The notes below the pieces were generated by a model. The model was not told the DNA's origin. It searched no databases and worked only from the letters and a program-made list of their open reading frames with translations. From Spirochaetia bacterium (lineage in GTDB: Bacteria; Spirochaetota; Spirochaetia; DSM-2461), in NCBI GenBank assembly GCA_963666985.2, contig CAXXIA010000002.1:2656001-2720000 (forward strand): a DNA stretch of 64,000 nucleotides. The letters are read 5' to 3'. Of this stretch, positions 1-64,000 are shown in pieces; positions within the stretch are counted from its first letter, which is position 1; each line of letters starts with the position of its first letter. Both the position numbers and the translations under genes were made by a program.

Positions 1-106
1 GAGTGAGGGCGGGAGGAGAATTCCGGCCGGCGATGTTCCGGTTCGGCGGGATTCTCCTTAACAAAGGCCCTACACCCGACGTCTCTTCCAAGATATCATA
101 ATCCTC

Positions 107-1585
107 ATGACTCTCCTTTGGTACGATTTGGAAACCTTCGGCCGTAATCCTCGCTTCGACCGCATCGCCCAGTTTGCCGCGCTGCGGACCGACGATGCTT
201 TTCGGCCGCTTGAAGATCCCGTCGTTCTTTACGGAAAGCTCAGTCCCGACTATCTCCCCGATCCTCTGGCCTGCCTGATAACCGGCATTACCCCCCAGGA
301 CGCCAACGCAAGGGGGATGGTGGAAGCCGAGCTCGTTCGGGCCATGGATGCGTATCTCTCACGTCCCGGAACCTGCGCTTTGGGCTACAACAGCATCGCC
401 TTCGACGATGAGTTCGTTCGGAACCTTTATTACCGGAATTTTTTCGATCCCTACCGCCGAGAATGGGCCGACGGGAATTCGCGCTGGGACATCCTCGATT
501 TGGTCAGGGCGACACGGGACTTGCGTCCCGAGGGCATCGAGTGGCCCGTAACCGAGGAAGGAAAGCCGTCGGTTAAACTCGAACTGCTCACGGCGGCGAA
601 CGGTTTATCCCATGAACACGCGCACGATGCCCTTTCCGATGTTTACGCCACAGCCGCCGTGGCGAAACTGATTCATGGGAAACAGCCGAAACTCTTTGAA
701 TGGGCCTTCCGGCATCGAACGAAAGATCGGGCCCGAACGCTGATCGATTTGGCCGAACGAACGCCCCTGGTTCATACCTCGTCAAGCTATTACAGCGAAA
801 AGGGCAGTACCACGCTTGTCTGTCCGCTGGTAACCGATCCCGAGCGCCGCAATGTCGTTTACGCCTTCGATCTTCGTTTTAATCCCGAGCCGCTGCTGAC
901 TCTTCCCGAGGATGAAATCCGCCGCCGTATTTTTACCTCTTCGGCCGAATTGGCCGCCGACGATGTTGAACGGATACCCCTGAAAGGGATTGCGATGAAT
1001 AAGGCGCCCTTTCTGGCTCCCCGGTCGGTTCTTACCGCGGATGCCGCCGCCCGGCTGGGCATCGACATATCGGCGGCCTCGGAACATTGGGAACGGCTGC
1101 GGCGAGACACGGGAATCGTTGCCAAGCTGAGACGCGTTTTTTCACAGCAGCCCGACTGGGGCTCCGTGGACGATCCCGATCTTCAGATTTACGACCGCTT
1201 TTTCCCCGATGAAGACCGTGCCGTTCTGGAGGAGATTCGAAAGACTCCTCCGGAGGAATTGGCCGATTTGCGTCCTCAAGCCAAAGATCCCCGAATCCCC
1301 GAAATGCTTCGGCGCTACAGAGGGCGGAACTGGCCCGAAACGCTGAATAAAGAGGAGAAGGAACGCTGGCGGAGTTTTTGCGCTTCGCGCATTCTTTTTC
1401 CGCCGATACCCGATGCTTCGGATTTGGGAGAGTATCGAAAACGGCTGGAAGCATGGAGAAACAGTGATGAACTGGAGGCGGCTAAAAAACCCGTCATAAA
1501 AGCTTTGGAAGAGTACGGAGATATCCTGGAAGCCGAGGTGCTCACCGAATCCGGCGGTTACAGTTCATCGGACGAAAGGCGTTAA
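107..1585 (+). CDS. sbcB: Exodeoxyribonuclease I
   Basis: DEDDh exonuclease motifs WYDLETFG, GYNSIAFDDE and HAHDALSDV, with ExoI-like C-terminus (YRGRNWPETL). Confidence 0.92.
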   Translation: MTLLWYDLETFGRNPRFDRIAQFAALRTDDAFRPLEDPVVLYGKLSPDYLPDPLACLITGITPQDANARGMVEAELVRAMDAYLSRPGTCALGYNSIAFDDEFVRNLYYRNFFDPYRREWADGNSRWDILDLVRATRDLRPEGIEWPVTEEGKPSVKLELLTAANGLSHEHAHDALSDVYATAAVAKLIHGKQPKLFEWAFRHRTKDRARTLIDLAERTPLVHTSSSYYSEKGSTTLVCPLVTDPERRNVVYAFDLRFNPEPLLTLPEDEIRRRIFTSSAELAADDVERIPLKGIAMNKAPFLAPRSVLTADAAARLGIDISAASEHWERLRRDTGIVAKLRRVFSQQPDWGSVDDPDLQIYDRFFPDEDRAVLEEIRKTPPEELADLRPQAKDPRIPEMLRRYRGRNWPETLNKEEKERWRSFCASRILFPPIPDASDLGEYRKRLEAWRNSDELEAAKKPVIKALEEYGDILEAEVLTESGGYSSSDERR

Positions 1586-1689
1586 GCTCCATAAAAGCCG
1601 CGGTATAAAAAGATCTAAAGTAATAGCATGCTATTGATATGTTGTTTTGAATCTGATATGAAGTATCCGGCTGGAGATAAAGTCCGGTG

Positions 1690-2121
1690 ATGGATCACAA
1701 ACCCACAGGATATCTGCTGAAGCAGATTCACGACGCACTTGAGAAGAAGGCCAACAACGATTTGCGGTCCATGGATTTAACCATGTCCCAGCTTGAGGTT
1801 CTGCTGCTTCTTGATGAGGTTCGGGATAAATCACTTCCTTTGAAAGAGTTGGAAAATAGACTCGGAGTCTCGCAGCCTACCGCCGCGGGAATTGTCAAAA
1901 GAATGGAATTAAAAGGGTTCGTCGAAAGCCGCGGGGAAGAAAGAGACAGACGCATTAAAGTTATTCGACTGACTCCGCGGGGAGTGAAACTCAGTTCTTC
2001 AGCCAAAAGCAATATCGGCGGTGTCGACGATTTAATGTTTGAGGGTTTGACCCAAGAAGAGCTGTCCGTATTTCACCGCATCCTTTTCCATATTCGCGGC
2101 AATCTGGAGAAAGATTCATAA
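1690..2121 (+). CDS. MarR family transcriptional regulator
   Basis: wHTH features (LTMSQLEVL, DRRIKVIRLT); directly upstream of a MATE pump; start may be GTG 1687. Confidence 0.88.
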   Translation: MDHKPTGYLLKQIHDALEKKANNDLRSMDLTMSQLEVLLLLDEVRDKSLPLKELENRLGVSQPTAAGIVKRMELKGFVESRGEERDRRIKVIRLTPRGVKLSSSAKSNIGGVDDLMFEGLTQEELSVFHRILFHIRGNLEKDS

Positions 2122-2171
2122 TTAAGAATCATACTTGAGGGATTCGGCCGCTCTCGAAAATAAGGCGCACA

Positions 2172-3566
2172 ATGGATAAATCAAATGAAAAATTAGCCGT
2201 ATTCAGTACGATGCCCGTACCGCAGGCCGTTATGAAAAATGTTCTTCCGGCGGTTGCTGCCATGATTATGGTGCTCATTTACAACCTCGCGGATACGTTC
2301 TTCATCGGTCAAACCCATGATGATTTTCAAGTCGCGGCCGTGTCGCTGGCCACTCCTGTTTTTTTACTTTTCATGTCGCTCGGCAATGTGTTCGGGATTG
2401 GAGGCACCTCCGTTATTTCTCGCGCGCTGGGCGAGAGGCGAGGAGAGTTCGCGCGAAAGGTCTCCGCTTTTTGCGCGTGGGCTTCAATCGGTACGGGCGT
2501 TATCGCTTCGCTTCTGATGGCCGTATTTTTAGATAAGGTGCTCTCTCTTATCGGGGCGAGTGATGAAACTTGGGATTTTGTAAAAAGTTATCTTTCAATA
2601 GTACTGATAAGCGGACCCTTTGTTCTTTTCGCCACATGTTTTTCCAACATCCTTCGAGCCGAAGGGCAATCGAACAAGGCGATGATGGGATCGCTCATCG
2701 GAAACGTGCTGAATATTATCCTGGATCCGATAATGATTTTATCGTTCGATTGGGGTATCGCGGGCGCGGCCGTCGCAACCGTAATCGGGAATGTCTTTGC
2801 GGCCTCCTATTATCTTTTCTATTTCCTCAAGAAAAAATCCATACTCAGCATCGGTATTCGTGATTTCTCCCTGAAAAAAGATGTCTTCGAAGGAGTTTTG
2901 ACTATCGGAATCCCGGCCGCATTGGGATCGCTGCTGATGAGCGTGTCTCAAATCGTCATGAACAGTTTGATGGCCTCGTACGGAGATATGGAAATCGCGG
3001 CGGTGGGCGTGGCCATGAAAGTCACCATGATTACCGGTATGATTTCCATCGGCCTTGGGCAGGGGGTTCAGCCGCTTCTCGGATATTCTTTCGGTGCAAG
3101 AAACTTGGACCGATATCGAAACATCCTGCGTTTTTCAGTCGTTCTCGCGTTTCTGATCGGCGTAAGTCTGACTCTTATTTGTTTGGGATTTACCCACCAA
3201 ATTGTCGGAGTATTTCTCACGGAGAAGAAAGCCATGAAATTCGGTGTTGAATTCACGCATATTTTACTCACGACAAGTTCTTTATTCGGCGTTTTCTATG
3301 TTTTGGTAAACGCTTTGCAGGCGATCGGAGCCGCGAAGGCGTCTCTGCTGATTAATTTGAGCCGCCAGGGCATTCTCTATATTCCGGCTCTGTTTATCCT
3401 GCGTTCGCTCTTGAATGTTCAAGGATTGATTTGGGCGCAGCCTTTGGTGGATGTTCTTTCGATCATCATCGCCGCCGTACTCTATGCTTCGACAATAAAC
3501 GGCTATAAAACACGTTTGGAATATCAACAGGCGGAGAATAAACACCCGGCAGCCGGAACATCATGA
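2172..3566 (+). CDS. MATE family efflux transporter
   Basis: YNLADTFFIG and LNIILDPIMI motifs, about 12 hydrophobic segments. Confidence 0.92.
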   Translation: MDKSNEKLAVFSTMPVPQAVMKNVLPAVAAMIMVLIYNLADTFFIGQTHDDFQVAAVSLATPVFLLFMSLGNVFGIGGTSVISRALGERRGEFARKVSAFCAWASIGTGVIASLLMAVFLDKVLSLIGASDETWDFVKSYLSIVLISGPFVLFATCFSNILRAEGQSNKAMMGSLIGNVLNIILDPIMILSFDWGIAGAAVATVIGNVFAASYYLFYFLKKKSILSIGIRDFSLKKDVFEGVLTIGIPAALGSLLMSVSQIVMNSLMASYGDMEIAAVGVAMKVTMITGMISIGLGQGVQPLLGYSFGARNLDRYRNILRFSVVLAFLIGVSLTLICLGFTHQIVGVFLTEKKAMKFGVEFTHILLTTSSLFGVFYVLVNALQAIGAAKASLLINLSRQGILYIPALFILRSLLNVQGLIWAQPLVDVLSIIIAAVLYASTINGYKTRLEYQQAENKHPAAGTS

Positions 3567-3622
3567 GCATTTCGAGAATCGCCGGAGATTCAATGCGAAA
3601 GGTGTATCTTCAAAGAGGCTTT

Positions 3623-4117
3623 TTATCGAATATTTTTAAACAGTTGATTTTCTTTTAGGCTGAAATTGACTTCAAAGATCCCTTTGGTTACTCGAAAGGG
3701 AAGGGTAATCACGGGTGTGTTCTGGGGCCAAGCGATACTGTGATTTTTTCCTTGGATAACGAGAGGAACCGTAATATCCAAATCGTATTGATTGATTTTT
3801 CCTACGGTTTTTCCCGCGATCATATTGATGATTTCGCCTACCATGCTGTTGATCATATCGCTTTTTTCATCTTCATTTTCGTCATCATAAAGGATCTTAC
3901 TGGCTTTCAGAATTTTCTCCACAAGTATTTGGGTAAGACGGAGAGCGATAACTCCGTCGGCGGCACCGACAATACCGATAACTCCGGAAATATCCCAGCG
4001 ATGGGCTGCAAAGCGTTCAAGAATTACCGGTTTTCCGGCTGTCGGTGTTTCGCCGATTAAGGATTCAAAAATCTCAAGGGTTGAATCCAAAAAAGGATTA
4101 ATATGGTTCGCATTCAT
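3623..4117 (-). CDS. cheX: Chemotaxis phosphatase CheX
   Basis: INPF start, DISGVIGIVG, and ExxN motif (GEIINMIAG). Confidence 0.85.
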   Translation of the reverse strand: MNANHINPFLDSTLEIFESLIGETPTAGKPVILERFAAHRWDISGVIGIVGAADGVIALRLTQILVEKILKASKILYDDENEDEKSDMINSMVGEIINMIAGKTVGKINQYDLDITVPLVIQGKNHSIAWPQNTPVITLPFRVTKGIFEVNFSLKENQLFKNIR

Positions 4118-4389
4118 CTGAAATCCTATAAATATTGTACCTCAAGTTTTGAAAATGCATATAGCGAATTCAAGATTAACGGTTCGGCACAGGTAAATCC
4201 GTATGAGGCCGAATGTCGAGCTTCCTCTTCTTTAAAGGCAATTGTAGGGCTCTCCGCTCAAATGGCTTTATTTCTTATTTTTTCATCTTATTCGATGCTT
4301 CGACAGGCCGAAACCGCTGCTGTCCGGGCTGTAGGCAAGCTGAAAAGCTCGACATTCGGCCGATTTAAAACGCGGTTATTCAGCAGTCG

Positions 4390-5169
4390 TTAGGCAGTCA
4401 TGCCGCCGTCCACGGGAATGAGGATGCCGGTAAGGTATGCGGAAGCCTCCGTTACCAGAAAAAGAACGGCGCGGGCCACATCGTCCACCTCGCCGTAACG
4501 GCGCATGGGAATGGATTTGAGGACGTATTCGGCGTTCTTCTCATTCTCCAGCATGGGTTTAATCATATCCGTATTGATATACCCCGGAGCCACGGCGTTC
4601 ACGCTGATATTATAGCGGGCCCATTCTTTGGCCATGATTTTGGTTAAGTGCACCACGCCCGCCTTAGCCGATCCGTAAACCGAGACGTATTTGGGAGTCA
4701 TGATGCCGGCGGCGGACGCAAGATTCACGATTCGGCCTCCGGTCTTCCGGTCCTTCATGCATTCGGCCACTGCTTGGGAGGTGAAGTAGAGCCCTTTGAG
4801 ATCGACGTTCTGGACGAAGTCCCATTCCTTTTCGGTCACCTCGAAAATCGGTTTTTCCGGAATCGTTACGCCCGCGTTATTCACCAGGATGTCGATTTTT
4901 CCGTATTTCGAGAGAACCGTTTCAACCATCGCTTTTACACTTTCGGATGATGAGACATCGACGGCCGTTCCCGATGCCCGAAGCCCTTCGCTCTTCAGTG
5001 CTTCAGCGGCTTTGTCGCAAACTTCCCGGTTGAGATCCGTAACGACGACATGGGCGCCGGCCGCCGCCATAACACCGGCAATCCGCAGGCCGATGCCCCG
5101 GCCGGCGCCTGTGACGACGGCGATTTTTTCCGAAAGATCGTATGTGGGAACGCTGTTCCTGAAGCTCAT
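4390..5169 (-). CDS. SDR family oxidoreductase
   Basis: TGAGRGIG, NNAG and YGSAK motifs; start moved to ATG 5169 behind a GGAGG RBS. Confidence 0.9.
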   Translation of the reverse strand: MSFRNSVPTYDLSEKIAVVTGAGRGIGLRIAGVMAAAGAHVVVTDLNREVCDKAAEALKSEGLRASGTAVDVSSSESVKAMVETVLSKYGKIDILVNNAGVTIPEKPIFEVTEKEWDFVQNVDLKGLYFTSQAVAECMKDRKTGGRIVNLASAAGIMTPKYVSVYGSAKAGVVHLTKIMAKEWARYNISVNAVAPGYINTDMIKPMLENEKNAEYVLKSIPMRRYGEVDDVARAVLFLVTEASAYLTGILIPVDGGMTA

Positions 5170-5337
5170 GATGCACCTCCATGGTGTGGTTGTTTCCGCC
5201 GGATACATGCCGCAGCGGTTATGGATTCCGGTTCATGGTTCCGGCGGTCGAAGTCTGTCTCGGGAGTTCCCGGTCCGGCTTCTATGGAATCGCGGCAAAC
5301 AATCGGCTCACCCCGACGGCTTTTTTGCCTTCCGTTT

Positions 5338-6126
5338 TTAATTACAGCAGGTGGCGCCCATGTCGGCGACAAGTGCGGCCCCCGTTATAATGCTGCTTGA
5401 GTCGGAGGCCAGAAAGAGTGCCACGGCCGCCACTTCCCGGGTTTCTCCGAATCGGCGCAGAGGGATTTTTTTCAGGGTTTTCTCTTTGAATTTGGGATCG
5501 TCGAGGTTGGCCGCGTTTAAATCCGTTCGAACATATCCGGGACAGATCGCGTTTACCAGAATCCCGAACTTTCCCCATTCGGCCGCCATGCTTTTGGTCA
5601 GGTTGATAACGGCCGCTTTGCCGGCTCCGTAGGTTGAGAGATAGTAGTTCCCGTTGAGTCCTCCGATCGAGGCCATGTTGATGATTCGGCCCGAACCCCG
5701 CTCTTTCATCACTTCGGCCGCGGCTTGAGAACCGAAATAGACGGAACGAAGATTGGCATCCAGAACTCGGTCGTATTCTTCTTCACTCGTGTCCAGAATC
5801 GACTGCGTAACCGCCGTACCCGCGTTGTTCACCAGGATGTCCAATTGACCGTAGATTCGGATTGTTTCTTTGATGATCTTTGAAAACTCTTCGGGCCTGC
5901 TTACGTCCGTTTGAATCCCGACGGCTTCACCCCCCAATGCGTTTACCTCGGCGGCAACATTGTCGCAGTCATCCCGGTGCCGGCTTGTTATTACAATTTT
6001 GGCCCCGTAGTAGGCGTAGGTCATAACGATGGCGTAGCCCAAACCCTTAGTGCCGCCGGTTACGATGGCGACTTTGCCCGAAAGATCGAAGGTGGGCATT
6101 GGGAAAGGCATCTTATCTTTATTCAC
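5338..6126 (-). CDS. SDR family oxidoreductase
   Basis: TGGTKGLG, NNAG and YGAGK motifs; GTG start with GGAGG RBS. Confidence 0.9.
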   Translation of the reverse strand: MNKDKMPFPMPTFDLSGKVAIVTGGTKGLGYAIVMTYAYYGAKIVITSRHRDDCDNVAAEVNALGGEAVGIQTDVSRPEEFSKIIKETIRIYGQLDILVNNAGTAVTQSILDTSEEEYDRVLDANLRSVYFGSQAAAEVMKERGSGRIINMASIGGLNGNYYLSTYGAGKAAVINLTKSMAAEWGKFGILVNAICPGYVRTDLNAANLDDPKFKEKTLKKIPLRRFGETREVAAVALFLASDSSSIITGAALVADMGATCCN

Positions 6127-6606
6127 GGGAAACCTCCGTGCCGAATGCGGGTGGCGCTTTTTCGACAGCTGAATTGAGATTATCGTGCCTGGAGAAATGG
6201 ATCAATCACACCCCGAATCGCTTGTGCGGGCGGCATCGTAATCATCATCCCCGATGCCGCCGGCGTCCTGTGCGCGTGAATCATCCCGGTTTTCCCGGAT
6301 ATGCATCGCTTCCCGCCGTCCGTGTTTTCATCGGCGCGGGTGAGGTTTGAATTTTACCGAACGGCGGCCAGAGGGAAATCCCGGATGGAATTCGGTTTTT
6401 GCCGAATGTCGGAAGACTCTGTCGGCGAATCCGCGTATGCGGGTGCGCCGACCGCTGGTTTGATACAAGGACAAAAAAACCAAAATCGGTATACTGAAAC
6501 GGAGGCCCTTCGCCGGTGCCGGAGTATCGGAAAGAATTTCTATGCTTCAATAAATAGCTTTTTGGTAGTATTTTCTAAATCTGCTGAATTCCCCAAGGAG
6601 GAAGAT

Positions 6607-7791
6607 ATGCTTGATTTTCGTTTTATCAGTCCCACGCAATTTGTTTTCGGCAAGAACGCCGAAGCGGCTCTGTCCGAGGAGGCGGCAAAACTCGGCGGGA
6701 AAATTCTCTTCCATTTCGGAGGCGGGAGCATTAAAGCCTCCGGCCTTTACGAGCGGGTAAAATCAAGCCTTGCCAAGGCGGGAATCGAATATGTCGAACT
6801 CGGCGGTGTGAAACCCAATCCGGCACTTTCTTTGGTTCGCGAGGGCATTCATATCTGCCGCTCCGAGAACATAACCGGGATTCTGGCCGTGGGCGGAGGA
6901 TCGGTTATCGATTCGGCCAAGGCGATTTCCATCGGTGTTCCCCATAATGGTGATGTCTGGGACTTCTATACCGGAAAGGCCGAGGCCTCATCCGCGCTGC
7001 CCCTGGGGGTGATTCTGACGATTCCCGCGGCCGGCAGCGAAGGCAGCAACGGTTCTGTTGTCAGCGACTACACAACGAAATCAAAGCTTGCCTACGGTAC
7101 GGATCTTTTTCGGCCTGTATTCGCTTTGATGAATCCCGAGCTTACCTTTACCCTCCCTCCGTATCAAACCGCCGCGGGTATCGTGGACATGATTTCCCAC
7201 GTGATGGAGAGATATTTCACGCAAGTTCCCGCCGTTGATTTAACCGACGGACTTTGTGAAACAGTCATCCGCAGCATCGTGAAGGCCGCGCCCAGGGTGT
7301 TTGAGAATCCGAATGATTATAACGCCAGGGCCGAAATCATGTGGGCCGGAATGATTGCTCATAACGATTTGGTCGGCCTGGGACGGCAAGGGGATTGGGC
7401 AAGCCATGGCATCGAACACGAACTTTCGGCCCAATACGACGTGGCTCACGGGGCCGGCCTTGCCGTGGTGTTTCCCGCCTGGATGAAGTTTCTCTACAAA
7501 GAAAATCTTGAACGTTTCGTTCAGTTCGCCGTGCGTATCTGGGATGTCGATTATACCGCCGGGGAAGAAGAAGCCGTGGCTCGGGAAGGCATCCGCCGCC
7601 ATGAGGCTTTTTATCGGTCCATCGGCATGCCCACCACTCTCGCCGCGCTGGGCGTTACGGACAACCGTTTTGAAGCAATGGCACGGCAGGCCGTCTCTCA
7701 CGGTCCTTTGGGAAGCTTCAAGAGACTCAGTCAGGATGATGTCGTCGCGATTTATAAATTGGCGGCGGGCAATCCGGATGGTAAGATGTAA
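6607..7791 (+). CDS. Iron-containing alcohol dehydrogenase (butanol dehydrogenase/YqhD-like)
   Basis: GGGSVID, AGSE, DMISHVMERY, HGIEH and HGAGLA motifs; start at ATG 6607 after AAGGAGG. Confidence 0.9.
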   Translation: MLDFRFISPTQFVFGKNAEAALSEEAAKLGGKILFHFGGGSIKASGLYERVKSSLAKAGIEYVELGGVKPNPALSLVREGIHICRSENITGILAVGGGSVIDSAKAISIGVPHNGDVWDFYTGKAEASSALPLGVILTIPAAGSEGSNGSVVSDYTTKSKLAYGTDLFRPVFALMNPELTFTLPPYQTAAGIVDMISHVMERYFTQVPAVDLTDGLCETVIRSIVKAAPRVFENPNDYNARAEIMWAGMIAHNDLVGLGRQGDWASHGIEHELSAQYDVAHGAGLAVVFPAWMKFLYKENLERFVQFAVRIWDVDYTAGEEEAVAREGIRRHEAFYRSIGMPTTLAALGVTDNRFEAMARQAVSHGPLGSFKRLSQDDVVAIYKLAAGNPDGKM

Positions 7792-7818
7792 GGCGCAACC
7801 AACCATGGGAGGAGCCCT

Positions 7819-10338
7819 ATGCGCCGTTTGCCTTATGTGTTCCTTTTTTTCGCGGTCTTAGTCCTCGGAACGTTTCCCGTCCCGCTGCTTTGCGCTTCAG
7901 AGCCGGATGTGCCGCCCGAAGTTCCCGGAAAAGTCGTTTATGTGCCTTTTCCGGTTGAAACGGGACCGAACGGCATGCCCGCCGACTGGGAGTCGATTCC
8001 TTCTTATACGGTCACCGCGGGATCGATGACCAAAACCATTGAAGGGGAGAACGATTCGTTCACGTTCTCCCTGGCCGCCGACGAAACGACTCTTTTTCTG
8101 CGATTTACCATGGCCGACAAGAACATTGTCGCGGGCATGCACGGCAAGGACTGGTGGAACGAGGATTCCCTGGAATTTTATCTGAACGATACGGGCGACA
8201 TCGGCACGACTTTTTTTCAGCCGGGCGTGGTGCAGGTGAATGTGAATGCGTCCGAGCTGGAAACGGGAGCTTTGAGCCTTTCCGGCAAACGTTTCGCGGA
8301 AGAACATCTGGACATCCGGGGAAGAACCTTTCGAACACAAGACGGATGGGGGTTTGAAGCCGCCGTTTCCATGGAGGGCCGAACCCTTCCGAAGCACGGA
8401 GCGGCCTTCGGCTTTCAGGCACAGGCCAACGGCGCCACACAAAAAGACCGGAACGTCAAACTCATCTGGTCCTCCTACGATACAAGGGATGAGTCATGGA
8501 AATCTCCGGCGCTTTTCGGTACGGCCGTGTATTACGAACTGGGTCGGGAAGATGTCCCCGAACCTCCTTCCCGATCCTCTTCCGGCGACCGAGATGCGGA
8601 TGTAAGAAAGGAGATTCCGATTCTTCAGCGCCCTCTTATCCGCATCAACCAGAATGCCTATCCCTGCCGGGGCCGTAAGATTGCCATGGCCGCGATTTCT
8701 TCCGAAGAGCCTTTGGAATGGGCTCTCTCCGATAAGTCCGGTATGGTGAAGGCCCGCGGGATGAGCGAACCCCATGGTCCGGATTTTATGAGCGGTGAAA
8801 CGCTCCATATCGTTGATTTTTCAGCATACGATGAAGCGGGTGAGGGATTTATCTTGAGTCTTGGTGATCTCCAAAGCCCGCCGATCAATATCGCCGCCAA
8901 TCCGTATAAGGCCCTTCTCGCCGATTCCCTGGCCTATTTCTACAGAAGCCGGGCCGGTATGAAAATCAATCCGTTTCTCGGAGGAAAGGACTGGGCGAGG
9001 GATGCCTGGTACTCATCGGACAATGCCGTGCGTCCGTTCTCGGGGACCGATACCAACGGCGTTGAATGGGAAGGCGGCGATTATACTCTGGATGCCGGCA
9101 AGGGGTGGTTCGATGCCGGAGACTATGGAAAATACACGGTCAACGGCGCCGTCGCCGCGTGGACTTTGGGAAATCTGTATGAGCATTTTCCCATGGCGGC
9201 GGGCGACGGCGAACTGGCGCTCCCGGAAACCGGCAACGGGATTCCCGACATTCTGGATGAAATCCGCTGGGAAATGGACTTCCTTTTAGGCATGCAGGTT
9301 CCCGAGGGAGAAGAACTCTCCGGCATGGTTCACCATAAGCTCCACGAAGCTCAGTGGACTTCCTTCCCCCTGAGGGGCGTTGTTTCCGCCGACGACAGAT
9401 TCGTCTTCCATCCCTCCACCGCCGCCACCTACGACATGGCCGCGGCGGCGGCCCAGTTTGCCCGTTTGATTGAACCGTATGACAAGGATTATGCCCGGCG
9501 CTGCCTGACGGCGGCAATCCGGGCCTGGACGGCCGCCGAAGGAAATCCCGAATTCCTCTATGGAAATATTCCGGGCTCCGGCGGCGGGAATTATGATGAT
9601 GCGGATGTTTCCGACGAACGGTTTTTCGCGGCGAGTGAACTTTTTGTAACAACCGGGGAGTCGCCATACCGCCGTATCGTGAAGGACTATCTGGAATCTC
9701 CCGAATGGAAGGAACGGGTCGGCAATCCCGGAAACACCCTTTCCTGGCAGCAGGTTTCCTACGCCGCTCTTCTTTCCTTGGCCGCCTCCCGCCGTCCCGG
9801 CTTCGGAGTCCGCAAAACGGCCGCTGAAGATCTTCTGGAAGCGGCCTCGGCCTATCTGCTGATCGCCGAAGCCGACGGATACCGCATTCCACTGACGAAC
9901 TATCCCTGGGGTTCCAATTCGGTTACGCTGAACAAGGGGATTCTGATGGCCGTTGCCGCCGAATTAACCGGCGAGAAAGAAACGGCGGAAGCTTTTCGGG
10001 AAACGGCGGCGGGTATTTTGGATTATCTCCTGGGAAGAAACGCTTTGGCCCAGAGTTATATAACCGGATACGGAATCTATGATTCTTTTGCGCCGCATCA
10101 CCGGTTTTGGGCTGCCGAACCGAAGATGGGTTATCCGTATCCGCCGCCGGGCGTGCTCGTCGGAGGACCGAACGCCGCTCCAAGTGATGAACCCGGCCTT
10201 GCCGTGAGGGGACGGTCCGCGGCAAAACGCTACGCGGATCATAACGAGTCGTTTTCCACCAATGAGGTGGCCGTGAATTGGAACGCCCCCTTGGCCTGGA
10301 TGGCCGCCTGGGCGTCGCAGATGGCCGGCAACGAGTAG
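7819..10338 (+). CDS. Secreted glycoside hydrolase family 9 (endoglucanase) with N-terminal CBM9-like and Ig-like domains
   Basis: Signal peptide; GH9 motifs WFDAGDYGKY, DYLLGRN, PHHR and NEVAVNWNA; N-terminal DSLEFY and FEAAV typical of CBM9-like domains. Confidence 0.85.
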   Translation: MRRLPYVFLFFAVLVLGTFPVPLLCASEPDVPPEVPGKVVYVPFPVETGPNGMPADWESIPSYTVTAGSMTKTIEGENDSFTFSLAADETTLFLRFTMADKNIVAGMHGKDWWNEDSLEFYLNDTGDIGTTFFQPGVVQVNVNASELETGALSLSGKRFAEEHLDIRGRTFRTQDGWGFEAAVSMEGRTLPKHGAAFGFQAQANGATQKDRNVKLIWSSYDTRDESWKSPALFGTAVYYELGREDVPEPPSRSSSGDRDADVRKEIPILQRPLIRINQNAYPCRGRKIAMAAISSEEPLEWALSDKSGMVKARGMSEPHGPDFMSGETLHIVDFSAYDEAGEGFILSLGDLQSPPINIAANPYKALLADSLAYFYRSRAGMKINPFLGGKDWARDAWYSSDNAVRPFSGTDTNGVEWEGGDYTLDAGKGWFDAGDYGKYTVNGAVAAWTLGNLYEHFPMAAGDGELALPETGNGIPDILDEIRWEMDFLLGMQVPEGEELSGMVHHKLHEAQWTSFPLRGVVSADDRFVFHPSTAATYDMAAAAAQFARLIEPYDKDYARRCLTAAIRAWTAAEGNPEFLYGNIPGSGGGNYDDADVSDERFFAASELFVTTGESPYRRIVKDYLESPEWKERVGNPGNTLSWQQVSYAALLSLAASRRPGFGVRKTAAEDLLEAASAYLLIAEADGYRIPLTNYPWGSNSVTLNKGILMAVAAELTGEKETAEAFRETAAGILDYLLGRNALAQSYITGYGIYDSFAPHHRFWAAEPKMGYPYPPPGVLVGGPNAAPSDEPGLAVRGRSAAKRYADHNESFSTNEVAVNWNAPLAWMAAWASQMAGNE

Positions 10339-10545
10339 TTGAAAATATGCCTTTGGTTCGTATCCGGGGTTCTGCCGCAGCGGAATGAGGATTATGGCGA
10401 ATACACGGCGATGCGGCGTCCGGCGATGCTCGAAATAATCGCTTTGCGCCGACCTGCGTCGGCTTGGTGGCTCGGTGGCGCCCATACTTTGTTTGGTGCA
10501 CCACCTGAGCCATCCTTGGTCTTCCGGCTGTCTTGGCTGCGAACC

Positions 10546-10621
10546 AGAGCCTCAACAGCGGTTCGACAACGTCGAATCGCGAGTCTAAACAGCTCAATAG
10601 CGTAGCTATTGAGCGAGTCTA
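10546..10621. repeat. Tandem 34-nt units (GCGAGYCTAMACAGC linker + 8-3-8 hairpin), 2 units
   Basis: GGTTCGAC-AAC-GTCGAATC / GCGAGTCTAAACAGC / TCAATAGC-GTA-GCTATTGA / GCGAGTCTA. Confidence 0.8.
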
Positions 10622-10718
10622 TTTTTTTGAAAAATGTTTAATTCAATAATTTTTCTTTTTTGTATGATTTTTTTATATGCATTAATATTCTCCTGAAACA
10701 TGTTTTTCAGGGGGTGTT

Positions 10719-12581
10719 ATGTCCATTCGTTTTAAACTTATCGCTCTTGTATTATTGACCGGTCTGGCTGGAGCTTCATCGATATTTGTCAATCGACTCA
10801 TGATGAGGCCTGTTCGCTATATCAATTCCGAATCACTCATCCTTGAAGAACTCCACAGCAGTTTGGTTAATTACATGGCGCAAACCAATCTTTTGTACAG
10901 TGAATCTTTCAATGAGCAGTTGGTTTCCCTCCAGGAGGCAAAGGATAATCTGGACGATGCCTTTCGGGATATTGGTGAAATGGAATTCTTGCCGATGGTG
11001 AACGAATCCATTGCTGAGTCATTAGATATCATAGTTTTGTTCGGCAATGTTATCTCTTTGAAGCATAATCATCTTTTTGAACGAGTGCAAAAAGTCATTG
11101 ATACTTCCAAAATTATTACGGATACGGACAAGAGTTTTACGATTCTTCAGCTCTTGTTGTCTGAAAAAATAGAGAACGATGAGAAGGCAAGGGATTTCCG
11201 TGACAGCGCTTTTTTTATGAATCTCAGTGCAAATGCTTTGAATCAAACCGTTTTAACCATAATTTCCGAACTTGATACCCAGACGAATACAATTTTGAAT
11301 GAGGCTCATAAATTTGAAACTCGTGCCCAGCGTTTCGTGATTTTAGTCGTTTTTTTAGTCGTGATGATTCCTCTGGGGCTGGCTTTGTTGCTGGCCAATC
11401 TCCTGGCGACGCGAATTAAGAAGATCGATATCGGAATATCACGAATGAAAGATGGAGATTTGGCTGACCGCATCGAAGTCAAAAGTCGGGATGAAATGGG
11501 AAATCTTACCCGGAATGTCAACGATTTTACCGAGGAACTGGGCCGTTCCATCATGAGAATTAAGGAAGCATCCGGGACTAATATGGCTGTGAAGGAGGAT
11601 CTTCTTACAAGCGTTGAGAGATTTTCCAAAGCTACGGGCCGCGTGGAGAATGCATCCAAGTCCATTACAGACGGCATGACTGATCTTGATACGACTGTTC
11701 AATCCAATGCCGAGGCGGTCCGACTCGTCGGAGAACGTCTCTCCAGTCTTGAGGCGATTCTTCAGGATCAGGTTTCTATGATCGAGGAAACCAGCGCTTC
11801 TATAACGGAGATGATTGCGGCTATCGGGAATGTCAGCGATATCACCGTACGCAAGAAGGACTCTCTGGTAGTGCTGAAAAATCTCACAGTGGACGGAGAT
11901 GAAAAACTTTCGGGGACGAATACCACAATTTCATTGATTCATGACAGCATCGAAGAGATTCGGGCGACTACAGGTCTTATTGAGTCTATTGCGTCTCGGA
12001 CGAATCTTCTTGCTATGAACGCGGCTATCGAAGCGGCACATGCCGGTGATGCCGGACGAGGTTTTGCCGTAGTGGCCGATGAAATCCGTAAATTGGCCGA
12101 GGCCACTTCCAGCAACTCCAAGCGAATCGATGGAGTGATGAGTGTTGTTATCGGCAATATCGAGGACGCTGTGGCATCCGGCAGTGGGACCGGAAAAGTT
12201 TTCAAGAGTATTAGCCGAGAGGTGGAGGAAGCTGCGGCATCGTTTGATGAAATAGCCGGCAGCATGGAAGAATTGAGTACCGGCGGGACTCAAATCCTGG
12301 AAGCGATGACTCGACTTAACGATATTACCGGTCAGGTGAAAGAGGTTGGAGGCACCATGTCAAACGCCATGCAAGCCAATCACAGCGCTATGGAGAGAGT
12401 GTCGCATATTGCTTCGGTTGCGTCCGATCGGGTGAAGGAAATCTCCGTCGAGCTGACCTCTTTGGATGAAGAAATGGAGTCTGTTTCCGCCTTGGCGAAA
12501 CGTGTCGATGTTATTTCCGAAACCCTTGAACGCGAAGTGAAAGTCTACAAAGTTGATACGATCGACTTGAATCCAAATTAA
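10719..12581 (+). CDS. Methyl-accepting chemotaxis protein
   Basis: Two TM segments, HAMP (SRDEMGNL) and signalling hairpin [33 protein letters not shown]. Confidence 0.95.
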
Positions 12582-12726
12582 ACTCGCAGAAGGTAAAAGT
12601 GGCTGTAGGAAGCCTTAAGTTTCGGATACTCGCCATGGTTTCCCGTACCAATTTGTGAACTACGGTTGTTTGCGTTCCTCGGCACTTATGTTTGCGGTAT
12701 TGCTTTTGATGCGATCCGGCCCTCAA

Positions 12727-12824
12727 GCGATTCGACACCGTCAAATCGCGAGCCTACACAGCTGTTCGACATCATCGAATAGCGAGCCTACACAGCTGTT
12801 TCACAGCGTGAAATCGCGAGTCTC
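12727..12824. repeat. Tandem 34-nt units (same family as 10546-10621), 3 units
   Basis: Linker GCGAGCCTACACAGC at 12748 and 12782, GCGAGTCTC at 12816, each preceded by an imperfect 8-3-8 palindrome. Confidence 0.8.
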
Positions 12825-12953
12825 CTCGAAACGAGTTTCCTGAAAAGGCGGTTTTTCTTGACCAATAGAACTCTTTCTGTCATGATTGTTTCTACACAAA
12901 GAAACATACCGCTCACCCGCCAAACTGCCGGTGGAGCCGCAAAGGAGAAGCAC

Positions 12954-14318
12954 GTGTCCCAGAGAGTCCTCTTGAATCCCGATGAAGTGCCCAAGCAGTG
13001 GTACAACCTTGCCGCGGATCTTCCCGAGCCGCCGAAGCCTTACCTGGGCCCGGACGGGAATCCGGTTACTCCGGAAATGATGGCCCCCATTTTCCCGATG
13101 AATCTCATCGAGCAGGAAATGACCACCGAACGCTGGGTGGACATTCCCGAAGAGGTCCGCGGGCTTCTCGCCAAATGGCGGCCCAGTCCCCTGCATCGCG
13201 CCAAAGCTCTGGAAGAAGCTCTCGGAACGCCCGCGCGGATCTACTACAAAAACGAATCGGTCAGTCCCGCCGGCAGCCATAAGCCCAATTCCGCCGTGGC
13301 CCAGGCTTGGTACAACAAGCAGGCCGGAACCAAGCATCTCACCACGGAAACCGGAGCCGGTCAGTGGGGCAGCGCCCTGGCCTTCGCCTGCGCCCAGGTA
13401 GGCCTGGACTGCAAGGTTTACATGGTTCGGGTGAGTTTCGAGCAGAAGCCTTACCGGAAAGTGATGATGCAGACCTGGGGCGCCGAATGTCTTTCCAGCC
13501 CCACCGACACCACCGAGGCGGGCCGCAAGGTTTTAGCCGAAATGCCCGACACTCCGGGATCTTTGGGCATCGCCATTTCCGAAGCCGTCGAGGCCGCGGT
13601 TACCGATCCTACGGGAGAGACCAAATACGCTCTGGGTTCGGTTCTCAACCACGTTATGCTCCATCAGACCGTTATCGGCCAGGAAGCCAAGGTTCAGCTT
13701 GCCAAGTTCGGCGAGAAGAGCCCCGATGTGGTTATCGGATGCGCCGGCGGCGGATCGAACTTCGCCGGTCTCGCTTTCCCGTTCTGCGCGGATAAAATCG
13801 CCGGAACCCAGATGGAAATTATTCCCGTTGAACCGGCCAGCTGTCCGTCCATCACCCGGGGCGCCTATGCCTACGACATCGGCGACAAATCCGGCATGAC
13901 GCCTTTGATGGTGATGTATACCCTGGGCCATGATTTTATTCCTTCTCCCATCCACGCCGGCGGCTTGCGTTATCACGGAATGTCGCCGCTTGTGTCGGCG
14001 GCGGTGTGTCAGGGGTTGATGACCCCGAGGTCCGTCCATCAGCTGGAATGCTTCTCGGCCGCGGTTCAGTTCGCCCGAACCGAGGGACTTATCGTGGCAC
14101 CCGAAACCAGCCATGCCGTGGCGGCCGTGATTCAGGAAGCGAAAAAAGCGAAGGAAGAGGGCAAGGAAAAGGTGATTCTGTTCAATCTGTCCGGACACGG
14201 TCTTATGGATCTGAAGGGCTATCAGGCTTATTTCGCCGGAGAGCTCAGCGATCATGAGCTGCCCCAGGAAGACATCGAAAGTTTCCTGGAAAGCATTAAG
14301 GGTTTTCCGTCCGTTTGA
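12954..14318 (+). CDS. trpB2: TrpB-like PLP enzyme (tryptophan synthase beta type 2)
   Basis: GSHKPN PLP lysine, [25 protein letters not shown] and NLSGHG; GTG start after AAGGAG; no trpA adjacent. Confidence 0.92.
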
Positions 14319-15178
14319 TGGCTGGGATACGATTCGGAAAGGTCGCAGTTGAGGAGTCGCGTTGTCGTGATTCTTCAACTGTAAATCAGCGAATCATATA
14401 AACTCAGTTTTTCGAAATTTCCTTGCAGGTAATTTTACGCCTCGTCGGCCATGGCGAGGCGTAGAATATAAGTATTTGCAGCAAATCAGGCCCAACTCAG
14501 GCAATAAAAAGTCTGTCATCGTTTGCATCGAATATTTGACATAGAAACGGACGGAATATCAGCTGCTTCAAGTATCATTTACAGGCAACAGAATCCAAAT
14601 ACAGCAGTAACAAGCGATGTGACCTAGCAAGTGGCGGATGTAATGAAATAGGCTTTCAATAATCATCTGGTTGTTAATGTATTGTGGGTAATATATTTAA
14701 AAATTTATAGTCAATTTACACCAATAAAAAAAACTATCAAACTTATAAGATTGCAAGCCAAATATAGTGTCGTCTCCTATTATCAACTCCATATTTCAGG
14801 CGGAGAAAGAAGTCCGCTGTAGAGGAGTGAACAACATCATGAAAAGAGCCTTGTTTTCGGTATTGGTAATTGCCGCTGTGATGTTTGTGGCGGGATGTTC
14901 AAATCCGTCGGACGGCGGAAATGAAAATGATGCGTACGCTATCGATATCGGTCCCGCTGGAGGCTGGGTCTTCTACGATGACGAGGCCGATGGTGTCGAT
15001 GACATTGCAGGATTCCGCTACCTGGAGGCGGCGCCGAGCGATATCAGCTTAGAAGTGTCAGCACCGGTGATAAATTTCCTGAAAACACCGGAATAAGATT
15101 TCCGGTTTTGAGCCAATAAAAACGGGCGAGTATCCCTAAGATGGAGTAACCATACACCCATCGAAAAGGACACTGCCC

Positions 15179-16432
15179 GTGAAGCTCCAGGAGAAACGCA
15201 TGCACCAGGCTCAAGTGCTGGCCAAGGAAGGGTACAAGCAGTACCGAATCGCCGAAATACTCGGCGTTACCGACCGAACGGTTCGAAATTACCTCAGCGG
15301 ACACAGTCCCAAAATGAGCCCCAGGAAGAAACGGAAGAGCAAGCTCGACCACTTCAAATCCCATATTCGCAGTGTACTTGAGGAGGAACCGCTCTTCAAT
15401 TGCGAGGTGCTTTATAAGAATCTTTGCGCCATGGGTTACACCGGAGGAATCACCATCCTCCGTGATTTCGCCAAAGAGACCCGAGATGAGATTCAGAGAG
15501 AAGTAGTTCGCCGCTTCGAAACCCAGGCCGGCTACCAGGCACAGATGGACTGGAAGATATTGCCGAAGGAACACTGGCGAGGCGTCTACGCCTTCGTCAT
15601 GGTCCTCGGCTACAGCCGGACTCCCTATGTGAGATTCACCACCGATATGACCAGCGGCACACTGCTGGCCTGCCACCAGAAAGCCTTTGAGTATTTTGGC
15701 GGTGTTCCTCAGACTGTATTGTACGACAACATGAAAACAGCATGGGTCCACGACGGAGAAGAGTGGAAGACCAACTCCCGGTTACTGGAGTTCGCTTCCT
15801 CCTACGGTTTCTCTCCAAGACGATGCGCCGTCAGGCGTCCCCAGACCAAAGGAAAAGTAGAGAGGTTCATCGACTACCTTTCGGGTAACTTCCTTTCTCA
15901 GGCACGGCGTAGTGGCCTGAAGACGATCGAAGAACTCAATGACGCCATTCTGCCCTGGCTGACTGAAGTTCAGCAGAAAGAGCTCCGGGACTACCAGGAA
16001 AGTCGTGCCCAGCGATATGAGGTGGAGAAATCCTTCCTGCAACCGGCACCGCCAGAGGGAGCTTTTGACTACCGTGACAGCATTCAGCTCATTGTCAGTC
16101 GAGAAGGCTCAGTCACCTACAAGACTAACAAGTACAGCGTGCCGCCTGTATTGGTTGGTAAGAAGCTGACGCTGAAAATCGATGCGCTTTCCATGCAGGG
16201 GGAAATCCTCAATGGGAAGGTTTCCATACGGCTATTCAATCTCCTTCCAGCTGGCTCCCGGCAGAAGGATATCCGCAATGAAGATCGGGAAGCACTCTTT
16301 ACCCTGTGGGAGAAGCAGCGTAAGAAGTCGGCGAAAAAACCAGTCCGGAAGCAACAAGATGAGCAGACCATCGTCGATATCAGAAATCCTGCCTACTATG
16401 AGCGCTTTGTCGCTGTGGGAGTCTCGGTATGA
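15179..16432 (+). CDS. istA: IS21 transposase IstA
   Basis: N-terminal HTH; QAQMDW, LYDNMKT and KGKVER DDE motifs. Confidence 0.95.
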   Translation: MKLQEKRMHQAQVLAKEGYKQYRIAEILGVTDRTVRNYLSGHSPKMSPRKKRKSKLDHFKSHIRSVLEEEPLFNCEVLYKNLCAMGYTGGITILRDFAKETRDEIQREVVRRFETQAGYQAQMDWKILPKEHWRGVYAFVMVLGYSRTPYVRFTTDMTSGTLLACHQKAFEYFGGVPQTVLYDNMKTAWVHDGEEWKTNSRLLEFASSYGFSPRRCAVRRPQTKGKVERFIDYLSGNFLSQARRSGLKTIEELNDAILPWLTEVQQKELRDYQESRAQRYEVEKSFLQPAPPEGAFDYRDSIQLIVSREGSVTYKTNKYSVPPVLVGKKLTLKIDALSMQGEILNGKVSIRLFNLLPAGSRQKDIRNEDREALFTLWEKQRKKSAKKPVRKQQDEQTIVDIRNPAYYERFVAVGVSV

Positions 16433-17193
16433 ATATCAAACTTGAGACCGTCACCGAGAGAATGAATTCGCTGGGTATGAGTTTCATGTCCGCAGGACTG
16501 GAATCCTTCCTGGCAGAACCCCGCCGGCAGGAACAGACGGTACTGGATATCGTTGCCGACTTGATGGAACTTGAATACATCCCCCGTAAAGAACGGAGCG
16601 CCAAGAGCCGCTTGAAGCTTTCAGGAATGCCGGCAGTGAAAAGGCTGGAAGACTTCGACAGGGGGTGGCTCAAAGGTGGTATCACCAACCGCCAGTTTGA
16701 CGAGCTCTCCTCTCTGGCCTTCATCGAGCGAAAGGAGAACGTCATTCTCATGGGTCCCAGCGGCCTGGGAAAATCTCATCTGATGCTGGCCCTGGGGCAC
16801 AAGGCCTGCATGGAGGGATTCACCACCTACCATACCACCTGCATCGACCTCATTGAGAACCTGGTTCTTGCCCGAGAGAACAACCGGCTCAAGCGTCGGC
16901 TGGTATGGCTCCGAAAACCGCACCTGCTTCTCATCGATGAAGTCGGTTACGAGAAGCTGACACCCGAACAGGCTAATCTTTTCTTCCAGGTTGTGAATGC
17001 CCGGTATGAACAGGGGAGTATGATCATTACGACGAACAAGCCATTTGGCAGATGGGCGGAGATAATGAGTGATGAGGCTGTTGCCAGTGCAACCCTGGAC
17101 CGTCTGCTTCACCATGCTCATATCCTGAGTCTTCAAGGAGACTCGTACCGAATGAAGGATCGGTTGAAAGCGGGAGTCGTTGACTTCCTTTGA
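16429..17193 (+). CDS. istB: IS21 helper ATPase IstB
   Basis: Walker A GPSGLGKS, Walker B LLLIDEVG, LDRLLHH; ATGA overlap with istA. Confidence 0.95.
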   Translation: MNIKLETVTERMNSLGMSFMSAGLESFLAEPRRQEQTVLDIVADLMELEYIPRKERSAKSRLKLSGMPAVKRLEDFDRGWLKGGITNRQFDELSSLAFIERKENVILMGPSGLGKSHLMLALGHKACMEGFTTYHTTCIDLIENLVLARENNRLKRRLVWLRKPHLLLIDEVGYEKLTPEQANLFFQVVNARYEQGSMIITTNKPFGRWAEIMSDEAVASATLDRLLHHAHILSLQGDSYRMKDRLKAGVVDFL

Positions 17194-17712
17194 CGCCCAA
17201 AACCGGAAAAACTAAATCGGTGAAATCCGGAAATGTTTCGTCGGTGTTGACAAGAAGACGGAACGACCACTTTCCTCTGGGGTGGAGGGGGTTATAATGC
17301 TACGAATGATGCAGATGGGTCGCCCGAACTGACGGCCGTGGGTACAGGGCAGGCCAACACCTCGGCGATTTTGACCGCGCTTGACGGTCAGGGCTATACT
17401 AATTACGCGGCGAAGTACTGCGACAATCTGGAAGTAACGAATAACGGAAGTACCTACGACGATTGGTTTCTGCCGTCGAAGGACGAACTGGGCCTGATGT
17501 ACACCAATCTGCACCAGCAGTCGCAGGGAGGTTTTGCGGCCGACTCTTATTGGAGTTCCTCCGAGATCAGCGGTTTCAACGCATGGTGCCAGGACTTCAG
17601 CAGTGGCACCCAAGAAAGTAAATTCAAGGGTGCAACTTCCGGCTACCGCCGGGTTCGGGCCTGTCGGGCTTTTAATTAATTGAGCTCGCTAATGAGGGTG
17701 TAGGAGCAACTG

Positions 17713-17736
17713 CACCCTGCCTAAGGCAGGGTGTTT
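17713..17736 (+). terminator. GC-rich hairpin downstream of the lipoprotein gene (terminator or DGR-type target hairpin)
   Basis: CACCCTGCC-TAA-GGCAGGGTG followed by TTT. Confidence 0.5.
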
Positions 17737-17834
17737 CAAAGAATAAAGCACTAATCAGCCGCCAGAAGCATTCGTGTTTCCGGCTTAGCATTCGGCAATG
17801 AGGCGGTGTTCTTCCGTGAATATCTATATCACCA

Positions 17835-18006
17835 TCATCTCTTCCCGTTCAACTGAGCGAGAATCGCATAACGCTCTTCATCATCACTTCATGCCTGAAT
17901 CACCAAACGATCTGGGTCCTCCCACATCCCTTGGGCCTGTTCAGAGTCAACGCCGTGTTTGACTTTGTTCTTGTTGCTCTTGTTATGATCGTACCTCAAA
18001 GCCCAT
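17835..18006 (-). pseudogene. BrnT-family (DUF497) toxin remnant
   Basis: MGFE(+1 frameshift)YDHNKSNKNKVKHGVDSEQAQGMWEDPDRLVIQA*SDDEERY resembles the BrnT N-terminus; internal stops. Confidence 0.7.
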
Positions 18007-18258
18007 TTCGGTGAAATGTCAATTTCACGAAGGATACCGAATCTCCATATACAAAGTCCGCCGATGGCGCATTCGGTCAATGTCCTTTGTGTGAAGGAAG
18101 CAGGCCGGATCCGATCCGAAGCACATCCGTGCTTCGGATGCATCTCTCGGTTTAAGACGGAACTTCGAAAAACATCTGTTGATGCGCTCCGGCGGTAACG
18201 AGGTTACCGCCTCCGGGGCTTCGCCCAAATTTGCCTCTGTCATAGATTTTGCGTAAGT

Positions 18259-18290
18259 CTTATGTCTCGGCAAGAAAGCCGAGACATAAG
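18259..18290. terminator. Perfect 13-bp hairpin downstream of the CapA-like gene
   Basis: CTTATGTCTCGGC-AAGAAA-GCCGAGACATAAG; no clear U tract. Confidence 0.45.
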
Positions 18291-18341
18291 GCAATCCGGA
18301 AGGTTCATGAGGTCAATAAAAAACGACGGCCGTGGGGAATC

Positions 18342-19700
18342 TTAATCGGTTCTCCAGGAATCCCCAAGCACAAGATCGGCATATTCCGCGGCTTCTTCCA
18401 CATAGGAGCGGGTTTCGTTATCGAGTTCTCTATTCCACAGCTCCTTCATGGGCATAATTGCAGAGAGCTCTTTGCCTTCAAGGGTTTCTTTCACAAAGAG
18501 TACCGGCTCCAAATCGAGTCCGACAACCGCGGCGGCAATCGAACGGTCGGCCGAAGGTTTGGCAATCTTCAAATTGGCGATGAGACTCAAACATGTGGAT
18601 GCCGCACCATAGGCGGGAGTCAGATTCCCAAGGCCGTAGAGAATGGGAACATGCTTCCCCGGAAAATTATTCGTTTTGTATATTTCATAAGGTTGGGAAC
18701 AGTGGGCATGATGTCCTATGATGGCATCAGCGCCGCACTCGGCAACGGCATGGGCCCACTCCAGTTGTTCGGGATGAGGATAGGTTTCATTTTCCAAACC
18801 CCAATGCATTCCCACGAACACCAAATCGGCACCGGACTCCCTGGCGGCTTTTACCTCTGCTTCAAGGGGGGACATATCCACTTCCGCATTGGGGATGATG
18901 TGCATGGGTAGGACATTAACCATCCATGGTTTTCCCTGGGGAAGGGGCTTCCAGTTAAGAGAATAGGTGTAGGCTATCCAGGCGATTTTTACCCCGTCGA
19001 CTTCCATGATAGTCGGTTTACCAAGGCTTTCTTCGTCCAGATTAATCCCAATATAATTAATTTTATCTTCATTCAGCGCCTTAATCGTCCTAAGACAGCC
19101 CTCTTCGCCGCAGTCCATTATGTGATTGTTCGCCAATTGAACCAGATCGTATTTCCTGGATTTATGGGAAACCAGAGACTGATATATTTCTTTAGAAATA
19201 TTCACCTCCGGAGTGCCTCCCATCTCTTCAATGGAAAGAACCGAGGCCGGATTGTCATCGGCAAGAGTCGATTCGAGGTTGGCATAGGAATAATCGGCGC
19301 CAAAAATCAAATCCTCAACATCTGCATACATATGATTACGGGATTCTTCAATCAAGGTGGCAAACATAAGATCGCCGACTGCGCTGATTCGCAATTCTCC
19401 CTCGCTTCCGCATTTATTCGGTAATTCCGCAGATTTCCTGCGGAAGGGCTTAAAATAGGAATCGAGACCCGAATCCTTGCGGGGAACTTTGTATGCTCCG
19501 GAAGTTTTATTGACATAATAGGAAGCAAAATCCAGATCATTCGGATTCATGACGACATCCAGAGGAAAATCCCATTCACCGGCGGCTATTTTCCGCTCGC
19601 GGATGCCATGAATCATCTTCTGCACTTCTTCGGGCATACTTTCAATAAGGCTAAAGGCGTTTCGGGGTAAATTGACAGGTTTAAAATTTCTCTTTTTCAT
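18342..19700 (-). CDS. CapA/PgsA-family metallophosphoesterase
   Basis: AVGDLM, ANLE, ANNHIMD, MHWGLE, GHHAH and YGLGN motifs. Confidence 0.88.
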   Translation of the reverse strand: MKKRNFKPVNLPRNAFSLIESMPEEVQKMIHGIRERKIAAGEWDFPLDVVMNPNDLDFASYYVNKTSGAYKVPRKDSGLDSYFKPFRRKSAELPNKCGSEGELRISAVGDLMFATLIEESRNHMYADVEDLIFGADYSYANLESTLADDNPASVLSIEEMGGTPEVNISKEIYQSLVSHKSRKYDLVQLANNHIMDCGEEGCLRTIKALNEDKINYIGINLDEESLGKPTIMEVDGVKIAWIAYTYSLNWKPLPQGKPWMVNVLPMHIIPNAEVDMSPLEAEVKAARESGADLVFVGMHWGLENETYPHPEQLEWAHAVAECGADAIIGHHAHCSQPYEIYKTNNFPGKHVPILYGLGNLTPAYGAASTCLSLIANLKIAKPSADRSIAAAVVGLDLEPVLFVKETLEGKELSAIMPMKELWNRELDNETRSYVEEAAEYADLVLGDSWRTD

Positions 19701-19709
19701 CGATCTTCC

Positions 19710-20897
19710 TTATTTACGGCCTTCAAGCCAGCGGGCAGCCATATCGGCATAGAGGGCGGCCCCCTTGTAAATCTGCGTTTCGTCAAAAGCGATTTTAGGG
19801 TGATGCTGGGGATAGGGATATCCTTCCGCCGGAGATCCCAGAGATAATGCCATCATCACGGAGGGCACGCGCTGTGTTACATAGGCAAAATCTTCCGATC
19901 CGGAAATCGGAAACAAGGGAGAGGGATAGACTTCTTCACTGCCGAATAACTCTCCGGCATACACATTCAGCTCCTCGACAAGTTTTTCATCATTGAGAGT
20001 AACTCCGCAATTTAAGGAATAGTTCACTTCCGCTTCCGCCCGATACGTTTTTGCCACGAGAGTAACGATCTCTTCAACGCGCTGCTTTATGAATGCTCTC
20101 ACCTTTTCATCGAAGGTCCGGATTGTGCCGGACATAAACCCGTCCTGCGGAATAACATTGTCCGCGGAGCCGGAGCTAATTTGCCCGATGGTCAAAGAGG
20201 CATGGGCGCGGGGAGAGATTTCCCTGGCGTTTATTGTCTGGAGAGCGGTATGTATTCTTGCCAGAACATTGATAGGATCTACCCCCATATCGGGCATGGC
20301 ACCGTGACAGCCCTTTCCCTTTACAGTGATTTTCAATGCATCTACGGCCGCCAGGCAGGGTCCCGGACCGCCGATGTGTATCCGGCCGGAGGGAACGGGT
20401 AAACCGGAAAAGACATGGATCATCATGGCAGCATCAACATCGGGGTTTTTCAATACCCCGGCATCAACCATCGCTTTGGCGCCCTTGATGAGTTCTTCCC
20501 CCGGCTGAAACATAAGTTTCACCCGTCCTTTAAGGCTGCTCTCATTTTGCTTTAGAATCCTGGCGGCTCCCAGGAGCATGGCCGTGTGAATATCATGGCC
20601 GCAGAGATGTCCATTACCGTTGTCGGCCTTAAACTCAAGCTCCGACTCTTCCGGTATCGGCAGGGCGTCCATATCCGCCCTGAGCATGAAAACGGGACCA
20701 TCACCTTTGCCCGCCATGGCCACAATGCCCGATTCGATGAGCCGCTGCGGTTCGTACCCCATATCGGCGAGGCTGTTAAAAACATATTCCGCTGTTTGGG
20801 GAAGATCCATTCCCGTCTCGGCAAAACGGTGTATTTTCCGCCGGTGAGCAAGAATCTCCTGCTCCAGTTCTTTTGCCTGCGAAAGGATCTTACTCAT
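19710..20897 (-). CDS. M20D family amidohydrolase
   Basis: RADMDALP, HLCGHDIH, FQPGEE, GSEDF and QHHP; start at ATG 20897 overlapping the upstream stop. Confidence 0.92.
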   Translation of the reverse strand: MSKILSQAKELEQEILAHRRKIHRFAETGMDLPQTAEYVFNSLADMGYEPQRLIESGIVAMAGKGDGPVFMLRADMDALPIPEESELEFKADNGNGHLCGHDIHTAMLLGAARILKQNESSLKGRVKLMFQPGEELIKGAKAMVDAGVLKNPDVDAAMMIHVFSGLPVPSGRIHIGGPGPCLAAVDALKITVKGKGCHGAMPDMGVDPINVLARIHTALQTINAREISPRAHASLTIGQISSGSADNVIPQDGFMSGTIRTFDEKVRAFIKQRVEEIVTLVAKTYRAEAEVNYSLNCGVTLNDEKLVEELNVYAGELFGSEEVYPSPLFPISGSEDFAYVTQRVPSVMMALSLGSPAEGYPYPQHHPKIAFDETQIYKGAALYADMAARWLEGRK

Positions 20898-21573
20898 TCT
20901 TATCCTCCGCGGATTTCGCTTCTTTCGGATTGTAGAATCCCAGCTTGAAAGCGATTCTGGCAAAAATAAGAGATAGAGCCGCAATGGCCGGTATTGTGAA
21001 GAATGAATTTATAAGACTGAAACCGAGGACGATTACCGCAACCACGATAGGAATGAGGGCTGTTTTGTAGCTCTTCAGTATCCAGGCCAGTGTGAGGGCT
21101 CCGAAAAGAGCCGGAACAACCTGATCAAAAGCCGGTCGGATGAGAGGATTCTGGAAGAAAGCGGTAAAGGGCGTTAGAAGAAGTACGCCGATAAAGATGA
21201 TAATCATTGTTACCATGGTAGATACGGCCATGGCGATCGTACTCAGCGCGTCGCCTTCCTCGGTTTTGGCATCAACCCCGGCGGCATCGAGTGCCGTTAC
21301 GGTGGCGGGAATTTTAATATTTGAAAAATTACCCGATACCGACATCAGGTAATAACCGGCGGAACCTACGATCGGGGAGTAGCTCATGAATTCGGCAATC
21401 CCCACGGGAATCATTATGGAAAGAATGGTTGTTGCTCCCTTGAGGAAAGCCGGCCAGTTCGGACTAATGCCGAAAACAAGCCAGATAACCATAGGCGGAA
21501 TAAATGATCCAACGAATACCGCCGCAACCATGAATCGTCCCAGTCTGTGAACACGTTCGTTATATGATTTCAT
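20890..21573 (-). CDS. Multi-pass membrane protein, probable transporter subunit
   Basis: About 6 hydrophobic helices, SGNFSNIKIP motif; operon with the DUF5058-like gene and amidohydrolase. Confidence 0.75.
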   Translation of the reverse strand: MKSYNERVHRLGRFMVAAVFVGSFIPPMVIWLVFGISPNWPAFLKGATTILSIMIPVGIAEFMSYSPIVGSAGYYLMSVSGNFSNIKIPATVTALDAAGVDAKTEEGDALSTIAMAVSTMVTMIIIFIGVLLLTPFTAFFQNPLIRPAFDQVVPALFGALTLAWILKSYKTALIPIVVAVIVLGFSLINSFFTIPAIAALSLIFARIAFKLGFYNPKEAKSAEDKNE

Positions 21574-21597
21574 TGCTTAATCTCCTTAATATTTCGG

Positions 21598-22311
21598 TTA
21601 TGCGGTAATCGCGGTTTTAATAATCACGGCTATGAGGGCGGCGATTATGCTGAACGACAGGGAATATTCTCCCAGCCAGCTTGCTTTGGTCTTCTTTGAC
21701 AAAATCAGAACAACACCCATGGTAACGGCGCTGACGCCGACCGCAAGAAGGTCGTTTCCGCCCGCTATAATAGCGGGAACCGAAAAGTTTGCAAAAACGG
21801 CTATCATAATGGTCCCGACAAAAACACCCTGCCAAACCGTGTTTCTGGCCGTTATCTTGCTAACGGTCTCCTTGTATTTTTTGAGAGCAAAAAAAGCGAG
21901 GATAAAACCGGGCAGAACTCCGATAGTCATACACCAGACGGAATTGGCCCAAACAGTGGGTGTAAAGCCGGCTCTGCCAAGCCCTTCGGCTCCCGCTTCC
22001 GTGGCACCTATTGTAGCCGTTACCACTTCATACATAAGAGATCCGATAACTGAAAGACGACCCCATGCAATAGGCATTCCGAGAACCGGTACCAGTGTCA
22101 TCAATCCGAGAATGATGGCTATCGAGGGAATGATACTCGTTGTCGCCGCTGTTCTGATTACTTTTGAAATGGTCTTTGTTTCAACACCCAGTTCCAGCGC
22201 TCTTGTTTTTGCCATCCGGAAGAAGATAAACGCCATAACAAAAACTCCGCTCAGAAGGACTGCAACCGCTGCGTACAACGCCACACTGTTCGCCATTACC
22301 AAATGATCCAT
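21598..22311 (-). CDS. DUF5058-like membrane protein
   Basis: Hydrophobic, WGRLSVIGSLMYE motif; AAGGAG RBS. Confidence 0.7.
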   Translation of the reverse strand: MDHLVMANSVALYAAVAVLLSGVFVMAFIFFRMAKTRALELGVETKTISKVIRTAATTSIIPSIAIILGLMTLVPVLGMPIAWGRLSVIGSLMYEVVTATIGATEAGAEGLGRAGFTPTVWANSVWCMTIGVLPGFILAFFALKKYKETVSKITARNTVWQGVFVGTIMIAVFANFSVPAIIAGGNDLLAVGVSAVTMGVVLILSKKTKASWLGEYSLSFSIIAALIAVIIKTAITA

Positions 22312-22562
22312 TAGGAGCTCCTTTAATCCTTAGCTTAGAATGAGATAAATACGTAATTGTTCACGCGTATTTACTGTCGGTATGCAGATATTGTTCATAG
22401 GGTTCATTCATCTGTCAATTGAGGTTTTTCAAATAGTCGATTAAGGATCTTATCCGGCCTTGAGCAGGATCAGCCGCCGGTCCGCTGATTCCAAGGGGGC
22501 TTTTCGGTAAGGAGAGCCTTTTTTTTATTTCCGGATGCGGTATGGATACGCACCGACGCCGG

Positions 22563-23042
22563 TCAAGAAGCGGATATAATTTCGTATTCTCCGATATGAA
22601 AGGCTTCCACGGCTTTATTCACGTTCTCGTCGCGGACCGTGATGTAGAGGTCCATGCCGGACTTCAGGGCCGATCGAATCGTTTCCGCGTGTCCTTTGCC
22701 GCCGATTTCAAGTTTTCCGAGTTCGTCAATGAAAAAAGATTTCGCTTTCTTCCTTATCGCGGTGGAAAGAATTTTTTCGGCCATGGCAAAACCTTCCGTT
22801 CTGAAGGTGAATGCGCCGTATCTTTCGGTTTTTTCCCAATCCTTCGGAAGAGGAAGACTGCTTAATTTCGCAAGAGGAAGGGATTCACCCGTATTCAGAT
22901 CCTTAAGGATATACATCGTGATTCTGCCGCAATCCCATACTTTTTCCGAACCGAATCCATGGGCCGCGTCGCTTTGCCGAAACAATTCTTTAAGCTTGAA
23001 GGTTTTTCCTTCGTTTTTCTTTCCCGTAACTAAATAAACCAT
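22563..23042 (-). CDS. Small P-loop NTPase (THEP1/DUF2478-like)
   Basis: TGKKNEGKT Walker A, FFIDELGKLE Walker B. Confidence 0.75.
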   Translation of the reverse strand: MVYLVTGKKNEGKTFKLKELFRQSDAAHGFGSEKVWDCGRITMYILKDLNTGESLPLAKLSSLPLPKDWEKTERYGAFTFRTEGFAMAEKILSTAIRKKAKSFFIDELGKLEIGGKGHAETIRSALKSGMDLYITVRDENVNKAVEAFHIGEYEIISAS

Positions 23043-23088
23043 CGGAGGAAAGTATACGCCGATTTGACCGTTTACGAAACGTTTCGGT

Positions 23089-23958
23089 TTATTTCGGGGA
23101 AATCCGGTACTTATGGGCCATCAGATCGGGACGATAAGAAACTTTAGTTTTGCGGAGTCCTTCGCGGCCCATGTCCTGTTCGAGATTCATGTACGTGTAG
23201 TTCGAACAGAAATCGCGGGCGAAACGGCTGAAGAGAAACTGGTAAGATCCTTTGATTCCCATGTCGGCTTTGGCGAAGTGAATGGTAAAAGTTTCTTCAT
23301 TAAGTTTTTCGCCCAGGATAAATCCCGCGGGTTTTCCATCGGCATAGGCGATTGCTCCCGTTAATTCGAGCTTTTCCCTTAATTCCAGTGCTTCCAGGCA
23401 TTGGTGATAATCGCTCGTGGCGAGTTCCTGCCTTGAAGAGTTTTGCCAGAGTTCCAAAATCCCTTTTGCATCCTTCAGCTTATCATCCGTCAGGGGGAGA
23501 AGAAGAGGATTGGGATTACTGAGGAATTGGTTCAGGAGATTTTTCTTTTTGTGCAGAGATTTTCCCGGATATGTTTTAAATTTTTCCGTGTGGTAGAGAT
23601 AATCCGAATCATTCGGATGTGATGTGATGTCGAACTCTTCCGCTTTGAAGCATTCCAGCCATTCTTCGGGTATCGGGAAGATAAAATCCCACTCTTGCCG
23701 TTTCAGGAGGGCTTTCAGCTCTTCAAAGCATCCCTTTTCCGCTTTGTTCGGGCTCATCATGGGCATCAGATAACGCTTATGATCATAGGAGAGACCGGAA
23801 ATTAAGACGCCGTGGCTTATTTCGACAACTTCATATTCGTGCGTATTCCTAAAGAGATAAAGATTGGCAAAGGAAAATTCGGAAAGGTGCATTCCTATGG
23901 CATCCAGCCGCTCGGTGATAAGTTCTTTATGTCCAAGGTCCAATTGTGATATTGTCAT
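23089..23958 (-). CDS. DUF2156 / aminoacyl-phosphatidylglycerol synthase-domain (GNAT-fold) protein
   Basis: SEFSFANLY, DYLY, IHFAKAD, NLEQDMGREGLRKTKVSYRP; start at ATG 23958. Confidence 0.8.
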   Translation of the reverse strand: MTISQLDLGHKELITERLDAIGMHLSEFSFANLYLFRNTHEYEVVEISHGVLISGLSYDHKRYLMPMMSPNKAEKGCFEELKALLKRQEWDFIFPIPEEWLECFKAEEFDITSHPNDSDYLYHTEKFKTYPGKSLHKKKNLLNQFLSNPNPLLLPLTDDKLKDAKGILELWQNSSRQELATSDYHQCLEALELREKLELTGAIAYADGKPAGFILGEKLNEETFTIHFAKADMGIKGSYQFLFSRFARDFCSNYTYMNLEQDMGREGLRKTKVSYRPDLMAHKYRISPK

Positions 23959-24248
23959 ATATATTAGGGTAATGATAATGTTTGGTCGCGGCAATTGGGC
24001 GGAACCGCTGCTCCGATAATATTCTCTCGGATGCCGAGGTTGTTTTTTATGACTTCCCCCTCGCCGCACGGAAGGTTATTTATTATTTTATTCCCAAGCG
24101 AAGCGAGAGAAGTGAAATGGAATTTCGTTTCTGAGCATGAGCCGGGAAAGTCAGGTTTAATATCTCGCCCTTTGGGGCGGAAGGGTCACGGAGTGCTCAT
24201 TTCCAGGGCTTGCCCCGGGGTATGATGCCTTTCATTGGTGTTATTCAT

Positions 24249-25412
24249 ATGGATCGTATTTATTTGGACAACAATGCAACCACGGTTGTGGATCCCTTAG
24301 TGAAGCAGGCTATGGAGCCGTTCTGGCTGCAGAGCTACGGGAATCCCAATTCTCTTCATGATTTCGGCACCGAAACCCATCCGGCGATGAGTATTGCGTT
24401 TGATCGCATCTACGCCGGCATCGGGGCGTCCGATGACGATGATGTGGTTATCAACAGCTGTGCTTCGGAAGGCAACAATACCGTCCTGAAGGGTGTTTGG
24501 GCCGATTCCATTCTCAACGGCGGCAAGAAAAGGATGATCACCAGCCAGGTGGAGCATCCCAGTGTGGCGAACACGCTGGACTGGCTTGAAAGGCAGGGAG
24601 TGGAAGTCATCCGTCTGGCACCGGACGGCGACGGCAGAATTACCGTTGATACTCTGGCCGACGGATTCGATCCGGATGTTACCGCTCTTGTAAGCATTAT
24701 GTGGGCCAATAACGAGACGGGTCTGATTAATCCCGTCGGTGAGCTGGCCTCTTTTTGCCGGGAAAAGGGTGTGTTGTTCCATACGGATGCCGTGCAGGCC
24801 GTGGGAAAAATCCCGGTGGATCTGCAGAACGTTCCCGCCGATTTTTTGACTTTCAGCGCCCATAAGTTTCACGGTCCCAAAGGAATCGGGGGACTTTTCA
24901 TTCGAAAGGGGCATGCGTTGACGCCGCTTCTTCACGGCGGTGAGCAGATGGGCGGCCTGCGGGCGGGGACTGTGAACGTCGCGTTTCTCGTAGGGATGGG
25001 CCTGGCCATGGAAATGGCCGTAGATGCTTTGAAATTTGAGGATACCAGAGTTCGCTCTTTGAGGGATAAGCTTGAGGACGCCATCCTGGCTCTTCCGGAT
25101 ACCATCGTAATCGGCAAGCGGGAGTACCGCACACCGAACACCATCCTGGCGAGTTTCAAAGGGATTGAGGGCGAAGCCTTTCTTTGGGATTTGAATCAAT
25201 TAGGTTTGGCCGCCAGCACCGGCAGTGCCTGCTCCTCCGAGTCTTTAGAGGCCGATGCAACGCTTCGAGCCATGGTTTCGGACGCGGATCTGGCTCATAC
25301 GGCGGTGCGCTTCAGTCTGTCGCGTTTTACCACCGAAGAGGAAATCGATGCGGCCGCGGCGGCCGTCGAGAAAACCGTTTCGCGGCTGAGGGCTATTTCC
25401 AGCACGTATTGA
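24249..25412 (+). CDS. nifS: Cysteine desulfurase NifS
   Basis: YLDNNATT, HTDAVQ, SAHKFHGPKG, STGSACSS. Confidence 0.93.
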   Translation: MDRIYLDNNATTVVDPLVKQAMEPFWLQSYGNPNSLHDFGTETHPAMSIAFDRIYAGIGASDDDDVVINSCASEGNNTVLKGVWADSILNGGKKRMITSQVEHPSVANTLDWLERQGVEVIRLAPDGDGRITVDTLADGFDPDVTALVSIMWANNETGLINPVGELASFCREKGVLFHTDAVQAVGKIPVDLQNVPADFLTFSAHKFHGPKGIGGLFIRKGHALTPLLHGGEQMGGLRAGTVNVAFLVGMGLAMEMAVDALKFEDTRVRSLRDKLEDAILALPDTIVIGKREYRTPNTILASFKGIEGEAFLWDLNQLGLAASTGSACSSESLEADATLRAMVSDADLAHTAVRFSLSRFTTEEEIDAAAAAVEKTVSRLRAISSTY

Positions 25413-25466
25413 AAAATTGAATAGAGGCGGGCCGCTGAACACCGTGCGGCCCGAGAGGAGCATATC

Positions 25467-26423
25467 ATGGCGAAGGGCGACTTGGTCGGCGGATCCCTAT
25501 GGCAGAATTACTCAAACAAAGTCGCCGAACGGATGAACCATCCCCGTTTCCTCGGCGAAATCAGCGAAGACGAAGCCTTATCCCTGGGAGCCAAACTCGT
25601 TGTCGCCGATCATGGCGCCGAGTCCTGCGGGGATGCCGTGAGGCTGTATTGGGCCGTGGATGAACAGTCCGGAAAAATCGTCAGAGCGAAATTTAAAAGC
25701 TTCGGCTGCGGTACGGCCATCGCTTCGAGCGACATGATGGCCGAACTTTGTGTCGGGAAAACCGTTGATGAAGCCATGGGCATTACGAATTTGGAGGTGG
25801 AAAGAGCTCTTCGGGACAATCCCGATGTTCCGGCGGTTCCTCCGCAGAAGATGCATTGTTCGTTGATGGCTTATGACGCCATTAAAGCCGCGGCCGCAAC
25901 GTACAAAGGAATAGACGTTAAGGCGCTGGAAGAAGCCGAGATTGTCTGCGAATGCGCTCGGGTTACCTTGTCCACCATCAAGGAAGTGATTCGTCTGAAC
26001 GATCTGAAAACCGTTGAAGAAATCACCGCGTACACAAAGGCCGGAGCTTTCTGCAAGTCGTGTCTGCATCCGGGTGGACATGAGAAGCGCAAATGGTATC
26101 TGGCGGATATCCTGGCCGAGACGCGGGCCGAAATGGAAGGGGAAGCCGCCGCGGTCGAAGTGCCCTTTAGCGAACTTGCTTTATTTAAGAAGTTCAAAGC
26201 CGTTGAGCGTGTTCTCGATGCCGAAATCCGCCCGATGCTTCATCAGGACGGCGGGGATGTGGAAGTGGAAGATTTCCGCATGGACGGCGATGTGCCCGTA
26301 GCCACAATCTCTTACAAGGGTGCCTGTTTGGGATGTATCAGCGCCACCGTCGGAACCCTGGGATTCATAGAAAATATCCTGAAGGACAAATTGGATCCGG
26401 CTTTTTGCGTGGAAGTTGGCTGA
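25467..26423 (+). CDS. nifU: Three-domain Fe-S scaffold NifU (IscU + BFD-like + Nfu)
   Basis: SCGDAV, FGCGTAIAS, KMHCS; CECAR...FCKSC; DGGDVE...GACLGC. Confidence 0.93.
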   Translation: MAKGDLVGGSLWQNYSNKVAERMNHPRFLGEISEDEALSLGAKLVVADHGAESCGDAVRLYWAVDEQSGKIVRAKFKSFGCGTAIASSDMMAELCVGKTVDEAMGITNLEVERALRDNPDVPAVPPQKMHCSLMAYDAIKAAAATYKGIDVKALEEAEIVCECARVTLSTIKEVIRLNDLKTVEEITAYTKAGAFCKSCLHPGGHEKRKWYLADILAETRAEMEGEAAAVEVPFSELALFKKFKAVERVLDAEIRPMLHQDGGDVEVEDFRMDGDVPVATISYKGACLGCISATVGTLGFIENILKDKLDPAFCVEVG

Positions 26424-26518
26424 TTATCAGTCTGTTGAGTCGATTTCAAAAATCGCTGCACGGCGTCCTATAATTTCTCCTCGGTTCCTATGGAGGAGCT
26501 TTTTTCATTGCTGATGAA

Positions 26519-27520
26519 TTACATCAGCGATCGGAAAAATTCCATATCGGCGTCCATTACCCGGTAAAAACTGCTTGATATATTGTGGTCTTCTCCGGGA
26601 TATTCGAAGAATCTATAGTTCACTCCGGCGGCATCCAGGTTGGATCGGAATGGGATACTCCATTCGAATGGAACCGATTCGTCAGCCGTACCATGATGGA
26701 TGAGCATGGGAACTGAAATGGAATCCAGGTAGGAATTCGGCGTTAGACTGGGGTAGTGTTTTTTAGAAAAAGCTGATTCGATCTGAACTTGGAGATTCTT
26801 TGCCGCTTCTGCATTCCGGCGTCTGATAAAATACAGCGTGTTTTCCGGGAAATCCTGAGTAACCGCCGCCCATAGGGTTGCTCCTTTGATGGTGGTGTCT
26901 ATTGTAAGAATACGAAGGGATATCTCTCCGCCCATGGAATGACCGTAGAGAAATATGTTATCCGTATCCGCTCCGGGGATTTTATTAAGATCGGCCAGAA
27001 GATTGAGAACATCGATTGAATAATCAATTGTTCTTGATAGACTCCGTTCCCCAAGACCTTCCGAGCGTCCGTGACCCCGATAATCCGGCTTTATCACGAG
27101 AAATCCGCCTGCGGCATAATAACGGGTAACCATTCTGTAATGTTCCGTAGTGGAGTAGATATCCGGGTTGATGTGACCGTGTGCAAGAAGAATCACCGGT
27201 CGGCCGTATTCCGGGGCATCTCCTTCCGGGCCCTCGATTAATCCGTAATTTCTGTTGCCGTCGCTGATATAGGAGAATTCCCGGGCATAAAGACCCTCGG
27301 CCGCGGGAACCGTATTTAAGAGTTGAAAATCTTCCATACCGTAGGAACGCTGCCGAAGAGCGGGGATGCTTAAAGGATGCAGTCCGGTTCTATCGGGAAG
27401 CGGCTGCGGCGCCTGGACGGATATCGTCATTTCCGGAGATGCCGCTCCGTTCCTTGCGCAGCCTATAAGAACCAAAACGATCGGAAGAATGATCTTATTC
27501 ATTGCATTTTTTAATTTCAT
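26519..27520 (-). CDS. Alpha/beta hydrolase (S9-like), probable lipoprotein
   Basis: GHSMGG nucleophile, HGTADESVP, EDHN; lipobox-like LIGC; start may be 27502. Confidence 0.8.
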   Translation of the reverse strand: MKLKNAMNKIILPIVLVLIGCARNGAASPEMTISVQAPQPLPDRTGLHPLSIPALRQRSYGMEDFQLLNTVPAAEGLYAREFSYISDGNRNYGLIEGPEGDAPEYGRPVILLAHGHINPDIYSTTEHYRMVTRYYAAGGFLVIKPDYRGHGRSEGLGERSLSRTIDYSIDVLNLLADLNKIPGADTDNIFLYGHSMGGEISLRILTIDTTIKGATLWAAVTQDFPENTLYFIRRRNAEAAKNLQVQIESAFSKKHYPSLTPNSYLDSISVPMLIHHGTADESVPFEWSIPFRSNLDAAGVNYRFFEYPGEDHNISSSFYRVMDADMEFFRSLM

Positions 27521-27650
27521 AGTAATATTGTAATAATATAGAGAATCTGAGATTTCTGTTTTCTGTTACATTTTTGTCATGTTCCTATTCAATACTTTGA
27601 AAACAGTCGACTACCGGGATTTTGAGAGTTTACTGATTGCTTGTATCGTT

Positions 27651-28886
27651 TCACGCAGGTTCGAATTTCAAAGACACGATCCGCTTCTTTTTAACTTCCA
27701 GAACCGTATAGCGTCCTTCGGAACACGTGAGGACTGTTCCCGGCGTGGGGATTCGTTCGAGTTTCTCCAGCAAATATCCGCCGATTGTGTGCGTTCTGCT
27801 GTCGTGTTCCAAATTGAGTCCCAAAGTATCGGCGATGTCGTAAAAGTCGGCATCGCCCTGCATAATCCAGCCGCCGCTTTCATCGGGGATAATGGGATCG
27901 TCTCCTCCGGATTCCCTTTCATCGTACAGCTCGCCGAAGATTTCTTCCATGATGTCTTCTCTGGTTACAATGCCGTCCAGGCCTCCGTACTCGTCGAGAA
28001 CCACGGCAAGATGAATGGGCTCTTTTTTGAGTCGGAAGTAGAGTTCGTGAGCCTTCATCGTTCCGGGGACGAGGTAGGGCGCTGAAGCTATTGTTTTTAT
28101 CATGGCGCCGGGAGTTTTTTTCATGGCGCCCGCGAGGTCGGTAAGGGCAATTGATCCTGTTACGTGTTCTCCGTCTTTTTTAAGAACCGGAGCGCGGGAA
28201 TGTCCGGATTCGACAAAGCGGTCCATCGCTTCCGAGACGCTCATATCCTCGACGAGAGAGAACAGGTCGGTTCTATGAGTCATGATGGCTTCGACCGGCG
28301 TGTCGTTGATTCGAAAGACATTCCGAACCATTTCTTTTTCGAATGATTCCACAACACCCTCATTCTCAGCCGCTTTAACATGGTGCAGCAGGAATTCCAG
28401 TGTTAATTTGGGTGTTTCCTTTCCGGCGATCATTCGCGTGAGCGTACCGCTGATGGCGGTGACGATCCTGATGACGGGCCGGAAAATCCAAGAGAGAAAC
28501 CTTACCGCACGGACACTGCGGAGTGTGAGCTTTTCCGCGGTTTTCAGGGCAATCTGTTTCGGGGTGACTTCACAGAATATGAGAACCAGCAGCGTGAGAA
28601 TCCCCGTAGCCGCGGCAACGTAGGTATTTCCGAAGAGACGGATGGTCATGGATGTCGTCAGAGCGGAAGCGCCGATGTTGGCCAAGTTGTTGCCGATCAG
28701 AAGCGTCGTCAGGAGGATATCGGGCCGATCCGTCATGTTTTTAACAAGCCGGCCCCGTTTCCCTCGGTTTTCGGACATTGCGGAAATTTGTCCCGGAGTG
28801 AGCGAGGTGAAGGCCGTTTCAACCGATGAGAACAGAGCCGATGCAAGAATTAGCAGAATAAGAAACGCGAGCAGCCAGGCTGTCAT
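27651..28886 (-). CDS. Hemolysin-family CNNM/CBS/CorC protein
   Basis: FSSVETAF, LLIGNNLAN, GHSRAPV, VLDEYGG, EDIMEEIFGE; start at ATG 28886. Confidence 0.9.
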   Translation of the reverse strand: MTAWLLAFLILLILASALFSSVETAFTSLTPGQISAMSENRGKRGRLVKNMTDRPDILLTTLLIGNNLANIGASALTTSMTIRLFGNTYVAAATGILTLLVLIFCEVTPKQIALKTAEKLTLRSVRAVRFLSWIFRPVIRIVTAISGTLTRMIAGKETPKLTLEFLLHHVKAAENEGVVESFEKEMVRNVFRINDTPVEAIMTHRTDLFSLVEDMSVSEAMDRFVESGHSRAPVLKKDGEHVTGSIALTDLAGAMKKTPGAMIKTIASAPYLVPGTMKAHELYFRLKKEPIHLAVVLDEYGGLDGIVTREDIMEEIFGELYDERESGGDDPIIPDESGGWIMQGDADFYDIADTLGLNLEHDSRTHTIGGYLLEKLERIPTPGTVLTCSEGRYTVLEVKKKRIVSLKFEPA

Positions 28887-29046
28887 TCGGCGGATTGGAC
28901 GGCGGCGCGAGATGAAAACGCGCCGGATATAGGCAGGGGATCTTCCATAGATCTTTATCATCCCTTATCGGAGGCGGAGGGACAAGAGGCGGCGGGAAAT
29001 CCATTATCCGGTCGGTATGCCGGTTTCCCGAAAACGTTTCAGAGGG

Positions 29047-29079
29047 GAGGCGATTTCAAAAATCAGCGATTTTTGAAAT
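29047..29079. repeat. Palindromic REP-like element
   Basis: GAGGCG ATTTCAAAAATC-AGC-GATTTTTGAAAT; partial copy at ~26438-26457. Confidence 0.6.
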
Positions 29080-29175
29080 AAAACCTTATATAACAGCCTG
29101 TTGATATGATGTGAACTGTAAACCCCCAACCGATTATTTTTTCCCAGAGCCCTCCTCATGAGTGTCTCGGAGAGA

Positions 29176-29379
29176 AGAGCACGAATAAGAGCCCGGCAGC
29201 AAATAACGACGGTTGATCACTCTGATATTCGTGGATCAAGCCGAAGGCCCGCCTACATGGTCGTGATCCGTCGGGAGCTGCCTCAGACTAAAGGCGCGGG
29301 TCCGGCCGATATCGGCCTGTCGCATAGCAGGCGCGAGGATTCTCCTTTCCGTGTGCTGCCGGGCCCTCATTCGTGCTCT
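29176..29379 (-). ncRNA. Putative bridge RNA / seekRNA of the IS110-family element
   Basis: 26-bp closing stem (29176-29201 with 29354-29379) and two internal stem-loops whose segments match the flanking target and the donor junction. Confidence 0.75.
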
Positions 29380-29395
29380 CCTGTTTTCATATCCG

Positions 29396-30535
29396 TTAGG
29401 CTATGACTTCCTGGTGCTTGGATTCAACAGTTGTACCGATCGCCCAAACAAACCCAATGAGATCTCGAGCTACAGCAGTAATCACTTGCTGCTTTGTCTT
29501 CCCACGACCAAGAAGCCTCACGTACCTGGAATGAAGCCTGTGGCGAGCGGTGCCGGCAATCTCAATGACTTCGGCGCTGAGCCCCTCTTGGCGTGCCCGC
29601 AACCTGGGAGTCAGAGTTGGCTGAAATCGTGCCGACCAAGCCGCCTCGACAAGCACCCGGCGGAGGTGCGTGTTGCCTGTCTTGCTTATCCCTCCTCGCC
29701 GAACTCTCTCACCACTGGAGTGTTCACTGGGAACCAGACCGCTGTAACCCATGGCCTGCCGGGCGGTAGGGAATCGTGATAACTGACCAACTTCCGACAC
29801 GATGGTTACGGCGCTGATTTTCGCGATACCTCGCAGTGCCTGGAGGGCCGCTATCACCTCCTGCATGGACTCCGGAGCATTTTCCACGACCTCGTCGATG
29901 AGTTTCTCCAGGCGTTCGATTCGTTGGCCTTGGTGATGGATCTCATCCAGGTAGTCTGCCAGAGTTGCCTGTTGAGCGTACTGTTCGAATTTTACCTCTT
30001 TGCGTATCCATTCGAGGTAACGCTGCGTCCATGCTTTCATCTTCACTGTCGGACGTTTGCCATGCCTGAGCAGGAACTTACTCAGACGATGCCGAGCTCG
30101 AAGCTGATCCTGTTTTGCAGCTTCCCGTGCTCGGACCAGATCTCGAAGAGCCTCGTGTTCGGCGTCTGGCACCCAGACCGAAGTAAGGTCTCCTGCTCGG
30201 TAGGCTCGAGCCAATCGCTCGGCATCCCGCCGGTCAGTCTTGATCCGGTCACCGGGTTTCACCGGGATGAGTGTCGGGGCTACTACCTCACAGGTGCAGC
30301 CCAACTTCGTCAGCTGCCAGTACAATGCGTACCCGGTAGGTCCAGCTTCATAACAAGCCGTCCAAGTCGATTTCGGCCCCAGCTTGCCAAGCAGCTTCTT
30401 GATGCTCGGTTCCCGATTCGGGATGATACCGAGGTTTCTGACTTCTCCCCCGTTGGCTTCGGCAACCGCCACTGCAATTGTTTCAGCGTGAACGTCCAAA
30501 CCTACAAACCGCCCCACCGTCGTGTTAAGCTTCAT
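29396..30535 (-). CDS. IS110 family transposase/recombinase
   Basis: RuvC-like DEDD (GLDVH, YEAG, KTDRRDA) and C-terminal SEHSSG serine motif. Confidence 0.95.
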   Translation of the reverse strand: MKLNTTVGRFVGLDVHAETIAVAVAEANGGEVRNLGIIPNREPSIKKLLGKLGPKSTWTACYEAGPTGYALYWQLTKLGCTCEVVAPTLIPVKPGDRIKTDRRDAERLARAYRAGDLTSVWVPDAEHEALRDLVRAREAAKQDQLRARHRLSKFLLRHGKRPTVKMKAWTQRYLEWIRKEVKFEQYAQQATLADYLDEIHHQGQRIERLEKLIDEVVENAPESMQEVIAALQALRGIAKISAVTIVSEVGQLSRFPTARQAMGYSGLVPSEHSSGERVRRGGISKTGNTHLRRVLVEAAWSARFQPTLTPRLRARQEGLSAEVIEIAGTARHRLHSRYVRLLGRGKTKQQVITAVARDLIGFVWAIGTTVESKHQEVIA

Positions 30536-30658
30536 ATTGCCCCCCTCGTATGTAGCTCTGCGCTACTGTGTGTCTCACAAAAGCGTAACCTACGCGTTTG
30601 CGAGTGGGGGCATTCGGTTCACATCATTGTGACTAAAGGGGTTTCAACCGTCGGTTCC

Positions 30659-30691
30659 AAGCAATTTCATGAATTATGAAATTGCCTCAGG
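30659..30691. repeat. Palindromic REP-like element
   Basis: AAGCAATTTCAT-GAATT-ATGAAATTGCCTCAGG; inverted copy at 35505-35537. Confidence 0.7.
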
Positions 30692-30910
30692 GGTGAATTA
30701 TTCTTCTCATAACATGCCGGATACGGCAAACGAGAATGATTTGTTTCGCCGATTAGGTCAGGTCGGACAGACGGAATTTTCGGCTGCCTGGGATTTTCTC
30801 GGCCGAAAGCATCGATCCGTTTTTCAATTCGGCCTTAAAAATCTTGCCGCCGACCCTGCTGTCTTAGTATCTTTTTTGACGATATTTCCACTTACGCAAG
30901 GACACAAAAC

Positions 30911-32770
30911 ATGGCCAAAAGAAAGTTCAAGACGGAAGTCAGTCAGCTGCTGAACCTGTTAATTCATTCCCTTTATTCGCATAGCGAAATATTCCTTCGG
31001 GAACTCATTTCCAATGCATCCGATGCCTTGGACAAGCTGAAGTATCTCACTCTTACGGATGAAGGACTTAAAAATCTCGCTTTTAATCCGCGTATCGATA
31101 TCCGAATCGACGGACGGGGAAGCGGAACTCTCGTGATTGAGGACAACGGCATCGGCATGAACGATGAGGATTTGTCCGAGTCGCTTGGAACCATCGCCCG
31201 CTCGGGAACGAAAAACTTCATGGAGAAGCTCACCGGAGACGCCAAAAAGGATTCCAACCTCATCGGCCGTTTCGGTGTGGGATTCTATTCGTCGTTCATG
31301 GTGGCCGACAAGGTTGAGGTGATTTCCCGAAAGGTGGGTGAAGAGAAGGCCTATAAATGGATCAGCGACGGCGAGACCGGCTTTACTATTGAAGACGCCG
31401 AAAGAGAGACGCAGGGAACCACTGTTATTCTGTATCTGAACGAAACCGGTAAAGAGTATGATTCGCAATGGAAAATCAGTTCCGTCATCAAGAAGTATTC
31501 GGACCATATAGCCTTCCCCATTCATCTGCACTGGACCCAGACAACCGGTTCCGGGGACGATGAGAAAACCGAAGAGAAAGAAGAGCAGGTTAATGCCGCC
31601 AGCGCTCTCTGGAAAAGGCCTAAGTCCGAATTGAAGGACGAGGACTATAATGAGTTCTACAAGACCTTATCCCACGAAACCGATGATCCGATGTTTCGCA
31701 TCCACACCCGTGCCGAAGGAACCTTGGAATACACCACGCTGTTTTTTATTCCGAAAACCGCTCCTCCGGATCTGTATTACGCCGATTACAAGCCCGGAGT
31801 GAAGCTTTATGTAAAGAGGGTGTTCATCACCGATGACGAAAAGGAGCTTCTGCCGGTTTGGCTGCGCTTTGTCCGGGGAGTTATCGATTCGGAAGATCTG
31901 CCTCTGAATGTGAGCCGTGAAATTCTTCAGCAGAACAAGGTGATGGCCAAAATTCGGGAAGCTTCGGTGAAGAAGCTGCTCAGTGAATTCCAGAAGTTCT
32001 CGGAGAACGCCGAGGACTATGCCGAGTTTGTCGAACAGTACAATAGGCCTCTTAAAGAGGGGCTGTATTCGGATTGGGCTCACCGGGATGATCTTTTGTC
32101 GCTGGTCCGCTACAAATCCACCTCCGTGGAAGGCTGGACAAGTCTTAAGGAATACAAAGACAGAATGCCGGAAGATCAGAAGGCCATCTACTACATTGCC
32201 GGCGATAATGAGGATTCTTTGAGAAAATCTCCCCTTCTTGCTTCCTATAAAGAGAAGGGATATGAAGTTCTGATTATGGCCGATGAAATCGACGAGATTG
32301 TCACGCCGATGATCGGGCCCTTTGAGGAAAAGGAATTCAAGGCCATCAATCGTTCCGGCGCTCTGGATGATTTGAAGACCGAGGATGATAAGAAGAAGGA
32401 AAAGGACGCCGAGCCGGTTCTGAAAAAGATTAAAAAAGTCCTGGGAGAGGCCGTTAAGGATGTGGTGGCTTCCGCCCGGCTCGCCGATGCTCCGAGCTGC
32501 CTTGTTTCCGACGATGCGGATCCTTCGGCTCAGATGAGGCAGATGCTTAAGGCCATGGGTCAGAAGGACATTCCGGAGGCCACGTTTATCCTTGAGGTGA
32601 ATCCCGATCATCCGGTGGTGAAGGGACTGGCCGAGGAGAAAGACAAGGAACTCTTGGAAGATGTCGCGTATCTTCTCTACGAGCAGGCCCTTCTGGTTGA
32701 GGGCGTGGAATTGAAGGATCCGGTTGCCTTTGCCGCCCGGCTGAACCGCGTGGCCGCCAAGGCGCTGTAA
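30911..32770 (+). CDS. htpG: Chaperone HtpG (Hsp90)
   Basis: FLRELISNASDA, DNGIGM, FGVGFYS, LPLNVSREILQ. Confidence 0.97.
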   Translation: MAKRKFKTEVSQLLNLLIHSLYSHSEIFLRELISNASDALDKLKYLTLTDEGLKNLAFNPRIDIRIDGRGSGTLVIEDNGIGMNDEDLSESLGTIARSGTKNFMEKLTGDAKKDSNLIGRFGVGFYSSFMVADKVEVISRKVGEEKAYKWISDGETGFTIEDAERETQGTTVILYLNETGKEYDSQWKISSVIKKYSDHIAFPIHLHWTQTTGSGDDEKTEEKEEQVNAASALWKRPKSELKDEDYNEFYKTLSHETDDPMFRIHTRAEGTLEYTTLFFIPKTAPPDLYYADYKPGVKLYVKRVFITDDEKELLPVWLRFVRGVIDSEDLPLNVSREILQQNKVMAKIREASVKKLLSEFQKFSENAEDYAEFVEQYNRPLKEGLYSDWAHRDDLLSLVRYKSTSVEGWTSLKEYKDRMPEDQKAIYYIAGDNEDSLRKSPLLASYKEKGYEVLIMADEIDEIVTPMIGPFEEKEFKAINRSGALDDLKTEDDKKKEKDAEPVLKKIKKVLGEAVKDVVASARLADAPSCLVSDDADPSAQMRQMLKAMGQKDIPEATFILEVNPDHPVVKGLAEEKDKELLEDVAYLLYEQALLVEGVELKDPVAFAARLNRVAAKAL

Positions 32771-32841
32771 GGGCTGTTCAGCCCTCTGACTTCGGGTAAT
32801 CGGCGGCGGCGCTCCGGCGTTGTCCATGAGGAGTTGTTTCC

Positions 32842-33339
32842 ATGAAAAGAATCATTGCGATCGTTATCGTTTTTGCCGCGGCCGTCGGCATCGTCTCGGC
32901 TCAAAGCCTTCGTGAAGACCGGGAAATAAAAACATTGAACGAAGAGGCTCTTGAAGGGCGGGTTAAAGCCGGTGTTCTGCTGGGGATGCCTTCCGGGGCC
33001 ACGATAGGATATCGATTCTCGAATTGGTTTGAGACGAATCTGACGGTCGGATACAGTTTTATCCATAAAAACTCGGCCGTTGTAAGAGCCAACAGCCTTT
33101 TTACGGTTTTGGAGATTCCCATGGGAGACGCGGGAATGATGCCGTTTTCCTTGGGCCCTCAGGTCAGTTTCTTCTTTGGGGATAAGTTTGTTGTTCAGCT
33201 TGTGGGAGATCTTCGTCTGGAGTACACCTTTGAAGAGATTCCCTTAAATCTTTTTGTCGAGGGCGGATTTGGTTTTCAATTCAACGATGACGACTGGATT
33301 GCCTGGAATTCGGGAATCGGGGTTCGGTACGTTTTTTAG
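32842..33339 (+). CDS. Exported protein, probable small outer-membrane beta-barrel
   Basis: Signal peptide, alternating beta pattern, C-terminal GIGVRYVF. Confidence 0.65.
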   Translation: MKRIIAIVIVFAAAVGIVSAQSLREDREIKTLNEEALEGRVKAGVLLGMPSGATIGYRFSNWFETNLTVGYSFIHKNSAVVRANSLFTVLEIPMGDAGMMPFSLGPQVSFFFGDKFVVQLVGDLRLEYTFEEIPLNLFVEGGFGFQFNDDDWIAWNSGIGVRYVF

Positions 33340-33436
33340 GCCGGTATCGGCAGCCCCCCGCGGGGAGCGTTTCGCAGGCGGTTTCCTGCGGAAGCTTCGA
33401 AGCGGCGGCGGTTCGGCGCTTGTCTTTTAGGAAATG

Positions 33437-33463
33437 AAGCGGCTCGGTTGAGCCGCTTTTTTT
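33437..33463 (+). terminator. Intrinsic terminator
   Basis: AAGCGGCTC-GGTT-GAGCCGCTT followed by a T run. Confidence 0.8.
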
Positions 33464-33577
33464 GTGTCCGTTCGGGATGCACGGAGGGACGCCGGAACGG
33501 GCGGCCGCTGCGATGAACCGCCGCCGGGGTCAGCTGAAAAATGCCGATGCGGTTTCTTCGGAAGTGAGACTTTCTCG

Positions 33578-33608
33578 TTGACCTTGGGACAGTTCCATAG
33601 TTTAGATT
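33578..33608 (+). promoter_or_regulatory. MerR-type sigma70 promoter/operator (19-bp spacer), upstream of cupin-SDR
   Basis: TTGACC-TTGGGACAGTTCCATAGTT-TAGATT. Confidence 0.7.
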
Positions 33609-33794
33609 GAAAATGCGGATTTATAGAGGTGTTTTTACTTTGGTTTGCATGCCGGTTGGCAAGAGCGAAATGCTTTCGGCCATAGTAAAACGGCAAAGAT
33701 TCACGGTCCGAGTCGGCCTTGGAGCGTGGATATTCCTCTTTGATCTTTCTCGGATCCTTATCGGGAACCGTTATTTTAAGTCAACTTAAGGAGA

Positions 33795-34127
33795 ATGAAA
33801 ATGAAGGTAGTTAAAGATGCCGCAGGCACACCGTATGAAGCTCCAAAACATTTTGGTGTTTACGGTATTCAAAAATTTGTACAGGAATCCGAAAGAGTGA
33901 AAGTTTCCTATTCTTATTTCCAGCCGGATGGCGGCTGTGAAATGACCGGCACTCCGACGGAGAAGATTTACTACGTTGTAAAGGGCTCCATAACAATCAA
34001 AGGAAAAAATGAAAGTCATGTGCTCAATCAGGGAGACATAATTTTCATTGCCGCGAATGAAGAGCGTGCAATGTCGATTAACGACGGCAAGCCTGCCGAA
34101 GTGCTCGTTTTTGTTATTAAGCCGTAA
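33795..34127 (+). CDS. Cupin domain protein
   Basis: EKIYYVVKG...GDIIFIAANEERAMSIN cupin pattern; AAGGAG RBS (start 33795 or 33801). Confidence 0.85.
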   Translation: MKMKVVKDAAGTPYEAPKHFGVYGIQKFVQESERVKVSYSYFQPDGGCEMTGTPTEKIYYVVKGSITIKGKNESHVLNQGDIIFIAANEERAMSINDGKPAEVLVFVIKP

Positions 34128-34145
34128 TTTTGCAGGAGATGGAAA

Positions 34146-34910
34146 ATGAAAGATTTGTTCAGACTTGATGATAAAGTCGCCGTCGTTATCGGCGGCGCAG
34201 GCGGAATCGGCCAGTCCTGTTCCCTCGCTCTCAGTCAGCAGGGCGCCAAGGTGGTTATCGCCAGCCGGAATCGTGAGGCCATTGAAAAGGCGGCGGTTGA
34301 GATTAATAAAGAAACAGGGAATGAAACGGCCTTTTTTACGGTTGATACCTCCGACGAGGCAACCATCGGCAATCTGGTTGATCAGACCGTAAGCCGGTTC
34401 GGAAAGGTTGATATTCTGGTAAACGCCCAGGGGATGAATAAGAAAGGTCTTATTCTGGACTTCCCGGCTGAAGAATGGGACAAGCTTTTTGAGGTGAACG
34501 TTAAGGGTGTGATGCTTTGCTGCCGTACCTTCGCAAAGGCTATGAAGGAAAAGGGCGGAAAGATCATCAATATGTCTTCGGTTCGGGGCATCAGGGGAAC
34601 CGGCGGCGGAAATACCCCCTACGGCGCGACCAAGGGCGCCGTCGATATGATTACCCGAATGCTGGCGGCCGAATGGGCCGAGTATAATATCAATGTCAAC
34701 GCCATGGCTCCTTCCCTTGTTCTGACCGATGCCGTTAAAAAGGCCGTTGCTCCGGACCGTTTGAAAATGCTTGCCGCAAGCAGCCTGTTCAAGCGCCTCG
34801 GAACTCCCGAAGAAATGGCCGGCGCCTGTGTGTTTCTCGCCTCGCCCGCGGCCGATTTCATCACGGGACAAATCATTTACATTGACGGCGGTTTGACGGC
34901 CGTCGGTTAA
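34146..34910 (+). CDS. SDR oxidoreductase, candidate phloroglucinol reductase
   Basis: IGGAGGIG, ASRN (NADPH-type), YGATK; specific function inferred from cluster context. Confidence 0.8.
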   Translation: MKDLFRLDDKVAVVIGGAGGIGQSCSLALSQQGAKVVIASRNREAIEKAAVEINKETGNETAFFTVDTSDEATIGNLVDQTVSRFGKVDILVNAQGMNKKGLILDFPAEEWDKLFEVNVKGVMLCCRTFAKAMKEKGGKIINMSSVRGIRGTGGGNTPYGATKGAVDMITRMLAAEWAEYNINVNAMAPSLVLTDAVKKAVAPDRLKMLAASSLFKRLGTPEEMAGACVFLASPAADFITGQIIYIDGGLTAVG

Positions 34911-34946
34911 TTTGAAATTTTCATAAGTGACGTTTGGCGACTGGCC

Positions 34947-34984
34947 AAAAAGGCCGGATGGTGCATGACCCGCCGGCTTTTTTT
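34947..34984 (+). terminator. Probable bidirectional intrinsic terminator
   Basis: AAAAAGGCCGG...CCGGCTTTTTTT between convergent genes. Confidence 0.65.
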
Positions 34985-35050
34985 ATTCCCAAACGGGCGA
35001 GAGAAGCGAAGCATTATGGCAAAGCGGAGGGGCTGCGAAGAAGCTCCGCT

Positions 35051-35476
35051 TCAGGACAAGCTCCGGGTATTGAACCCTTTTATTTTTTCATAGATTTCAG
35101 GCAGTTTTTCTTCCAGATTTAAGGACTTCATGTCGGGGCCTGTCCAGATATGAAAGGATGTCGCCGTGCTGAGCGGAGCGGTCTCGCCGGAGCGAAACAG
35201 TTCGTATTCAAGTTCCAGTTTTTTCGGAGCATAGGATTTAACCTTCGTTTTTATCAGCAGGCTGTCGGGGTAATACGCCGGAGCAAGGTACTGAATGTTC
35301 AGGTTGACCATTGCGGGGTTGATGCCCAGCGAATCCATGTCCTGATAGGGAAATCCGATCTTGGCCATGATTTCCATACGGGCGATTTCATACCACAAGG
35401 GGTAAACAGCATGGTGCGCGATGCCCATTTTATCCACATCCGGATACCGTGTTGCAATGGAAGTTTCACAGATCAT
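35051..35476 (-). CDS. Acyl-CoA thioesterase (YbgC/4HBT hotdog fold)
   Basis: RYPDVDKMGIAHHAVYPLWYEIAR; start at ATG 35476. Confidence 0.88.
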   Translation of the reverse strand: MICETSIATRYPDVDKMGIAHHAVYPLWYEIARMEIMAKIGFPYQDMDSLGINPAMVNLNIQYLAPAYYPDSLLIKTKVKSYAPKKLELEYELFRSGETAPLSTATSFHIWTGPDMKSLNLEEKLPEIYEKIKGFNTRSLS

Positions 35477-35504
35477 TTTCAGCCGTCCCTTCTTTATAAT
35501 ATAG

Positions 35505-35537
35505 CCTGAGGCAATTTCATACTCCATGAAATTGCTT
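35505..35537. repeat. Palindromic REP-like element (inverted copy of 30659-30691)
   Basis: CCTGAGGCAATTTCAT-ACTCC-ATGAAATTGCTT. Confidence 0.7.
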
Positions 35538-35673
35538 CTATCTGATGCCCGAAATCCCCCCGAACGCGCTGAGGGGGGGGGGCAAAAGCCGCTGTTTTTT
35601 GGATTCACCTCACCGTGTAATAAAAACGAAGCGCTTTGAGCCTCGCGGCTTTTGGGAAGAAATCCTATTCCAT

Positions 35674-35708
35674 AAAAAATAGCCGGGAATCCAAGGACTC
35701 CCGGCTAT
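35674..35708 (-). terminator. Intrinsic terminator of the thiolase-transhydroxylase operon
   Basis: AAAAAA TAGCCGGGA...TCCCGGCTA on the plus strand, just past the 35727 stop. Confidence 0.75.
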
Positions 35709-35726
35709 GGCGTTATCCGTTCTCTT

Positions 35727-36593
35727 TTAGGCTTTGGTCAGATAGGTCATTCCCAGGTAATGATCGGTATCCGTGAGTGCCGTGAGCTTAATCGGCGCAT
35801 ACCCTTCCTTAACGATTTCTATCTCGACGTTTTCTTTTTTAGGCAGCCATTCCACTTCCCAATCGCCGAAGTCGTTGGTGATTGCTTCAAAAACTTCTCC
35901 GCTTTTACGGCAGGTAATTTTGATTTTGGCGCCCACACAGACCTCTTCCATCTCTTCGGGGTAGTAAACGGTACCGGATAAGAAAACCGTGGGTACGTTA
36001 AGGTGAACGACATTCGTTTCCTTGCCTTCAAGCTCGGGCAGCTGCGTAACGCGGTTTTTGGCAATGATTTTAGACACTTCGCTTTCGGGGTTGTCCAAAT
36101 CGCCGAACACCAACGCGCCGTTGGGGCACGCCTCGACACAGCGCGGCTTTTTATACTCGGCACCCAGGTATGAAAGATAATTCGGATCATCCAGCAGCTC
36201 GGCGCACATGTTGCACTTTTGGGGCAGCTGTTTTTCTTCGTTCCAGTAGATCGCTCCCAGGGGACATGCGTCCGCAATCGCTTTTTGTCCCTTGGCTTTT
36301 ACAGGATCGATAATAACGATTCCGTCATCTCTTTTATAAACGGCTCCGTCCTTGGCCGCTTTCATGCAGGCCGGATCGGCGCAGTGTGAGCACGGAGTCG
36401 GAACCGTCGCCACTTTAATATGGCGGGAGTCGTCTCCGCGTTCCCATTCGCGGATGTCCATCCAAAATTGTCCCATCATGGGCTGAGAGGCGGACAGCTT
36501 TGTATCATAACCGCAGTGTTCATCTTTACAAGCGGTGTAGCAACAGTAGCAGGCCATGCAGGCTTTTGAGTCTATAGCAATTCCTAATCTCAT
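35727..36593 (-). CDS. Transhydroxylase beta-subunit-like Fe-S protein (three [4Fe-4S])
   Basis: CMACYCCYTAC, CSHCADPAC, CNMC...RCVEACP; third Cys group degenerate (DPVKAKGQKAIADACP); C-terminal beta-sandwich domain. Confidence 0.85.
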   Translation of the reverse strand: MRLGIAIDSKACMACYCCYTACKDEHCGYDTKLSASQPMMGQFWMDIREWERGDDSRHIKVATVPTPCSHCADPACMKAAKDGAVYKRDDGIVIIDPVKAKGQKAIADACPLGAIYWNEEKQLPQKCNMCAELLDDPNYLSYLGAEYKKPRCVEACPNGALVFGDLDNPESEVSKIIAKNRVTQLPELEGKETNVVHLNVPTVFLSGTVYYPEEMEEVCVGAKIKITCRKSGEVFEAITNDFGDWEVEWLPKKENVEIEIVKEGYAPIKLTALTDTDHYLGMTYLTKA

Positions 36594-39265
36594 TTTTTTA
36601 CCGCTTCCTTCGCTTTATTTTTGATTTTCTCCTGCATATGGAAGAATCCGTTACCCTCGATGATTTCAACGCATGTTTCGGCATCGGCATCGCCTTCTTT
36701 GGCAACCTTATCCAGCTTATGCTCGAAATACTGACCTTGAGGTATCGGGCCGTCGTACTTGCATACGTCGATGAGTGTTGAATTCGGCGCCATCCCGGGA
36801 ACCATATCGCCTATGAGCCGGCCCGGAGTAAGAACGTTGACGCAGCCGCCGATGTCCATGGAGCATTCACCGGGCTTTACGGGATTGTAAATGCCCGAAG
36901 AGCCGTAGGCGTGGATGGTGTTCTCCTCAACGCGGTAGGTTACCCGCGCGACACAGAGAACGCTTCCCCGCTCGTTGAACAAGAGAATGAGGTCTCCGTC
37001 TTTTATACCCTTTTCTTCCGCCTTTTTCGGGTGGATACGGGCGACAAGATAAGGGTTGCCGTTGATATACACGCGGTTTTCGGGGATTTCCCAGAACCAG
37101 GGCGTCGAGGAGTTGTGCTGTGTATGATAATCGAAGCGCGGGTGCGGGCTGATCAGGTGGAACGGATATTTTTTCGCCTTGAGGGAATGATGTCCTTCCC
37201 AGCTGTATTTATAGGTCGCGATGGGCGTGCGAACCTCGTCCTGAGGGGCCCAGTAGAGGAGCGACTCCGAGACGAACTCGAATTTTCCCGTAAAGGTGCC
37301 GAGCCTGCCTTCTTCCTGAAAGACCTTGTGGTTCGGCGTATCGCAGGGACGGTCTTCCACGAACCATCGGAATCCGGGATGACGTTCCCAATCCTCGGGC
37401 ACACCGGCAATGTAGTAGCCTTTTTTGGTAAAATCTTCCCAGCTGATTTTTTCGCACAGGTCGGATTTTTCCCAGAAACGCTTGCACCAGGCAAGCTCGT
37501 CCCGGCCTTCGGTAAATTCTTCGCCCCAGCCCAGACGCTCCGCGATTTGTGAGAAAATCCAGTAGTCCGAGCGGGATTCCCAAAGAGGTTCAATCGCCTT
37601 GTCCTGGAAAACAACGACCTGCCAGCTGCAGCCCGTTTGCGAGTGCGACTGATATCCGCCGTTTCCCGAGTTACAGAATTCACCGATGTCATAGCGTTCC
37701 AGATTGGTACACGCGGGCAGAATAACGTCGGCGAAACGGGATTCACCGTGAAAGTGAATGTCCTGATTCACGACGAATTCAAGTTCCGGACTTCGGTACA
37801 TTTTGACCCATTTGTTCGTGTCGAGCATACTGCCCATGAACGTGCCGCCGTATCTGTAGAACAGATGAACCTTGTTGGAGCCGGGTTCCGGATAGACGTG
37901 TTCGGTAAATTCCTGGTCGATACCGCCGCCGCAGAAGCCTTCTCCGTACCACTCGTAGTGGCCGTCTAAAATAGCATCCGGAAGGTTCGGACGGTAGAGC
38001 TTCTGCGTGACGCAGTTAACCGCGGTTTTGTCGGCAATCGGCTGATTGGCAATCTGGCTTAAGGGATCGGAATAGCCGCCGAACCAGAAGTTGTAGTCCA
38101 TCGGCGCGCCTGTTGTACCGGACCAGATATTCTGTCCCGGTTTGCCCATGCCCTGCATGGCGAAGAGCTGGACCATGAGTCTGGCGAATTCGGTACCGTT
38201 CGCCGTACGGCAAACTCCGCCGAAGCCGCCGCGCAGACCGGAGCCGCCCATGGTTTTGGTCGTTCCCCAGCGGCGGGCCAGCGCCTTAATATCAGCCGCC
38301 GGAATTCCCGTTTCGTTCTCACACCATTTCGGTGTTTTTGCCAGTCTGTCCGCGCCGTTACCCAGAATGTAGTCGGCCCATTCGTCAAATCTGTGGGCGT
38401 GCTTGGCGATGTATTCCTTATCGTAGAGACCTTCTGTGAGCCAGACATAGGCGATGCCCTCGCAAAGAGCCGCGTCCGTTCCGGGGCGGGGGCCGAACCA
38501 CTTATCCGCCTGCTTAACGGAAGAGAAATTGTTAAACGGATCGATATAGATGAATTGTACGCCCAAATCATCGAGCCAGTGACGCCACATGGTGGATTCG
38601 TTGCCGGCATATCCGCCTCTTGTCGTGTCGGGATCGTGCGACCACATAATCATGGTTTCAACGTTTTTCAGCGCGTCTTCCAAGAGGTCGAAGGCTTCGG
38701 TCCCGCCGAGCCGCCAATGGTAGCCGTAAGTATGCGGACAGCCCCATGTAAAACCTTCCCAGGAATCGGGATTGTCCAGAATTTGCGTGTAGCCGAGCAT
38801 TCTGAAAAAGCGGGCAAACGTGGATAATTTGTAGCCCAGAAGTCCCCAGCTGTGGTGGGAACTTGTAATGGCCGTAACGGACTCCTTGCCGTACGTATCC
38901 TGCACGCGCTTAATTTCGCGGGCGACCAGCGACAAAGCCTCGTCCCAGGTTGCCTTGCGGTAACCCGATTTCCCGCGGTTGTCCGTATTGCGGTTTTGAC
39001 CGTCGGGTGTTTCGACGAAATCCTCACGGATCATCGGGTAACGGATGCGGTCATATGAATAAGCGCGGTTTTTCTCGGTTAAGGCGATAAACGCGGGAGA
39101 CGTTTTTCTATGAGGGGTAAACTCCTTGCCGCGTGCTTTTATCGTCCAGCCCTTAGGATCGGTTTCGTTAAATACAATAGGCCTTACGCGTCTGATAACA
39201 CCATCTTCGGTATGTATCGCGATAGGTCCTCCGACACAGATACTGTGAGTAATTTTCTCGGCCAA
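36590..39265 (-). CDS. athL: Mo-bisPGD enzyme, pyrogallol-phloroglucinol transhydroxylase alpha-subunit-like
   Basis: GGPIAI start with no Tat signal or FS0; SSHHSWG, NPDSWEG (Mo-ligating Ser), SPHPRF, GGCVNVLTP closely follow Pelobacter AthL as recalled. Confidence 0.8.
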   Translation of the reverse strand: MAEKITHSICVGGPIAIHTEDGVIRRVRPIVFNETDPKGWTIKARGKEFTPHRKTSPAFIALTEKNRAYSYDRIRYPMIREDFVETPDGQNRNTDNRGKSGYRKATWDEALSLVAREIKRVQDTYGKESVTAITSSHHSWGLLGYKLSTFARFFRMLGYTQILDNPDSWEGFTWGCPHTYGYHWRLGGTEAFDLLEDALKNVETMIMWSHDPDTTRGGYAGNESTMWRHWLDDLGVQFIYIDPFNNFSSVKQADKWFGPRPGTDAALCEGIAYVWLTEGLYDKEYIAKHAHRFDEWADYILGNGADRLAKTPKWCENETGIPAADIKALARRWGTTKTMGGSGLRGGFGGVCRTANGTEFARLMVQLFAMQGMGKPGQNIWSGTTGAPMDYNFWFGGYSDPLSQIANQPIADKTAVNCVTQKLYRPNLPDAILDGHYEWYGEGFCGGGIDQEFTEHVYPEPGSNKVHLFYRYGGTFMGSMLDTNKWVKMYRSPELEFVVNQDIHFHGESRFADVILPACTNLERYDIGEFCNSGNGGYQSHSQTGCSWQVVVFQDKAIEPLWESRSDYWIFSQIAERLGWGEEFTEGRDELAWCKRFWEKSDLCEKISWEDFTKKGYYIAGVPEDWERHPGFRWFVEDRPCDTPNHKVFQEEGRLGTFTGKFEFVSESLLYWAPQDEVRTPIATYKYSWEGHHSLKAKKYPFHLISPHPRFDYHTQHNSSTPWFWEIPENRVYINGNPYLVARIHPKKAEEKGIKDGDLILLFNERGSVLCVARVTYRVEENTIHAYGSSGIYNPVKPGECSMDIGGCVNVLTPGRLIGDMVPGMAPNSTLIDVCKYDGPIPQGQYFEHKLDKVAKEGDADAETCVEIIEGNGFFHMQEKIKNKAKEAVKK

Positions 39266-39268
39266 TTC

Positions 39269-39721
39269 CTACACCTCCACCAGCGATTGCGCGAGTTCGG
39301 AGGTTGGATCGATTTTAATCATACCGCCGACAAGAGAGCCGTTCACCACCTCAAAACACCGCAGGTTGTACACCTCCGACAAGGCAACCTTATACGTTTT
39401 ACCGTCGGCCGCTTTGTAAACGGAACCTGTTTTGAACATGTGCTGTACCATCATTTTTCCGCTCTTCGGCATTTTGCCTTTGCGCTTAAAGCTCGGCTGA
39501 ACGCCAAATCGCTCATCACGTAATACTCCGACGTTTTCCCAGCCGTCTATGGCCGAAAGCGCGTCTTCCATCGCCTTTGTTTCCTTAAGGGTCGGCACGC
39601 CCGTGCCGTTCAGGCCTTGGTACCAAAGCTGAAGGGGAGAGATTACTTCCCCTTGATAACCGTCAAGGTACTTCTTTACCAAAGCCGTCAGCTCCGAAGG
39701 ATCGTTTGGGATTTTTGCCAT
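39269..39721 (-). CDS. Hypothetical protein (150 aa)
   Basis: Tightly packed in the operon with an AAGGGAG RBS; no recognised motif. Confidence 0.7.
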   Translation of the reverse strand: MAKIPNDPSELTALVKKYLDGYQGEVISPLQLWYQGLNGTGVPTLKETKAMEDALSAIDGWENVGVLRDERFGVQPSFKRKGKMPKSGKMMVQHMFKTGSVYKAADGKTYKVALSEVYNLRCFEVVNGSLVGGMIKIDPTSELAQSLVEV

Positions 39722-39725
39722 GATA

Positions 39726-40139
39726 TCAGCTTCTCCCTTTTGTCTTTGTTTTTTGGTTTTCCCTGTTCGGGATGAAAAAATCTATGTCTTCGTTCAAATC
39801 CACATCCGCGCTTGGAAACATGTTTATGATGGCTTCTTCCGCACTGCACATAACGCCGTAAATGTTAAAATCCCTGCCGAATTCCACCGCGAATACGGAT
39901 TCGGCCACATCCAGCAGGTTTTTAACGATCGCGGTACCTTTGTCGTCTTTTCCGAAGCTTTTTCGACCGCCTTCGGAAAATCCCAAGGTATGAGAAAAAA
40001 CCATATATTCGTCCGCCGCATTAAAAATGTACAAAAAGTCATCATGAGAACGCCCCGCGACCATGGTACACGGGGAGAGTTCCTTTAATGCCGCTTCGGG
40101 ATCTTTTCCAAGAACGCTGATGTGAATTTCTTCATTCAT
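39726..40139 (-). CDS. Hypothetical protein (137 aa)
   Basis: ATGA overlap with the upstream BKACE gene; no recognised motif. Confidence 0.65.
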   Translation of the reverse strand: MNEEIHISVLGKDPEAALKELSPCTMVAGRSHDDFLYIFNAADEYMVFSHTLGFSEGGRKSFGKDDKGTAIVKNLLDVAESVFAVEFGRDFNIYGVMCSAEEAIINMFPSADVDLNEDIDFFIPNRENQKTKTKGRS

Positions 40140-40984
40140 ACGTGTTTTGTCAGACCAAGAAGATCGCGGGCATCCTGTGCCGTCGCGATTTCCCTGTTGG
40201 TAATCTCGGACAGTTTCACGGCACGTTCGACAAGCTGGGCGTTTGTTGCCAGGACTCCTTTGTCGAAGTAGATGTTGTCTTCAAGACCCACGCGAAGTCC
40301 GTCGCAGCCTTCGGCAAGCCCCAGCAGCATGCAGGGAACGTGGAAACGGCCGATACCCGTGATGCTCCAGGTTGAACCCGGCAGCATTTTCGGCAAGAGG
40401 TAGCCCAGGCTCTCGGCATCACCGTCCATACCGCCGGCCACGCCCAGGACGAACTGATAATGCACGGGTTCTTTTATAAAACCGTGTTTAACATAGTATT
40501 TAATCGCACCCATCATGCCGGCGTCGAAAATCTCGCATTCGGGTTTAATATTAAGCTCTTGTGAAACCATGCCCAGCTTCTCAAGAAACGCCGGGGTATT
40601 CAGGAACACGCTTTTGTAGCCCCAGTTAATTGTACCGGGATCGTAGGAACACATTTCGGGCTTGCACTCGGCAAGCTGGTTCAGGCGGAGTTCGTCCGAG
40701 AACTTTGAACCGGAAGTTGTCAGGTTGAGTACGACATCAAGATTTTCTTTCGCAAGACCTTCACGAGCTTTGTCGCAAACTTCCTTGAACACTTCCGTGT
40801 CCATGCAGTTTACCCCATCCTTGTCCCTGACATGAATGTGGGCGATCGCGGCACCCGCTTTGGCGCAGTTCACAACGTCCTGTGCGATTTCATCGGGTGT
40901 GATCGGTACGTTGGGGTTTTGCGCTTTTGTTGTGCCCGCACCGGTGAGACACGCTTGAATAATGACCTTTTTCGATTTTGCCAA
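40136..40984 (-). CDS. Beta-keto acid cleavage enzyme (BKACE/DUF849), candidate triacetate cleavage enzyme
   Basis: PITPDEIA, AHIHVRD, RVGLEDN; TTG start with GGAGG RBS. Confidence 0.88.
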   Translation of the reverse strand: MAKSKKVIIQACLTGAGTTKAQNPNVPITPDEIAQDVVNCAKAGAAIAHIHVRDKDGVNCMDTEVFKEVCDKAREGLAKENLDVVLNLTTSGSKFSDELRLNQLAECKPEMCSYDPGTINWGYKSVFLNTPAFLEKLGMVSQELNIKPECEIFDAGMMGAIKYYVKHGFIKEPVHYQFVLGVAGGMDGDAESLGYLLPKMLPGSTWSITGIGRFHVPCMLLGLAEGCDGLRVGLEDNIYFDKGVLATNAQLVERAVKLSEITNREIATAQDARDLLGLTKHV

Positions 40985-41005
40985 TTTATTTATCCCTCCA
41001 AATTT

Positions 41006-42205
41006 TTATACAGCTTCAACGATAACCGCCTGACCCATTCCGCCTGCGATGCAGAGTGAGGCAAGCCCGTATTTTGAACCGCGGCGGCGCATTTCATGTA
41101 AAAGAGTTACGATGATTCTGGCGCCGGAGCTGCCCACAGGGTGCCCCAATGCGATCGCGCCGCCGTTTACGTTTGTAATTTCAGGATTCAAACCGAGTTC
41201 GCGAATACATCCGAGCGACTGCGCCGCAAAGGCTTCGTTCAGTTCGATCAGCTCGATTTGCTCCAGGCTAAGGCCTGTTTGCTCCAATACCTTTTTTATC
41301 GCGGGAACGGGGCCCAAACCCATGATTCTCGGATCAAGGGCGGCCGTCGCATGCCCTTTGATAACGGCCATCGGCTTCATGTTCAGCTCTTCGGCCTTTT
41401 CCTCGGACATCAGGATCAGGGCGGACGCGCCGTCGTTTCTGCCGGAGGCGTTGCCCGCCGTAACGGTTCCCGTACCGTCGGAACGGAATGCCGGTTTGAG
41501 GTTCGCGAGTTTTTCCAAAGAGGTTTCGCGGGGATATTCATCCACCTCGAATATGATCGGATCTTTTTTTCGTCCCTGGGGAACCGATACGGGGACGATT
41601 TCATCTTTAAATTTCCCCGCTTTGATCGCCTCGGCCGCACGCAGCTGAGAGGTGAGCGCGAATTGATCCTGATCTTCACGGCTGATGTTCATTTTTTCGG
41701 CGACGTTTTCCGCCGTGAGGCCCATATTGAACGAACCGTATATTTCTTCGGGCTGAGATTTAAACTGTCCTTCGGTAAGGGAATCGACAAACTGAGTGGT
41801 TCCGGTACCGACGCCGTAGCGGGCGTTTCTGACATAGAAAACGGCGTTCGACATACTTTCCGTACCGCCCGCCAGAACCACGTCGTTTTGCCCGCAGGCA
41901 ATGGACATCGCTCCGTTGACAACCGCCGTCATTCCCGATGCGCATTGACGCATAACCGTATATGCCGGAGTTTCTTCCGGGATTCCGCACCTCAGCGCCG
42001 CAATTCGTGCGATATTCGGATTATCGGAGCTTTGACGGCAGTGCCCCATGATGACTTCGTCGATTTCCTTAGGCGCGATTTTGCTGCGTTCCAAGGCGCC
42101 GCCGATGACGGCACATGCAAGCGCATCCGCGTCGAGGGGACGCAGGGAGCCGCCCATGCTTCCTACGGCGGTTCTGCATGCTTCGACTATAACGACTCTT
42201 TTCAA
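41006..42205 (-). CDS. Acetyl-CoA C-acetyltransferase (thiolase)
   Basis: [30 protein letters not shown] start with AAGGAGG RBS. Confidence 0.93.
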
Positions 42206-42241
42206 GAGTAAAACCTCCTTATTTTTCGTATCCTGCGAAAA

Positions 42242-42272
42242 AGTCTAAACTCTGTAATCGTTCAGGGGTCAA
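42242..42272 (-). promoter_or_regulatory. MerR-type promoter/operator (19-bp spacer), upstream of the thiolase operon
   Basis: Minus strand TTGACC-CCTGAACGATTACAGAGTT-TAGACT. Confidence 0.7.
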
Positions 42273-43162
42273 GCGTTGTTTGGAAAAAGTTCTTTTAATA
42301 CGTTCCTGAAAAGTTCTACCGCCGGGTTCGTATTGGCTTTATGCCATGCGACAACGTAAGTTCGCAGAGTATCTTCGCCCGGAATAGGAATGAAAACGAC
42401 ATTTTCAGCGTAGAATACTTTCCTTAACGCTTCGGGGACTATGGAAATACCCAACCCCGCGCCTACCGAAAGCAGTACGGCTTCGGCTCTGTCGTATCGG
42501 CAGCTGATTTTCGGTTTGTATCCTCTTGCTGAGCAAATGTCCGCGATCTGGTTGAAGAGCGCCGGACCGTCGGATTCGGAAACGGCAATAAAGCGTTCAT
42601 CGGCGAGTTTGGAGAAATCCAGCGGCCGCCTTGCCAGGGGATGGTCTTTATGAAAGGCCGCGCAGAGTTGATCCGTGTGGGTTTCTATAAAATCGAAAGT
42701 CTGCCCGGCCGGAATCATTTCCCGAACGGCGAAATGAAAATCGTATTTGTTTTCGTTCATGGCCAGAACCTGGCTGCGTCCCGATGTAAAGTTTATATCT
42801 ATTGTGATATCCGGATACCTGCCCGAATAAACCGAAAGACACCGCGATAAAATCGCGCTGGAGGTGGTTAGAGCCGCAATGGAAAGGCTTCCCTTGTAGC
42901 CTTTTTTCATTTGGCTGATTTGGAAAGCCGCCTTTTCCGAAAGTTCGATCATCTCCAAGGCATACGGCAAAAATCCGCGCCCCGATTCCGTTAAGGCGAC
43001 ACTGCGCCTGTCGCGGGTAAAGAGCTTGCTGCCGAGCTGTGCTTCGAGTTCGTTTATGTGATGACTGATGGCGGGCTGTGTTAGGCCGTGGCGGCGCGCC
43101 GCTTCGGTAAAGTTCAGGGTTTGTGAAACGGAAACAAAATATTTCAGCTGATTTATGTCCAT
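42269..43162 (-). CDS. LysR family transcriptional regulator
   Basis: QLKYF...NFTEAARRHGLTQPAISHHINELE; start at ATG 43162; divergent from the second Mo enzyme. Confidence 0.92.
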   Translation of the reverse strand: MDINQLKYFVSVSQTLNFTEAARRHGLTQPAISHHINELEAQLGSKLFTRDRRSVALTESGRGFLPYALEMIELSEKAAFQISQMKKGYKGSLSIAALTTSSAILSRCLSVYSGRYPDITIDINFTSGRSQVLAMNENKYDFHFAVREMIPAGQTFDFIETHTDQLCAAFHKDHPLARRPLDFSKLADERFIAVSESDGPALFNQIADICSARGYKPKISCRYDRAEAVLLSVGAGLGISIVPEALRKVFYAENVVFIPIPGEDTLRTYVVAWHKANTNPAVELFRNVLKELFPNNA

Positions 43163-43260
43163 GCCGACCGCCTTTTTCGCACGGGTGACGAATGGAATCC
43201 CCGCCGCCGTCCGAACTCTATTGTGAAAAAAAATATTTATCACGTCAATAAGGATATTTA

Positions 43261-43288
43261 TTGACAGCCCCTTTTTTCTCATGATAAT
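43261..43288 (+). promoter_or_regulatory. Putative sigma70 promoter
   Basis: TTGACA-16 nt-GATAAT upstream of the GGGAGG RBS and GTG 43325. Confidence 0.5.
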
Positions 43289-43324
43289 TAGTTATAAAGA
43301 TGACTTTCGCAGGGAGGTTTTCCC

Positions 43325-46057
43325 GTGAGTAAGAAATTTCCGCCTGATAAACAAAATATCATCAGCTTCAGTCTTATGGGCCCTGAAAGCGGCGGTCCTT
43401 GTCTTGTGGACTCGAACGACGGAGAAATTACACGAATCAGACCCTACTTTTATGACGAAGAGGTTCGGGAAACCTGTAATCCCTGGGAAATAAACGCGCG
43501 CGGAAAAACTTTTCGCGCTCCGAACCGCGTAACCATTACGCCCTTCGGACTCGGGTATAAATCAAGGGTGTATTCACCGAACAGAGTTAAGTACCCCTTG
43601 AAGCGTGTTGACTGGGATCCGAAAGGTGAGCGCAATCCTCAAAACAGAGGCAAGTCCAAATATGTGCGCATTTCCTGGGACGAGGCGGCGCAAATCGTGG
43701 CCGACGAGCTTGTCCGCATTAAAGAAACCTACGGCCCCGAGGCCGTATTGTGTCAGGCGGACATGCACGGTGAAGGGAAGAATGTGTCTCCCAGTCACGG
43801 CTGTCCCAACCGGCTTTTGTCCCTGATGGGCGGCTATACCCTGCAAATGCGAAACATGGACAGCTGGGAAGGCTGGTTTTGGGGGGCAAAGCATGTTTGG
43901 GGCTGTGAACCCGTCGGGGAAATGGCGCCGCAGGCCAACCTTTTTCCCGATATCGCCAAGCATGCGGATCTGCTGCTGTTTTGGGGCTGCGACCCCGAAA
44001 CGACACCGCTGGGAGTTGTGAGTCATCTGCCCAGCCGTCTTTGCTACTGGCTTTCCGAAATCGGGCTCAAAAGCGTGTATGTCTGTCCGGATTTGAATTA
44101 CGGCGCGGCGGTACACGCCGATAAATGGATCCCCATTTTGCCGAACACCGATGTGGCGCTGCAGCTGGCAATCGCCTACATCTGGATAACCGAAGACTCC
44201 TACGACAAAGAATACATCGCTTCTCACGCTTACGGCTTTGAGAAGTTTAAGGATTACGTTTTGGGAGTTGAAGACGGTGTGCCGAAAAGCCCCGAATGGG
44301 CAAGCGAAAAGTGCGGAGTCGCCGAGTGGACGATAAAAGCGCTTGCTCGTGACTGGGCCAAGAAAACCGCAAGCATCCTGCACGGCAACGGCGGTCCCTA
44401 CATCAGAGGTCCGTATTCCACCGAGCCGGCCAGACTGGAAATTATGCTCCTGGGCATGCGCGGTTTGGGAAAACCGGGTGTTCATCAGGCGAAGATGATT
44501 GAATGGAATTTGTGGAACAAGGATTATCCCGTTCCGTTTCAAGGGGAGTTCGTTCCCAAAATGCCCCATATCTGCGATGCGCTTCGCCCTGTTGACGGTG
44601 ATGTTGATCCCGGTATCAACATGAAGCGTTTCGTTCTGTCGCCCGACCAGGAAAAACGTGCTCCCGAGCTGAAAGAACTGTTCCGCCAGCATCCCGCACC
44701 CCAGCAGTTTATTCCGAGAACCCTGATTCATAAGGCGATTCTGGAGGGTCATGCCGAATGGTACGGTCTGCAGTGCTTCAGTTCGAGTCAGCAGCCCGAC
44801 AAGAATAATTACCGAAAGCCCACCTCGGAGTATCAGTTCGAAAAAATCGTGTATCCCCGGGAGGGTTTATCCAAACTGCATATGATGTGGACCGATGCTC
44901 CCTGTCAGGTTACCTGCTGGAATCACGGCAATCTTATGATGGAGGCCATGCAGCATCCCGATATTGAGTGCATCGTCGCACAGCATCCCTGGCTTGAAAA
45001 CGACTGCTACTTCGCCGATATCATTTTTCCGGTCGCGACCAAGCATGAGCTGAACGACCTGGGCAACGATATGAGCAGCGGCGCCTTTACCTCCATATAC
45101 CTTGAAGAGCCTTGCTGCGAACCGGTCGGTGAGTCCGTATCCGATTTCGATGTGTGCGCACGGGTCGCCGAGAAGCTGGGCAGGGAGTACTACGATGCGT
45201 ATACGGGAAACCTTACCGAGGAGGAGCGGGTACGATTCTTTTACGCCGCCACGGGCTGTGAGGATTATATGTCCTGGGAGGAATTCCGGAAAAAGAAAAT
45301 CTATGTAATCCCCTGCAAAACCAATACGGAAGAACTCCCGGCGGGGCTTCTGGGTTTTTATAAGGACCCTGAGAACAACCCGCTCCAAACGCCGACGGGG
45401 CTCTTGGAATTTACCTCCACCGCGATTGAAAAGCATATGCCCGACGATCCCGAGCGCGGCCCCATACCCAAATGGATTGAAGCGGGGGAAAGCCATGATG
45501 AGCGGCTTTCCAGTAAACGGGCAGAAAAATATCCGCTGCTGTGCATGTCGAATCACGGACGCTGGAGAATGCACGCGCAATGCGACGACATTGTTTGGAA
45601 CCGCGAAGTGGAGACCATGAAAATCCGTGCGAAGGACGGCTATCAATACGAACCTGTCTGGCTGCATACAAGCGAGGCCGCTAAACGCGGTATTTCCCAT
45701 GGCGATATTGTAAAAGTGTTCAATGAGCGGGGCATTGTTCTCTGCGGGGCGTATGTTACCGAGCGCCTCGTGCCCCATACCTGCTATGTGGACCACGGCG
45801 CGCGTCTTGATCCGATTATTACCGGCAAGCTTGACAGGGGAGGGTGCATTAACAGCATCACGCCCACCTCGCAAACCTCAAAAAAGGCTTCGGGGATGGC
45901 CGTCAGCGGATTTTTGGTTGAAATCGAACGGGTAACGGACGAAGAAATGGACGGCTGGAAGCGTGATTATCCGGAAGCCTTCGCCCGGAAGATCGATGAA
46001 GCGGCGGGTGTGTGTCTCGCGGGCTGGCTTATGGGTGAAGACGAAGAGGTGATGTAA
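43325..46057 (+). CDS. Mo-bisPGD enzyme, divergent transhydroxylase/aromatic hydroxylase-family alpha subunit
   Basis: GGPCLV, WDPKGERNPQNRG, NMDSWEGW, SNHGRWRMH, DRGGCINSIT. Confidence 0.85.
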   Translation: MSKKFPPDKQNIISFSLMGPESGGPCLVDSNDGEITRIRPYFYDEEVRETCNPWEINARGKTFRAPNRVTITPFGLGYKSRVYSPNRVKYPLKRVDWDPKGERNPQNRGKSKYVRISWDEAAQIVADELVRIKETYGPEAVLCQADMHGEGKNVSPSHGCPNRLLSLMGGYTLQMRNMDSWEGWFWGAKHVWGCEPVGEMAPQANLFPDIAKHADLLLFWGCDPETTPLGVVSHLPSRLCYWLSEIGLKSVYVCPDLNYGAAVHADKWIPILPNTDVALQLAIAYIWITEDSYDKEYIASHAYGFEKFKDYVLGVEDGVPKSPEWASEKCGVAEWTIKALARDWAKKTASILHGNGGPYIRGPYSTEPARLEIMLLGMRGLGKPGVHQAKMIEWNLWNKDYPVPFQGEFVPKMPHICDALRPVDGDVDPGINMKRFVLSPDQEKRAPELKELFRQHPAPQQFIPRTLIHKAILEGHAEWYGLQCFSSSQQPDKNNYRKPTSEYQFEKIVYPREGLSKLHMMWTDAPCQVTCWNHGNLMMEAMQHPDIECIVAQHPWLENDCYFADIIFPVATKHELNDLGNDMSSGAFTSIYLEEPCCEPVGESVSDFDVCARVAEKLGREYYDAYTGNLTEEERVRFFYAATGCEDYMSWEEFRKKKIYVIPCKTNTEELPAGLLGFYKDPENNPLQTPTGLLEFTSTAIEKHMPDDPERGPIPKWIEAGESHDERLSSKRAEKYPLLCMSNHGRWRMHAQCDDIVWNREVETMKIRAKDGYQYEPVWLHTSEAAKRGISHGDIVKVFNERGIVLCGAYVTERLVPHTCYVDHGARLDPIITGKLDRGGCINSITPTSQTSKKASGMAVSGFLVEIERVTDEEMDGWKRDYPEAFARKIDEAAGVCLAGWLMGEDEEVM

Positions 46058-46060
46058 ACA

Positions 46061-46876
46061 ATGGCTAAAGCATTTGTTATCGATGTCGCGCGCTGCAGCG
46101 GCTGTTTTAATTGTCAGCTTGCCTGCAAGGACGAGCACGCCGGGAACGATTGGGCGCCGTACGCGGCCGCACAGCCGGAAATCGGCCAGTTTTGGCTGAA
46201 ACTTCAGGAGAATGTTCAAGGCACCATCCCTAAGGTGAAAATCCACTATATCGCGAAGCTTTGTAACCACTGTGAGAAAGCCTCCTGCATCGGCGCCTGT
46301 CCGAATGACGCGATCTACCGGAGGAAGGACGGTCTTATTATCATCAATCCCGACAAATGCACCGGCTGCAGGGCCTGCATTTCCGCCTGTCCTTATAATG
46401 CGATTTACTTTAATGAGCAAAAACAGCTGGCTCAAAAGTGCACCGGCTGCGCCCACCTTCTGGATAACGGCTACAGTACGCCCCGCTGTGTCGAGGCCTG
46501 TCCTACCGACGCCATGGTTTTCGGAGAGGAAGAGGATCTGGCGGATTTAATCGAAGGCGCCGCCGTCATGTCTCCGGAAACGGGTCTGCACCCCAGGGTC
46601 TATTACCGCAACATTCCGCTGAAATTTATTGCGGGCACGGTATACGACCCCGTTGAAAAAGAGGTTGTTATCGGCGCTTCGTGCAGATTGAATTCGGGAG
46701 GGAAGCGCTGGCATACCGTTACCGATGAATACGGCGACTTTTGGTTTGAGGATTTGCCGGTGGGGCTTTACGACCTTGTTATTTCCCATGACGGTTTTGA
46801 ACCGGCCGTTTTTAACAGCCTGAAAACCGGAGCGGCGATAAATCTCGGAGATATACCTCTTCGGAAAAAAGAGTAA
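46061..46876 (+). CDS. Fe-S beta subunit (four [4Fe-4S]) with C-terminal beta-sandwich domain
   Basis: CSGCFNCQLAC, CNHCEKASCIGACP, CTGCRACISACP, CTGC...RCVEACP. Confidence 0.88.
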   Translation: MAKAFVIDVARCSGCFNCQLACKDEHAGNDWAPYAAAQPEIGQFWLKLQENVQGTIPKVKIHYIAKLCNHCEKASCIGACPNDAIYRRKDGLIIINPDKCTGCRACISACPYNAIYFNEQKQLAQKCTGCAHLLDNGYSTPRCVEACPTDAMVFGEEEDLADLIEGAAVMSPETGLHPRVYYRNIPLKFIAGTVYDPVEKEVVIGASCRLNSGGKRWHTVTDEYGDFWFEDLPVGLYDLVISHDGFEPAVFNSLKTGAAINLGDIPLRKKE

Positions 46877-46926
46877 GATCCTTTTCTCGGCGGAGTGTCT
46901 TCCTGAAAAACGATAATAAAAGCCTT

Positions 46927-47733
46927 CTATTTAATGGGAATCCAAACTTCGAAGAAGCCTGTTAATTCACCATCCTCGACAACGCTGCAAATAAGGCATC
47001 CCCGGGCGTTGCCGCAAATTTCCAGGTTGTTCTTTTTCGCATAATCAATCATGTAATCAATAAGAGTAGGGGAAAAATTTGCCTTCCCTGAGCTTGTAAA
47101 TACCGAATGCAGGCTCTTTTCCGCCGGGAGATGGACTACCGGCGGTTTTATTTCCACATTGAATTCTTTCACGTACTTCATGTCCAGGGAAAAACCCCAA
47201 TGATAGTCCCGTTTTCCTCCATCGGAACCATCGGGTACATCAATCTCAAAGGATCGGTGGGTAAAAGGAATGTATTCAAGCCAGCGGTGTCCCAGTTTAT
47301 GCATCGCTTCACTGTTAACGTATTCATCGTTATGACGATTTAAATACCGAACTGTTTCATGACTGTTTTGAATATCACATTTCAACAGGAATTCTTTTGC
47401 TTGCAGTATTTCCTTTTTATATTTCCTGGCCCGTTCCAGCAAAAGTTCATTATTACGAATGGCCGCTTTTAATTCTTCTTCTTTATCTTCAATGTGGCGC
47501 AGGATATCTTGGGATGTGTATTCTCTGACCATGCCCGCAATCTGTCCGATTGAAAAACCGAAGTTTTTGAACCAAATACAGTCAAGCAGGAAGTTGATAT
47601 CCCAGGCATCGTAGTAACGATAATCGGTATATTTATCCTTTTCGGGTGTAACAACCCCTTTTTTCTCGTAATACCTGAGCAGATCGGGGGAAAGATCGAG
47701 AATTTTGCCTACATCACCGATTTTGTATTTCAT
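46927..47733 (-). CDS. MerR family transcriptional regulator
   Basis: YKIGDVGKILDLSPDLLRYYEKKG...YRYY; C-terminal effector domain; start at ATG 47733. Confidence 0.92.
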   Translation of the reverse strand: MKYKIGDVGKILDLSPDLLRYYEKKGVVTPEKDKYTDYRYYDAWDINFLLDCIWFKNFGFSIGQIAGMVREYTSQDILRHIEDKEEELKAAIRNNELLLERARKYKKEILQAKEFLLKCDIQNSHETVRYLNRHNDEYVNSEAMHKLGHRWLEYIPFTHRSFEIDVPDGSDGGKRDYHWGFSLDMKYVKEFNVEIKPPVVHLPAEKSLHSVFTSSGKANFSPTLIDYMIDYAKKNNLEICGNARGCLICSVVEDGELTGFFEVWIPIK

Positions 47734-48063
47734 AACAATAATTATTACCGTCCGGGCAGGATAATTATATAAAAAAATATATAAAAGGAAGAATAAAAAG
47801 TCCACGCATTGCCTCACGGGGGTAGGTTCGCCGGGAGGGAGAGTCGGCAGAATCGGCCTGCCCGGGTGGCGTGCTCCCCGATAACGGCCGGAACGATGTG
47901 CTCTCCTTCCGCCCAGGCTCTCAATCCGCTGCCATGAATATTTTCTTTAAGAGAACAGGTTCCCAAAAGGACCGATAAGGCCGCCTTATAGCCGCCATCC
48001 GATGTTTCCCGCCATGGATTGAGAACCCGGAAGATCGTCTGAAAAAACGCCGATATTAATTCC

Positions 48064-48094
48064 TTGACCTTAGAACAATCCCAGAGTTTACCAT
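48064..48094 (+). promoter_or_regulatory. MerR-type promoter/operator (19-bp spacer), upstream of the cyclase operon
   Basis: TTGACC-TTAGAACAATCCCAGAGTT-TACCAT, divergent from merR. Confidence 0.75.
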
Positions 48095-48127
48095 GATTTT
48101 AAATCAGATATTTGGAGGTATCTTCCT

Positions 48128-49015
48128 ATGGCCTATATGCCGCTTGATAAAAGCAAAATGTATCTTGATCGCAGCAAAATGACCAGGATTTACGATTTGA
48201 GTCAGCCTTGGGGCGTGGACACCCCCCTCTGGCCTTTCCCCGGCCCTCGTCAGGATTTACAGTTTCCACGAGGTCAGTACCTCGGACGTTTTCACAAACG
48301 GACATTCACTTACACGGGTACGCTTCATGCCGGTACCCATATGGACGCTCCCAACCATGTTCTCCATGAGGAAGAGTGCGACCGTGAGCGGAACGGATAC
48401 ACCCTGGCCGAGATTCCTCTGGAGTATGCCATCGGAACAGGTGTTATTCTCGACATGCGCCACTTGCAGAAAGAGTTTGAAGAAACATGGGTTACGGGTT
48501 TTGAAAAGGGCCTTTGGCGTATCATCACTCCTGAAGATGTTGAGAAGGCGTGTGCTAAGGACGGCCTTGAAATCCGTGAAAACGACTGGGTGGTTATCAA
48601 CACGGGCTTCCATAAATATTGGAGAACGAACAACGACAAGTATTACAACTACTATCCGGGTATGGGCCCTGAATTGGCGAAATATCTTGTCCATGAGAAG
48701 AAAATAAAAGGCATTACCGGTACATGGGGCGCAACCGACGCACCTTTATGGCACTGTCCGCTTTCGGAGCAGATGCCCTGGCTTGATAAAGCGTATCGAA
48801 AAGCTTACGGCACGGATCCGGCGCTTGAGTATCCGGATTATGAACCTTGTCACCGCATTTACATGCAGGCGGGCGTGTGCACGGTGGAGAATGCCGGCGG
48901 TGAAATCGATACGGTTACCGGTAAGCGTATGATTATCGCGGCGTTTCCTTTCCGCTGTGAAATAGCCGACGGCGGGTTTGTTCGTCTTGCCGCTTGGGAT
49001 GAGGGGTCTTTTTAA
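48128..49015 (+). CDS. Cyclase-family metallohydrolase, candidate dihydrophloroglucinol cyclohydrolase
   Basis: HAGTHMDAPNH (HxGTHxDxPxH), VINTG, H...VEN. Confidence 0.85.
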   Translation: MAYMPLDKSKMYLDRSKMTRIYDLSQPWGVDTPLWPFPGPRQDLQFPRGQYLGRFHKRTFTYTGTLHAGTHMDAPNHVLHEEECDRERNGYTLAEIPLEYAIGTGVILDMRHLQKEFEETWVTGFEKGLWRIITPEDVEKACAKDGLEIRENDWVVINTGFHKYWRTNNDKYYNYYPGMGPELAKYLVHEKKIKGITGTWGATDAPLWHCPLSEQMPWLDKAYRKAYGTDPALEYPDYEPCHRIYMQAGVCTVENAGGEIDTVTGKRMIIAAFPFRCEIADGGFVRLAAWDEGSF

Positions 49016-49977
49016 TGAACTCTCTTAGCGATATCCAAAAAATCGCTGTTCTCGGGGCCGGTACCATGGGCCCCGGAATCGCACAGATTTTTGCCATCGG
49101 CGGTTATCCGGTCACAATGTGGACAAGAAGTGAAGCCACAAGAGAAAAGGCGAAAGAAACACTCTATAAGAGTCTTAAAACTTTTGCCGAAGAGGATTTA
49201 ATCCCCGCCGATAAGGTTGAGGAAGTTTTTGCCCGAGTCGATTTTGCACTTACCGTGGAAGAGGCCGTTAAAGGTGCCGATTTCATTATGGAAACAATCG
49301 TTGAGAACAAAGACGCCAAATCCCAGCTTTTCGCTCAGCTTGATCAATGCATCGGCGACGATTGCATCATCGCATCGAACACATCGGGGCTGAACATCTT
49401 CGAAATCGTTCCCGAAAACCGCCTGAAGCAAATGATGATCGCCCATTGGTACGCTCCCGCTCAGCTCATCCCTCTGGTCGAGGTTGTGAAGAGCGAACAG
49501 GCACCCGAGGCTTATGCATCCATTACCGTGGACTTGCTTGAAAAATGCGGTAAAACCGCGGTGCTTATGAAAAAGTTCATTCGCGGCTATATCGCGAACA
49601 GAATGCAGATGTGTCTGAATCAGGAACTCTTTTATCTTCTTGACAACGGCTACTGCTCCGCGGAGGACGTTGATAAAGCGGTCAAAGCAAGCTTTATTCC
49701 CCGTGCCGTTGTTCTGGGATTGTGCAAGCGTGCCGATTTCGGCGGACTTGATATGACCGCCAACAACTATAAAAACAAGAGCTACACCATGCCTCCGGAA
49801 GTGGATATGCCCAAAACCTTGGCGGATCATATCGAGAAAGGTGAATTGGGACTTAAAACGGGCAAAGGATTCTACGACTACGGCAATGTTGATAAACAGG
49901 CTCTCTTGGCAAAGCGGGACAAGCAGCTTTTTGAGATTTTCAAGGTTGCTAAGAAATTCATGGACGACCCGGTGTAA
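49015..49977 (+). CDS. 3-hydroxyacyl-CoA dehydrogenase-family protein, candidate 3-hydroxy-5-oxohexanoate dehydrogenase
   Basis: GAGTMG, ASNTS, HWYAP, GYIANR, LGLKTGKGFY. Confidence 0.85.
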   Translation: MNSLSDIQKIAVLGAGTMGPGIAQIFAIGGYPVTMWTRSEATREKAKETLYKSLKTFAEEDLIPADKVEEVFARVDFALTVEEAVKGADFIMETIVENKDAKSQLFAQLDQCIGDDCIIASNTSGLNIFEIVPENRLKQMMIAHWYAPAQLIPLVEVVKSEQAPEAYASITVDLLEKCGKTAVLMKKFIRGYIANRMQMCLNQELFYLLDNGYCSAEDVDKAVKASFIPRAVVLGLCKRADFGGLDMTANNYKNKSYTMPPEVDMPKTLADHIEKGELGLKTGKGFYDYGNVDKQALLAKRDKQLFEIFKVAKKFMDDPV

Positions 49978-49995
49978 TTCAAAGGAGAAAAGGCA

Positions 49996-50652
49996 ATGTC
50001 AATGAACAAAGAAGCGGCACTTCAGGAGGTGCTGGCCCGATTTAAAGACGGACAAACCATTATGTGTGCCGGTTTTACCAACGTCGGTTCCGCCAACAAA
50101 TTGATCAAAGCCGTCTCGGATGCCGGTTTTAAAGATTTGAATATCATCGCAAACGATGCCGGTAACGACAAGCAAGACGGTATCGGCACATTCATCTGCC
50201 GAAAACAGGCTCAATCGCTCACGGCAAGCCATGTCGGTCTTAATCCTAAGGTCGCGGAACAAATGAACGAAGGAACTTTGAAAGTAACCTTGGTTCCTCA
50301 AGGAACTCTCGCCGAGCGTATTCGCTGCGGCGGATACGGTCTGGGGGGTGTTTTGACGCCCACGGGCGTCGGTACCGTTGTGGAAGAAGGCAAGCAAGTG
50401 ATTGAACGTGACGGGAAGAAATATCTGCTTGAAACGCCTCTGCGCGCCGAAATCGCACTGATTAAGGCATGGAAGGCCGACAGAAACGGCAACCTCGTTT
50501 ATCGGCGGGCGGCACGGAATTTCAATCCGGTTATGGCGACGGCGGCCGATTTCGTTATTGCCGAGGTGGAAGAAATTGTCGAAACCGGTGAGATCGATCC
50601 CGATGCGGTCATGACTCCGGGAATCTGTGTCGACATGATCGTCAAGCTCTAA
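49996..50652 (+). CDS. atoD: 3-oxoacid CoA-transferase subunit A
   Basis: PQGTLAERIR, ARNFNPVMATAA. Confidence 0.88.
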   Translation: MSMNKEAALQEVLARFKDGQTIMCAGFTNVGSANKLIKAVSDAGFKDLNIIANDAGNDKQDGIGTFICRKQAQSLTASHVGLNPKVAEQMNEGTLKVTLVPQGTLAERIRCGGYGLGGVLTPTGVGTVVEEGKQVIERDGKKYLLETPLRAEIALIKAWKADRNGNLVYRRAARNFNPVMATAADFVIAEVEEIVETGEIDPDAVMTPGICVDMIVKL

Positions 50653-50665
50653 GGAGGAGCGTCGA

Positions 50666-51304
50666 ATGACAGGCAGAGAATATATTGTTTCGCGGGCGGC
50701 GAAGTTTTTCAAAGACGGCGACGTCGTCAACCTGGGCATCGGTATGCCCACGCAGGTCGCAAATTATCTCCCCGAGAATGTGCACATTATCCTTCAGTCG
50801 GAAAACGGCTTTATCGGAATCGGCGCCACTCCTTCCGAAGACGAATGGGATCATGATGTTGTAAACGCGGGCGGACAGCCGTCATCAATCGTGGCCGGCG
50901 GCTGCACGTTCGACAGCGCGACAAGCTTCGGCCTTATTCGCGGCGGACACGTGGATGCTACGGTTTTGGGCGCGCTGGAGGTTGATCAGGAGGGTAATCT
51001 GGCAAACTGGATTATCCCGGGCGTCAGAGTTCCCGGTATGGGCGGCGGCATGGATCTGGTCGTCGGCTCAAACCTTGTCATCATAACCATGGAACACTGC
51101 ACCAAGAAGGGTGAGTCCAAGATTCTCAAGAAGTGCACGCTTCCTTTAACGGCCGCGGGCCAAGTCGACTATATCGTTACGGATATGGGCGTTTTTCACT
51201 GTACGGATAAGGGCCTTGTTCTTGAAGAGCTCGCTCCCGGTGTAACGGTAGATGATGTTAAGGCGAAAACAGAAGCCGATTTGATTCTATCGGACAGTCT
51301 TTAA
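50666..51304 (+). CDS. atoA: 3-oxoacid CoA-transferase subunit B
   Basis: NLGIGMP, QSENG (catalytic Glu), PGMGGGMDL. Confidence 0.88.
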   Translation: MTGREYIVSRAAKFFKDGDVVNLGIGMPTQVANYLPENVHIILQSENGFIGIGATPSEDEWDHDVVNAGGQPSSIVAGGCTFDSATSFGLIRGGHVDATVLGALEVDQEGNLANWIIPGVRVPGMGGGMDLVVGSNLVIITMEHCTKKGESKILKKCTLPLTAAGQVDYIVTDMGVFHCTDKGLVLEELAPGVTVDDVKAKTEADLILSDSL

Positions 51305-51319
51305 GAAGAGGTTAGGAAC

Positions 51320-52720
51320 TTGACGATCCAGTTAATTATTATTGTGGCTTATTTTGCCCTTACCGTCGCCATCGGCATGATTGCTCAAAAGAAATCAAAA
51401 TCCGCTACGGCATTTCACGGTGCGGGACTGGGTGTGCTTATGTGCGTTTGTGCCGGCACCGGCGAATGGCTGGGGGGCACATCAACGACCGGAGTATCCG
51501 AGTACGGTTATACGTATGGTCTCTCCGGCTCCTGGTACACGCTCGCAAACGGTATCGGCGTTATCTTCCTGGCTTTACTGTTCGCAAAGCTTTACAGAAG
51601 TCTTGAAACGGTTACCGTTCCGGGAATTTTGGAGAAATTCATCGGCGTACACGCCCGTGTCGTTTCAAGCATCATGCTGACCTTCGTTATGCTCGCCGTC
51701 GGCATTTCCCAGATGATTGCCGCAGGCACATTGGGTGTTACGCTGCTGGGGTTGGACTTCAACGTAGCCGTAATCGCTTTCGCGATTGTCTTCATTATCT
51801 ATACTCTGGCGGGCGGTATGAACGCGGTCGCCAGTACCAATATTCTGCATCTGTTCGCAATGTACGGCGGTATCGTGATTGCCCTTTTATTCGCGCTGAA
51901 AGCCGTCGGCGGCATGGGCGTTGTTTCGGAAACTCTTCCCGAATCATATTTTTCCATGACCGCCATCGGTATGCCGAAGGTTTCGTCCTGGATTATCGCT
52001 TCCCTGCTCGGCGCCTGTACCGCTCAGGCCGGTATTCAGCCGATCCTGGCCGCCAAGGATACGAATGTCGCTAAAAAGGCCGCGATTATTACGGCCGTCA
52101 TTGTTGCTCCCTTCGGTCTGCTGACCGCTCTTCTCGGTATGATCGCCAAGGTTCAGTTCCCCAACCTCGAGAACGCCAAGCTTGCTCTGCCGACGTTAAT
52201 GCTCAGCCTGCCTCCCGTAGCCGGAGGTATCGTCCTTGCATCCATTCTCGCGGCGATCCTTTCAACGGTTTCGCCTATCATCCTGGCATCGGGAACGATG
52301 ATTACAAAGGATGTTTACCATAGAATCCTGAAAACCGACGCCAGCGACGAACAGGTTCTCAGAATGTCCAGAATTACCACCGCGATAGCGGGGGTGATCT
52401 GTACAATCGGCGCACTTCTCATGTACGGTTCCACGCGAATCCTGGACATTGTCTACTTCGCGTACTCAATTCGGGGCGCTCTGTTTGTCGTTCTTCTGTT
52501 TGGTATTTATTGGAAAAAGCTTTCCGAAAAGGGTGCCGTTTACAGCATGATTTTAACCGCCGCCGTAGGCTGTTTCTGGGTTGTGTTTAAAGCAATCACC
52601 GGCAGCAATCCGATCCACGCCGCGTTTACGGAAACCTATGCGGCGGTGATTACCGCGACAATTGCCTCGGTGATCTTTACGAAGATATTCCCTAAAGATA
52701 TGTCTGCAAAGAAATTATAA
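51320..52720 (+). CDS. Sodium:solute symporter family transporter
   Basis: About 13 TM; WLGGTSTTG, TVPGILEKFIG, AAILST; TTG start. Confidence 0.85.
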   Translation: MTIQLIIIVAYFALTVAIGMIAQKKSKSATAFHGAGLGVLMCVCAGTGEWLGGTSTTGVSEYGYTYGLSGSWYTLANGIGVIFLALLFAKLYRSLETVTVPGILEKFIGVHARVVSSIMLTFVMLAVGISQMIAAGTLGVTLLGLDFNVAVIAFAIVFIIYTLAGGMNAVASTNILHLFAMYGGIVIALLFALKAVGGMGVVSETLPESYFSMTAIGMPKVSSWIIASLLGACTAQAGIQPILAAKDTNVAKKAAIITAVIVAPFGLLTALLGMIAKVQFPNLENAKLALPTLMLSLPPVAGGIVLASILAAILSTVSPIILASGTMITKDVYHRILKTDASDEQVLRMSRITTAIAGVICTIGALLMYGSTRILDIVYFAYSIRGALFVVLLFGIYWKKLSEKGAVYSMILTAAVGCFWVVFKAITGSNPIHAAFTETYAAVITATIASVIFTKIFPKDMSAKKL

Positions 52721-52746
52721 TAAAATAACCGCGTTATTGGAGGAAT

Positions 52747-54054
52747 ATGATGGAACCGATTTCCATTGCAGTCCTAGGCATTATTCTGCTGATCATTCTG
52801 CTCGCAATGGGCATGAATATCGGTATTACTATGTTTGCCGTAGGCTTTCTCGGCTGCCTGATGATCCGCGATTGGAATGCCGCGATAGGCGTTCTGAAAA
52901 CCGTACCGTTTAACCAGAGTATGACCTATTCCTATACGGTTATACCGCTTTTCGTTCTGATGGGACAATTCGCCTTTCACTCGGGGATGTCCGCCGATCT
53001 CTTCGACTGTGCCAACAAGTGGCTTGGGGGGTTGAAGGGCGGACTTTCCATGGCGACCATCATGGCCTGTGCCGGCTTCGCGGCCATTTGCGGCTCCACC
53101 GCCGCCACCGCGGCGACCATGGGCGTCGTCGCTCTTCCGGAAATGCGTAAAGCGGGCTATAACGACGGTCTTTCGACCGGCTCCATTGCCGCCGGCGGGA
53201 CACTCGGCATTCTCATCCCCCCCAGTACGGGCTTCATTATTTACGGCATCGTCGCCGAGCAGTCCATCGGGAAACTGTTTATGGCGGGAATTATCCCCGG
53301 AATCGTTTTGGCGGTGTGCTATATGATTTCCGTTTCCGTACAGGTTAAGATCCGTCCCGAGCTGGCCCCGCCCACAAATAAGTTCGGTTTTAAAGAAAAA
53401 TTAATCGCCCTGAAGGGCGGCGCCGCGATGATCGCTCTTTTCCTTATCGTTATCGGCGGTATGTTCATCAATCTCTTTACGGCAAATGAGGCGGCGGCCG
53501 TCGGCGCGTCTCTGGCCCTGATTTATCTTATCGCCCGCCGCCGTTTTTCACTGAAGGTTCTTATAGCCTGTCTGCGCGATACCGTGAAAACTTCCGCCAT
53601 GGTGTTTCTCATCATGATCGGCGCCTACGTGTTCGGATCTTTCCTGGCCATCGCACGGCTTCCCATGACTCTTGCGGCCTTCGTTGAGGGACTTGCCGTA
53701 AGCCGATATGTGATTCTGGCCGTAATCGTCCTGCTTTATGCCGTTATGGGCTGTCTTATGGATTCCCTGGCAATGGTTATGCTGACCGTGCCCATTTTCC
53801 TTCCGATAATCATGGGTCTCGGATTCGATCCCATCTGGTACGGCGTTTTGATGATCATGGTTATGGAAATGGGCCTGATTACGCCGCCGGTTGGAATGAA
53901 TGTCTATATCGTCGCGGGCGTCGCGAAGGATGTTCCCTTAACAAGAATCTTCAGAGGCGTAACGCCGATGGTTTTTGCGATGCTGGTGGCGATTGTGATT
54001 GTTATCGCCTTGCCTCAGCTTTCACTCTGGCTCCCCAGCTTCATGGCCGGTTAG
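52747..54054 (+). CDS. dctM: TRAP transporter large permease
   Basis: IPLFVLMG, GTLGILIPPS, GLITPPVGMN. Confidence 0.92.
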   Translation: MMEPISIAVLGIILLIILLAMGMNIGITMFAVGFLGCLMIRDWNAAIGVLKTVPFNQSMTYSYTVIPLFVLMGQFAFHSGMSADLFDCANKWLGGLKGGLSMATIMACAGFAAICGSTAATAATMGVVALPEMRKAGYNDGLSTGSIAAGGTLGILIPPSTGFIIYGIVAEQSIGKLFMAGIIPGIVLAVCYMISVSVQVKIRPELAPPTNKFGFKEKLIALKGGAAMIALFLIVIGGMFINLFTANEAAAVGASLALIYLIARRRFSLKVLIACLRDTVKTSAMVFLIMIGAYVFGSFLAIARLPMTLAAFVEGLAVSRYVILAVIVLLYAVMGCLMDSLAMVMLTVPIFLPIIMGLGFDPIWYGVLMIMVMEMGLITPPVGMNVYIVAGVAKDVPLTRIFRGVTPMVFAMLVAIVIVIALPQLSLWLPSFMAG

Positions 54055-54108
54055 TTCCTATCCGGAACATGCATGCTGTTATTTATATATAATTTTTGGA
54101 GGTTGTTA

Positions 54109-55239
54109 ATGAAAAGGACTTTTGCATCGTTTATTGTCATTCTTTTGACGATCGGACTGGTGGCCTTTACCGGCTGCGGTAAGTCAAAAGCGGAAGCTGG
54201 CGCCGACGGATCGGCCGCTAAGGATTCCGGAAAAGTGTACGAACTGATCGTACAAAACCACGATCCCGCCACCAGCATCTGCGGGCAGTACGTTGAAGCC
54301 TGGGGCTCGGAAGTCGAGAAAGCTTCAAACGGACGCATCAAGTTCGCTTACTACCACGGCGGCTCTCTTGTCGGCGCGGGCGACTCGGTTAATGCCGTAG
54401 TCAACAGTACTGCGGATGTCTGCTGGAGTGCCGCGACCATTTATTCCGGTCAGTTCCCCATCTCGGAATTCATCCAGCTCCCTCTTTCCGGCATCAATTG
54501 CGCCCGGATGGGATGCGAAGTCATGCTGGATATGTACAAAGAGATTCCGGCCTTCCAGAAGGAGTATTCCGAATTCAAGCCCATTATGCTCGGCAGCTGT
54601 ACTTACGCGCCCGTGAGTACAACCGTGAAAAAGCTTCAGACGGTTAACGACATCCAAGGCCTGCGTATCCGCGCCCCCGGTTCCACCTGCGCGCTGTGGT
54701 GTACCGCCGTCGGTTTCAGTCCGATGACCGTCGCCACGCCCGAAACGTATGAATCACTCGAAAAGGGCGTTATTGAAGGCTGCTTGAACGACTGGCACAA
54801 TATTTCCGCATTCAAGCTGTATGAAAACCTTGACTATATCATGGACTATCCGACTCCCGGTTCACCCATTTTCCTTCTGATGAATAAAGGAAAATATGAT
54901 TCCATGCCGGCTGATCTTCAGGCGATCATTGATAAGTACTCCGATGAATACGCCTCTCAAATGGCGGGGATCTACTGGGATTCCACACGAGCTTGGATTT
55001 ATGACAACGCCGAAGAATTCGGTGTGGAGATTTACCAGCCGTCCGATGAACTGTACGCTCACTTCACGGCCGACACTGTCAAGGATCAGGTACACGCCAA
55101 GTACATCGAGTACCTTAACGGTTTCAATCTTGATGGACAGGCGATATACGATCAGTGTATGGAAATCGTTTCTCGTTATACCGACAAATACGCCGATCCC
55201 TGGGCGGAACCCGTCGATATCGAGGATTTTAAAGGCTGA
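54109..55239 (+). CDS. dctP: TRAP transporter substrate-binding lipoprotein
   Basis: Lipobox FTGC, SNGRIK, GLRIR, YESLEKGVIEG; start at ATG 54109. Confidence 0.88.
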   Translation: MKRTFASFIVILLTIGLVAFTGCGKSKAEAGADGSAAKDSGKVYELIVQNHDPATSICGQYVEAWGSEVEKASNGRIKFAYYHGGSLVGAGDSVNAVVNSTADVCWSAATIYSGQFPISEFIQLPLSGINCARMGCEVMLDMYKEIPAFQKEYSEFKPIMLGSCTYAPVSTTVKKLQTVNDIQGLRIRAPGSTCALWCTAVGFSPMTVATPETYESLEKGVIEGCLNDWHNISAFKLYENLDYIMDYPTPGSPIFLLMNKGKYDSMPADLQAIIDKYSDEYASQMAGIYWDSTRAWIYDNAEEFGVEIYQPSDELYAHFTADTVKDQVHAKYIEYLNGFNLDGQAIYDQCMEIVSRYTDKYADPWAEPVDIEDFKG

Positions 55240-55246
55240 AGCCGCG

Positions 55247-55378
55247 CCGGACTGTTGAAAAATGATTCGCGGAATCGCTGTGCGGTTCCGCTGTTTGGGG
55301 AGATTCGATTCGCAGATTACGAGCAAATCCCGCTGCCGCCGAACACCGCTTACGCGTAAAAGTTTTTCAACGGCCCGG
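55247..55378. repeat. ~132-bp element bounded by 16-bp inverted repeats (MITE-like or RNA stem)
   Basis: CCGGACTGTTGAAAAA ... TTTTTCAACGGCCCGG (14/16). Confidence 0.5.
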
Positions 55379-55406
55379 TTGAGTCTGCGTTATACGGAAA
55401 GGATTG

Positions 55407-55934
55407 ATGCAAATGAAAAAATTTACTGAGATAACCAATAAACTTACAGTGTACGTCAGCTATCTGAGCATGGTGTCGGTGATATTCATCATGCTGTATA
55501 TGACGCTCGATGTCATCTTGAGACATGTTTTTAACTCGCCGATCAAAGGCGGCTATGAAATGACCACTCTTGCCATGGTTGTTCTTATTTTCACATCCTG
55601 GTCGTATACGCAGACGGTTAACGGACATATCCACGTGACAATGCTGATTAGGGCTTTGCCGAGAAAACCGAGGTTTATCATATTCGCGATTACATCGATG
55701 TTTTCCGCCGCGGTGATTGTTATTGCTACGTATGCCGCTTTTCTGCAGATGCTCTACACGTACGAGAAATGTAATTGTACGGGTATGCTCCTTATTCCGC
55801 ATTGGCCGTTCATTCTTGTGGAATGTATCGCTTTGGGCTACTTCGCTTTAATACTGCTGCGCGATGCCATACGGGCGATAATGGCGATCTTCAACGAAGA
55901 GCTCGCGCAGGAGATTGAATCTCACTGGGCCTGA
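55407..55934 (+). CDS. dctQ: TRAP transporter small permease
   Basis: 4 TM, DVILRHVFNSPI, GHIHV; start uncertain (55404/55407/55413). Confidence 0.85.
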   Translation: MQMKKFTEITNKLTVYVSYLSMVSVIFIMLYMTLDVILRHVFNSPIKGGYEMTTLAMVVLIFTSWSYTQTVNGHIHVTMLIRALPRKPRFIIFAITSMFSAAVIVIATYAAFLQMLYTYEKCNCTGMLLIPHWPFILVECIALGYFALILLRDAIRAIMAIFNEELAQEIESHWA

Positions 55935-56216
55935 TAAGAAGTTACATTTTAAAAGAATAACAGGGGAAATCGGGCCGGCCGTCATCATGGTCGGCCTTTT
56001 TCAATTCACTGATGTATATGGAAACCGCATGGAAAAAGTATGACGGTGTGTAAAGCCTTCCGCGCAGGTGATTTTTAGGTTTTTTAAATCCGTTATGCTC
56101 CGAATTCTCCGATATCCGAACCGGGAAATCAGAGGCGCCCGACGGCGTTCGGGAAGGTGATTTATGATGAGGATGAGGCTTCTTGTTAATTTCCATATAT
56201 CGTTGTAATATATCCT

Positions 56217-56666
56217 ATGCGTGTTACTACAAAGGGTCGTTATGCACTTCGGGCCATGATTTATCTTACTCGGAACGAAGACGACAAGCCTTTATCTATC
56301 AAGAAGATAGCTGAAACCGAAGATCTTTCTCCCATATTCATGGAACAGATATTTACGAAGCTTAAAAAATTCGGACTTATTAAGTCCGTACGCGGCGCCG
56401 GAGGCGGATTTCTGCTTGCCAAGGATCCTTCGGAGATTAATGTAAAAGACATCCTTGAAGCCGTTGAAGAAGGGATTCGCCTTACACCCTGCTGTTCCAG
56501 TGAAAGCGTCGGCGCGGATGACTGCATTCGCTCGGAAGAATGCCGAGCCCTGGATTTTTGGAATACCGCCAACGAACATATGATGCAGTTTTTCGCAAGC
56601 TATTCTCTGGAGAAGGTTATCGCCGAATTTAAGGATGCGAGCATCGGAATCCCCGTATCCGTATAG
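56217..56666 (+). CDS. Rrf2 family regulator (IscR-like, Cys-containing)
   Basis: MRVTTKGRYALRAM, SVRGAGGGF, PCC...C...C. Confidence 0.9.
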   Translation: MRVTTKGRYALRAMIYLTRNEDDKPLSIKKIAETEDLSPIFMEQIFTKLKKFGLIKSVRGAGGGFLLAKDPSEINVKDILEAVEEGIRLTPCCSSESVGADDCIRSEECRALDFWNTANEHMMQFFASYSLEKVIAEFKDASIGIPVSV

Positions 56667-56785
56667 CATTCCGCAGGCGCATCTTTCTCCATCGGCAACA
56701 TTGTTACCGGCGCTCCAAGAGATAACGGTTAAGATATTTTAAGCCTATGAGATGTTGTTTTACATCGGGAAAAAACGCCGTACAA

Positions 56786-59059
56786 TTATACCGGTAAGGC
56801 GATTTTTTTGAGAAATTCTTTTATTTCCTTTGAAGTGCCGAGTTTTGAGAGGATTTCGGCGTCTTTGACGGCATTATCCATATTCATTTTGGCGACGGCC
56901 GACTGCATTTCCGGGATTCTTCCGGGCTCCAGAGAGAATTCTTTTACACCGAGTCCCATAAGGTAATAAACCGTTACCGGATCTTTGGCCATGATGCCGC
57001 AGACCGACAGTGGGCAGTCCGCGGCTTTTGCCGTGTCCACAACCCTTTTAACGGCCCGAAGAACGGCCGGATGGCGCGTATCGAACAAGCCCGCGACCCG
57101 TTCGTTTGTTCTGTCCACGCCGAGCATGTACTGAACCAAATCGTTGGTGCCGAGTGAAAGGAAATCGGCTTCTCTGGCCAGTTCGGGAGCCATCTCAACG
57201 GCGGAGGGAAGTTCTATCATGGCGCCGAGTTTCGGCATCGGGAATGTTCCCAAGCCGTCCCGTTTGAGGAAATCCAGGCTTTTGAGAACAATTCTTCTGG
57301 CATTGAAAAAGTCGTCCAGTGAGGACACCAGGGGAAAAAGAATCCGGATGGGTTTTTTTCCTCCGGCACGAATCATCGCTTTGAGCTGGCCGACAAAGAC
57401 TTTTTTATTTTCCAATAGGAACCGGATGGCTCTGAGTCCGAGGAAGGGATTCGCTTCATGCGATTCGGGAAGGTAACTGAGAATCTTATCGCCTCCGACA
57501 TCCAATGTCCGCAGAGTCACAAGGGGAGATTCCAATCCGTTCACCACTTGAGAGTAAATCCGAAACTGTTCTTCCTCTGATGGGAAATCGCTTCGGATGA
57601 GAAAAGGGAATTCACTTCGATACAAACCGATGCCTTCGGCCTTTATCCTGCCGGCAACTTTTAAATCGGAAAGAAGGTTTACGGTCGCCCGAAGGTAGAT
57701 CCGCGTTCCATCGGCCGTTCGGGTTTCTTCCCGGGCCATGGATTCGAGTTCTTCGAGTCTGTCCGATCCTTCTTTGAGCTGGGTTATCCTTTTTTGGGCC
57801 GCTTCATCCGGATTAACGATCAGCAGCGCCTGATGAGCATCCAGAGCCAGCGGCGTGTTCTCTGGAATGCGGAAGATCGAATCGTCTTCGGTGTAGATGA
57901 GCGGGACTTGAAGAGAACGCGCCAGAACCGTAACGTGCGCGGTGGTGCCGCCGCCGTAAAGCACAATGCCTTCCGCGTTCTGGGCCGAGAGTTTTAAAAG
58001 TTCCGAGGGAAGCAGCTCCGAGGTAATGATGATTTGATCCGTATAATCGCCGCGGTCGTTGGAGTCCGCAATCAGGTTTTTCAGGATACGGTGTCCGAGA
58101 TCTTTAATATCCTGGATTTTTTCACGCATGCGGTGGTTGTCGCTGTCCGCGAAGATGGCGATATAGCGGTTCGCCACCTGTTCAACCGCTTCGCAAGGCC
58201 GTATACCGTTTTTGATCAGTTCTTCCATGGCGCCGGAAAAGCCTTCGTCCCGGAGCATGAGAAGGTGGGCGCTGAAGATTAAAGACGCCACATCGGCGAG
58301 TTCCTCTTCCAGCCGCTTCTGTAAATCTTCGAGCTGCTGTTCGGTATCGTCGATCGCTTTGCGGAAATCATCGAGAGAATTGCGGTAGTCTCTGTTTTGA
58401 GCTTTTATAAGACCATCGAATTTGCCCGGTCCTTCCAGATGATAGGCGCTTCCCAGAGCAACGCCGTCCACTACCTGGGTACCTCGGATGAGCCTGCCCG
58501 CCGCGTCTTCCCGCTTCTTTTTGGTGTCTTCGGTACCGGGAAGAACCATTAACAGCTGGGCGTTCTCCAGGGTAACGGCCAATTGAGTGGCGATGGCCTT
58601 CAGAGCCATGGCGTCCGATTTGCTGAATCGGGAGGCTTTTTCGTCCTGAAGAACAAGAACTCCGACGCGGCGGATTCCTCTGATGATGGGAACCGCCAGA
58701 AAGGACTGGAAGCGTTCTTCTCCGCTTTCGGGAATAGGTTTGAAATACGGGTTGTCCGCTCCCCGGCCTTCCCGGATGGGCCGAAGTTCCTTAAGCGCCA
58801 AACCCGTCAGGCCTTCTCCGGTGGCCAGTGTAAGCTTGCCGACCATTTCCTGATTCAATCCCGCGGTGGCCTGGAGAACCAGCACGTCCCGTGCTTCGTC
58901 GAAGATGTAAACCGAGCAGACGTCGGTCTGCATATGACTGCTGACGATGCGGACAACTTGAGCAAGAAATCCCTTGATATCCTGGCCCTGATGGAAGAGA
59001 TTCGCCAGCTCGCTGACGGAGCAAATCATTTCGACATTGGTTTCGTCGGGTATCTTCAC
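56786..59059 (-). CDS. ptsP: GAF-domain PEP-protein phosphotransferase (EI-Ntr-like)
   Basis: N-terminal GAF (CSVYIFD, GEGLTG, FLAVPI), TAH phospho-His, RTLDVGGDK, NPFLGLRAIR, GTNDLVQY; GTG 59059 overlaps the proC stop. Confidence 0.88.
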   Translation of the reverse strand: MKIPDETNVEMICSVSELANLFHQGQDIKGFLAQVVRIVSSHMQTDVCSVYIFDEARDVLVLQATAGLNQEMVGKLTLATGEGLTGLALKELRPIREGRGADNPYFKPIPESGEERFQSFLAVPIIRGIRRVGVLVLQDEKASRFSKSDAMALKAIATQLAVTLENAQLLMVLPGTEDTKKKREDAAGRLIRGTQVVDGVALGSAYHLEGPGKFDGLIKAQNRDYRNSLDDFRKAIDDTEQQLEDLQKRLEEELADVASLIFSAHLLMLRDEGFSGAMEELIKNGIRPCEAVEQVANRYIAIFADSDNHRMREKIQDIKDLGHRILKNLIADSNDRGDYTDQIIITSELLPSELLKLSAQNAEGIVLYGGGTTAHVTVLARSLQVPLIYTEDDSIFRIPENTPLALDAHQALLIVNPDEAAQKRITQLKEGSDRLEELESMAREETRTADGTRIYLRATVNLLSDLKVAGRIKAEGIGLYRSEFPFLIRSDFPSEEEQFRIYSQVVNGLESPLVTLRTLDVGGDKILSYLPESHEANPFLGLRAIRFLLENKKVFVGQLKAMIRAGGKKPIRILFPLVSSLDDFFNARRIVLKSLDFLKRDGLGTFPMPKLGAMIELPSAVEMAPELAREADFLSLGTNDLVQYMLGVDRTNERVAGLFDTRHPAVLRAVKRVVDTAKAADCPLSVCGIMAKDPVTVYYLMGLGVKEFSLEPGRIPEMQSAVAKMNMDNAVKDAEILSKLGTSKEIKEFLKKIALPV

Positions 59060-59871
59060 TTTCCGCCCAATTCCCTTGATTTGGCCGTACAATCGGCGAC
59101 GGCCCGGATGATTGCCGAACGGAATCCCGCTTCTTCCAGTGTCGCCACGGCTTCGATGGTGGTGCCGCCGGGGGAACAGACCCTGTCTTTTAGGATTCCG
59201 GGATGAAGAGCCGATTCCGCGGCGAGTTTCGCGGAACCCAATACGGCCTGAGCGGCAACGGCGTACGCCGTATCTCTGGGAATCCCTTCGCGTACCGCGC
59301 CGTCGGCCAGAGCTTCCAGGAACATAAAAACCCAGGCGGGACTGGAGCCGGCCAGGGATGTGTAGGCGTCCATCAGCTTCTCGGGAAGCACGACTGTTTT
59401 GCCGACGGCGTCGAAGATGGTCTTTACCGATGTCAGTTCGTCTTCGGTAACTTCGGGTGAAGGACAAAGGGCCGTCATCCCTGCCAATACCAAAGCCGGA
59501 GTATTGGGCATGGCGCGGACGATCTTATTCTTTCCCTTGAACCATCCGGTAACGGCTTCAAGAGCAATCCCCGCCGCGATGCTCACAACGATCGTCTCAT
59601 CGGGAACCGCGTTGCGGATGCCGGTTATCACGGTTTTATAAACCTGCGGTTTTACCGCCAGAATCAGAATGGAGGCTTTTGCGGCTTCGCGGTTGTCGGA
59701 GGAGGTGCGTATTCCGGGGAATTCTTTCCGCAGGTCTTCCAAAGCTTCGGTTCTCGGATCGGCGACGATAATGTGTTCAGCTTTCCCGGCACCGCCGGAA
59801 AGCAGTCCTCTGATGACGGCACCGCCCATGTTGCCCGCGCCGATAAAGCCGATCGTCGTTGTTCCTGCCAT
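59056..59871 (-). CDS. proC: Pyrroline-5-carboxylate reductase
   Basis: GAGNMG, AVKPQ, RAMPNTP, GSSPA, VCSPGGTT. Confidence 0.95.
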   Translation of the reverse strand: MAGTTTIGFIGAGNMGGAVIRGLLSGGAGKAEHIIVADPRTEALEDLRKEFPGIRTSSDNREAAKASILILAVKPQVYKTVITGIRNAVPDETIVVSIAAGIALEAVTGWFKGKNKIVRAMPNTPALVLAGMTALCPSPEVTEDELTSVKTIFDAVGKTVVLPEKLMDAYTSLAGSSPAWVFMFLEALADGAVREGIPRDTAYAVAAQAVLGSAKLAAESALHPGILKDRVCSPGGTTIEAVATLEEAGFRSAIIRAVADCTAKSRELGGK

Positions 59872-59955
59872 CTTATCCTCTCCGTCCGCTCTTCGGCCGC
59901 CGATGTTCGGCGGACCGTTATTTGAGTCTGTTTCTTCGCTTGGGACTCAACGGTG

Positions 59956-60231
59956 TTATTCTACCCGAATCTCCTGTTCCTTACCGTACCATATTTCCAG
60001 GCCGAATAGGCTGTCTTCCGATAAATAATCGGGTGCCGAACCTTCCAAAGGCCCCAGAATGCGCCGATAGTCTTCTACTCTGTTCCAATAAACCTGCGGC
60101 ATGATGACTTTTTGCGGCGAAAGCCCCGAGTCGAGACCTTCCCGGAGCTGTCTGTAAACTTCAACGATGATTTCCTCCGCCCTTGGAGCGTCGGCTTTGT
60201 TCGGTTCCTCTTCCCGCCGTTTCGGGCTCAT
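59956..60231 (-). CDS. Hypothetical protein (91 aa)
   Basis: ATG 60231 overlaps the TPR gene stop (TGATG); protein-like composition. Confidence 0.6.
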   Translation of the reverse strand: MSPKRREEEPNKADAPRAEEIIVEVYRQLREGLDSGLSPQKVIMPQVYWNRVEDYRRILGPLEGSAPDYLSEDSLFGLEIWYGKEQEIRVE

Positions 60232-60752
60232 CAAGAGTTCAGCTCCTCGAAATGCCGCCGGGCCTCGGCCGCCGCATCGGTATCGCCGCATTCGTCCAGT
60301 GCGTCGGCGAGATTGTACCAGGCGTCGGCCAGAGAGGGAGAGCTTTCCGCGGCCGCCCGGAATCTGCGGACCGCATCGGCATACCGGCCTTTCAGAAAAT
60401 CGACGACGCCCCGGTTGTTCAGGGCCCCTGAGTGTTCGGGATTCCTTTGAAGGGCTTCCTCCAGGAATCCGGCCGCCGAAGAGAGGCGGTTTTCGGCGAT
60501 TTCTATTCGGCCGCATTCGTTCAGTGCGTCCGCGTCTTTCGGATCAAGCTCGGCGGCTTTTTTCAGCTCGGCAAGGGCCTCGCCGTTTCGGCCGGCGGCC
60601 GAGAGCTCCAGGCCCAGATTGTACCGAAGAGCGGCCGAATGCGGCTGGAGAGAAAGAGCGTCGCGGTAATGCCGGATCGCTTCTTCATGCCGGCCGTTTT
60701 CGGCGGCAAGGAGGGCGAGCCGGGCATGGCGGGAGGCTTGGCCGATATCCAT
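60231..60752 (-). CDS. Tetratricopeptide repeat protein
   Basis: Repeated YNLG / LNNRG / WYNLA TPR motifs; start at ATG 60752. Confidence 0.85.
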   Translation of the reverse strand: MDIGQASRHARLALLAAENGRHEEAIRHYRDALSLQPHSAALRYNLGLELSAAGRNGEALAELKKAAELDPKDADALNECGRIEIAENRLSSAAGFLEEALQRNPEHSGALNNRGVVDFLKGRYADAVRRFRAAAESSPSLADAWYNLADALDECGDTDAAAEARRHFEELNS

Positions 60753-60827
60753 GCCCTTATTATAGCAAGCCTCGCTCAAAAAAGCTGTCGGCTGAAATCG
60801 CACGGCGATTTCTAGCGTTCGGTGGCG

Positions 60828-60859
60828 TAGGCCCGCTGTTTCGCGAAGCGAAACAGCGG
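60828..60859 (-). repeat. Single unit of the hairpin + GCGRGYCTA repeat family
   Basis: Minus strand GC-TGTTTCGC-TTC-GCGAAACA-GCGGGCCTA; may act as the MFS terminator. Confidence 0.55.
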
Positions 60860-60875
60860 TGCACAAAAAGTAAAA

Positions 60876-62186
60876 TCAGGTTTTCTTGCGGGCAGGCTTT
60901 CCCGAAGCGATCATGAAAATCCAGCCGATAAGGAACAGAACAAAAAGAGCTCCGACGCCGAAACTGTAGGCGATTCTTTCATCGGCGATTCCCAGGATAA
61001 CCGCCAGCCGGGGGAAGGCGCCCATGAGAAAGGGACCGAGAATGGCGGCGAATTTGCCCATCATGTTGAAAAAACCGAAGAATTCGCCCGATGAATTTTC
61101 ATTCGGAAGCAGTGAGGCGAAATAGGATCGGCTGAGTGCTTGAATCCCGCCCTGACTGGAAGCCACAAGCAGGGAAACCGAGAGGAAAATGGGGATAACA
61201 AAGCGTGTTGGAACCAGCGGCATGATTGTTCCCAGGGCCGTAATGACGGTATAGACGATTATGCCCGCGAAGATCATTCGGCGCGCGCCGAATTTCTGGG
61301 CCAGCCTGCCGTAAAGGATGGCGAAGGGAAAGGCGAGAATCTGGATTCCCAGAAGCGCGCCGAGAACCACCATGAATCCCATCCCGATGCTGTCGGCGAA
61401 GTTCGTCGCCATTTTAATGATGGTGTTAACTCCATCAATGTAAAAGAAATAGGCCAGAAGAAAGAGGAAAATCCTTTTATGCTTTTTGATTTCTATAAAA
61501 GTTTTTCCGAGCCGTTTAAAGCTTTCCAGGACCGGTGAAGGAACCGGATCGACGCCATGCTTCTGTTCCACGTTTTTCAGGAAAGGAAATGTGAAAACAA
61601 GCCACCAGAGGGCGGTCAGCGCAAAGCTGATTTTTACTCCGAGAGTCGGCAGCCCGCCGCTAAGATCCATACCGGTAAGAGCGGCGATAACGCCGAGGCT
61701 GATGATGAACGGAATGGTACTGCCGCCGATATATCCGTAGCCGTAACCCATGGACGAAATCATGTCCATCTTTTCCGGCGATGTAACATCCGGCAGGGAG
61801 GCGTCGTAGAAAATATTGGCTCCGGCAAAACCGATGAAGGTGAGAATGTAAAGAATCAGGGCGAAAGCCCATGCGCCGTCGCCGACAAACAGCAGGCATG
61901 CCGTTGCCGCCACGCCGAGGAGCCAGAAGATGGAGAACAATGTTTTTCGAAAGCCTTTGTAGTCCGAAAGAGTTCCCAGCACCGCGGCGAAGAGCGCGAT
62001 GATAACGGCATAAATCATGTTGCCCGTTCCGAGCCAGAACGTGGCCTGCGTGTCGGATAATCCGCCGCTTCGCGCCACTTGTCCGAACCAGAGTGGGAAT
62101 ATCGCCGTTGAAATAACCGTGGAATGGACCGAGTTGGCCCAATCGTAGAGAACCCAGGAACGTTCCGGTTTCGTCAATTTTTTCAT
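60876..62186 (-). CDS. MFS transporter (UMF1/Atg22-like)
   Basis: WVLYDWANS, FYDASL, GYGYIGG, YIDGVNT, QALSRS; start at ATG 62186. Confidence 0.88.
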   Translation of the reverse strand: MKKLTKPERSWVLYDWANSVHSTVISTAIFPLWFGQVARSGGLSDTQATFWLGTGNMIYAVIIALFAAVLGTLSDYKGFRKTLFSIFWLLGVAATACLLFVGDGAWAFALILYILTFIGFAGANIFYDASLPDVTSPEKMDMISSMGYGYGYIGGSTIPFIISLGVIAALTGMDLSGGLPTLGVKISFALTALWWLVFTFPFLKNVEQKHGVDPVPSPVLESFKRLGKTFIEIKKHKRIFLFLLAYFFYIDGVNTIIKMATNFADSIGMGFMVVLGALLGIQILAFPFAILYGRLAQKFGARRMIFAGIIVYTVITALGTIMPLVPTRFVIPIFLSVSLLVASSQGGIQALSRSYFASLLPNENSSGEFFGFFNMMGKFAAILGPFLMGAFPRLAVILGIADERIAYSFGVGALFVLFLIGWIFMIASGKPARKKT

Positions 62187-62338
62187 GAACCTACACTGCT
62201 CTTGTTCTGTTAATGAAATATTAGCATATGAATTTAAAAGAGAAAGAAAAAACTTGACCAAAAGCGGAAAGGGTACGGAAAATGAGAAACTCATGTTTTC
62301 CTTGTATCGTTCCCGGTTTTATCGAGTTTGATGAATAA

Positions 62339-64000
62339 ATGAATATCGGCATCCTTATCAGAGAATCCGGTCGCTTCTATTCCGATCCTCTTCTTTCCGG
62401 CATGCACGATTATTGTTCGGAAAAAGCTCTTGGAATAACCGTGTTTTCCGTCGGCAAGTCCATACCGATGGGCGAACGTTCTCGCTGGCGTGATTTTTTC
62501 CTGAAGCATATGGCGGATTCCCCGATTGACGCCCTCATATGCGTCAGTTCCACATTATCTTTGGATTCCGGAGAACTGCCGCCCGAAGATGTTTTCGCAG
62601 CTTTCGGAGATATACCGAAAGTGAGTATCGGCGTGCCGATGAAATCGGCGGCGCTGGTGTCTTCCGATCCCCAAAAAGGGATTTCGGAACTTGTTGATCA
62701 TATGGCCGATCGGCACGGTTATCGCCGTTTCGGCTTTATCGGCGGTCCCGATTATCATTTGGAAGGGCGCAGGCGCTTCGAACTTTTCCGAAACAAGCTT
62801 CAAGAGCATGGAATTGAGTTCGACGAGAATTGTCTTTTCTCCGGTGATTTCGAACATGATTCCGGCCGGAGGGGAATCGACGCTTTTTTTGAGAGAGGAT
62901 GCCTCGATTCGATGGACGCAATTCTTTGCGCCAACGATCATATGGCTCTGGGCGCATGGAAAAGGCTGCAGCTTCTCGGATATGAAGTTCCCGGCCGAAT
63001 TGCCTTGGCGGGCTTTGACAATGCGGACTTGGAACTGAATACGGAAAATCCCCTGACGACCGTGCATCAGGGCATCCGCAGTTTGGGATATGAGTCGGCG
63101 CGCACCTGCCACGAAGCCTTTCTTGAAAACCGGCCCGCCGCGGATACCGTTATTCCTTCGCATCTGGTCGTGCGGGGTTCCTGCGGATGCCTGCCGAACG
63201 GCCTTCCGGATGATCATTTCTCCGCCGGGCCGGATGGAGAGGCTTCATCCCTTATTGAACAAGCCGTTGAAAAAGTTAAGCGCCGCTTTCGAAACGGGGA
63301 ATTCGAATTCGATGGATTTCGCAGCGATTGGTCGCTTCTGGTAAACCGCTTCCTTCGGAATCCCCTGAAAATCGGTGACATTCTCAAAATCGCATGGAGA
63401 ATCGGAGACGAAGCGGCCGTTTCCGAAGAACGCCGCAGAATCATTGTTTCCACCGCGATACGTATCGCCGTGGAAATTATAAGTCGGGATCGATTTATCG
63501 AGATTTCCGCTTCCAATGAAATTACCGACAGGCTCGATCAGTTCGGGTATAGGGTTTTCGGCCTTGATCGGCATGAAGATTTCGGCGGAATCCTCGAAGA
63601 AGAACTCTTTTCTCTCGGTTTCTCGTTTTGCATGATCGGCGTGTTCGAATCTCGAGACGGATTGTTCGACAGGATACGCCCCATCGCCTGCAGCCGGCAG
63701 AACGGCTGTCCGGAAACTTTTAAGCTTGATGCCGACGGGACGTATTCCACTTCGTCTCTTCTGCCCGACGGAATGATTGGGAAGAACGAAGAGACATTGA
63801 TGGTTTTGCCGCTTGGCCGGGGCGAAGATGCCAGAGGGCTCGCGATTCTTGATTTCAATCCCAAAATGCTTCATCTCTATTCGGGTATCGCCTCGCGTCT
63901 TTCCATGTCGATGCGGATATGGTCCAATATCGAGAGTTTGGAGAATGAGGTTCATCGTCGGCGGCTTTCCGAGGCCGTGCTTTCGGAAACGGTTCTTCGC
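62339..64000 (+). CDS. Signal-transduction protein with N-terminal LacI/GalR-type ligand-binding domain (runs off the window; absent from the ORF track)
   Basis: Open from ATG 62339: MNIGILI...GYRRFGFIGGP...AILCANDHMALG...AGFDN...LTTVHQ...LVVRGSCGC; no N-terminal HTH. Confidence 0.82.
   Translation, partial: MNIGILIRESGRFYSDPLLSGMHDYCSEKALGITVFSVGKSIPMGERSRWRDFFLKHMADSPIDALICVSSTLSLDSGELPPEDVFAAFGDIPKVSIGVPMKSAALVSSDPQKGISELVDHMADRHGYRRFGFIGGPDYHLEGRRRFELFRNKLQEHGIEFDENCLFSGDFEHDSGRRGIDAFFERGCLDSMDAILCANDHMALGAWKRLQLLGYEVPGRIALAGFDNADLELNTENPLTTVHQGIRSLGYESARTCHEAFLENRPAADTVIPSHLVVRGSCGCLPNGLPDDHFSAGPDGEASSLIEQAVEKVKRRFRNGEFEFDGFRSDWSLLVNRFLRNPLKIGDILKIAWRIGDEAAVSEERRRIIVSTAIRIAVEIISRDRFIEISASNEITDRLDQFGYRVFGLDRHEDFGGILEEELFSLGFSFCMIGVFESRDGLFDRIRPIACSRQNGCPETFKLDADGTYSTSSLLPDGMIGKNEETLMVLPLGRGEDARGLAILDFNPKMLHLYSGIASRLSMSMRIWSNIESLENEVHRRRLSEAVLSETVLR

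What the first reader, a model, noticed from the sequence alone, without database searches (positions are those of the whole stretch)
29176..29379. Bridge/seek RNA whose guides can be read against its own insertion site
The non-coding region downstream of the recombinase is closed by a 26-bp stem and holds two internal loops. In RNA sense, loop 1 has GCCUGCU (29332-29326) and CCUUUAG (29294-29288) around a GGCCGAUAUCGGCC hairpin. Together they specify the target CCTTT-AG-CAGGC. The reconstructed empty site is CCTTT-AA-CAGGC, with one core mismatch. Loop 2 has AUAUCAG (29228-29222), identical to the donor junction ATATC-AG; the second donor guide (GACC, 29262-29259) matches only weakly. RNA-guided IS110 recombination is established. 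This looks like a complete, probably uncharacterised programmable recombinase with an AG core and evidence of core-mismatch tolerance.
Basis: partly seen in the sequence, partly recalled or inferred. Interest (0 to 1): 0.8.

Follow-up and report, generated by a model that had tools for sequence, protein, structure and literature searches.

The report
RNA-guided IS1111 jumping gene, guides confirmed
This is an intact bacterial jumping gene of a known RNA-guided type whose guide RNA spells out where it lands; relatives confirm the guides but show that the proposed two-letter core is really one shared letter.

Summary
The stem and guide motifs are at the stated coordinates. They lie downstream of an intact IS110-family recombinase in a 1,532-bp IS1111-type element with perfect 11-bp subterminal repeats.

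Target guiding is well supported. Across 27 guide pairs, flanks follow the guides at -4..-2 and +1..+6, beyond all 10,000 permutations. In 13 sister pairs, flanks follow their own guide at 82 of 112 differing positions and the sister's at 13.

The 'AG core with mismatch tolerance' is not supported. Left junctions read AG in 56 of 56 elements; right junctions read AG 40, AA 15, GT 1. That second base follows the right guide, and 9 of 11 empty targets of the AA clade read AA. Products therefore cross over between A and G, and this copy has a first-position right-arm mismatch.

The empty site was never observed. The left flank is host repeat A; the right 11 bases match ends of a second repeat, B.

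Verdict: a new, untested member of an established class. Activity is not shown.

The parts
29103..30634 (-). Whole IS1111-type element, 1,532 bp by the 7-bp-left / 3-bp-right convention; only full copy in the genome
29396..30535 (-). IS110-family DEDD recombinase, 379 aa, open frame; D14, E63, D101, D104 and S274 (S274 aligns with the IS621 catalytic serine)
   Evidence: PF01548 + PF02371; NF033542, 262.6 bits, cut-off 140
30617..30627 (-). Left subterminal inverted repeat, 11 bp, 7 bp from the end
29106..29116 (-). Right subterminal inverted repeat, perfect complement of the left one, 3 bp from the end
29173..29382 (-). Predicted bridge/seek RNA closed by a 29-bp stem (29382-29354 with 29201-29173); MFE folds put 23-43 pairs around both loops in 27 of 27 guide representatives
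   Evidence: transcript not shown
29325..29332 (-). Right target guide (pairs with the target top strand, about -1 to +6); lies 5' of the left target guide, as in IS1111 seekRNAs
   Evidence: order from PMC11187229
29304..29317 (-). Variable apical hairpin between the target guides; absent in the deltaproteobacterial clade
29288..29294 (-). Left target guide (covaries at -4..-2); its terminal AG is invariant
29259..29262 (-). Short right donor guide: GAC matches the three element bases after the crossover; fourth base varies among relatives
   Evidence: donor is constant here, so covariation cannot test it
29222..29228 (-). Left donor guide, identical to the predicted circle junction
   Evidence: compensatory changes in L031 and L126
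29117..29122 (-). -35-like hexamer (5 of 6) that meets a -10-like hexamer (30631-30626, 4 of 6) at 17-bp spacing only in the circle
   Evidence: circle junction; no promoter-like site in the linear locus; inference
30633..30634 (-). Left junction AG: A is the one base shared by donor and target; G is element-derived; product-level crossover lies between them
30635..30692 (-). Left flank = left half of host repeat A (about 110 bp, at least 21 copies), ending in the left target arm
29092..29102 (-). Right flank, first 11 bases: right target arm with one mismatch at +1; identical to the commonest outer end of host repeat B and unlike the repeat-A loop
29043..29094 (-). Right half of host repeat A

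Best explanation
A complete IS1111-group insertion sequence. Inferred from the family: the element circularises, the joined ends form a promoter, and the transcript yields the recombinase and a downstream two-arm RNA. Shown by comparison: the first arm holds a right guide, then a left guide, which specify about four bases left and six bases right of an invariant A. The second arm holds a 7-nt left donor guide and a 3-nt right donor guide for the circle junction. Products cross over just after the A: the base after it comes from the element at the left junction (always G) and from the target at the right junction. Donor and target therefore need share only that A. This copy's guides read (C)CTTT-A-GCAGGC, which fits the ends of host repeat B, and it sits at a site with one mismatch at +1.
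For: Family and catalytic residues. Ends and RNA position match IS1111 as defined in PMC11187229. Covariation: per-position match 62/67/95% at -4..-2 against 28/27/34% permuted; 88/94/99/87/77/61% at +1..+6 against 54/31/41/40/35/31%; no permutation of 10,000 reaches either sum (27 guide pairs, 47 distinct sites, 52 of 56 elements parsed). Sister-pair control: own guide 82, sister 13, neither 17 of 112 positions. Crossover: left AG in 56 of 56; right AG 40, AA 15, GT 1. Right-guide base versus right-junction base, after correcting one mis-parsed row (L031): G/G 30, A/A 12, A-guide at G site 3, G-guide at A site 1 (this copy), aberrant 1. Empty copies of the AA clade's target read AA in 9 of 11. 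Same-genome support for the target: a 76-bp left-end remnant at C1:1300948 is preceded by TTTT and followed by AG-CAGGC; 25 of 33 exact repeat-B ends are preceded by AA (16) or AG (9).
Against: No transcript, circle or empty allele was seen. There is one full copy only and no perfect target in the genome (30 one-mismatch sites, only 2 of them B ends). Scaffold pairs are mostly invariant: only 2 of 22 show a two-sided change. Positions -5, -6, +7, +8 do not covary. The AA cases outside this copy come from one clade, so they are few independent events. By loop geometry alone, AG sits where the IS621 core sits (PMC11208158), so the chemical cut site is not proven by junction sequences. Held-out relatives fit imperfectly: L131 5 of 6, L126 only with a one-base slip.
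Confidence: 0.85

Rival explanations
1. One reading: AG is a two-base core as CT is in IS621, and this insertion shows tolerance of a core mismatch. A variant: targets are always AG and the AA is inherited with the donor circle.
For: Both bottom-strand guides end in AG, and two bases follow the right guide where IS621 has its handshake guide. 40 of 56 elements have AG at both junctions.
Against: 12 of 47 distinct sites have an AA right junction with a matching guide, and sister L077 switches both guide and junction to AG. Empty targets read AA in 9 of 11, and in all 3 copies most like the filled flanks. With a top-strand cut after the second base (PMC11208158) an AA target would leave AA on the left, which is seen in 0 of 56. 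IS1111 members are reported to make no duplication (PMC11187229).
Confidence: 0.1
2. Site history A: the flanks never formed one target. The element entered a repeat-B end nested in repeat A, and a later one-armed (half-match) recombination or slippage removed the DNA between that junction and the perfect left arm in repeat A.
For: Left flank is repeat A up to the AG; the right 11 bases equal a B end; 0 of 18 intact A copies hold CAGGC. B does enter the A loop (1 of 21 copies, C2:512063). No collapsed-B footprint exists elsewhere in the genome. 2 of 4 left-end remnants run into AG-CAGG. Half-match insertion and partial excision are reported for IS110 (bioRxiv 10.64898/2026.08.31.748434; 10.64898/2026.08.14.744561).
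Against: The joined flanks give a 52-nt spacer, inside the normal 50-52 range of repeat A. The A loop is very variable. Only about 3 of the 11 B-like bases go beyond what the guide and repeat A already predict. It needs several events, and no intermediate was seen.
Confidence: 0.45
3. Site history B: a single ordinary insertion into a pre-existing site CCCCTTT-AA-CAGGCT (a variant repeat-A loop or an old collapsed B footprint).
For: Fewest steps after the site exists; normal spacer length; 11 of 12 guide matches make it among the best sites available, as no perfect site exists.
Against: No other A copy and no footprint shows this sequence.
Confidence: 0.5
4. The guide matches are chance, or the hairpin is only a terminator or RNA-stability element.
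For: The matches are short (7 nt) and were found by looking for them.
Against: conserved scaffold with variation concentrated in the guide slots.
Confidence: 0.02

Closest known systems
IS1111-group seekRNA elements (ISEc11, ISKpn4, ISPst6, ISPa11; PMC11187229)
   Same: Subterminal repeats with 7-bp and 3-bp extensions, long downstream non-coding region, top-strand guide 5' of bottom-strand guide, overlapping guides, junction promoter, no duplication, repeat targets, natural reprogramming.
   Different: Different target and scaffold sequence; 379-aa protein; this element has no experimental data. The passages I read describe target guides only, whereas a donor arm is visible here.
ISCARN28 / ISPye17 / ISEc45 subgroup (ISfinder names; proteins seen in supplement file 6 of PMC11187229)
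   Same: By eye the proteins share this recombinase's motifs around the catalytic residues. ISCARN28 is one of six elements whose bridge RNA guides were predicted in PMC11208160.
   Different: Identity was not computed. A 14-nt scaffold motif of this RNA was not found in the supplements searched (one file in each unreadable, one cut). The figure with their cores could not be seen.
IS621 / ISCro4 (IS622) bridge recombinases (PMC11208160, PMC11208158)
   Same: DEDD plus serine enzyme; two-arm RNA with target and donor guides; short right donor guide.
   Different: Distant protein (E 4.6e-09 and 2.3e-10); RNA upstream there, downstream here; guide order reversed; shared two-base CT core there, one shared A at product level here.
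IS1111-attC group (named in PMC11187229; original papers not read)
   Same: The AA clade of relatives sits in integron attC-like sites (consensus recalled).
   Different: This copy does not target attC. The ISKpn4 insertion point tabulated in PMC13604230 looks like a different part of attC.

Membership tests
IS1111 group (IS110 family) | DEDD RuvC-like domain plus C-terminal serine domain | tested here: met
IS1111 group (IS110 family) | Subterminal inverted repeats of 11-13 bp with 7-bp left and 3-bp right extensions | tested here: met
   11-bp perfect repeats, 7 and 3; definition
IS1111 group (IS110 family) | Longer non-coding region downstream of the gene | tested here: met
   293 bp downstream, 99 bp upstream
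IS1111 group (IS110 family) | Two target guides, top-strand match 5' of bottom-strand match | tested here: met
   order
IS1111 group (IS110 family) | No target-site duplication | tested here: met
   Left AG and right AA here and in 14 relatives; empty targets
IS1111 group (IS110 family) | Circular intermediate with a junction promoter | tested here: inconclusive
   Promoter-like junction predicted; no circle joint in contigs, which drop rare forms
IS1111 group (IS110 family) | RNA co-purifies with the transposase and is needed for movement | not testable with these tools
   Needs bench work
IS621-type bridge system | Bispecific RNA with a donor-binding loop | tested here: inconclusive
   Left donor guide matches, with 2 compensatory cases and 1 uncompensated edge change (L070); right donor guide 3 nt and untestable
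IS621-type bridge system | Dinucleotide core shared by donor and target | tested here: not met
   13 of 47 distinct sites have AG left and AA right; empty targets AA in 9 of 11
IS621-type bridge system | RNA encoded upstream of the recombinase | tested here: not met

The most novel reading that the evidence does not exclude
This widespread IS1111 clade is a bridge recombinase with a one-base core: only an A is shared by donor and target, the next base is programmable through the right guide, and the invariant G ending the left guide acts as a post-exchange handshake with the donor. In this genome it has also left natural half-match scars: a junction fusing two different host repeats, and left-end stubs joined directly to the right target arm.
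Probability: 0.35. Interest if true: 0.6.

Novelty: new member of a known kind. Interest (0 to 1): 0.36.

Why it matters
The class is established, so one more element is of modest interest. The by-products are more useful. First, 27 natural guide pairs on one scaffold define the programming rule (about -4 to +6 around an A) before any bench work. Second, a review (PMC13604230) lists the core dinucleotide as a limit on bridge-recombinase targeting; a clade that needs one shared base would relax that limit. Third, if the fused flanks and stubs are half-match scars, they are natural examples of an off-target route so far shown mainly in vitro and in editing data.

Tried and rejected
Rfam: no match at E up to 1. 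Close relatives by DNA: none in 400 phylum genomes; in 60 nearer relatives only a left-end stub in G411; none in plasmids or viral contigs. The metagenome pattern scan gave 2 chance hits without the element.

Sequencing runs: no RNA holder listed. Four runs were laid as contigs (4 of 8 listed) and showed neither an empty-site joint nor a circle joint. I first took run X2 for an empty allele and dropped that: it holds near-identical pieces of the element (2 differences in 317 bases), so it may be filled at this site, and the tables were cut.

My idea that the C1:1300948 stub disrupts a stop codon was wrong; the gene ends 10 bp before it. The idea that repeat B derives from IS1182 is unresolved: an IS1182 transposase lies between B-type ends but may simply have inserted into B. 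One search had a faulty pattern and was redone.

Rows left out: 25 of 81 loci (24 lacked an end, L074 lacked the RNA motif); 4 of 56 (L058, L081, L086, L099); L031; 2 of 6 held-out loci gave no motif match and L129's match was off-target.

Literature: a search for IS110 + bridge + 'single-nucleotide core' found 0 papers; IS110 + 'core mismatch' + bridge found 1, whose passage concerns bases next to the core. Tetu and Holmes 2008 is not held. bioRxiv supplements are closed and figures are not held, so published core assignments for IS1111 members could not be seen. Earlier-findings look-ups by sequence and by words were blank.

Full report
OBSERVATION. The region folds far better than shuffles (z = -6.98, 0 of 200). 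Upstream lies an open 379-codon frame that matches PF01548 and PF02371 and NF033542, with D14, E63, D101, D104 and S274 in place. Perfect 11-bp inverted repeats sit 7 bp and 3 bp inside the ends. Joining the ends creates a -35/-10-like pair at 17-bp spacing; the linear locus has none. These are the IS1111 features given in PMC11187229 (abstract, parts 1 and 3, passages and supplement search read). The genome holds one recombinase and one copy of the RNA.

RELATIVES. A scan of species genomes confirmed 96 of 175 candidates and kept 80 loci at 52-74% identity. Of 81 loci including the window, 56 had both ends and the RNA, and 52 could be parsed into 47 distinct sites and 27 guide pairs. The alignment shows an invariant two-arm scaffold with variation concentrated in the two target-guide slots and the apical hairpins. 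The consensus structure has 22 pairs, of which only 2 show two-sided change, so the fold rests on conservation rather than covariation. A long closing stem is predicted in 27 of 27 representatives.

GUIDE TEST. Flanks match their own left guide at -4, -3, -2 in 62, 67 and 95% (permuted 28, 27, 34%). They match their own right guide at +1..+6 in 88, 94, 99, 87, 77 and 61% (permuted 54, 31, 41, 40, 35, 31%). No permutation of 10,000 reached either sum; -6, -5, +7 and +8 were at chance. Because kin are not independent, I paired each element with its closest relative carrying a different guide. At 112 differing positions in 13 disjoint pairs, the flank followed its own guide 82 times, the sister's 13, neither 17. 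A covariance model found 6 further loci in 5 of 37 same-family genomes. Two kept a right end: L131 matches 5 of 6 with a mismatch at +1, and L126 matches only with a one-base slip. The left donor guide changes together with the donor in L031 and L126; L070 has an uncompensated change at its edge. The right donor guide is a constant 3-nt match and cannot be tested this way.

THE CORE. Left junctions read AG in 56 of 56; right junctions read AG 40, AA 15, GT 1. The second base on the right follows the right guide: G/G 30, A/A 12, A-guide on G 3 (wobble), G-guide on A 1 (this copy), aberrant 1. These counts correct L031, which parsed one base out of register. The last base of the left guide stays G throughout. 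To ask whether AA comes from target or donor, I searched five AA-clade genomes for their target repeat, which looks like integron attC (consensus recalled). There were 14 matches in 2 of 5 genomes: 3 filled and 11 empty, with 9 AA and 2 AG; one AA hit may be chance. The three empty copies most like the filled flanks are all AA. So the target supplies AA, the element supplies the left G, and products cross over between A and G. In IS621 the top strand is cut after the second core base (PMC11208158, passages). On that geometry the core here would be the two bases ending in A, TA in most targets and CA in the donor. That step is inference, and loop geometry alone would place the core at AG. Either way this copy's mismatch is at the first base of the right target arm, in 1 of 47 sites, which is weak evidence for any tolerance. 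The classical IS1111 convention, 7 bp left and no duplication, already implies that AG need not be repeated.

THE SITE. Both flanks belong to a host repeat, A. Of 21 copies with both anchors, 18 are intact; none contains CAGGC, and the nearest read AG-AATCA where this site has AA-CAGGCT. The first 11 right-flank bases equal the outer end of a second repeat, B, about 130-170 bp with long terminal inverted repeats. Of 33 exact B ends, 16 are preceded by AA and 9 by AG, so B ends fit the right guide and are the likely local target. One A copy contains a B (C2:512063). Four left-end stubs of related elements lie elsewhere. One (C1:1300948) has TTTT before it and AG-CAGGC after it; a second (C2:2335179) runs into AG-CAGG of a B-like end; two show no clear match. 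The first gives independent support for the guide's target. The second could equally be B inserted into the element. The genome has no perfect target and 30 one-mismatch sites. The site's history is open. A single insertion into a pre-formed site keeps the normal spacer length (52 nt). A two-step route through a nested B with a half-match deletion explains the chimaera and has precedent (bioRxiv 10.64898/2026.08.31.748434, parts 1 and 3 read; 10.64898/2026.08.14.744561, part 1 and passages). I rate them about even.

MECHANISM. Shown by comparison: which RNA segments specify the target, their order and span, and where products cross over. Inferred from the family: circle formation, the junction promoter, RNA binding, serine-linked strand exchange. 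Not shown: expression or present-day activity.

COMPARISON. It works like an RNA-guided bridge recombinase and meets every IS1111 feature I could test. It fails two IS621-type features (upstream RNA, shared dinucleotide). PMC11208160 (passages and supplement search; preprint passages) predicts bridge RNAs in 93.0% of IS1111 elements and shows ISCARN28, whose protein resembles this one by eye. Solved relatives are distant. The best-ranked plasmid relatives are about 49-53% identical. Other papers seen: PMC13626964 (passages), PMC13604230 (passages), 10.1101/2025.05.14.653916 (passages), 10.64898/2026.03.19.712850 (abstract and outline). My searches found no paper that describes a one-base core, but figures, bioRxiv supplements and most subscription papers were not visible.

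VERDICT. A real, intact, untested IS1111 element with correctly identified target guides; a new member of a known kind. Interest 0.36.

Noticed in passing
G000 genome-wide; window 30692-30635 and 29094-29043: Repeat A: about 110-bp intergenic repeat, at least 21 two-anchor copies, fixed 50-52-nt spacing with a variable central hairpin loop. Origin unknown.
   Followed up: partly
G000 genome-wide, e.g. C1:474666-474827, C2:446295-446435: Repeat B: 130-170-bp elements with long terminal inverted repeats; the flanking 4-mers usually differ on the two sides, so they are not simple duplications.
   Followed up: partly
L108 (G000:C2:1503423-1505292): IS1182-family transposase (521 aa, NF033551) enclosed between repeat-B-type ends; either the parent of B or an insertion into B.
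   Followed up: partly
G000 C1:1300948, C2:2335179, C2:148690, C2:2249193; L105 (G411): Five solo left-end stubs of this element family (38-165 bp aligned); no solo right end or solo RNA was found in G000.
   Followed up: partly
L064-L099 (mostly Myxococcales/delta-proteobacterial MAGs): A clade of relatives sits at one end of attC-like sites and lacks the apical hairpin of the target arm; possibly a second attC-targeting IS1111 group.
   Followed up: partly
L024-L045, L087, L090 (Acidobacteriota MAGs): Relatives repeatedly land in identical flanks that look like the ends of other insertion sequences.
   Followed up: no
L030: Right junction lacks the invariant A and does not match its guide; possibly an adjacent deletion.
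   Followed up: no
run X2 laid on window 29100-30630: A related strain appears to hold several versions of the element: one near-identical, one about 92% identical at higher depth, one with internal deletions.
   Followed up: no
window 27651-28961 and 30911-32770: Neighbours are a CNNM/CorC-type CBS-domain gene (below curated cut-offs) and htpG, divergently oriented; the element is intergenic.
   Followed up: yes

Follow-up and report, generated by a model that had tools for sequence, protein, structure and literature searches.

The 21 genes at positions 33795-55934 of the window (the whole 64,000-nucleotide stretch of spirochaete DNA analysed) belong to a system separate from the canonical phloroglucinol pathway, common in Oscillospiraceae and often found beside the canonical one. 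Judged by sequence, this is not the characterised pathway: its five key enzyme types are distantly related, as sister forms, to the known pyrogallol/phloroglucinol enzymes. The block likely serves the anaerobic breakdown of plant-derived trihydroxybenzenes. The best explanation (probability about 0.42) is that it would encode a sister route that starts from pyrogallol-type phenols, passes through a phloroglucinol-type ring and ends in acetyl-CoA. When a rival with the same chemistry on a different ring is counted in, phloroglucinol-type chemistry becomes quite probable.

All 21 open reading frames are intact, with no internal stops. The gene families that the original prediction placed in this interval are confirmed by Pfam and NCBIfam matches, and its probable spirochaete host by three FlaA genes. 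The gene order does not follow the pathway order as had been proposed, since the genes fall into about five units on both strands. In place of the single transhydroxylase-like alpha/beta pair first described, there are two unlike AthL-type molybdoenzyme pairs (alpha1/beta1 and alpha2/beta2), the alphas of which are only 31% identical to each other. The supposed completeness of the pathway holds from the free trihydroxybenzene onward but not upstream: there is no decarboxylase or demethylase among the genes of the block, and no URO-D-family methyltransferase was found in the host genome.

Table 1. Features of the block, with positions in the window.
Feature	Position	Strand	Evidence
Cupin, 110 aa	33795..34127	+	PF07883; 77-81% to Desulfobacterota loci; 30-38% to the L095 and L096 cupins (canonical loci)
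SDR of PGR clade, not PGR orthologue; predicted ring reductase	34146..34910	+	34% to L096 PGR; clade SH 99
4HBT-type acyl-CoA thioesterase, accessory	35051..35608, probable start near 35476	-	PF03061; 8/80 cyclase loci
Beta1, BthL-like Fe-S subunit	35727..36593	-	Cys pattern; like BthL, without fourth-cluster cysteines
Alpha1, AthL-like Mo-bisPGD subunit; predicted transhydroxylase	36590..39265	-	765 bits to 4v4c_A; tree: AthL sister clade
150-aa protein, upstream of alpha1	39269..39721	-	No Pfam/NCBIfam family; Atlas matches <0.9 only; 48/79 alpha1 loci
137-aa protein, travels with alpha1/alpha2	39726..40139	-	No Pfam/NCBIfam family, no Atlas match; 14/79 alpha1 loci
BKACE; predicted 3,5-dioxo-acid lyase	40136..40984	-	PF05853; 45-47% to TGAW-type lyases; Gly at Kce Glu14 / TAL Trp16 position
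Thiolase, clade linked to alpha1-beta1	41006..42205	-	TIGR01930 above cut-off; 38/79 alpha1 loci
LysR regulator, divergent from alpha2	42269..43282, probable start near 43162	-	Domain match
Near-consensus promoter-like site, by LysR/alpha2	43261-43288	+	Sequence
Alpha2, second AthL-like Mo subunit; predicted hydroxylase or dehydroxylase	43325..46057	+	472 bits to 4v4c_A; rebuilt pocket (alignment, tree)
Beta2, BthL-like subunit	46061..46876	+	Full set of 16 cysteines, as needed by four Fe-S clusters; 174 bits to 4v4c_B
MerR regulator, divergent from cyclase	46927..47817, probable start 47733	-	PF13411; 41/80 cyclase loci
Cyclase-family metal hydrolase, DPGC sister subfamily; predicted ring-opening C-C hydrolase	48128..49015	+	PF04199; 27-29% to DPGC-type proteins
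3-Hydroxy-acid dehydrogenase, TfD sister	49015..49977	+	PF02737/PF00725; 34-35% to TfD-type proteins
3-Oxoacid CoA-transferase subunit A	49996..50652	+	TIGR02429 above cut-off
3-Oxoacid CoA-transferase subunit B	50666..51304	+	TIGR02428 above cut-off
Sodium:solute symporter (SSS)	51320..52720	+	PF00474; 60-72% orthologues in like clusters
TRAP large permease DctM	52747..54054	+	TIGR00786; 76% to L030
TRAP binding protein DctP, Arg kept in RIRAP	54073..55239	+	PF03480; best PDB matches 7nr2, 4n6d, E ~1e-26
TRAP small permease DctQ	55404..55934	+	PF04290

The block is an insertion into this spirochaete, between htpG and an Rrf2 gene. These two genes lie 2.3 kb apart in a relative of the same genus (G011), where the interval holds only three paralogues of a 165-aa gene; here the block occupies it. 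The variant cyclase was not found in 40 relatives. One contig assembled from run X1 spans 33103-54494, and contigs from run X2 join both block edges to host genes; both runs come from one and the same sample, which may itself have supplied the assembly, so they are not independent of it. Among the marks of a genomic island, absence from the syntenic site of a relative is present, while a search of the block for GC anomaly, mobility genes and terminal repeats found none.

The canonical anaerobic phloroglucinol pathway of Clostridium scatologenes comprises PGR, DPGC, TfD and TAL, as set out by Zhou et al. 2023 (PMC10470551), and as this pathway requires, the SDR, cyclase, 3HCDH-family dehydrogenase and BKACE genes stand together in one cluster here. 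Identities (Table 1) refer to proxies from canonical clusters, namely L095, L096 and L097, rather than to the C. scatologenes enzymes themselves. The L095 cyclase is 61% identical to CsDPGC, according to the supplement of PMC10470551. CsPGR shares 58-61% identity with the PGRs of F. plautii-type clusters, and the L096 PGR, our comparator for the SDR, was taken as a confirmed phloroglucinol reductase by its score of 500 bits on 5G4K/5G4L.

The SDR and PGR form one clade against generic SDRs (SH 99), in which the SDR is the sister. It reads SSVRGIRG where PGR has SQRSKRG, and at the NADPH-binding TR(S/N)-type motif it has ASRN against TGRN in 5G4K, retaining Arg-Asn and not Thr. The cyclase has an isatin-hydrolase fold and retains HxGTHxDxPxH, EPCH and VEN, with metal residues H67, H71, D73, H77, H242 and E254. 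At the DPGC site Trp20/Tyr22 (residue numbers as in PMC10470551) it has Trp35/Phe37, keeping the Trp-x-aromatic pair, and its PLWPF motif, shared by 90/93 of the clade, differs from PxWPY. The dehydrogenase keeps the catalytic Ser124, His144 and Asn195 of TfD, with HWYAP instead of HFWNP; HWY(A/S/T)P occurs in 72/75 of its clade. In the BKACE, LTGAG aligns with ITGAE of Kce (2y7d), which bears out the reported replacement of the amine-binding Glu of the lysine-pathway enzyme, and Gly also stands where the characterised triacetate lyase (TAL) has Trp. The Kce Glu14 position is Gly in 41 of 53 clade members, the others being Ala (2) or unassigned (10).

In the PDB, both alphas match best to AthL of the Pelobacter acidigallici pyrogallol-phloroglucinol transhydroxylase (AthL/BthL, PDB 4v4c). 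By score and alignment, neither is an AthL orthologue, a true orthologue reaching 1060 bits on 4v4c_A. Both share with AthL the first domain (PF21423), the Asp-Ser-Trp Mo-ligand motif and His144. Alpha1 retains S143, H144, Y152, D174, S175, W176, Y404, F468 and Y560 (4v4c numbering) and differs by R153K and W354F, both fixed across its clade, which is a separate sister clade in the tree; we take Arg153 and Trp354 of AthL to be substrate-pocket residues. Alpha1 orthologues of 85-88% identity occur in Sporobacter, Sporomusa, Oscillospiraceae and a second spirochaete genome. Alpha2 belongs to a distant class that retains none of S143, Y152, R153, W354, Y404 and Y560, and has no N-terminal Fe-S motif that could bridge Mo to beta. 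Beta1 has the three-cluster Cys pattern of BthL, whereas beta2 possesses a third Cys group that is missing in 4v4c_B. The fourth-cluster motif is found in 16/22 alpha2-linked betas and in 0/73 alpha1-linked ones. The rebuilt alpha2 pocket and the fourth beta2 cluster suggest net electron transfer.

What had been named as a refutation is thus partly borne out, in that the proteins do not group with the characterised enzymes: the cyclase forms its own clade separate from DPGC, the BKACE has Gly for Trp and the alphas are not AthL orthologues. The type of chemistry originally predicted is nevertheless well supported by these alignments and trees, in that every enzyme family matches a pyrogallol/phloroglucinol step, the SDR lies in the PGR clade and the BKACE is devoid of the amine-binding Glu.

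The gene set is conserved as a unit. In 80 genome loci chosen by the cyclase alone, many of them short, the dehydrogenase family co-occurs in 62, the SDR in 43, MerR in 41, BKACE in 38 and the thiolase in 27, a recurrence that is more than chance. A like set is clustered in Sporobacter termitidis, Sporomusa and Oscillospiraceae, and the variant system also occurs in Desulfobacterota. The block thiolase is up to 75% identical to thiolases of other loci, against 50% to the next thiolase of the host; cupins adjoin canonical clusters too. Among 201 sampled Oscillospiraceae, 49 carry the variant and 33 the canonical hydrolase. Canonical DPGC is also kept in 20 of the 49 carriers, the variant cyclase is kept in all 12 genomes having alpha1 and canonical DPGC, and one genome (G005) holds a true AthL and has both the canonical module and the variant cluster in full. 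The variant SDR is present in 27/49 carriers, while neither it nor PGR was found in 17/49, even by profile search of these mostly fragmented assemblies; PGR is rarer where the variant SDR was missed (5/23) than where it was found (15/26).

The steps that we infer for the sister route are as follows. SSS and TRAP transporters would take up the substrate, and alpha1/beta1 would act as a redox-neutral transhydroxylase converting pyrogallol to phloroglucinol. Alpha2/beta2, with its fourth Fe-S cluster, would perform a net redox step, most simply the hydroxylation of pyrogallol to the co-substrate 1,2,3,5-tetrahydroxybenzene. The SDR would then yield dihydrophloroglucinol, the cyclase 3-hydroxy-5-oxohexanoate and the dehydrogenase triacetate, which the BKACE with acetyl-CoA would convert to acetoacetate and acetoacetyl-CoA, and CoA-transferase and thiolase would complete the path to acetyl-CoA.

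We favour this route because each of the five enzyme types has its homologue in the corresponding known enzyme and critical features are kept: PGR-clade membership of the SDR, the metal motif and aromatic pair of the cyclase, the TfD triad, the AthL pocket residues retained in alpha1 and the BthL pattern of beta1. It is also favoured because S. termitidis, a described ring cleaver (see below), has the variant cluster while no canonical DPGC or PGR orthologue was found there, because one genome (G087) joins related Mo enzymes to the canonical module only, and because an acetoacetate-CoA-ligase-like gene flanks one Desulfobacterota copy. It is weakened because no block enzyme is orthologous to a tested enzyme, because canonical DPGC is so often co-kept and both systems are complete in G005, and because the pocket changes of BKACE, dehydrogenase, cyclase and alpha1 are fixed across their clades. 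The carriers showing neither reductase, with PGR no commoner where the SDR was missed, weaken it further, as do the 6/22 alpha2-linked betas without a fourth cluster and the lack of an N-terminal Fe-S motif in alpha2.

A different ring handled by the same chemistry is a serious contender, if not one to count on. The two Mo enzymes would produce a phloroglucinol substituted at position 2. In the simplest case this would be 1,2,3,5-tetrahydroxybenzene, which alpha2/beta2 would form from pyrogallol; a methyl- or carboxy-substituted analogue is the other option. The product would be reduced, opened and oxidised to a 6-substituted 3,5-dioxohexanoate; the Gly-pocket BKACE and dedicated thiolase would give acetyl units and a substituted acyl-CoA, freed by the thioesterase. 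Co-retention of the canonical module and the complete duplication in G005 argue for this, as do the variant BKACE in 49/49 carriers and the variant type of all 18 cyclase-holding loci among 79 alpha1 loci. The linked thiolase clade and four-cluster beta2 also fit, and the BKACE Trp-to-Gly change would open room at the chain end. However, co-retention is also explicable by co-inheritance of blocks under separate regulation in genomes that are kin, the thioesterase is seldom linked (Table 1), G087 has related Mo enzymes but only the canonical module to go with them, and the missing SDR is likewise not explained. We know of no substituted end product of S. termitidis, which counts against this rival. 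Quite tentatively, one may envisage a second, undescribed anaerobic ring-cleavage pathway, present in a quarter of the Oscillospiraceae sampled, in which a novel transhydroxylase and a novel four-cluster Mo hydroxylase would yield some ring that is not phloroglucinol (e.g. 1,2,3,5-tetrahydroxybenzene) and that is opened by a dedicated hydrolase-dehydrogenase-lyase trio, in a third of carriers without a phloroglucinol-reductase-like enzyme; this would be the missing syringyl-ring route of S. termitidis.

It is unlikely that the core system (alpha1/beta1, alpha2/beta2, cyclase, dehydrogenase, BKACE and thiolase) dispenses with an NAD(P)H ring reductase when it opens its ring, the SDR being an accessory entry step. 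Such a ring might, for instance, be a pyranone or an N-heterocycle that a Mo-dependent hydroxylation makes reactive, or else a keto tautomer open to direct hydrolysis. The 17 carriers point this way, together with the absence of any recurring substitute reductase from 18 stretches read from SDR-less genomes, the amide hydrolases that make up the solved relatives of the cyclase family, and the best PDB match of the dehydrogenase, the pyridine-pathway enzyme 4om8. That match is weak, though (132 bits vs 125 for 3-hydroxybutyryl-CoA dehydrogenases), the SDR of the PGR clade is present here and in most carriers, the missing role could fall to an unrelated reductase encoded elsewhere, and the carrier assemblies are mostly fragmented.

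A mosaic of separately acquired modules that do not form one working pathway is very improbable. The closest matches do differ by module (Desulfobacterota for cupin, SDR and cyclase; Oscillospiraceae for the Mo enzymes and LysR; L030 for the transporters), and no feeder demethylase was found. All 21 frames are intact, however, the same set is clustered in Sporobacter, Sporomusa and Oscillospiraceae, and the host genome has MobA/MobB-like and Ptb/Buk-like genes. Least probable of all is the known pathway in a new host: although every step is matched at family level and both alphas have AthL as their top PDB match, orthology to AthL/BthL, PGR, DPGC, TfD and TAL is contradicted by identities of 27-47%, by the separate clades, by the absence of 5G4K/5G4L from the best 60 of 174 PDB matches of the SDR and by two genomes (G001 and G005) that hold both kinds.

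Taken by itself, a spirochaete host is modestly noteworthy. We found no characterised spirochaete example in the literature searched, as had been claimed, but the novelty is weak because the supplement of PMC10470551 already predicts the canonical four genes in two Spirochaetes contigs. Of more consequence, surveys based on C. scatologenes can miss the variant: JAFGDQ01 and DUPW01, which have a canonical cluster in the PMC10470551 screen, carry the variant on other contigs, not found among the entries of the list in its accessible part. Since the variant exceeds the canonical hydrolase in the sampled Oscillospiraceae, mineralisation of tannin and lignin phenols by anaerobes may be under-counted. 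S. termitidis, described in PMC4585845 as a cleaver of syringate and vanillate rings, has a UbiD-family gene besides the variant cluster; strain DSM 10068 is cultured and seems to carry the variant system only, making the question testable now. The alpha2/beta2 class may supply transhydroxylase systems with a net redox step, for example by first making the tetrahydroxybenzene co-substrate.

Like the C. scatologenes pathway among known systems, the block groups these four families with a thiolase and a CoA-transferase. The canonical locus L095 adjoins a phloretin-hydrolase-family gene, whereas the block is tied to two Mo enzymes. In the PDB, the BKACE matches lysine-pathway Kce best (204 bits); it keeps the Kce fold and Zn-binding His pair but scores 281 bits, below the NCBIfam Kce cut-off (NF052387, 382). 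Set against AthL/BthL, alpha1/beta1 has the first domain, the Ser-ligated Mo motif, His144 and the three-cluster small subunit and lacks orthology and the full pocket; alpha2/beta2 has neither the pocket set (Y152, R153, W354, Y404, Y560) nor the three-cluster small subunit. Resorcinol hydroxylase (RhL/RehLS), the other member of the RhL/PgtL family (PMC10100899) and here compared by description rather than sequence, belongs like the alphas to the Ser-ligated Mo enzymes and is a precedent for net phenol hydroxylation by an AthL relative; unlike the block, it feeds the oxidative hydroxyhydroquinone route of denitrifiers.

The block is real, ordered and conserved. Its 21 intact genes are arranged as about five units on both strands and include two molybdoenzyme pairs, alpha1/beta1 and alpha2/beta2, that resemble AthL/BthL, the transhydroxylase of Pelobacter acidigallici (4v4c). 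Contigs from two sequencing runs (X1 and X2) of one sample span the block and bridge both of its edges; it should be noted that this sample may be the source of the assembly itself. An Atlas search with the two small block proteins returned no usable name. In Sporobacter termitidis, Sporomusa silvacetica and the Oscillospiraceae genome G005, the cyclase gene is flanked by this same set of genes.

Coordinates and strands of the block, its units and other features (G000, host genome; G011 and G017, same-genus genomes)
Feature	Position	Strand	Remark
Block	window 33795-55934		between htpG and the Rrf2 gene
Unit		+	cupin, SDR
Unit		-	LysR, thiolase, BKACE, two small unknown genes, alpha1, beta1, thioesterase
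Unit		+	alpha2, beta2
Unit		-	MerR
Unit		+	cyclase, dehydrogenase, CoA-transferase A/B, SSS, DctM, DctP, DctQ
Site inside CoA-transferase A	window 50343		one base missing in one X2 contig; X1 agrees with window
Exported 165-aa protein	window 32842-33339		without a Pfam match; G011 has three tandem paralogues at this place
IS110-family transposase	window 29396-30535		immediately left of htpG; no direct border with block
IS21 element (istA/istB)	window 15179-17193		no direct border with block
Two tandem SDRs and Fe-dependent alcohol dehydrogenase	window 4390-7791		SDRs (4390-6126) outside PGR clade in tree
Two TGAW-type BKACEs	G000:C1:54223-57400; G000:C1:735043-741377		65% and 79% to canonical TAL proxies; one beside a 3HCDH-family gene and a transporter, the other beside a thiolase, SSS and a distant cyclase-family gene
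Different 34-kb htpG-Rrf2 stretch (L131-L132)	G017:C1:1047000-1086000		defence- and integrase-looking genes, by eye

We compared the block with the canonical phloroglucinol module of the Clostridium scatologenes type, namely: PGR (SDR), DPGC (cyclase), TfD (dehydrogenase) and TAL (BKACE), using canonical-cluster proxies (loci L095, L096 and L097) as references in place of the C. scatologenes proteins themselves. The cblaster table of Zhou et al. 2023 (PMC10470551) lists at least two Spirochaetes contigs with PGR, DPGC, TfD and TAL; L095 (G001:C25) is one of those two, with identical coordinates. According to the supplement of that paper, the L095 DPGC has 61% identity to C. scatologenes DPGC; in the same genome, G001, a contig other than C25 carries an orthologue with 82% identity to the window cyclase. 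With 500 bits on PGR (5G4K/5G4L), the SDR of L096 confirms this locus as a canonical proxy.

Identity to the proxies is 27-29% for the window cyclase, 34-35% for the dehydrogenase and 45-47% for the BKACE, while the window SDR has 34% identity to the L096 PGR and 43% to the divergent SDR of L095. The window SDR has 174 PDB matches, and the best 60 of these do not include PGR (5G4K/5G4L). FastTree analysis unites the window SDR and PGR to the exclusion of generic SDRs (SH 99) and separates the window-type cyclase clade from the DPGC clade (SH 100 for both). With the proxies as references, the identities, bit scores, PDB ranking and trees rule out orthology to PGR, DPGC, TfD, TAL and AthL; the comparison with characterised enzymes, by which the original prediction was to be checked, thus leaves the window set outside them (27-47% identity). 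An AlphaFold model of the cyclase (pLDDT 87) matches isatin hydrolases at 16-22% identity, and no DPGC structure is found among its fold matches.

In the alignment of diagnostic residues, the window cyclase retains the metal ligands; PLWPF occurs in 90 of the 93 cyclases nearest to it, and PxWPY in all three DPGC proxies. The dehydrogenase retains Ser124, His144 and Asn195, with HWY(A/S/T)P in 72/75 window-type sequences and HFWNP in both TfD proxies. The BKACE lacks the Glu of Kce, having Gly at that position. Among window-type BKACEs this residue is Gly in 41 of 53 and Ala in 2, the other 10 being unassigned, and in the canonical proxies it is Trp, as it is in CsTAL (PMC10470551). Further cyclase subfamilies, encoded as tandem pairs or duplicated single genes, were seen in L098, G079, G081, G164 and L141, some of these genomes also having alpha1-sister enzymes, which suggests that ring-opening modules number more than two.

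The best PDB match of both alpha subunits is Pelobacter AthL (765 bits for alpha1, 472 bits for alpha2), and the two share 31% identity. By hand-counted AthL numbering, alpha1 retains S143, H144, Y152, D174, S175, W176, Y404, F468 and Y560, with R153K and W354F, whereas alpha2 retains only H144, D174, S175, W176 and F468; we take these to be pocket residues. In the AlphaFold model of alpha1, the pocket loops have pLDDT below 50. L125, a true AthL orthologue scoring 1060 bits, branches outside the alpha1 clade in a quick tree. The third cysteine group is missing from BthL, from beta1, from each of the 73 alpha1-linked betas and from each of the 14 betas in the sister clade nearest to alpha1. 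The group is present in beta2 and, with the window counted in, in 16 of 22 alpha2-linked betas. Because of this difference, the sequences suggest that alpha1/beta1 would be redox-neutral and alpha2/beta2 electron-exchanging. Against electron exchange by the latter, 6/22 alpha2-linked betas are without the extra cluster and alpha2 is without an N-terminal Fe-S motif. Pelobacter massiliensis is said to carry out a multi-step transhydroxylation of hydroxyhydroquinone. A plasmid search with alpha1 gave 9 records at 40-43%.

The variant system, i.e. the block's sister versions of the canonical enzymes, is widespread. The best 80 genome loci for the cyclase (75-85% identity) belong to Desulfobacterota, Oscillospiraceae (including S. 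termitidis DSM 10068), S. silvacetica, Peptococcaceae, Synergistaceae and two Spirochaetota. Among 201 Oscillospiraceae genomes (the family of G005; related rather than independent, so that p-values carry no weight, with at most four candidates scored per genome and groups read from hit tables), 49 carry the variant cyclase, 33 canonical DPGC and 20 both. Alpha1 orthologues (at least 63%) occur in 40 of the 201, all with the variant cyclase, and 8 of the remaining 9 carriers have a 50-53% sister of alpha1. Alpha2-like matches occur in 45, of which 44 are carriers. Likewise, 18 of 79 metagenome loci of alpha1 hold a cyclase, always of the variant type (18/18). In G068, the variant cyclase (L139, G068:C10) adjoins an N-terminally extended AthL-like gene and genes for carboxyltransferase-family, ETF-like and acyl-CoA-pathway proteins, a hint of a dicarboxylic intermediate there. 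In the full-text literature, mostly non-subscription papers, we found neither a description of the variant system nor a characterised spirochaete with such a pathway.

The genome of S. termitidis encodes alpha1 (two copies), alpha2, a third AthL-like protein and a member of the UbiD family; searches of it for orthologues of DPGC and PGR found none. According to PMC4585845, syringate and vanillate support the growth of S. termitidis via O-demethylation and ring cleavage. This phenotype with the variant system only points to phloroglucinol itself as the predicted substrate, as do the conserved catalytic residues, the AthL-like alpha1 pocket and genome G087, where related molybdenum enzymes accompany the canonical module alone. 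Other observations point to a different ring: canonical and variant modules are retained together in the same genomes, G005 holding both routes complete; the hydrolase-dehydrogenase-lyase trio is never mixed between types in the loci read; and the pocket changes are fixed across the variant clade.

Neither phloroglucinol nor another ring explains the carriers that show no variant SDR. The variant-type BKACE is present in 49/49 carriers, the variant SDR in 26 (plus one by profile search), PGR only in five others, and neither reductase was seen in 17. These counts do not support PGR standing in for the variant SDR. Among 18 stretches from SDR-less carriers we saw no recurrent substitute reductase; the genes that do recur nearby are limited to NUDIX, DUF3870 and molybdenum-cofactor genes. 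In several Oscillospiraceae (L225, L228-L231, L234 and L235), the two small unknown genes are separated by a NUDIX gene, and the BKACE is followed by genes of the moeA/moaA type.

The host has MobA/MobB-like and Ptb/Buk-like genes. Neither canonical DPGC nor PGR was found elsewhere in the genome, the best match to the L096 PGR being the window SDR. A search of the genome (93% complete) for URO-D-family methyltransferases found none, and the single UbiD gene, sited outside the block, has 33% identity to that of Sporobacter; therefore, the block would start from a free polyhydroxybenzene. The proposed pathway, originally called apparently complete, would be so only from that compound onward, with neither decarboxylase nor demethylase in the block. 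In DctP an Arg of the usual carboxylate-binding motif is retained, and the PDB entries that match this protein best, 7nr2/7nsw among them, are presumably aromatic-acid binders, so acid precursors may also be imported. URO-D-family (O-demethylase-like) genes adjoin AthL-like genes in Sporomusa and Sporobacter (L107, L119 and L122), an adjacency that carries little weight because each such genome has more than 30 URO-D-family genes.

The host is a spirochaete, since its genome has three FlaA genes and 14 control genomes have none. In G011, CNNM and htpG are followed by three paralogues of the 165-aa gene and then by Rrf2, ptsP and proC, and the htpG-Rrf2 gap is 2.3 kb, compared with 23.4 kb in the window; the different stretch in G017 suggests an insertion hotspot. 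The window-type cyclase was found in 0 of 40 relatives and 1 of 400 other Spirochaetota genomes. Five of these relatives have 29-30% matches (L110-L114), which probably belong to another pathway because an AllG-family gene adjoins them. The GC content and codon use of the block are like those of the host, and a search for mobility genes and terminal repeats found none. Since the nearest matches of its genes vary module by module, the block appears to be an old or mosaic acquisition.

Taken together, the interest lies in a widespread, predicted sister system and its two molybdenum enzymes rather than in the spirochaete host. Judged from sequence, this system probably works like the pyrogallol/phloroglucinol route, and to that extent the proposed degradation island stands. 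Its enzymes are not those characterised: the cyclase forms its own clade, alpha1 and alpha2 are not AthL orthologues, and the block is outside the characterised enzyme set.
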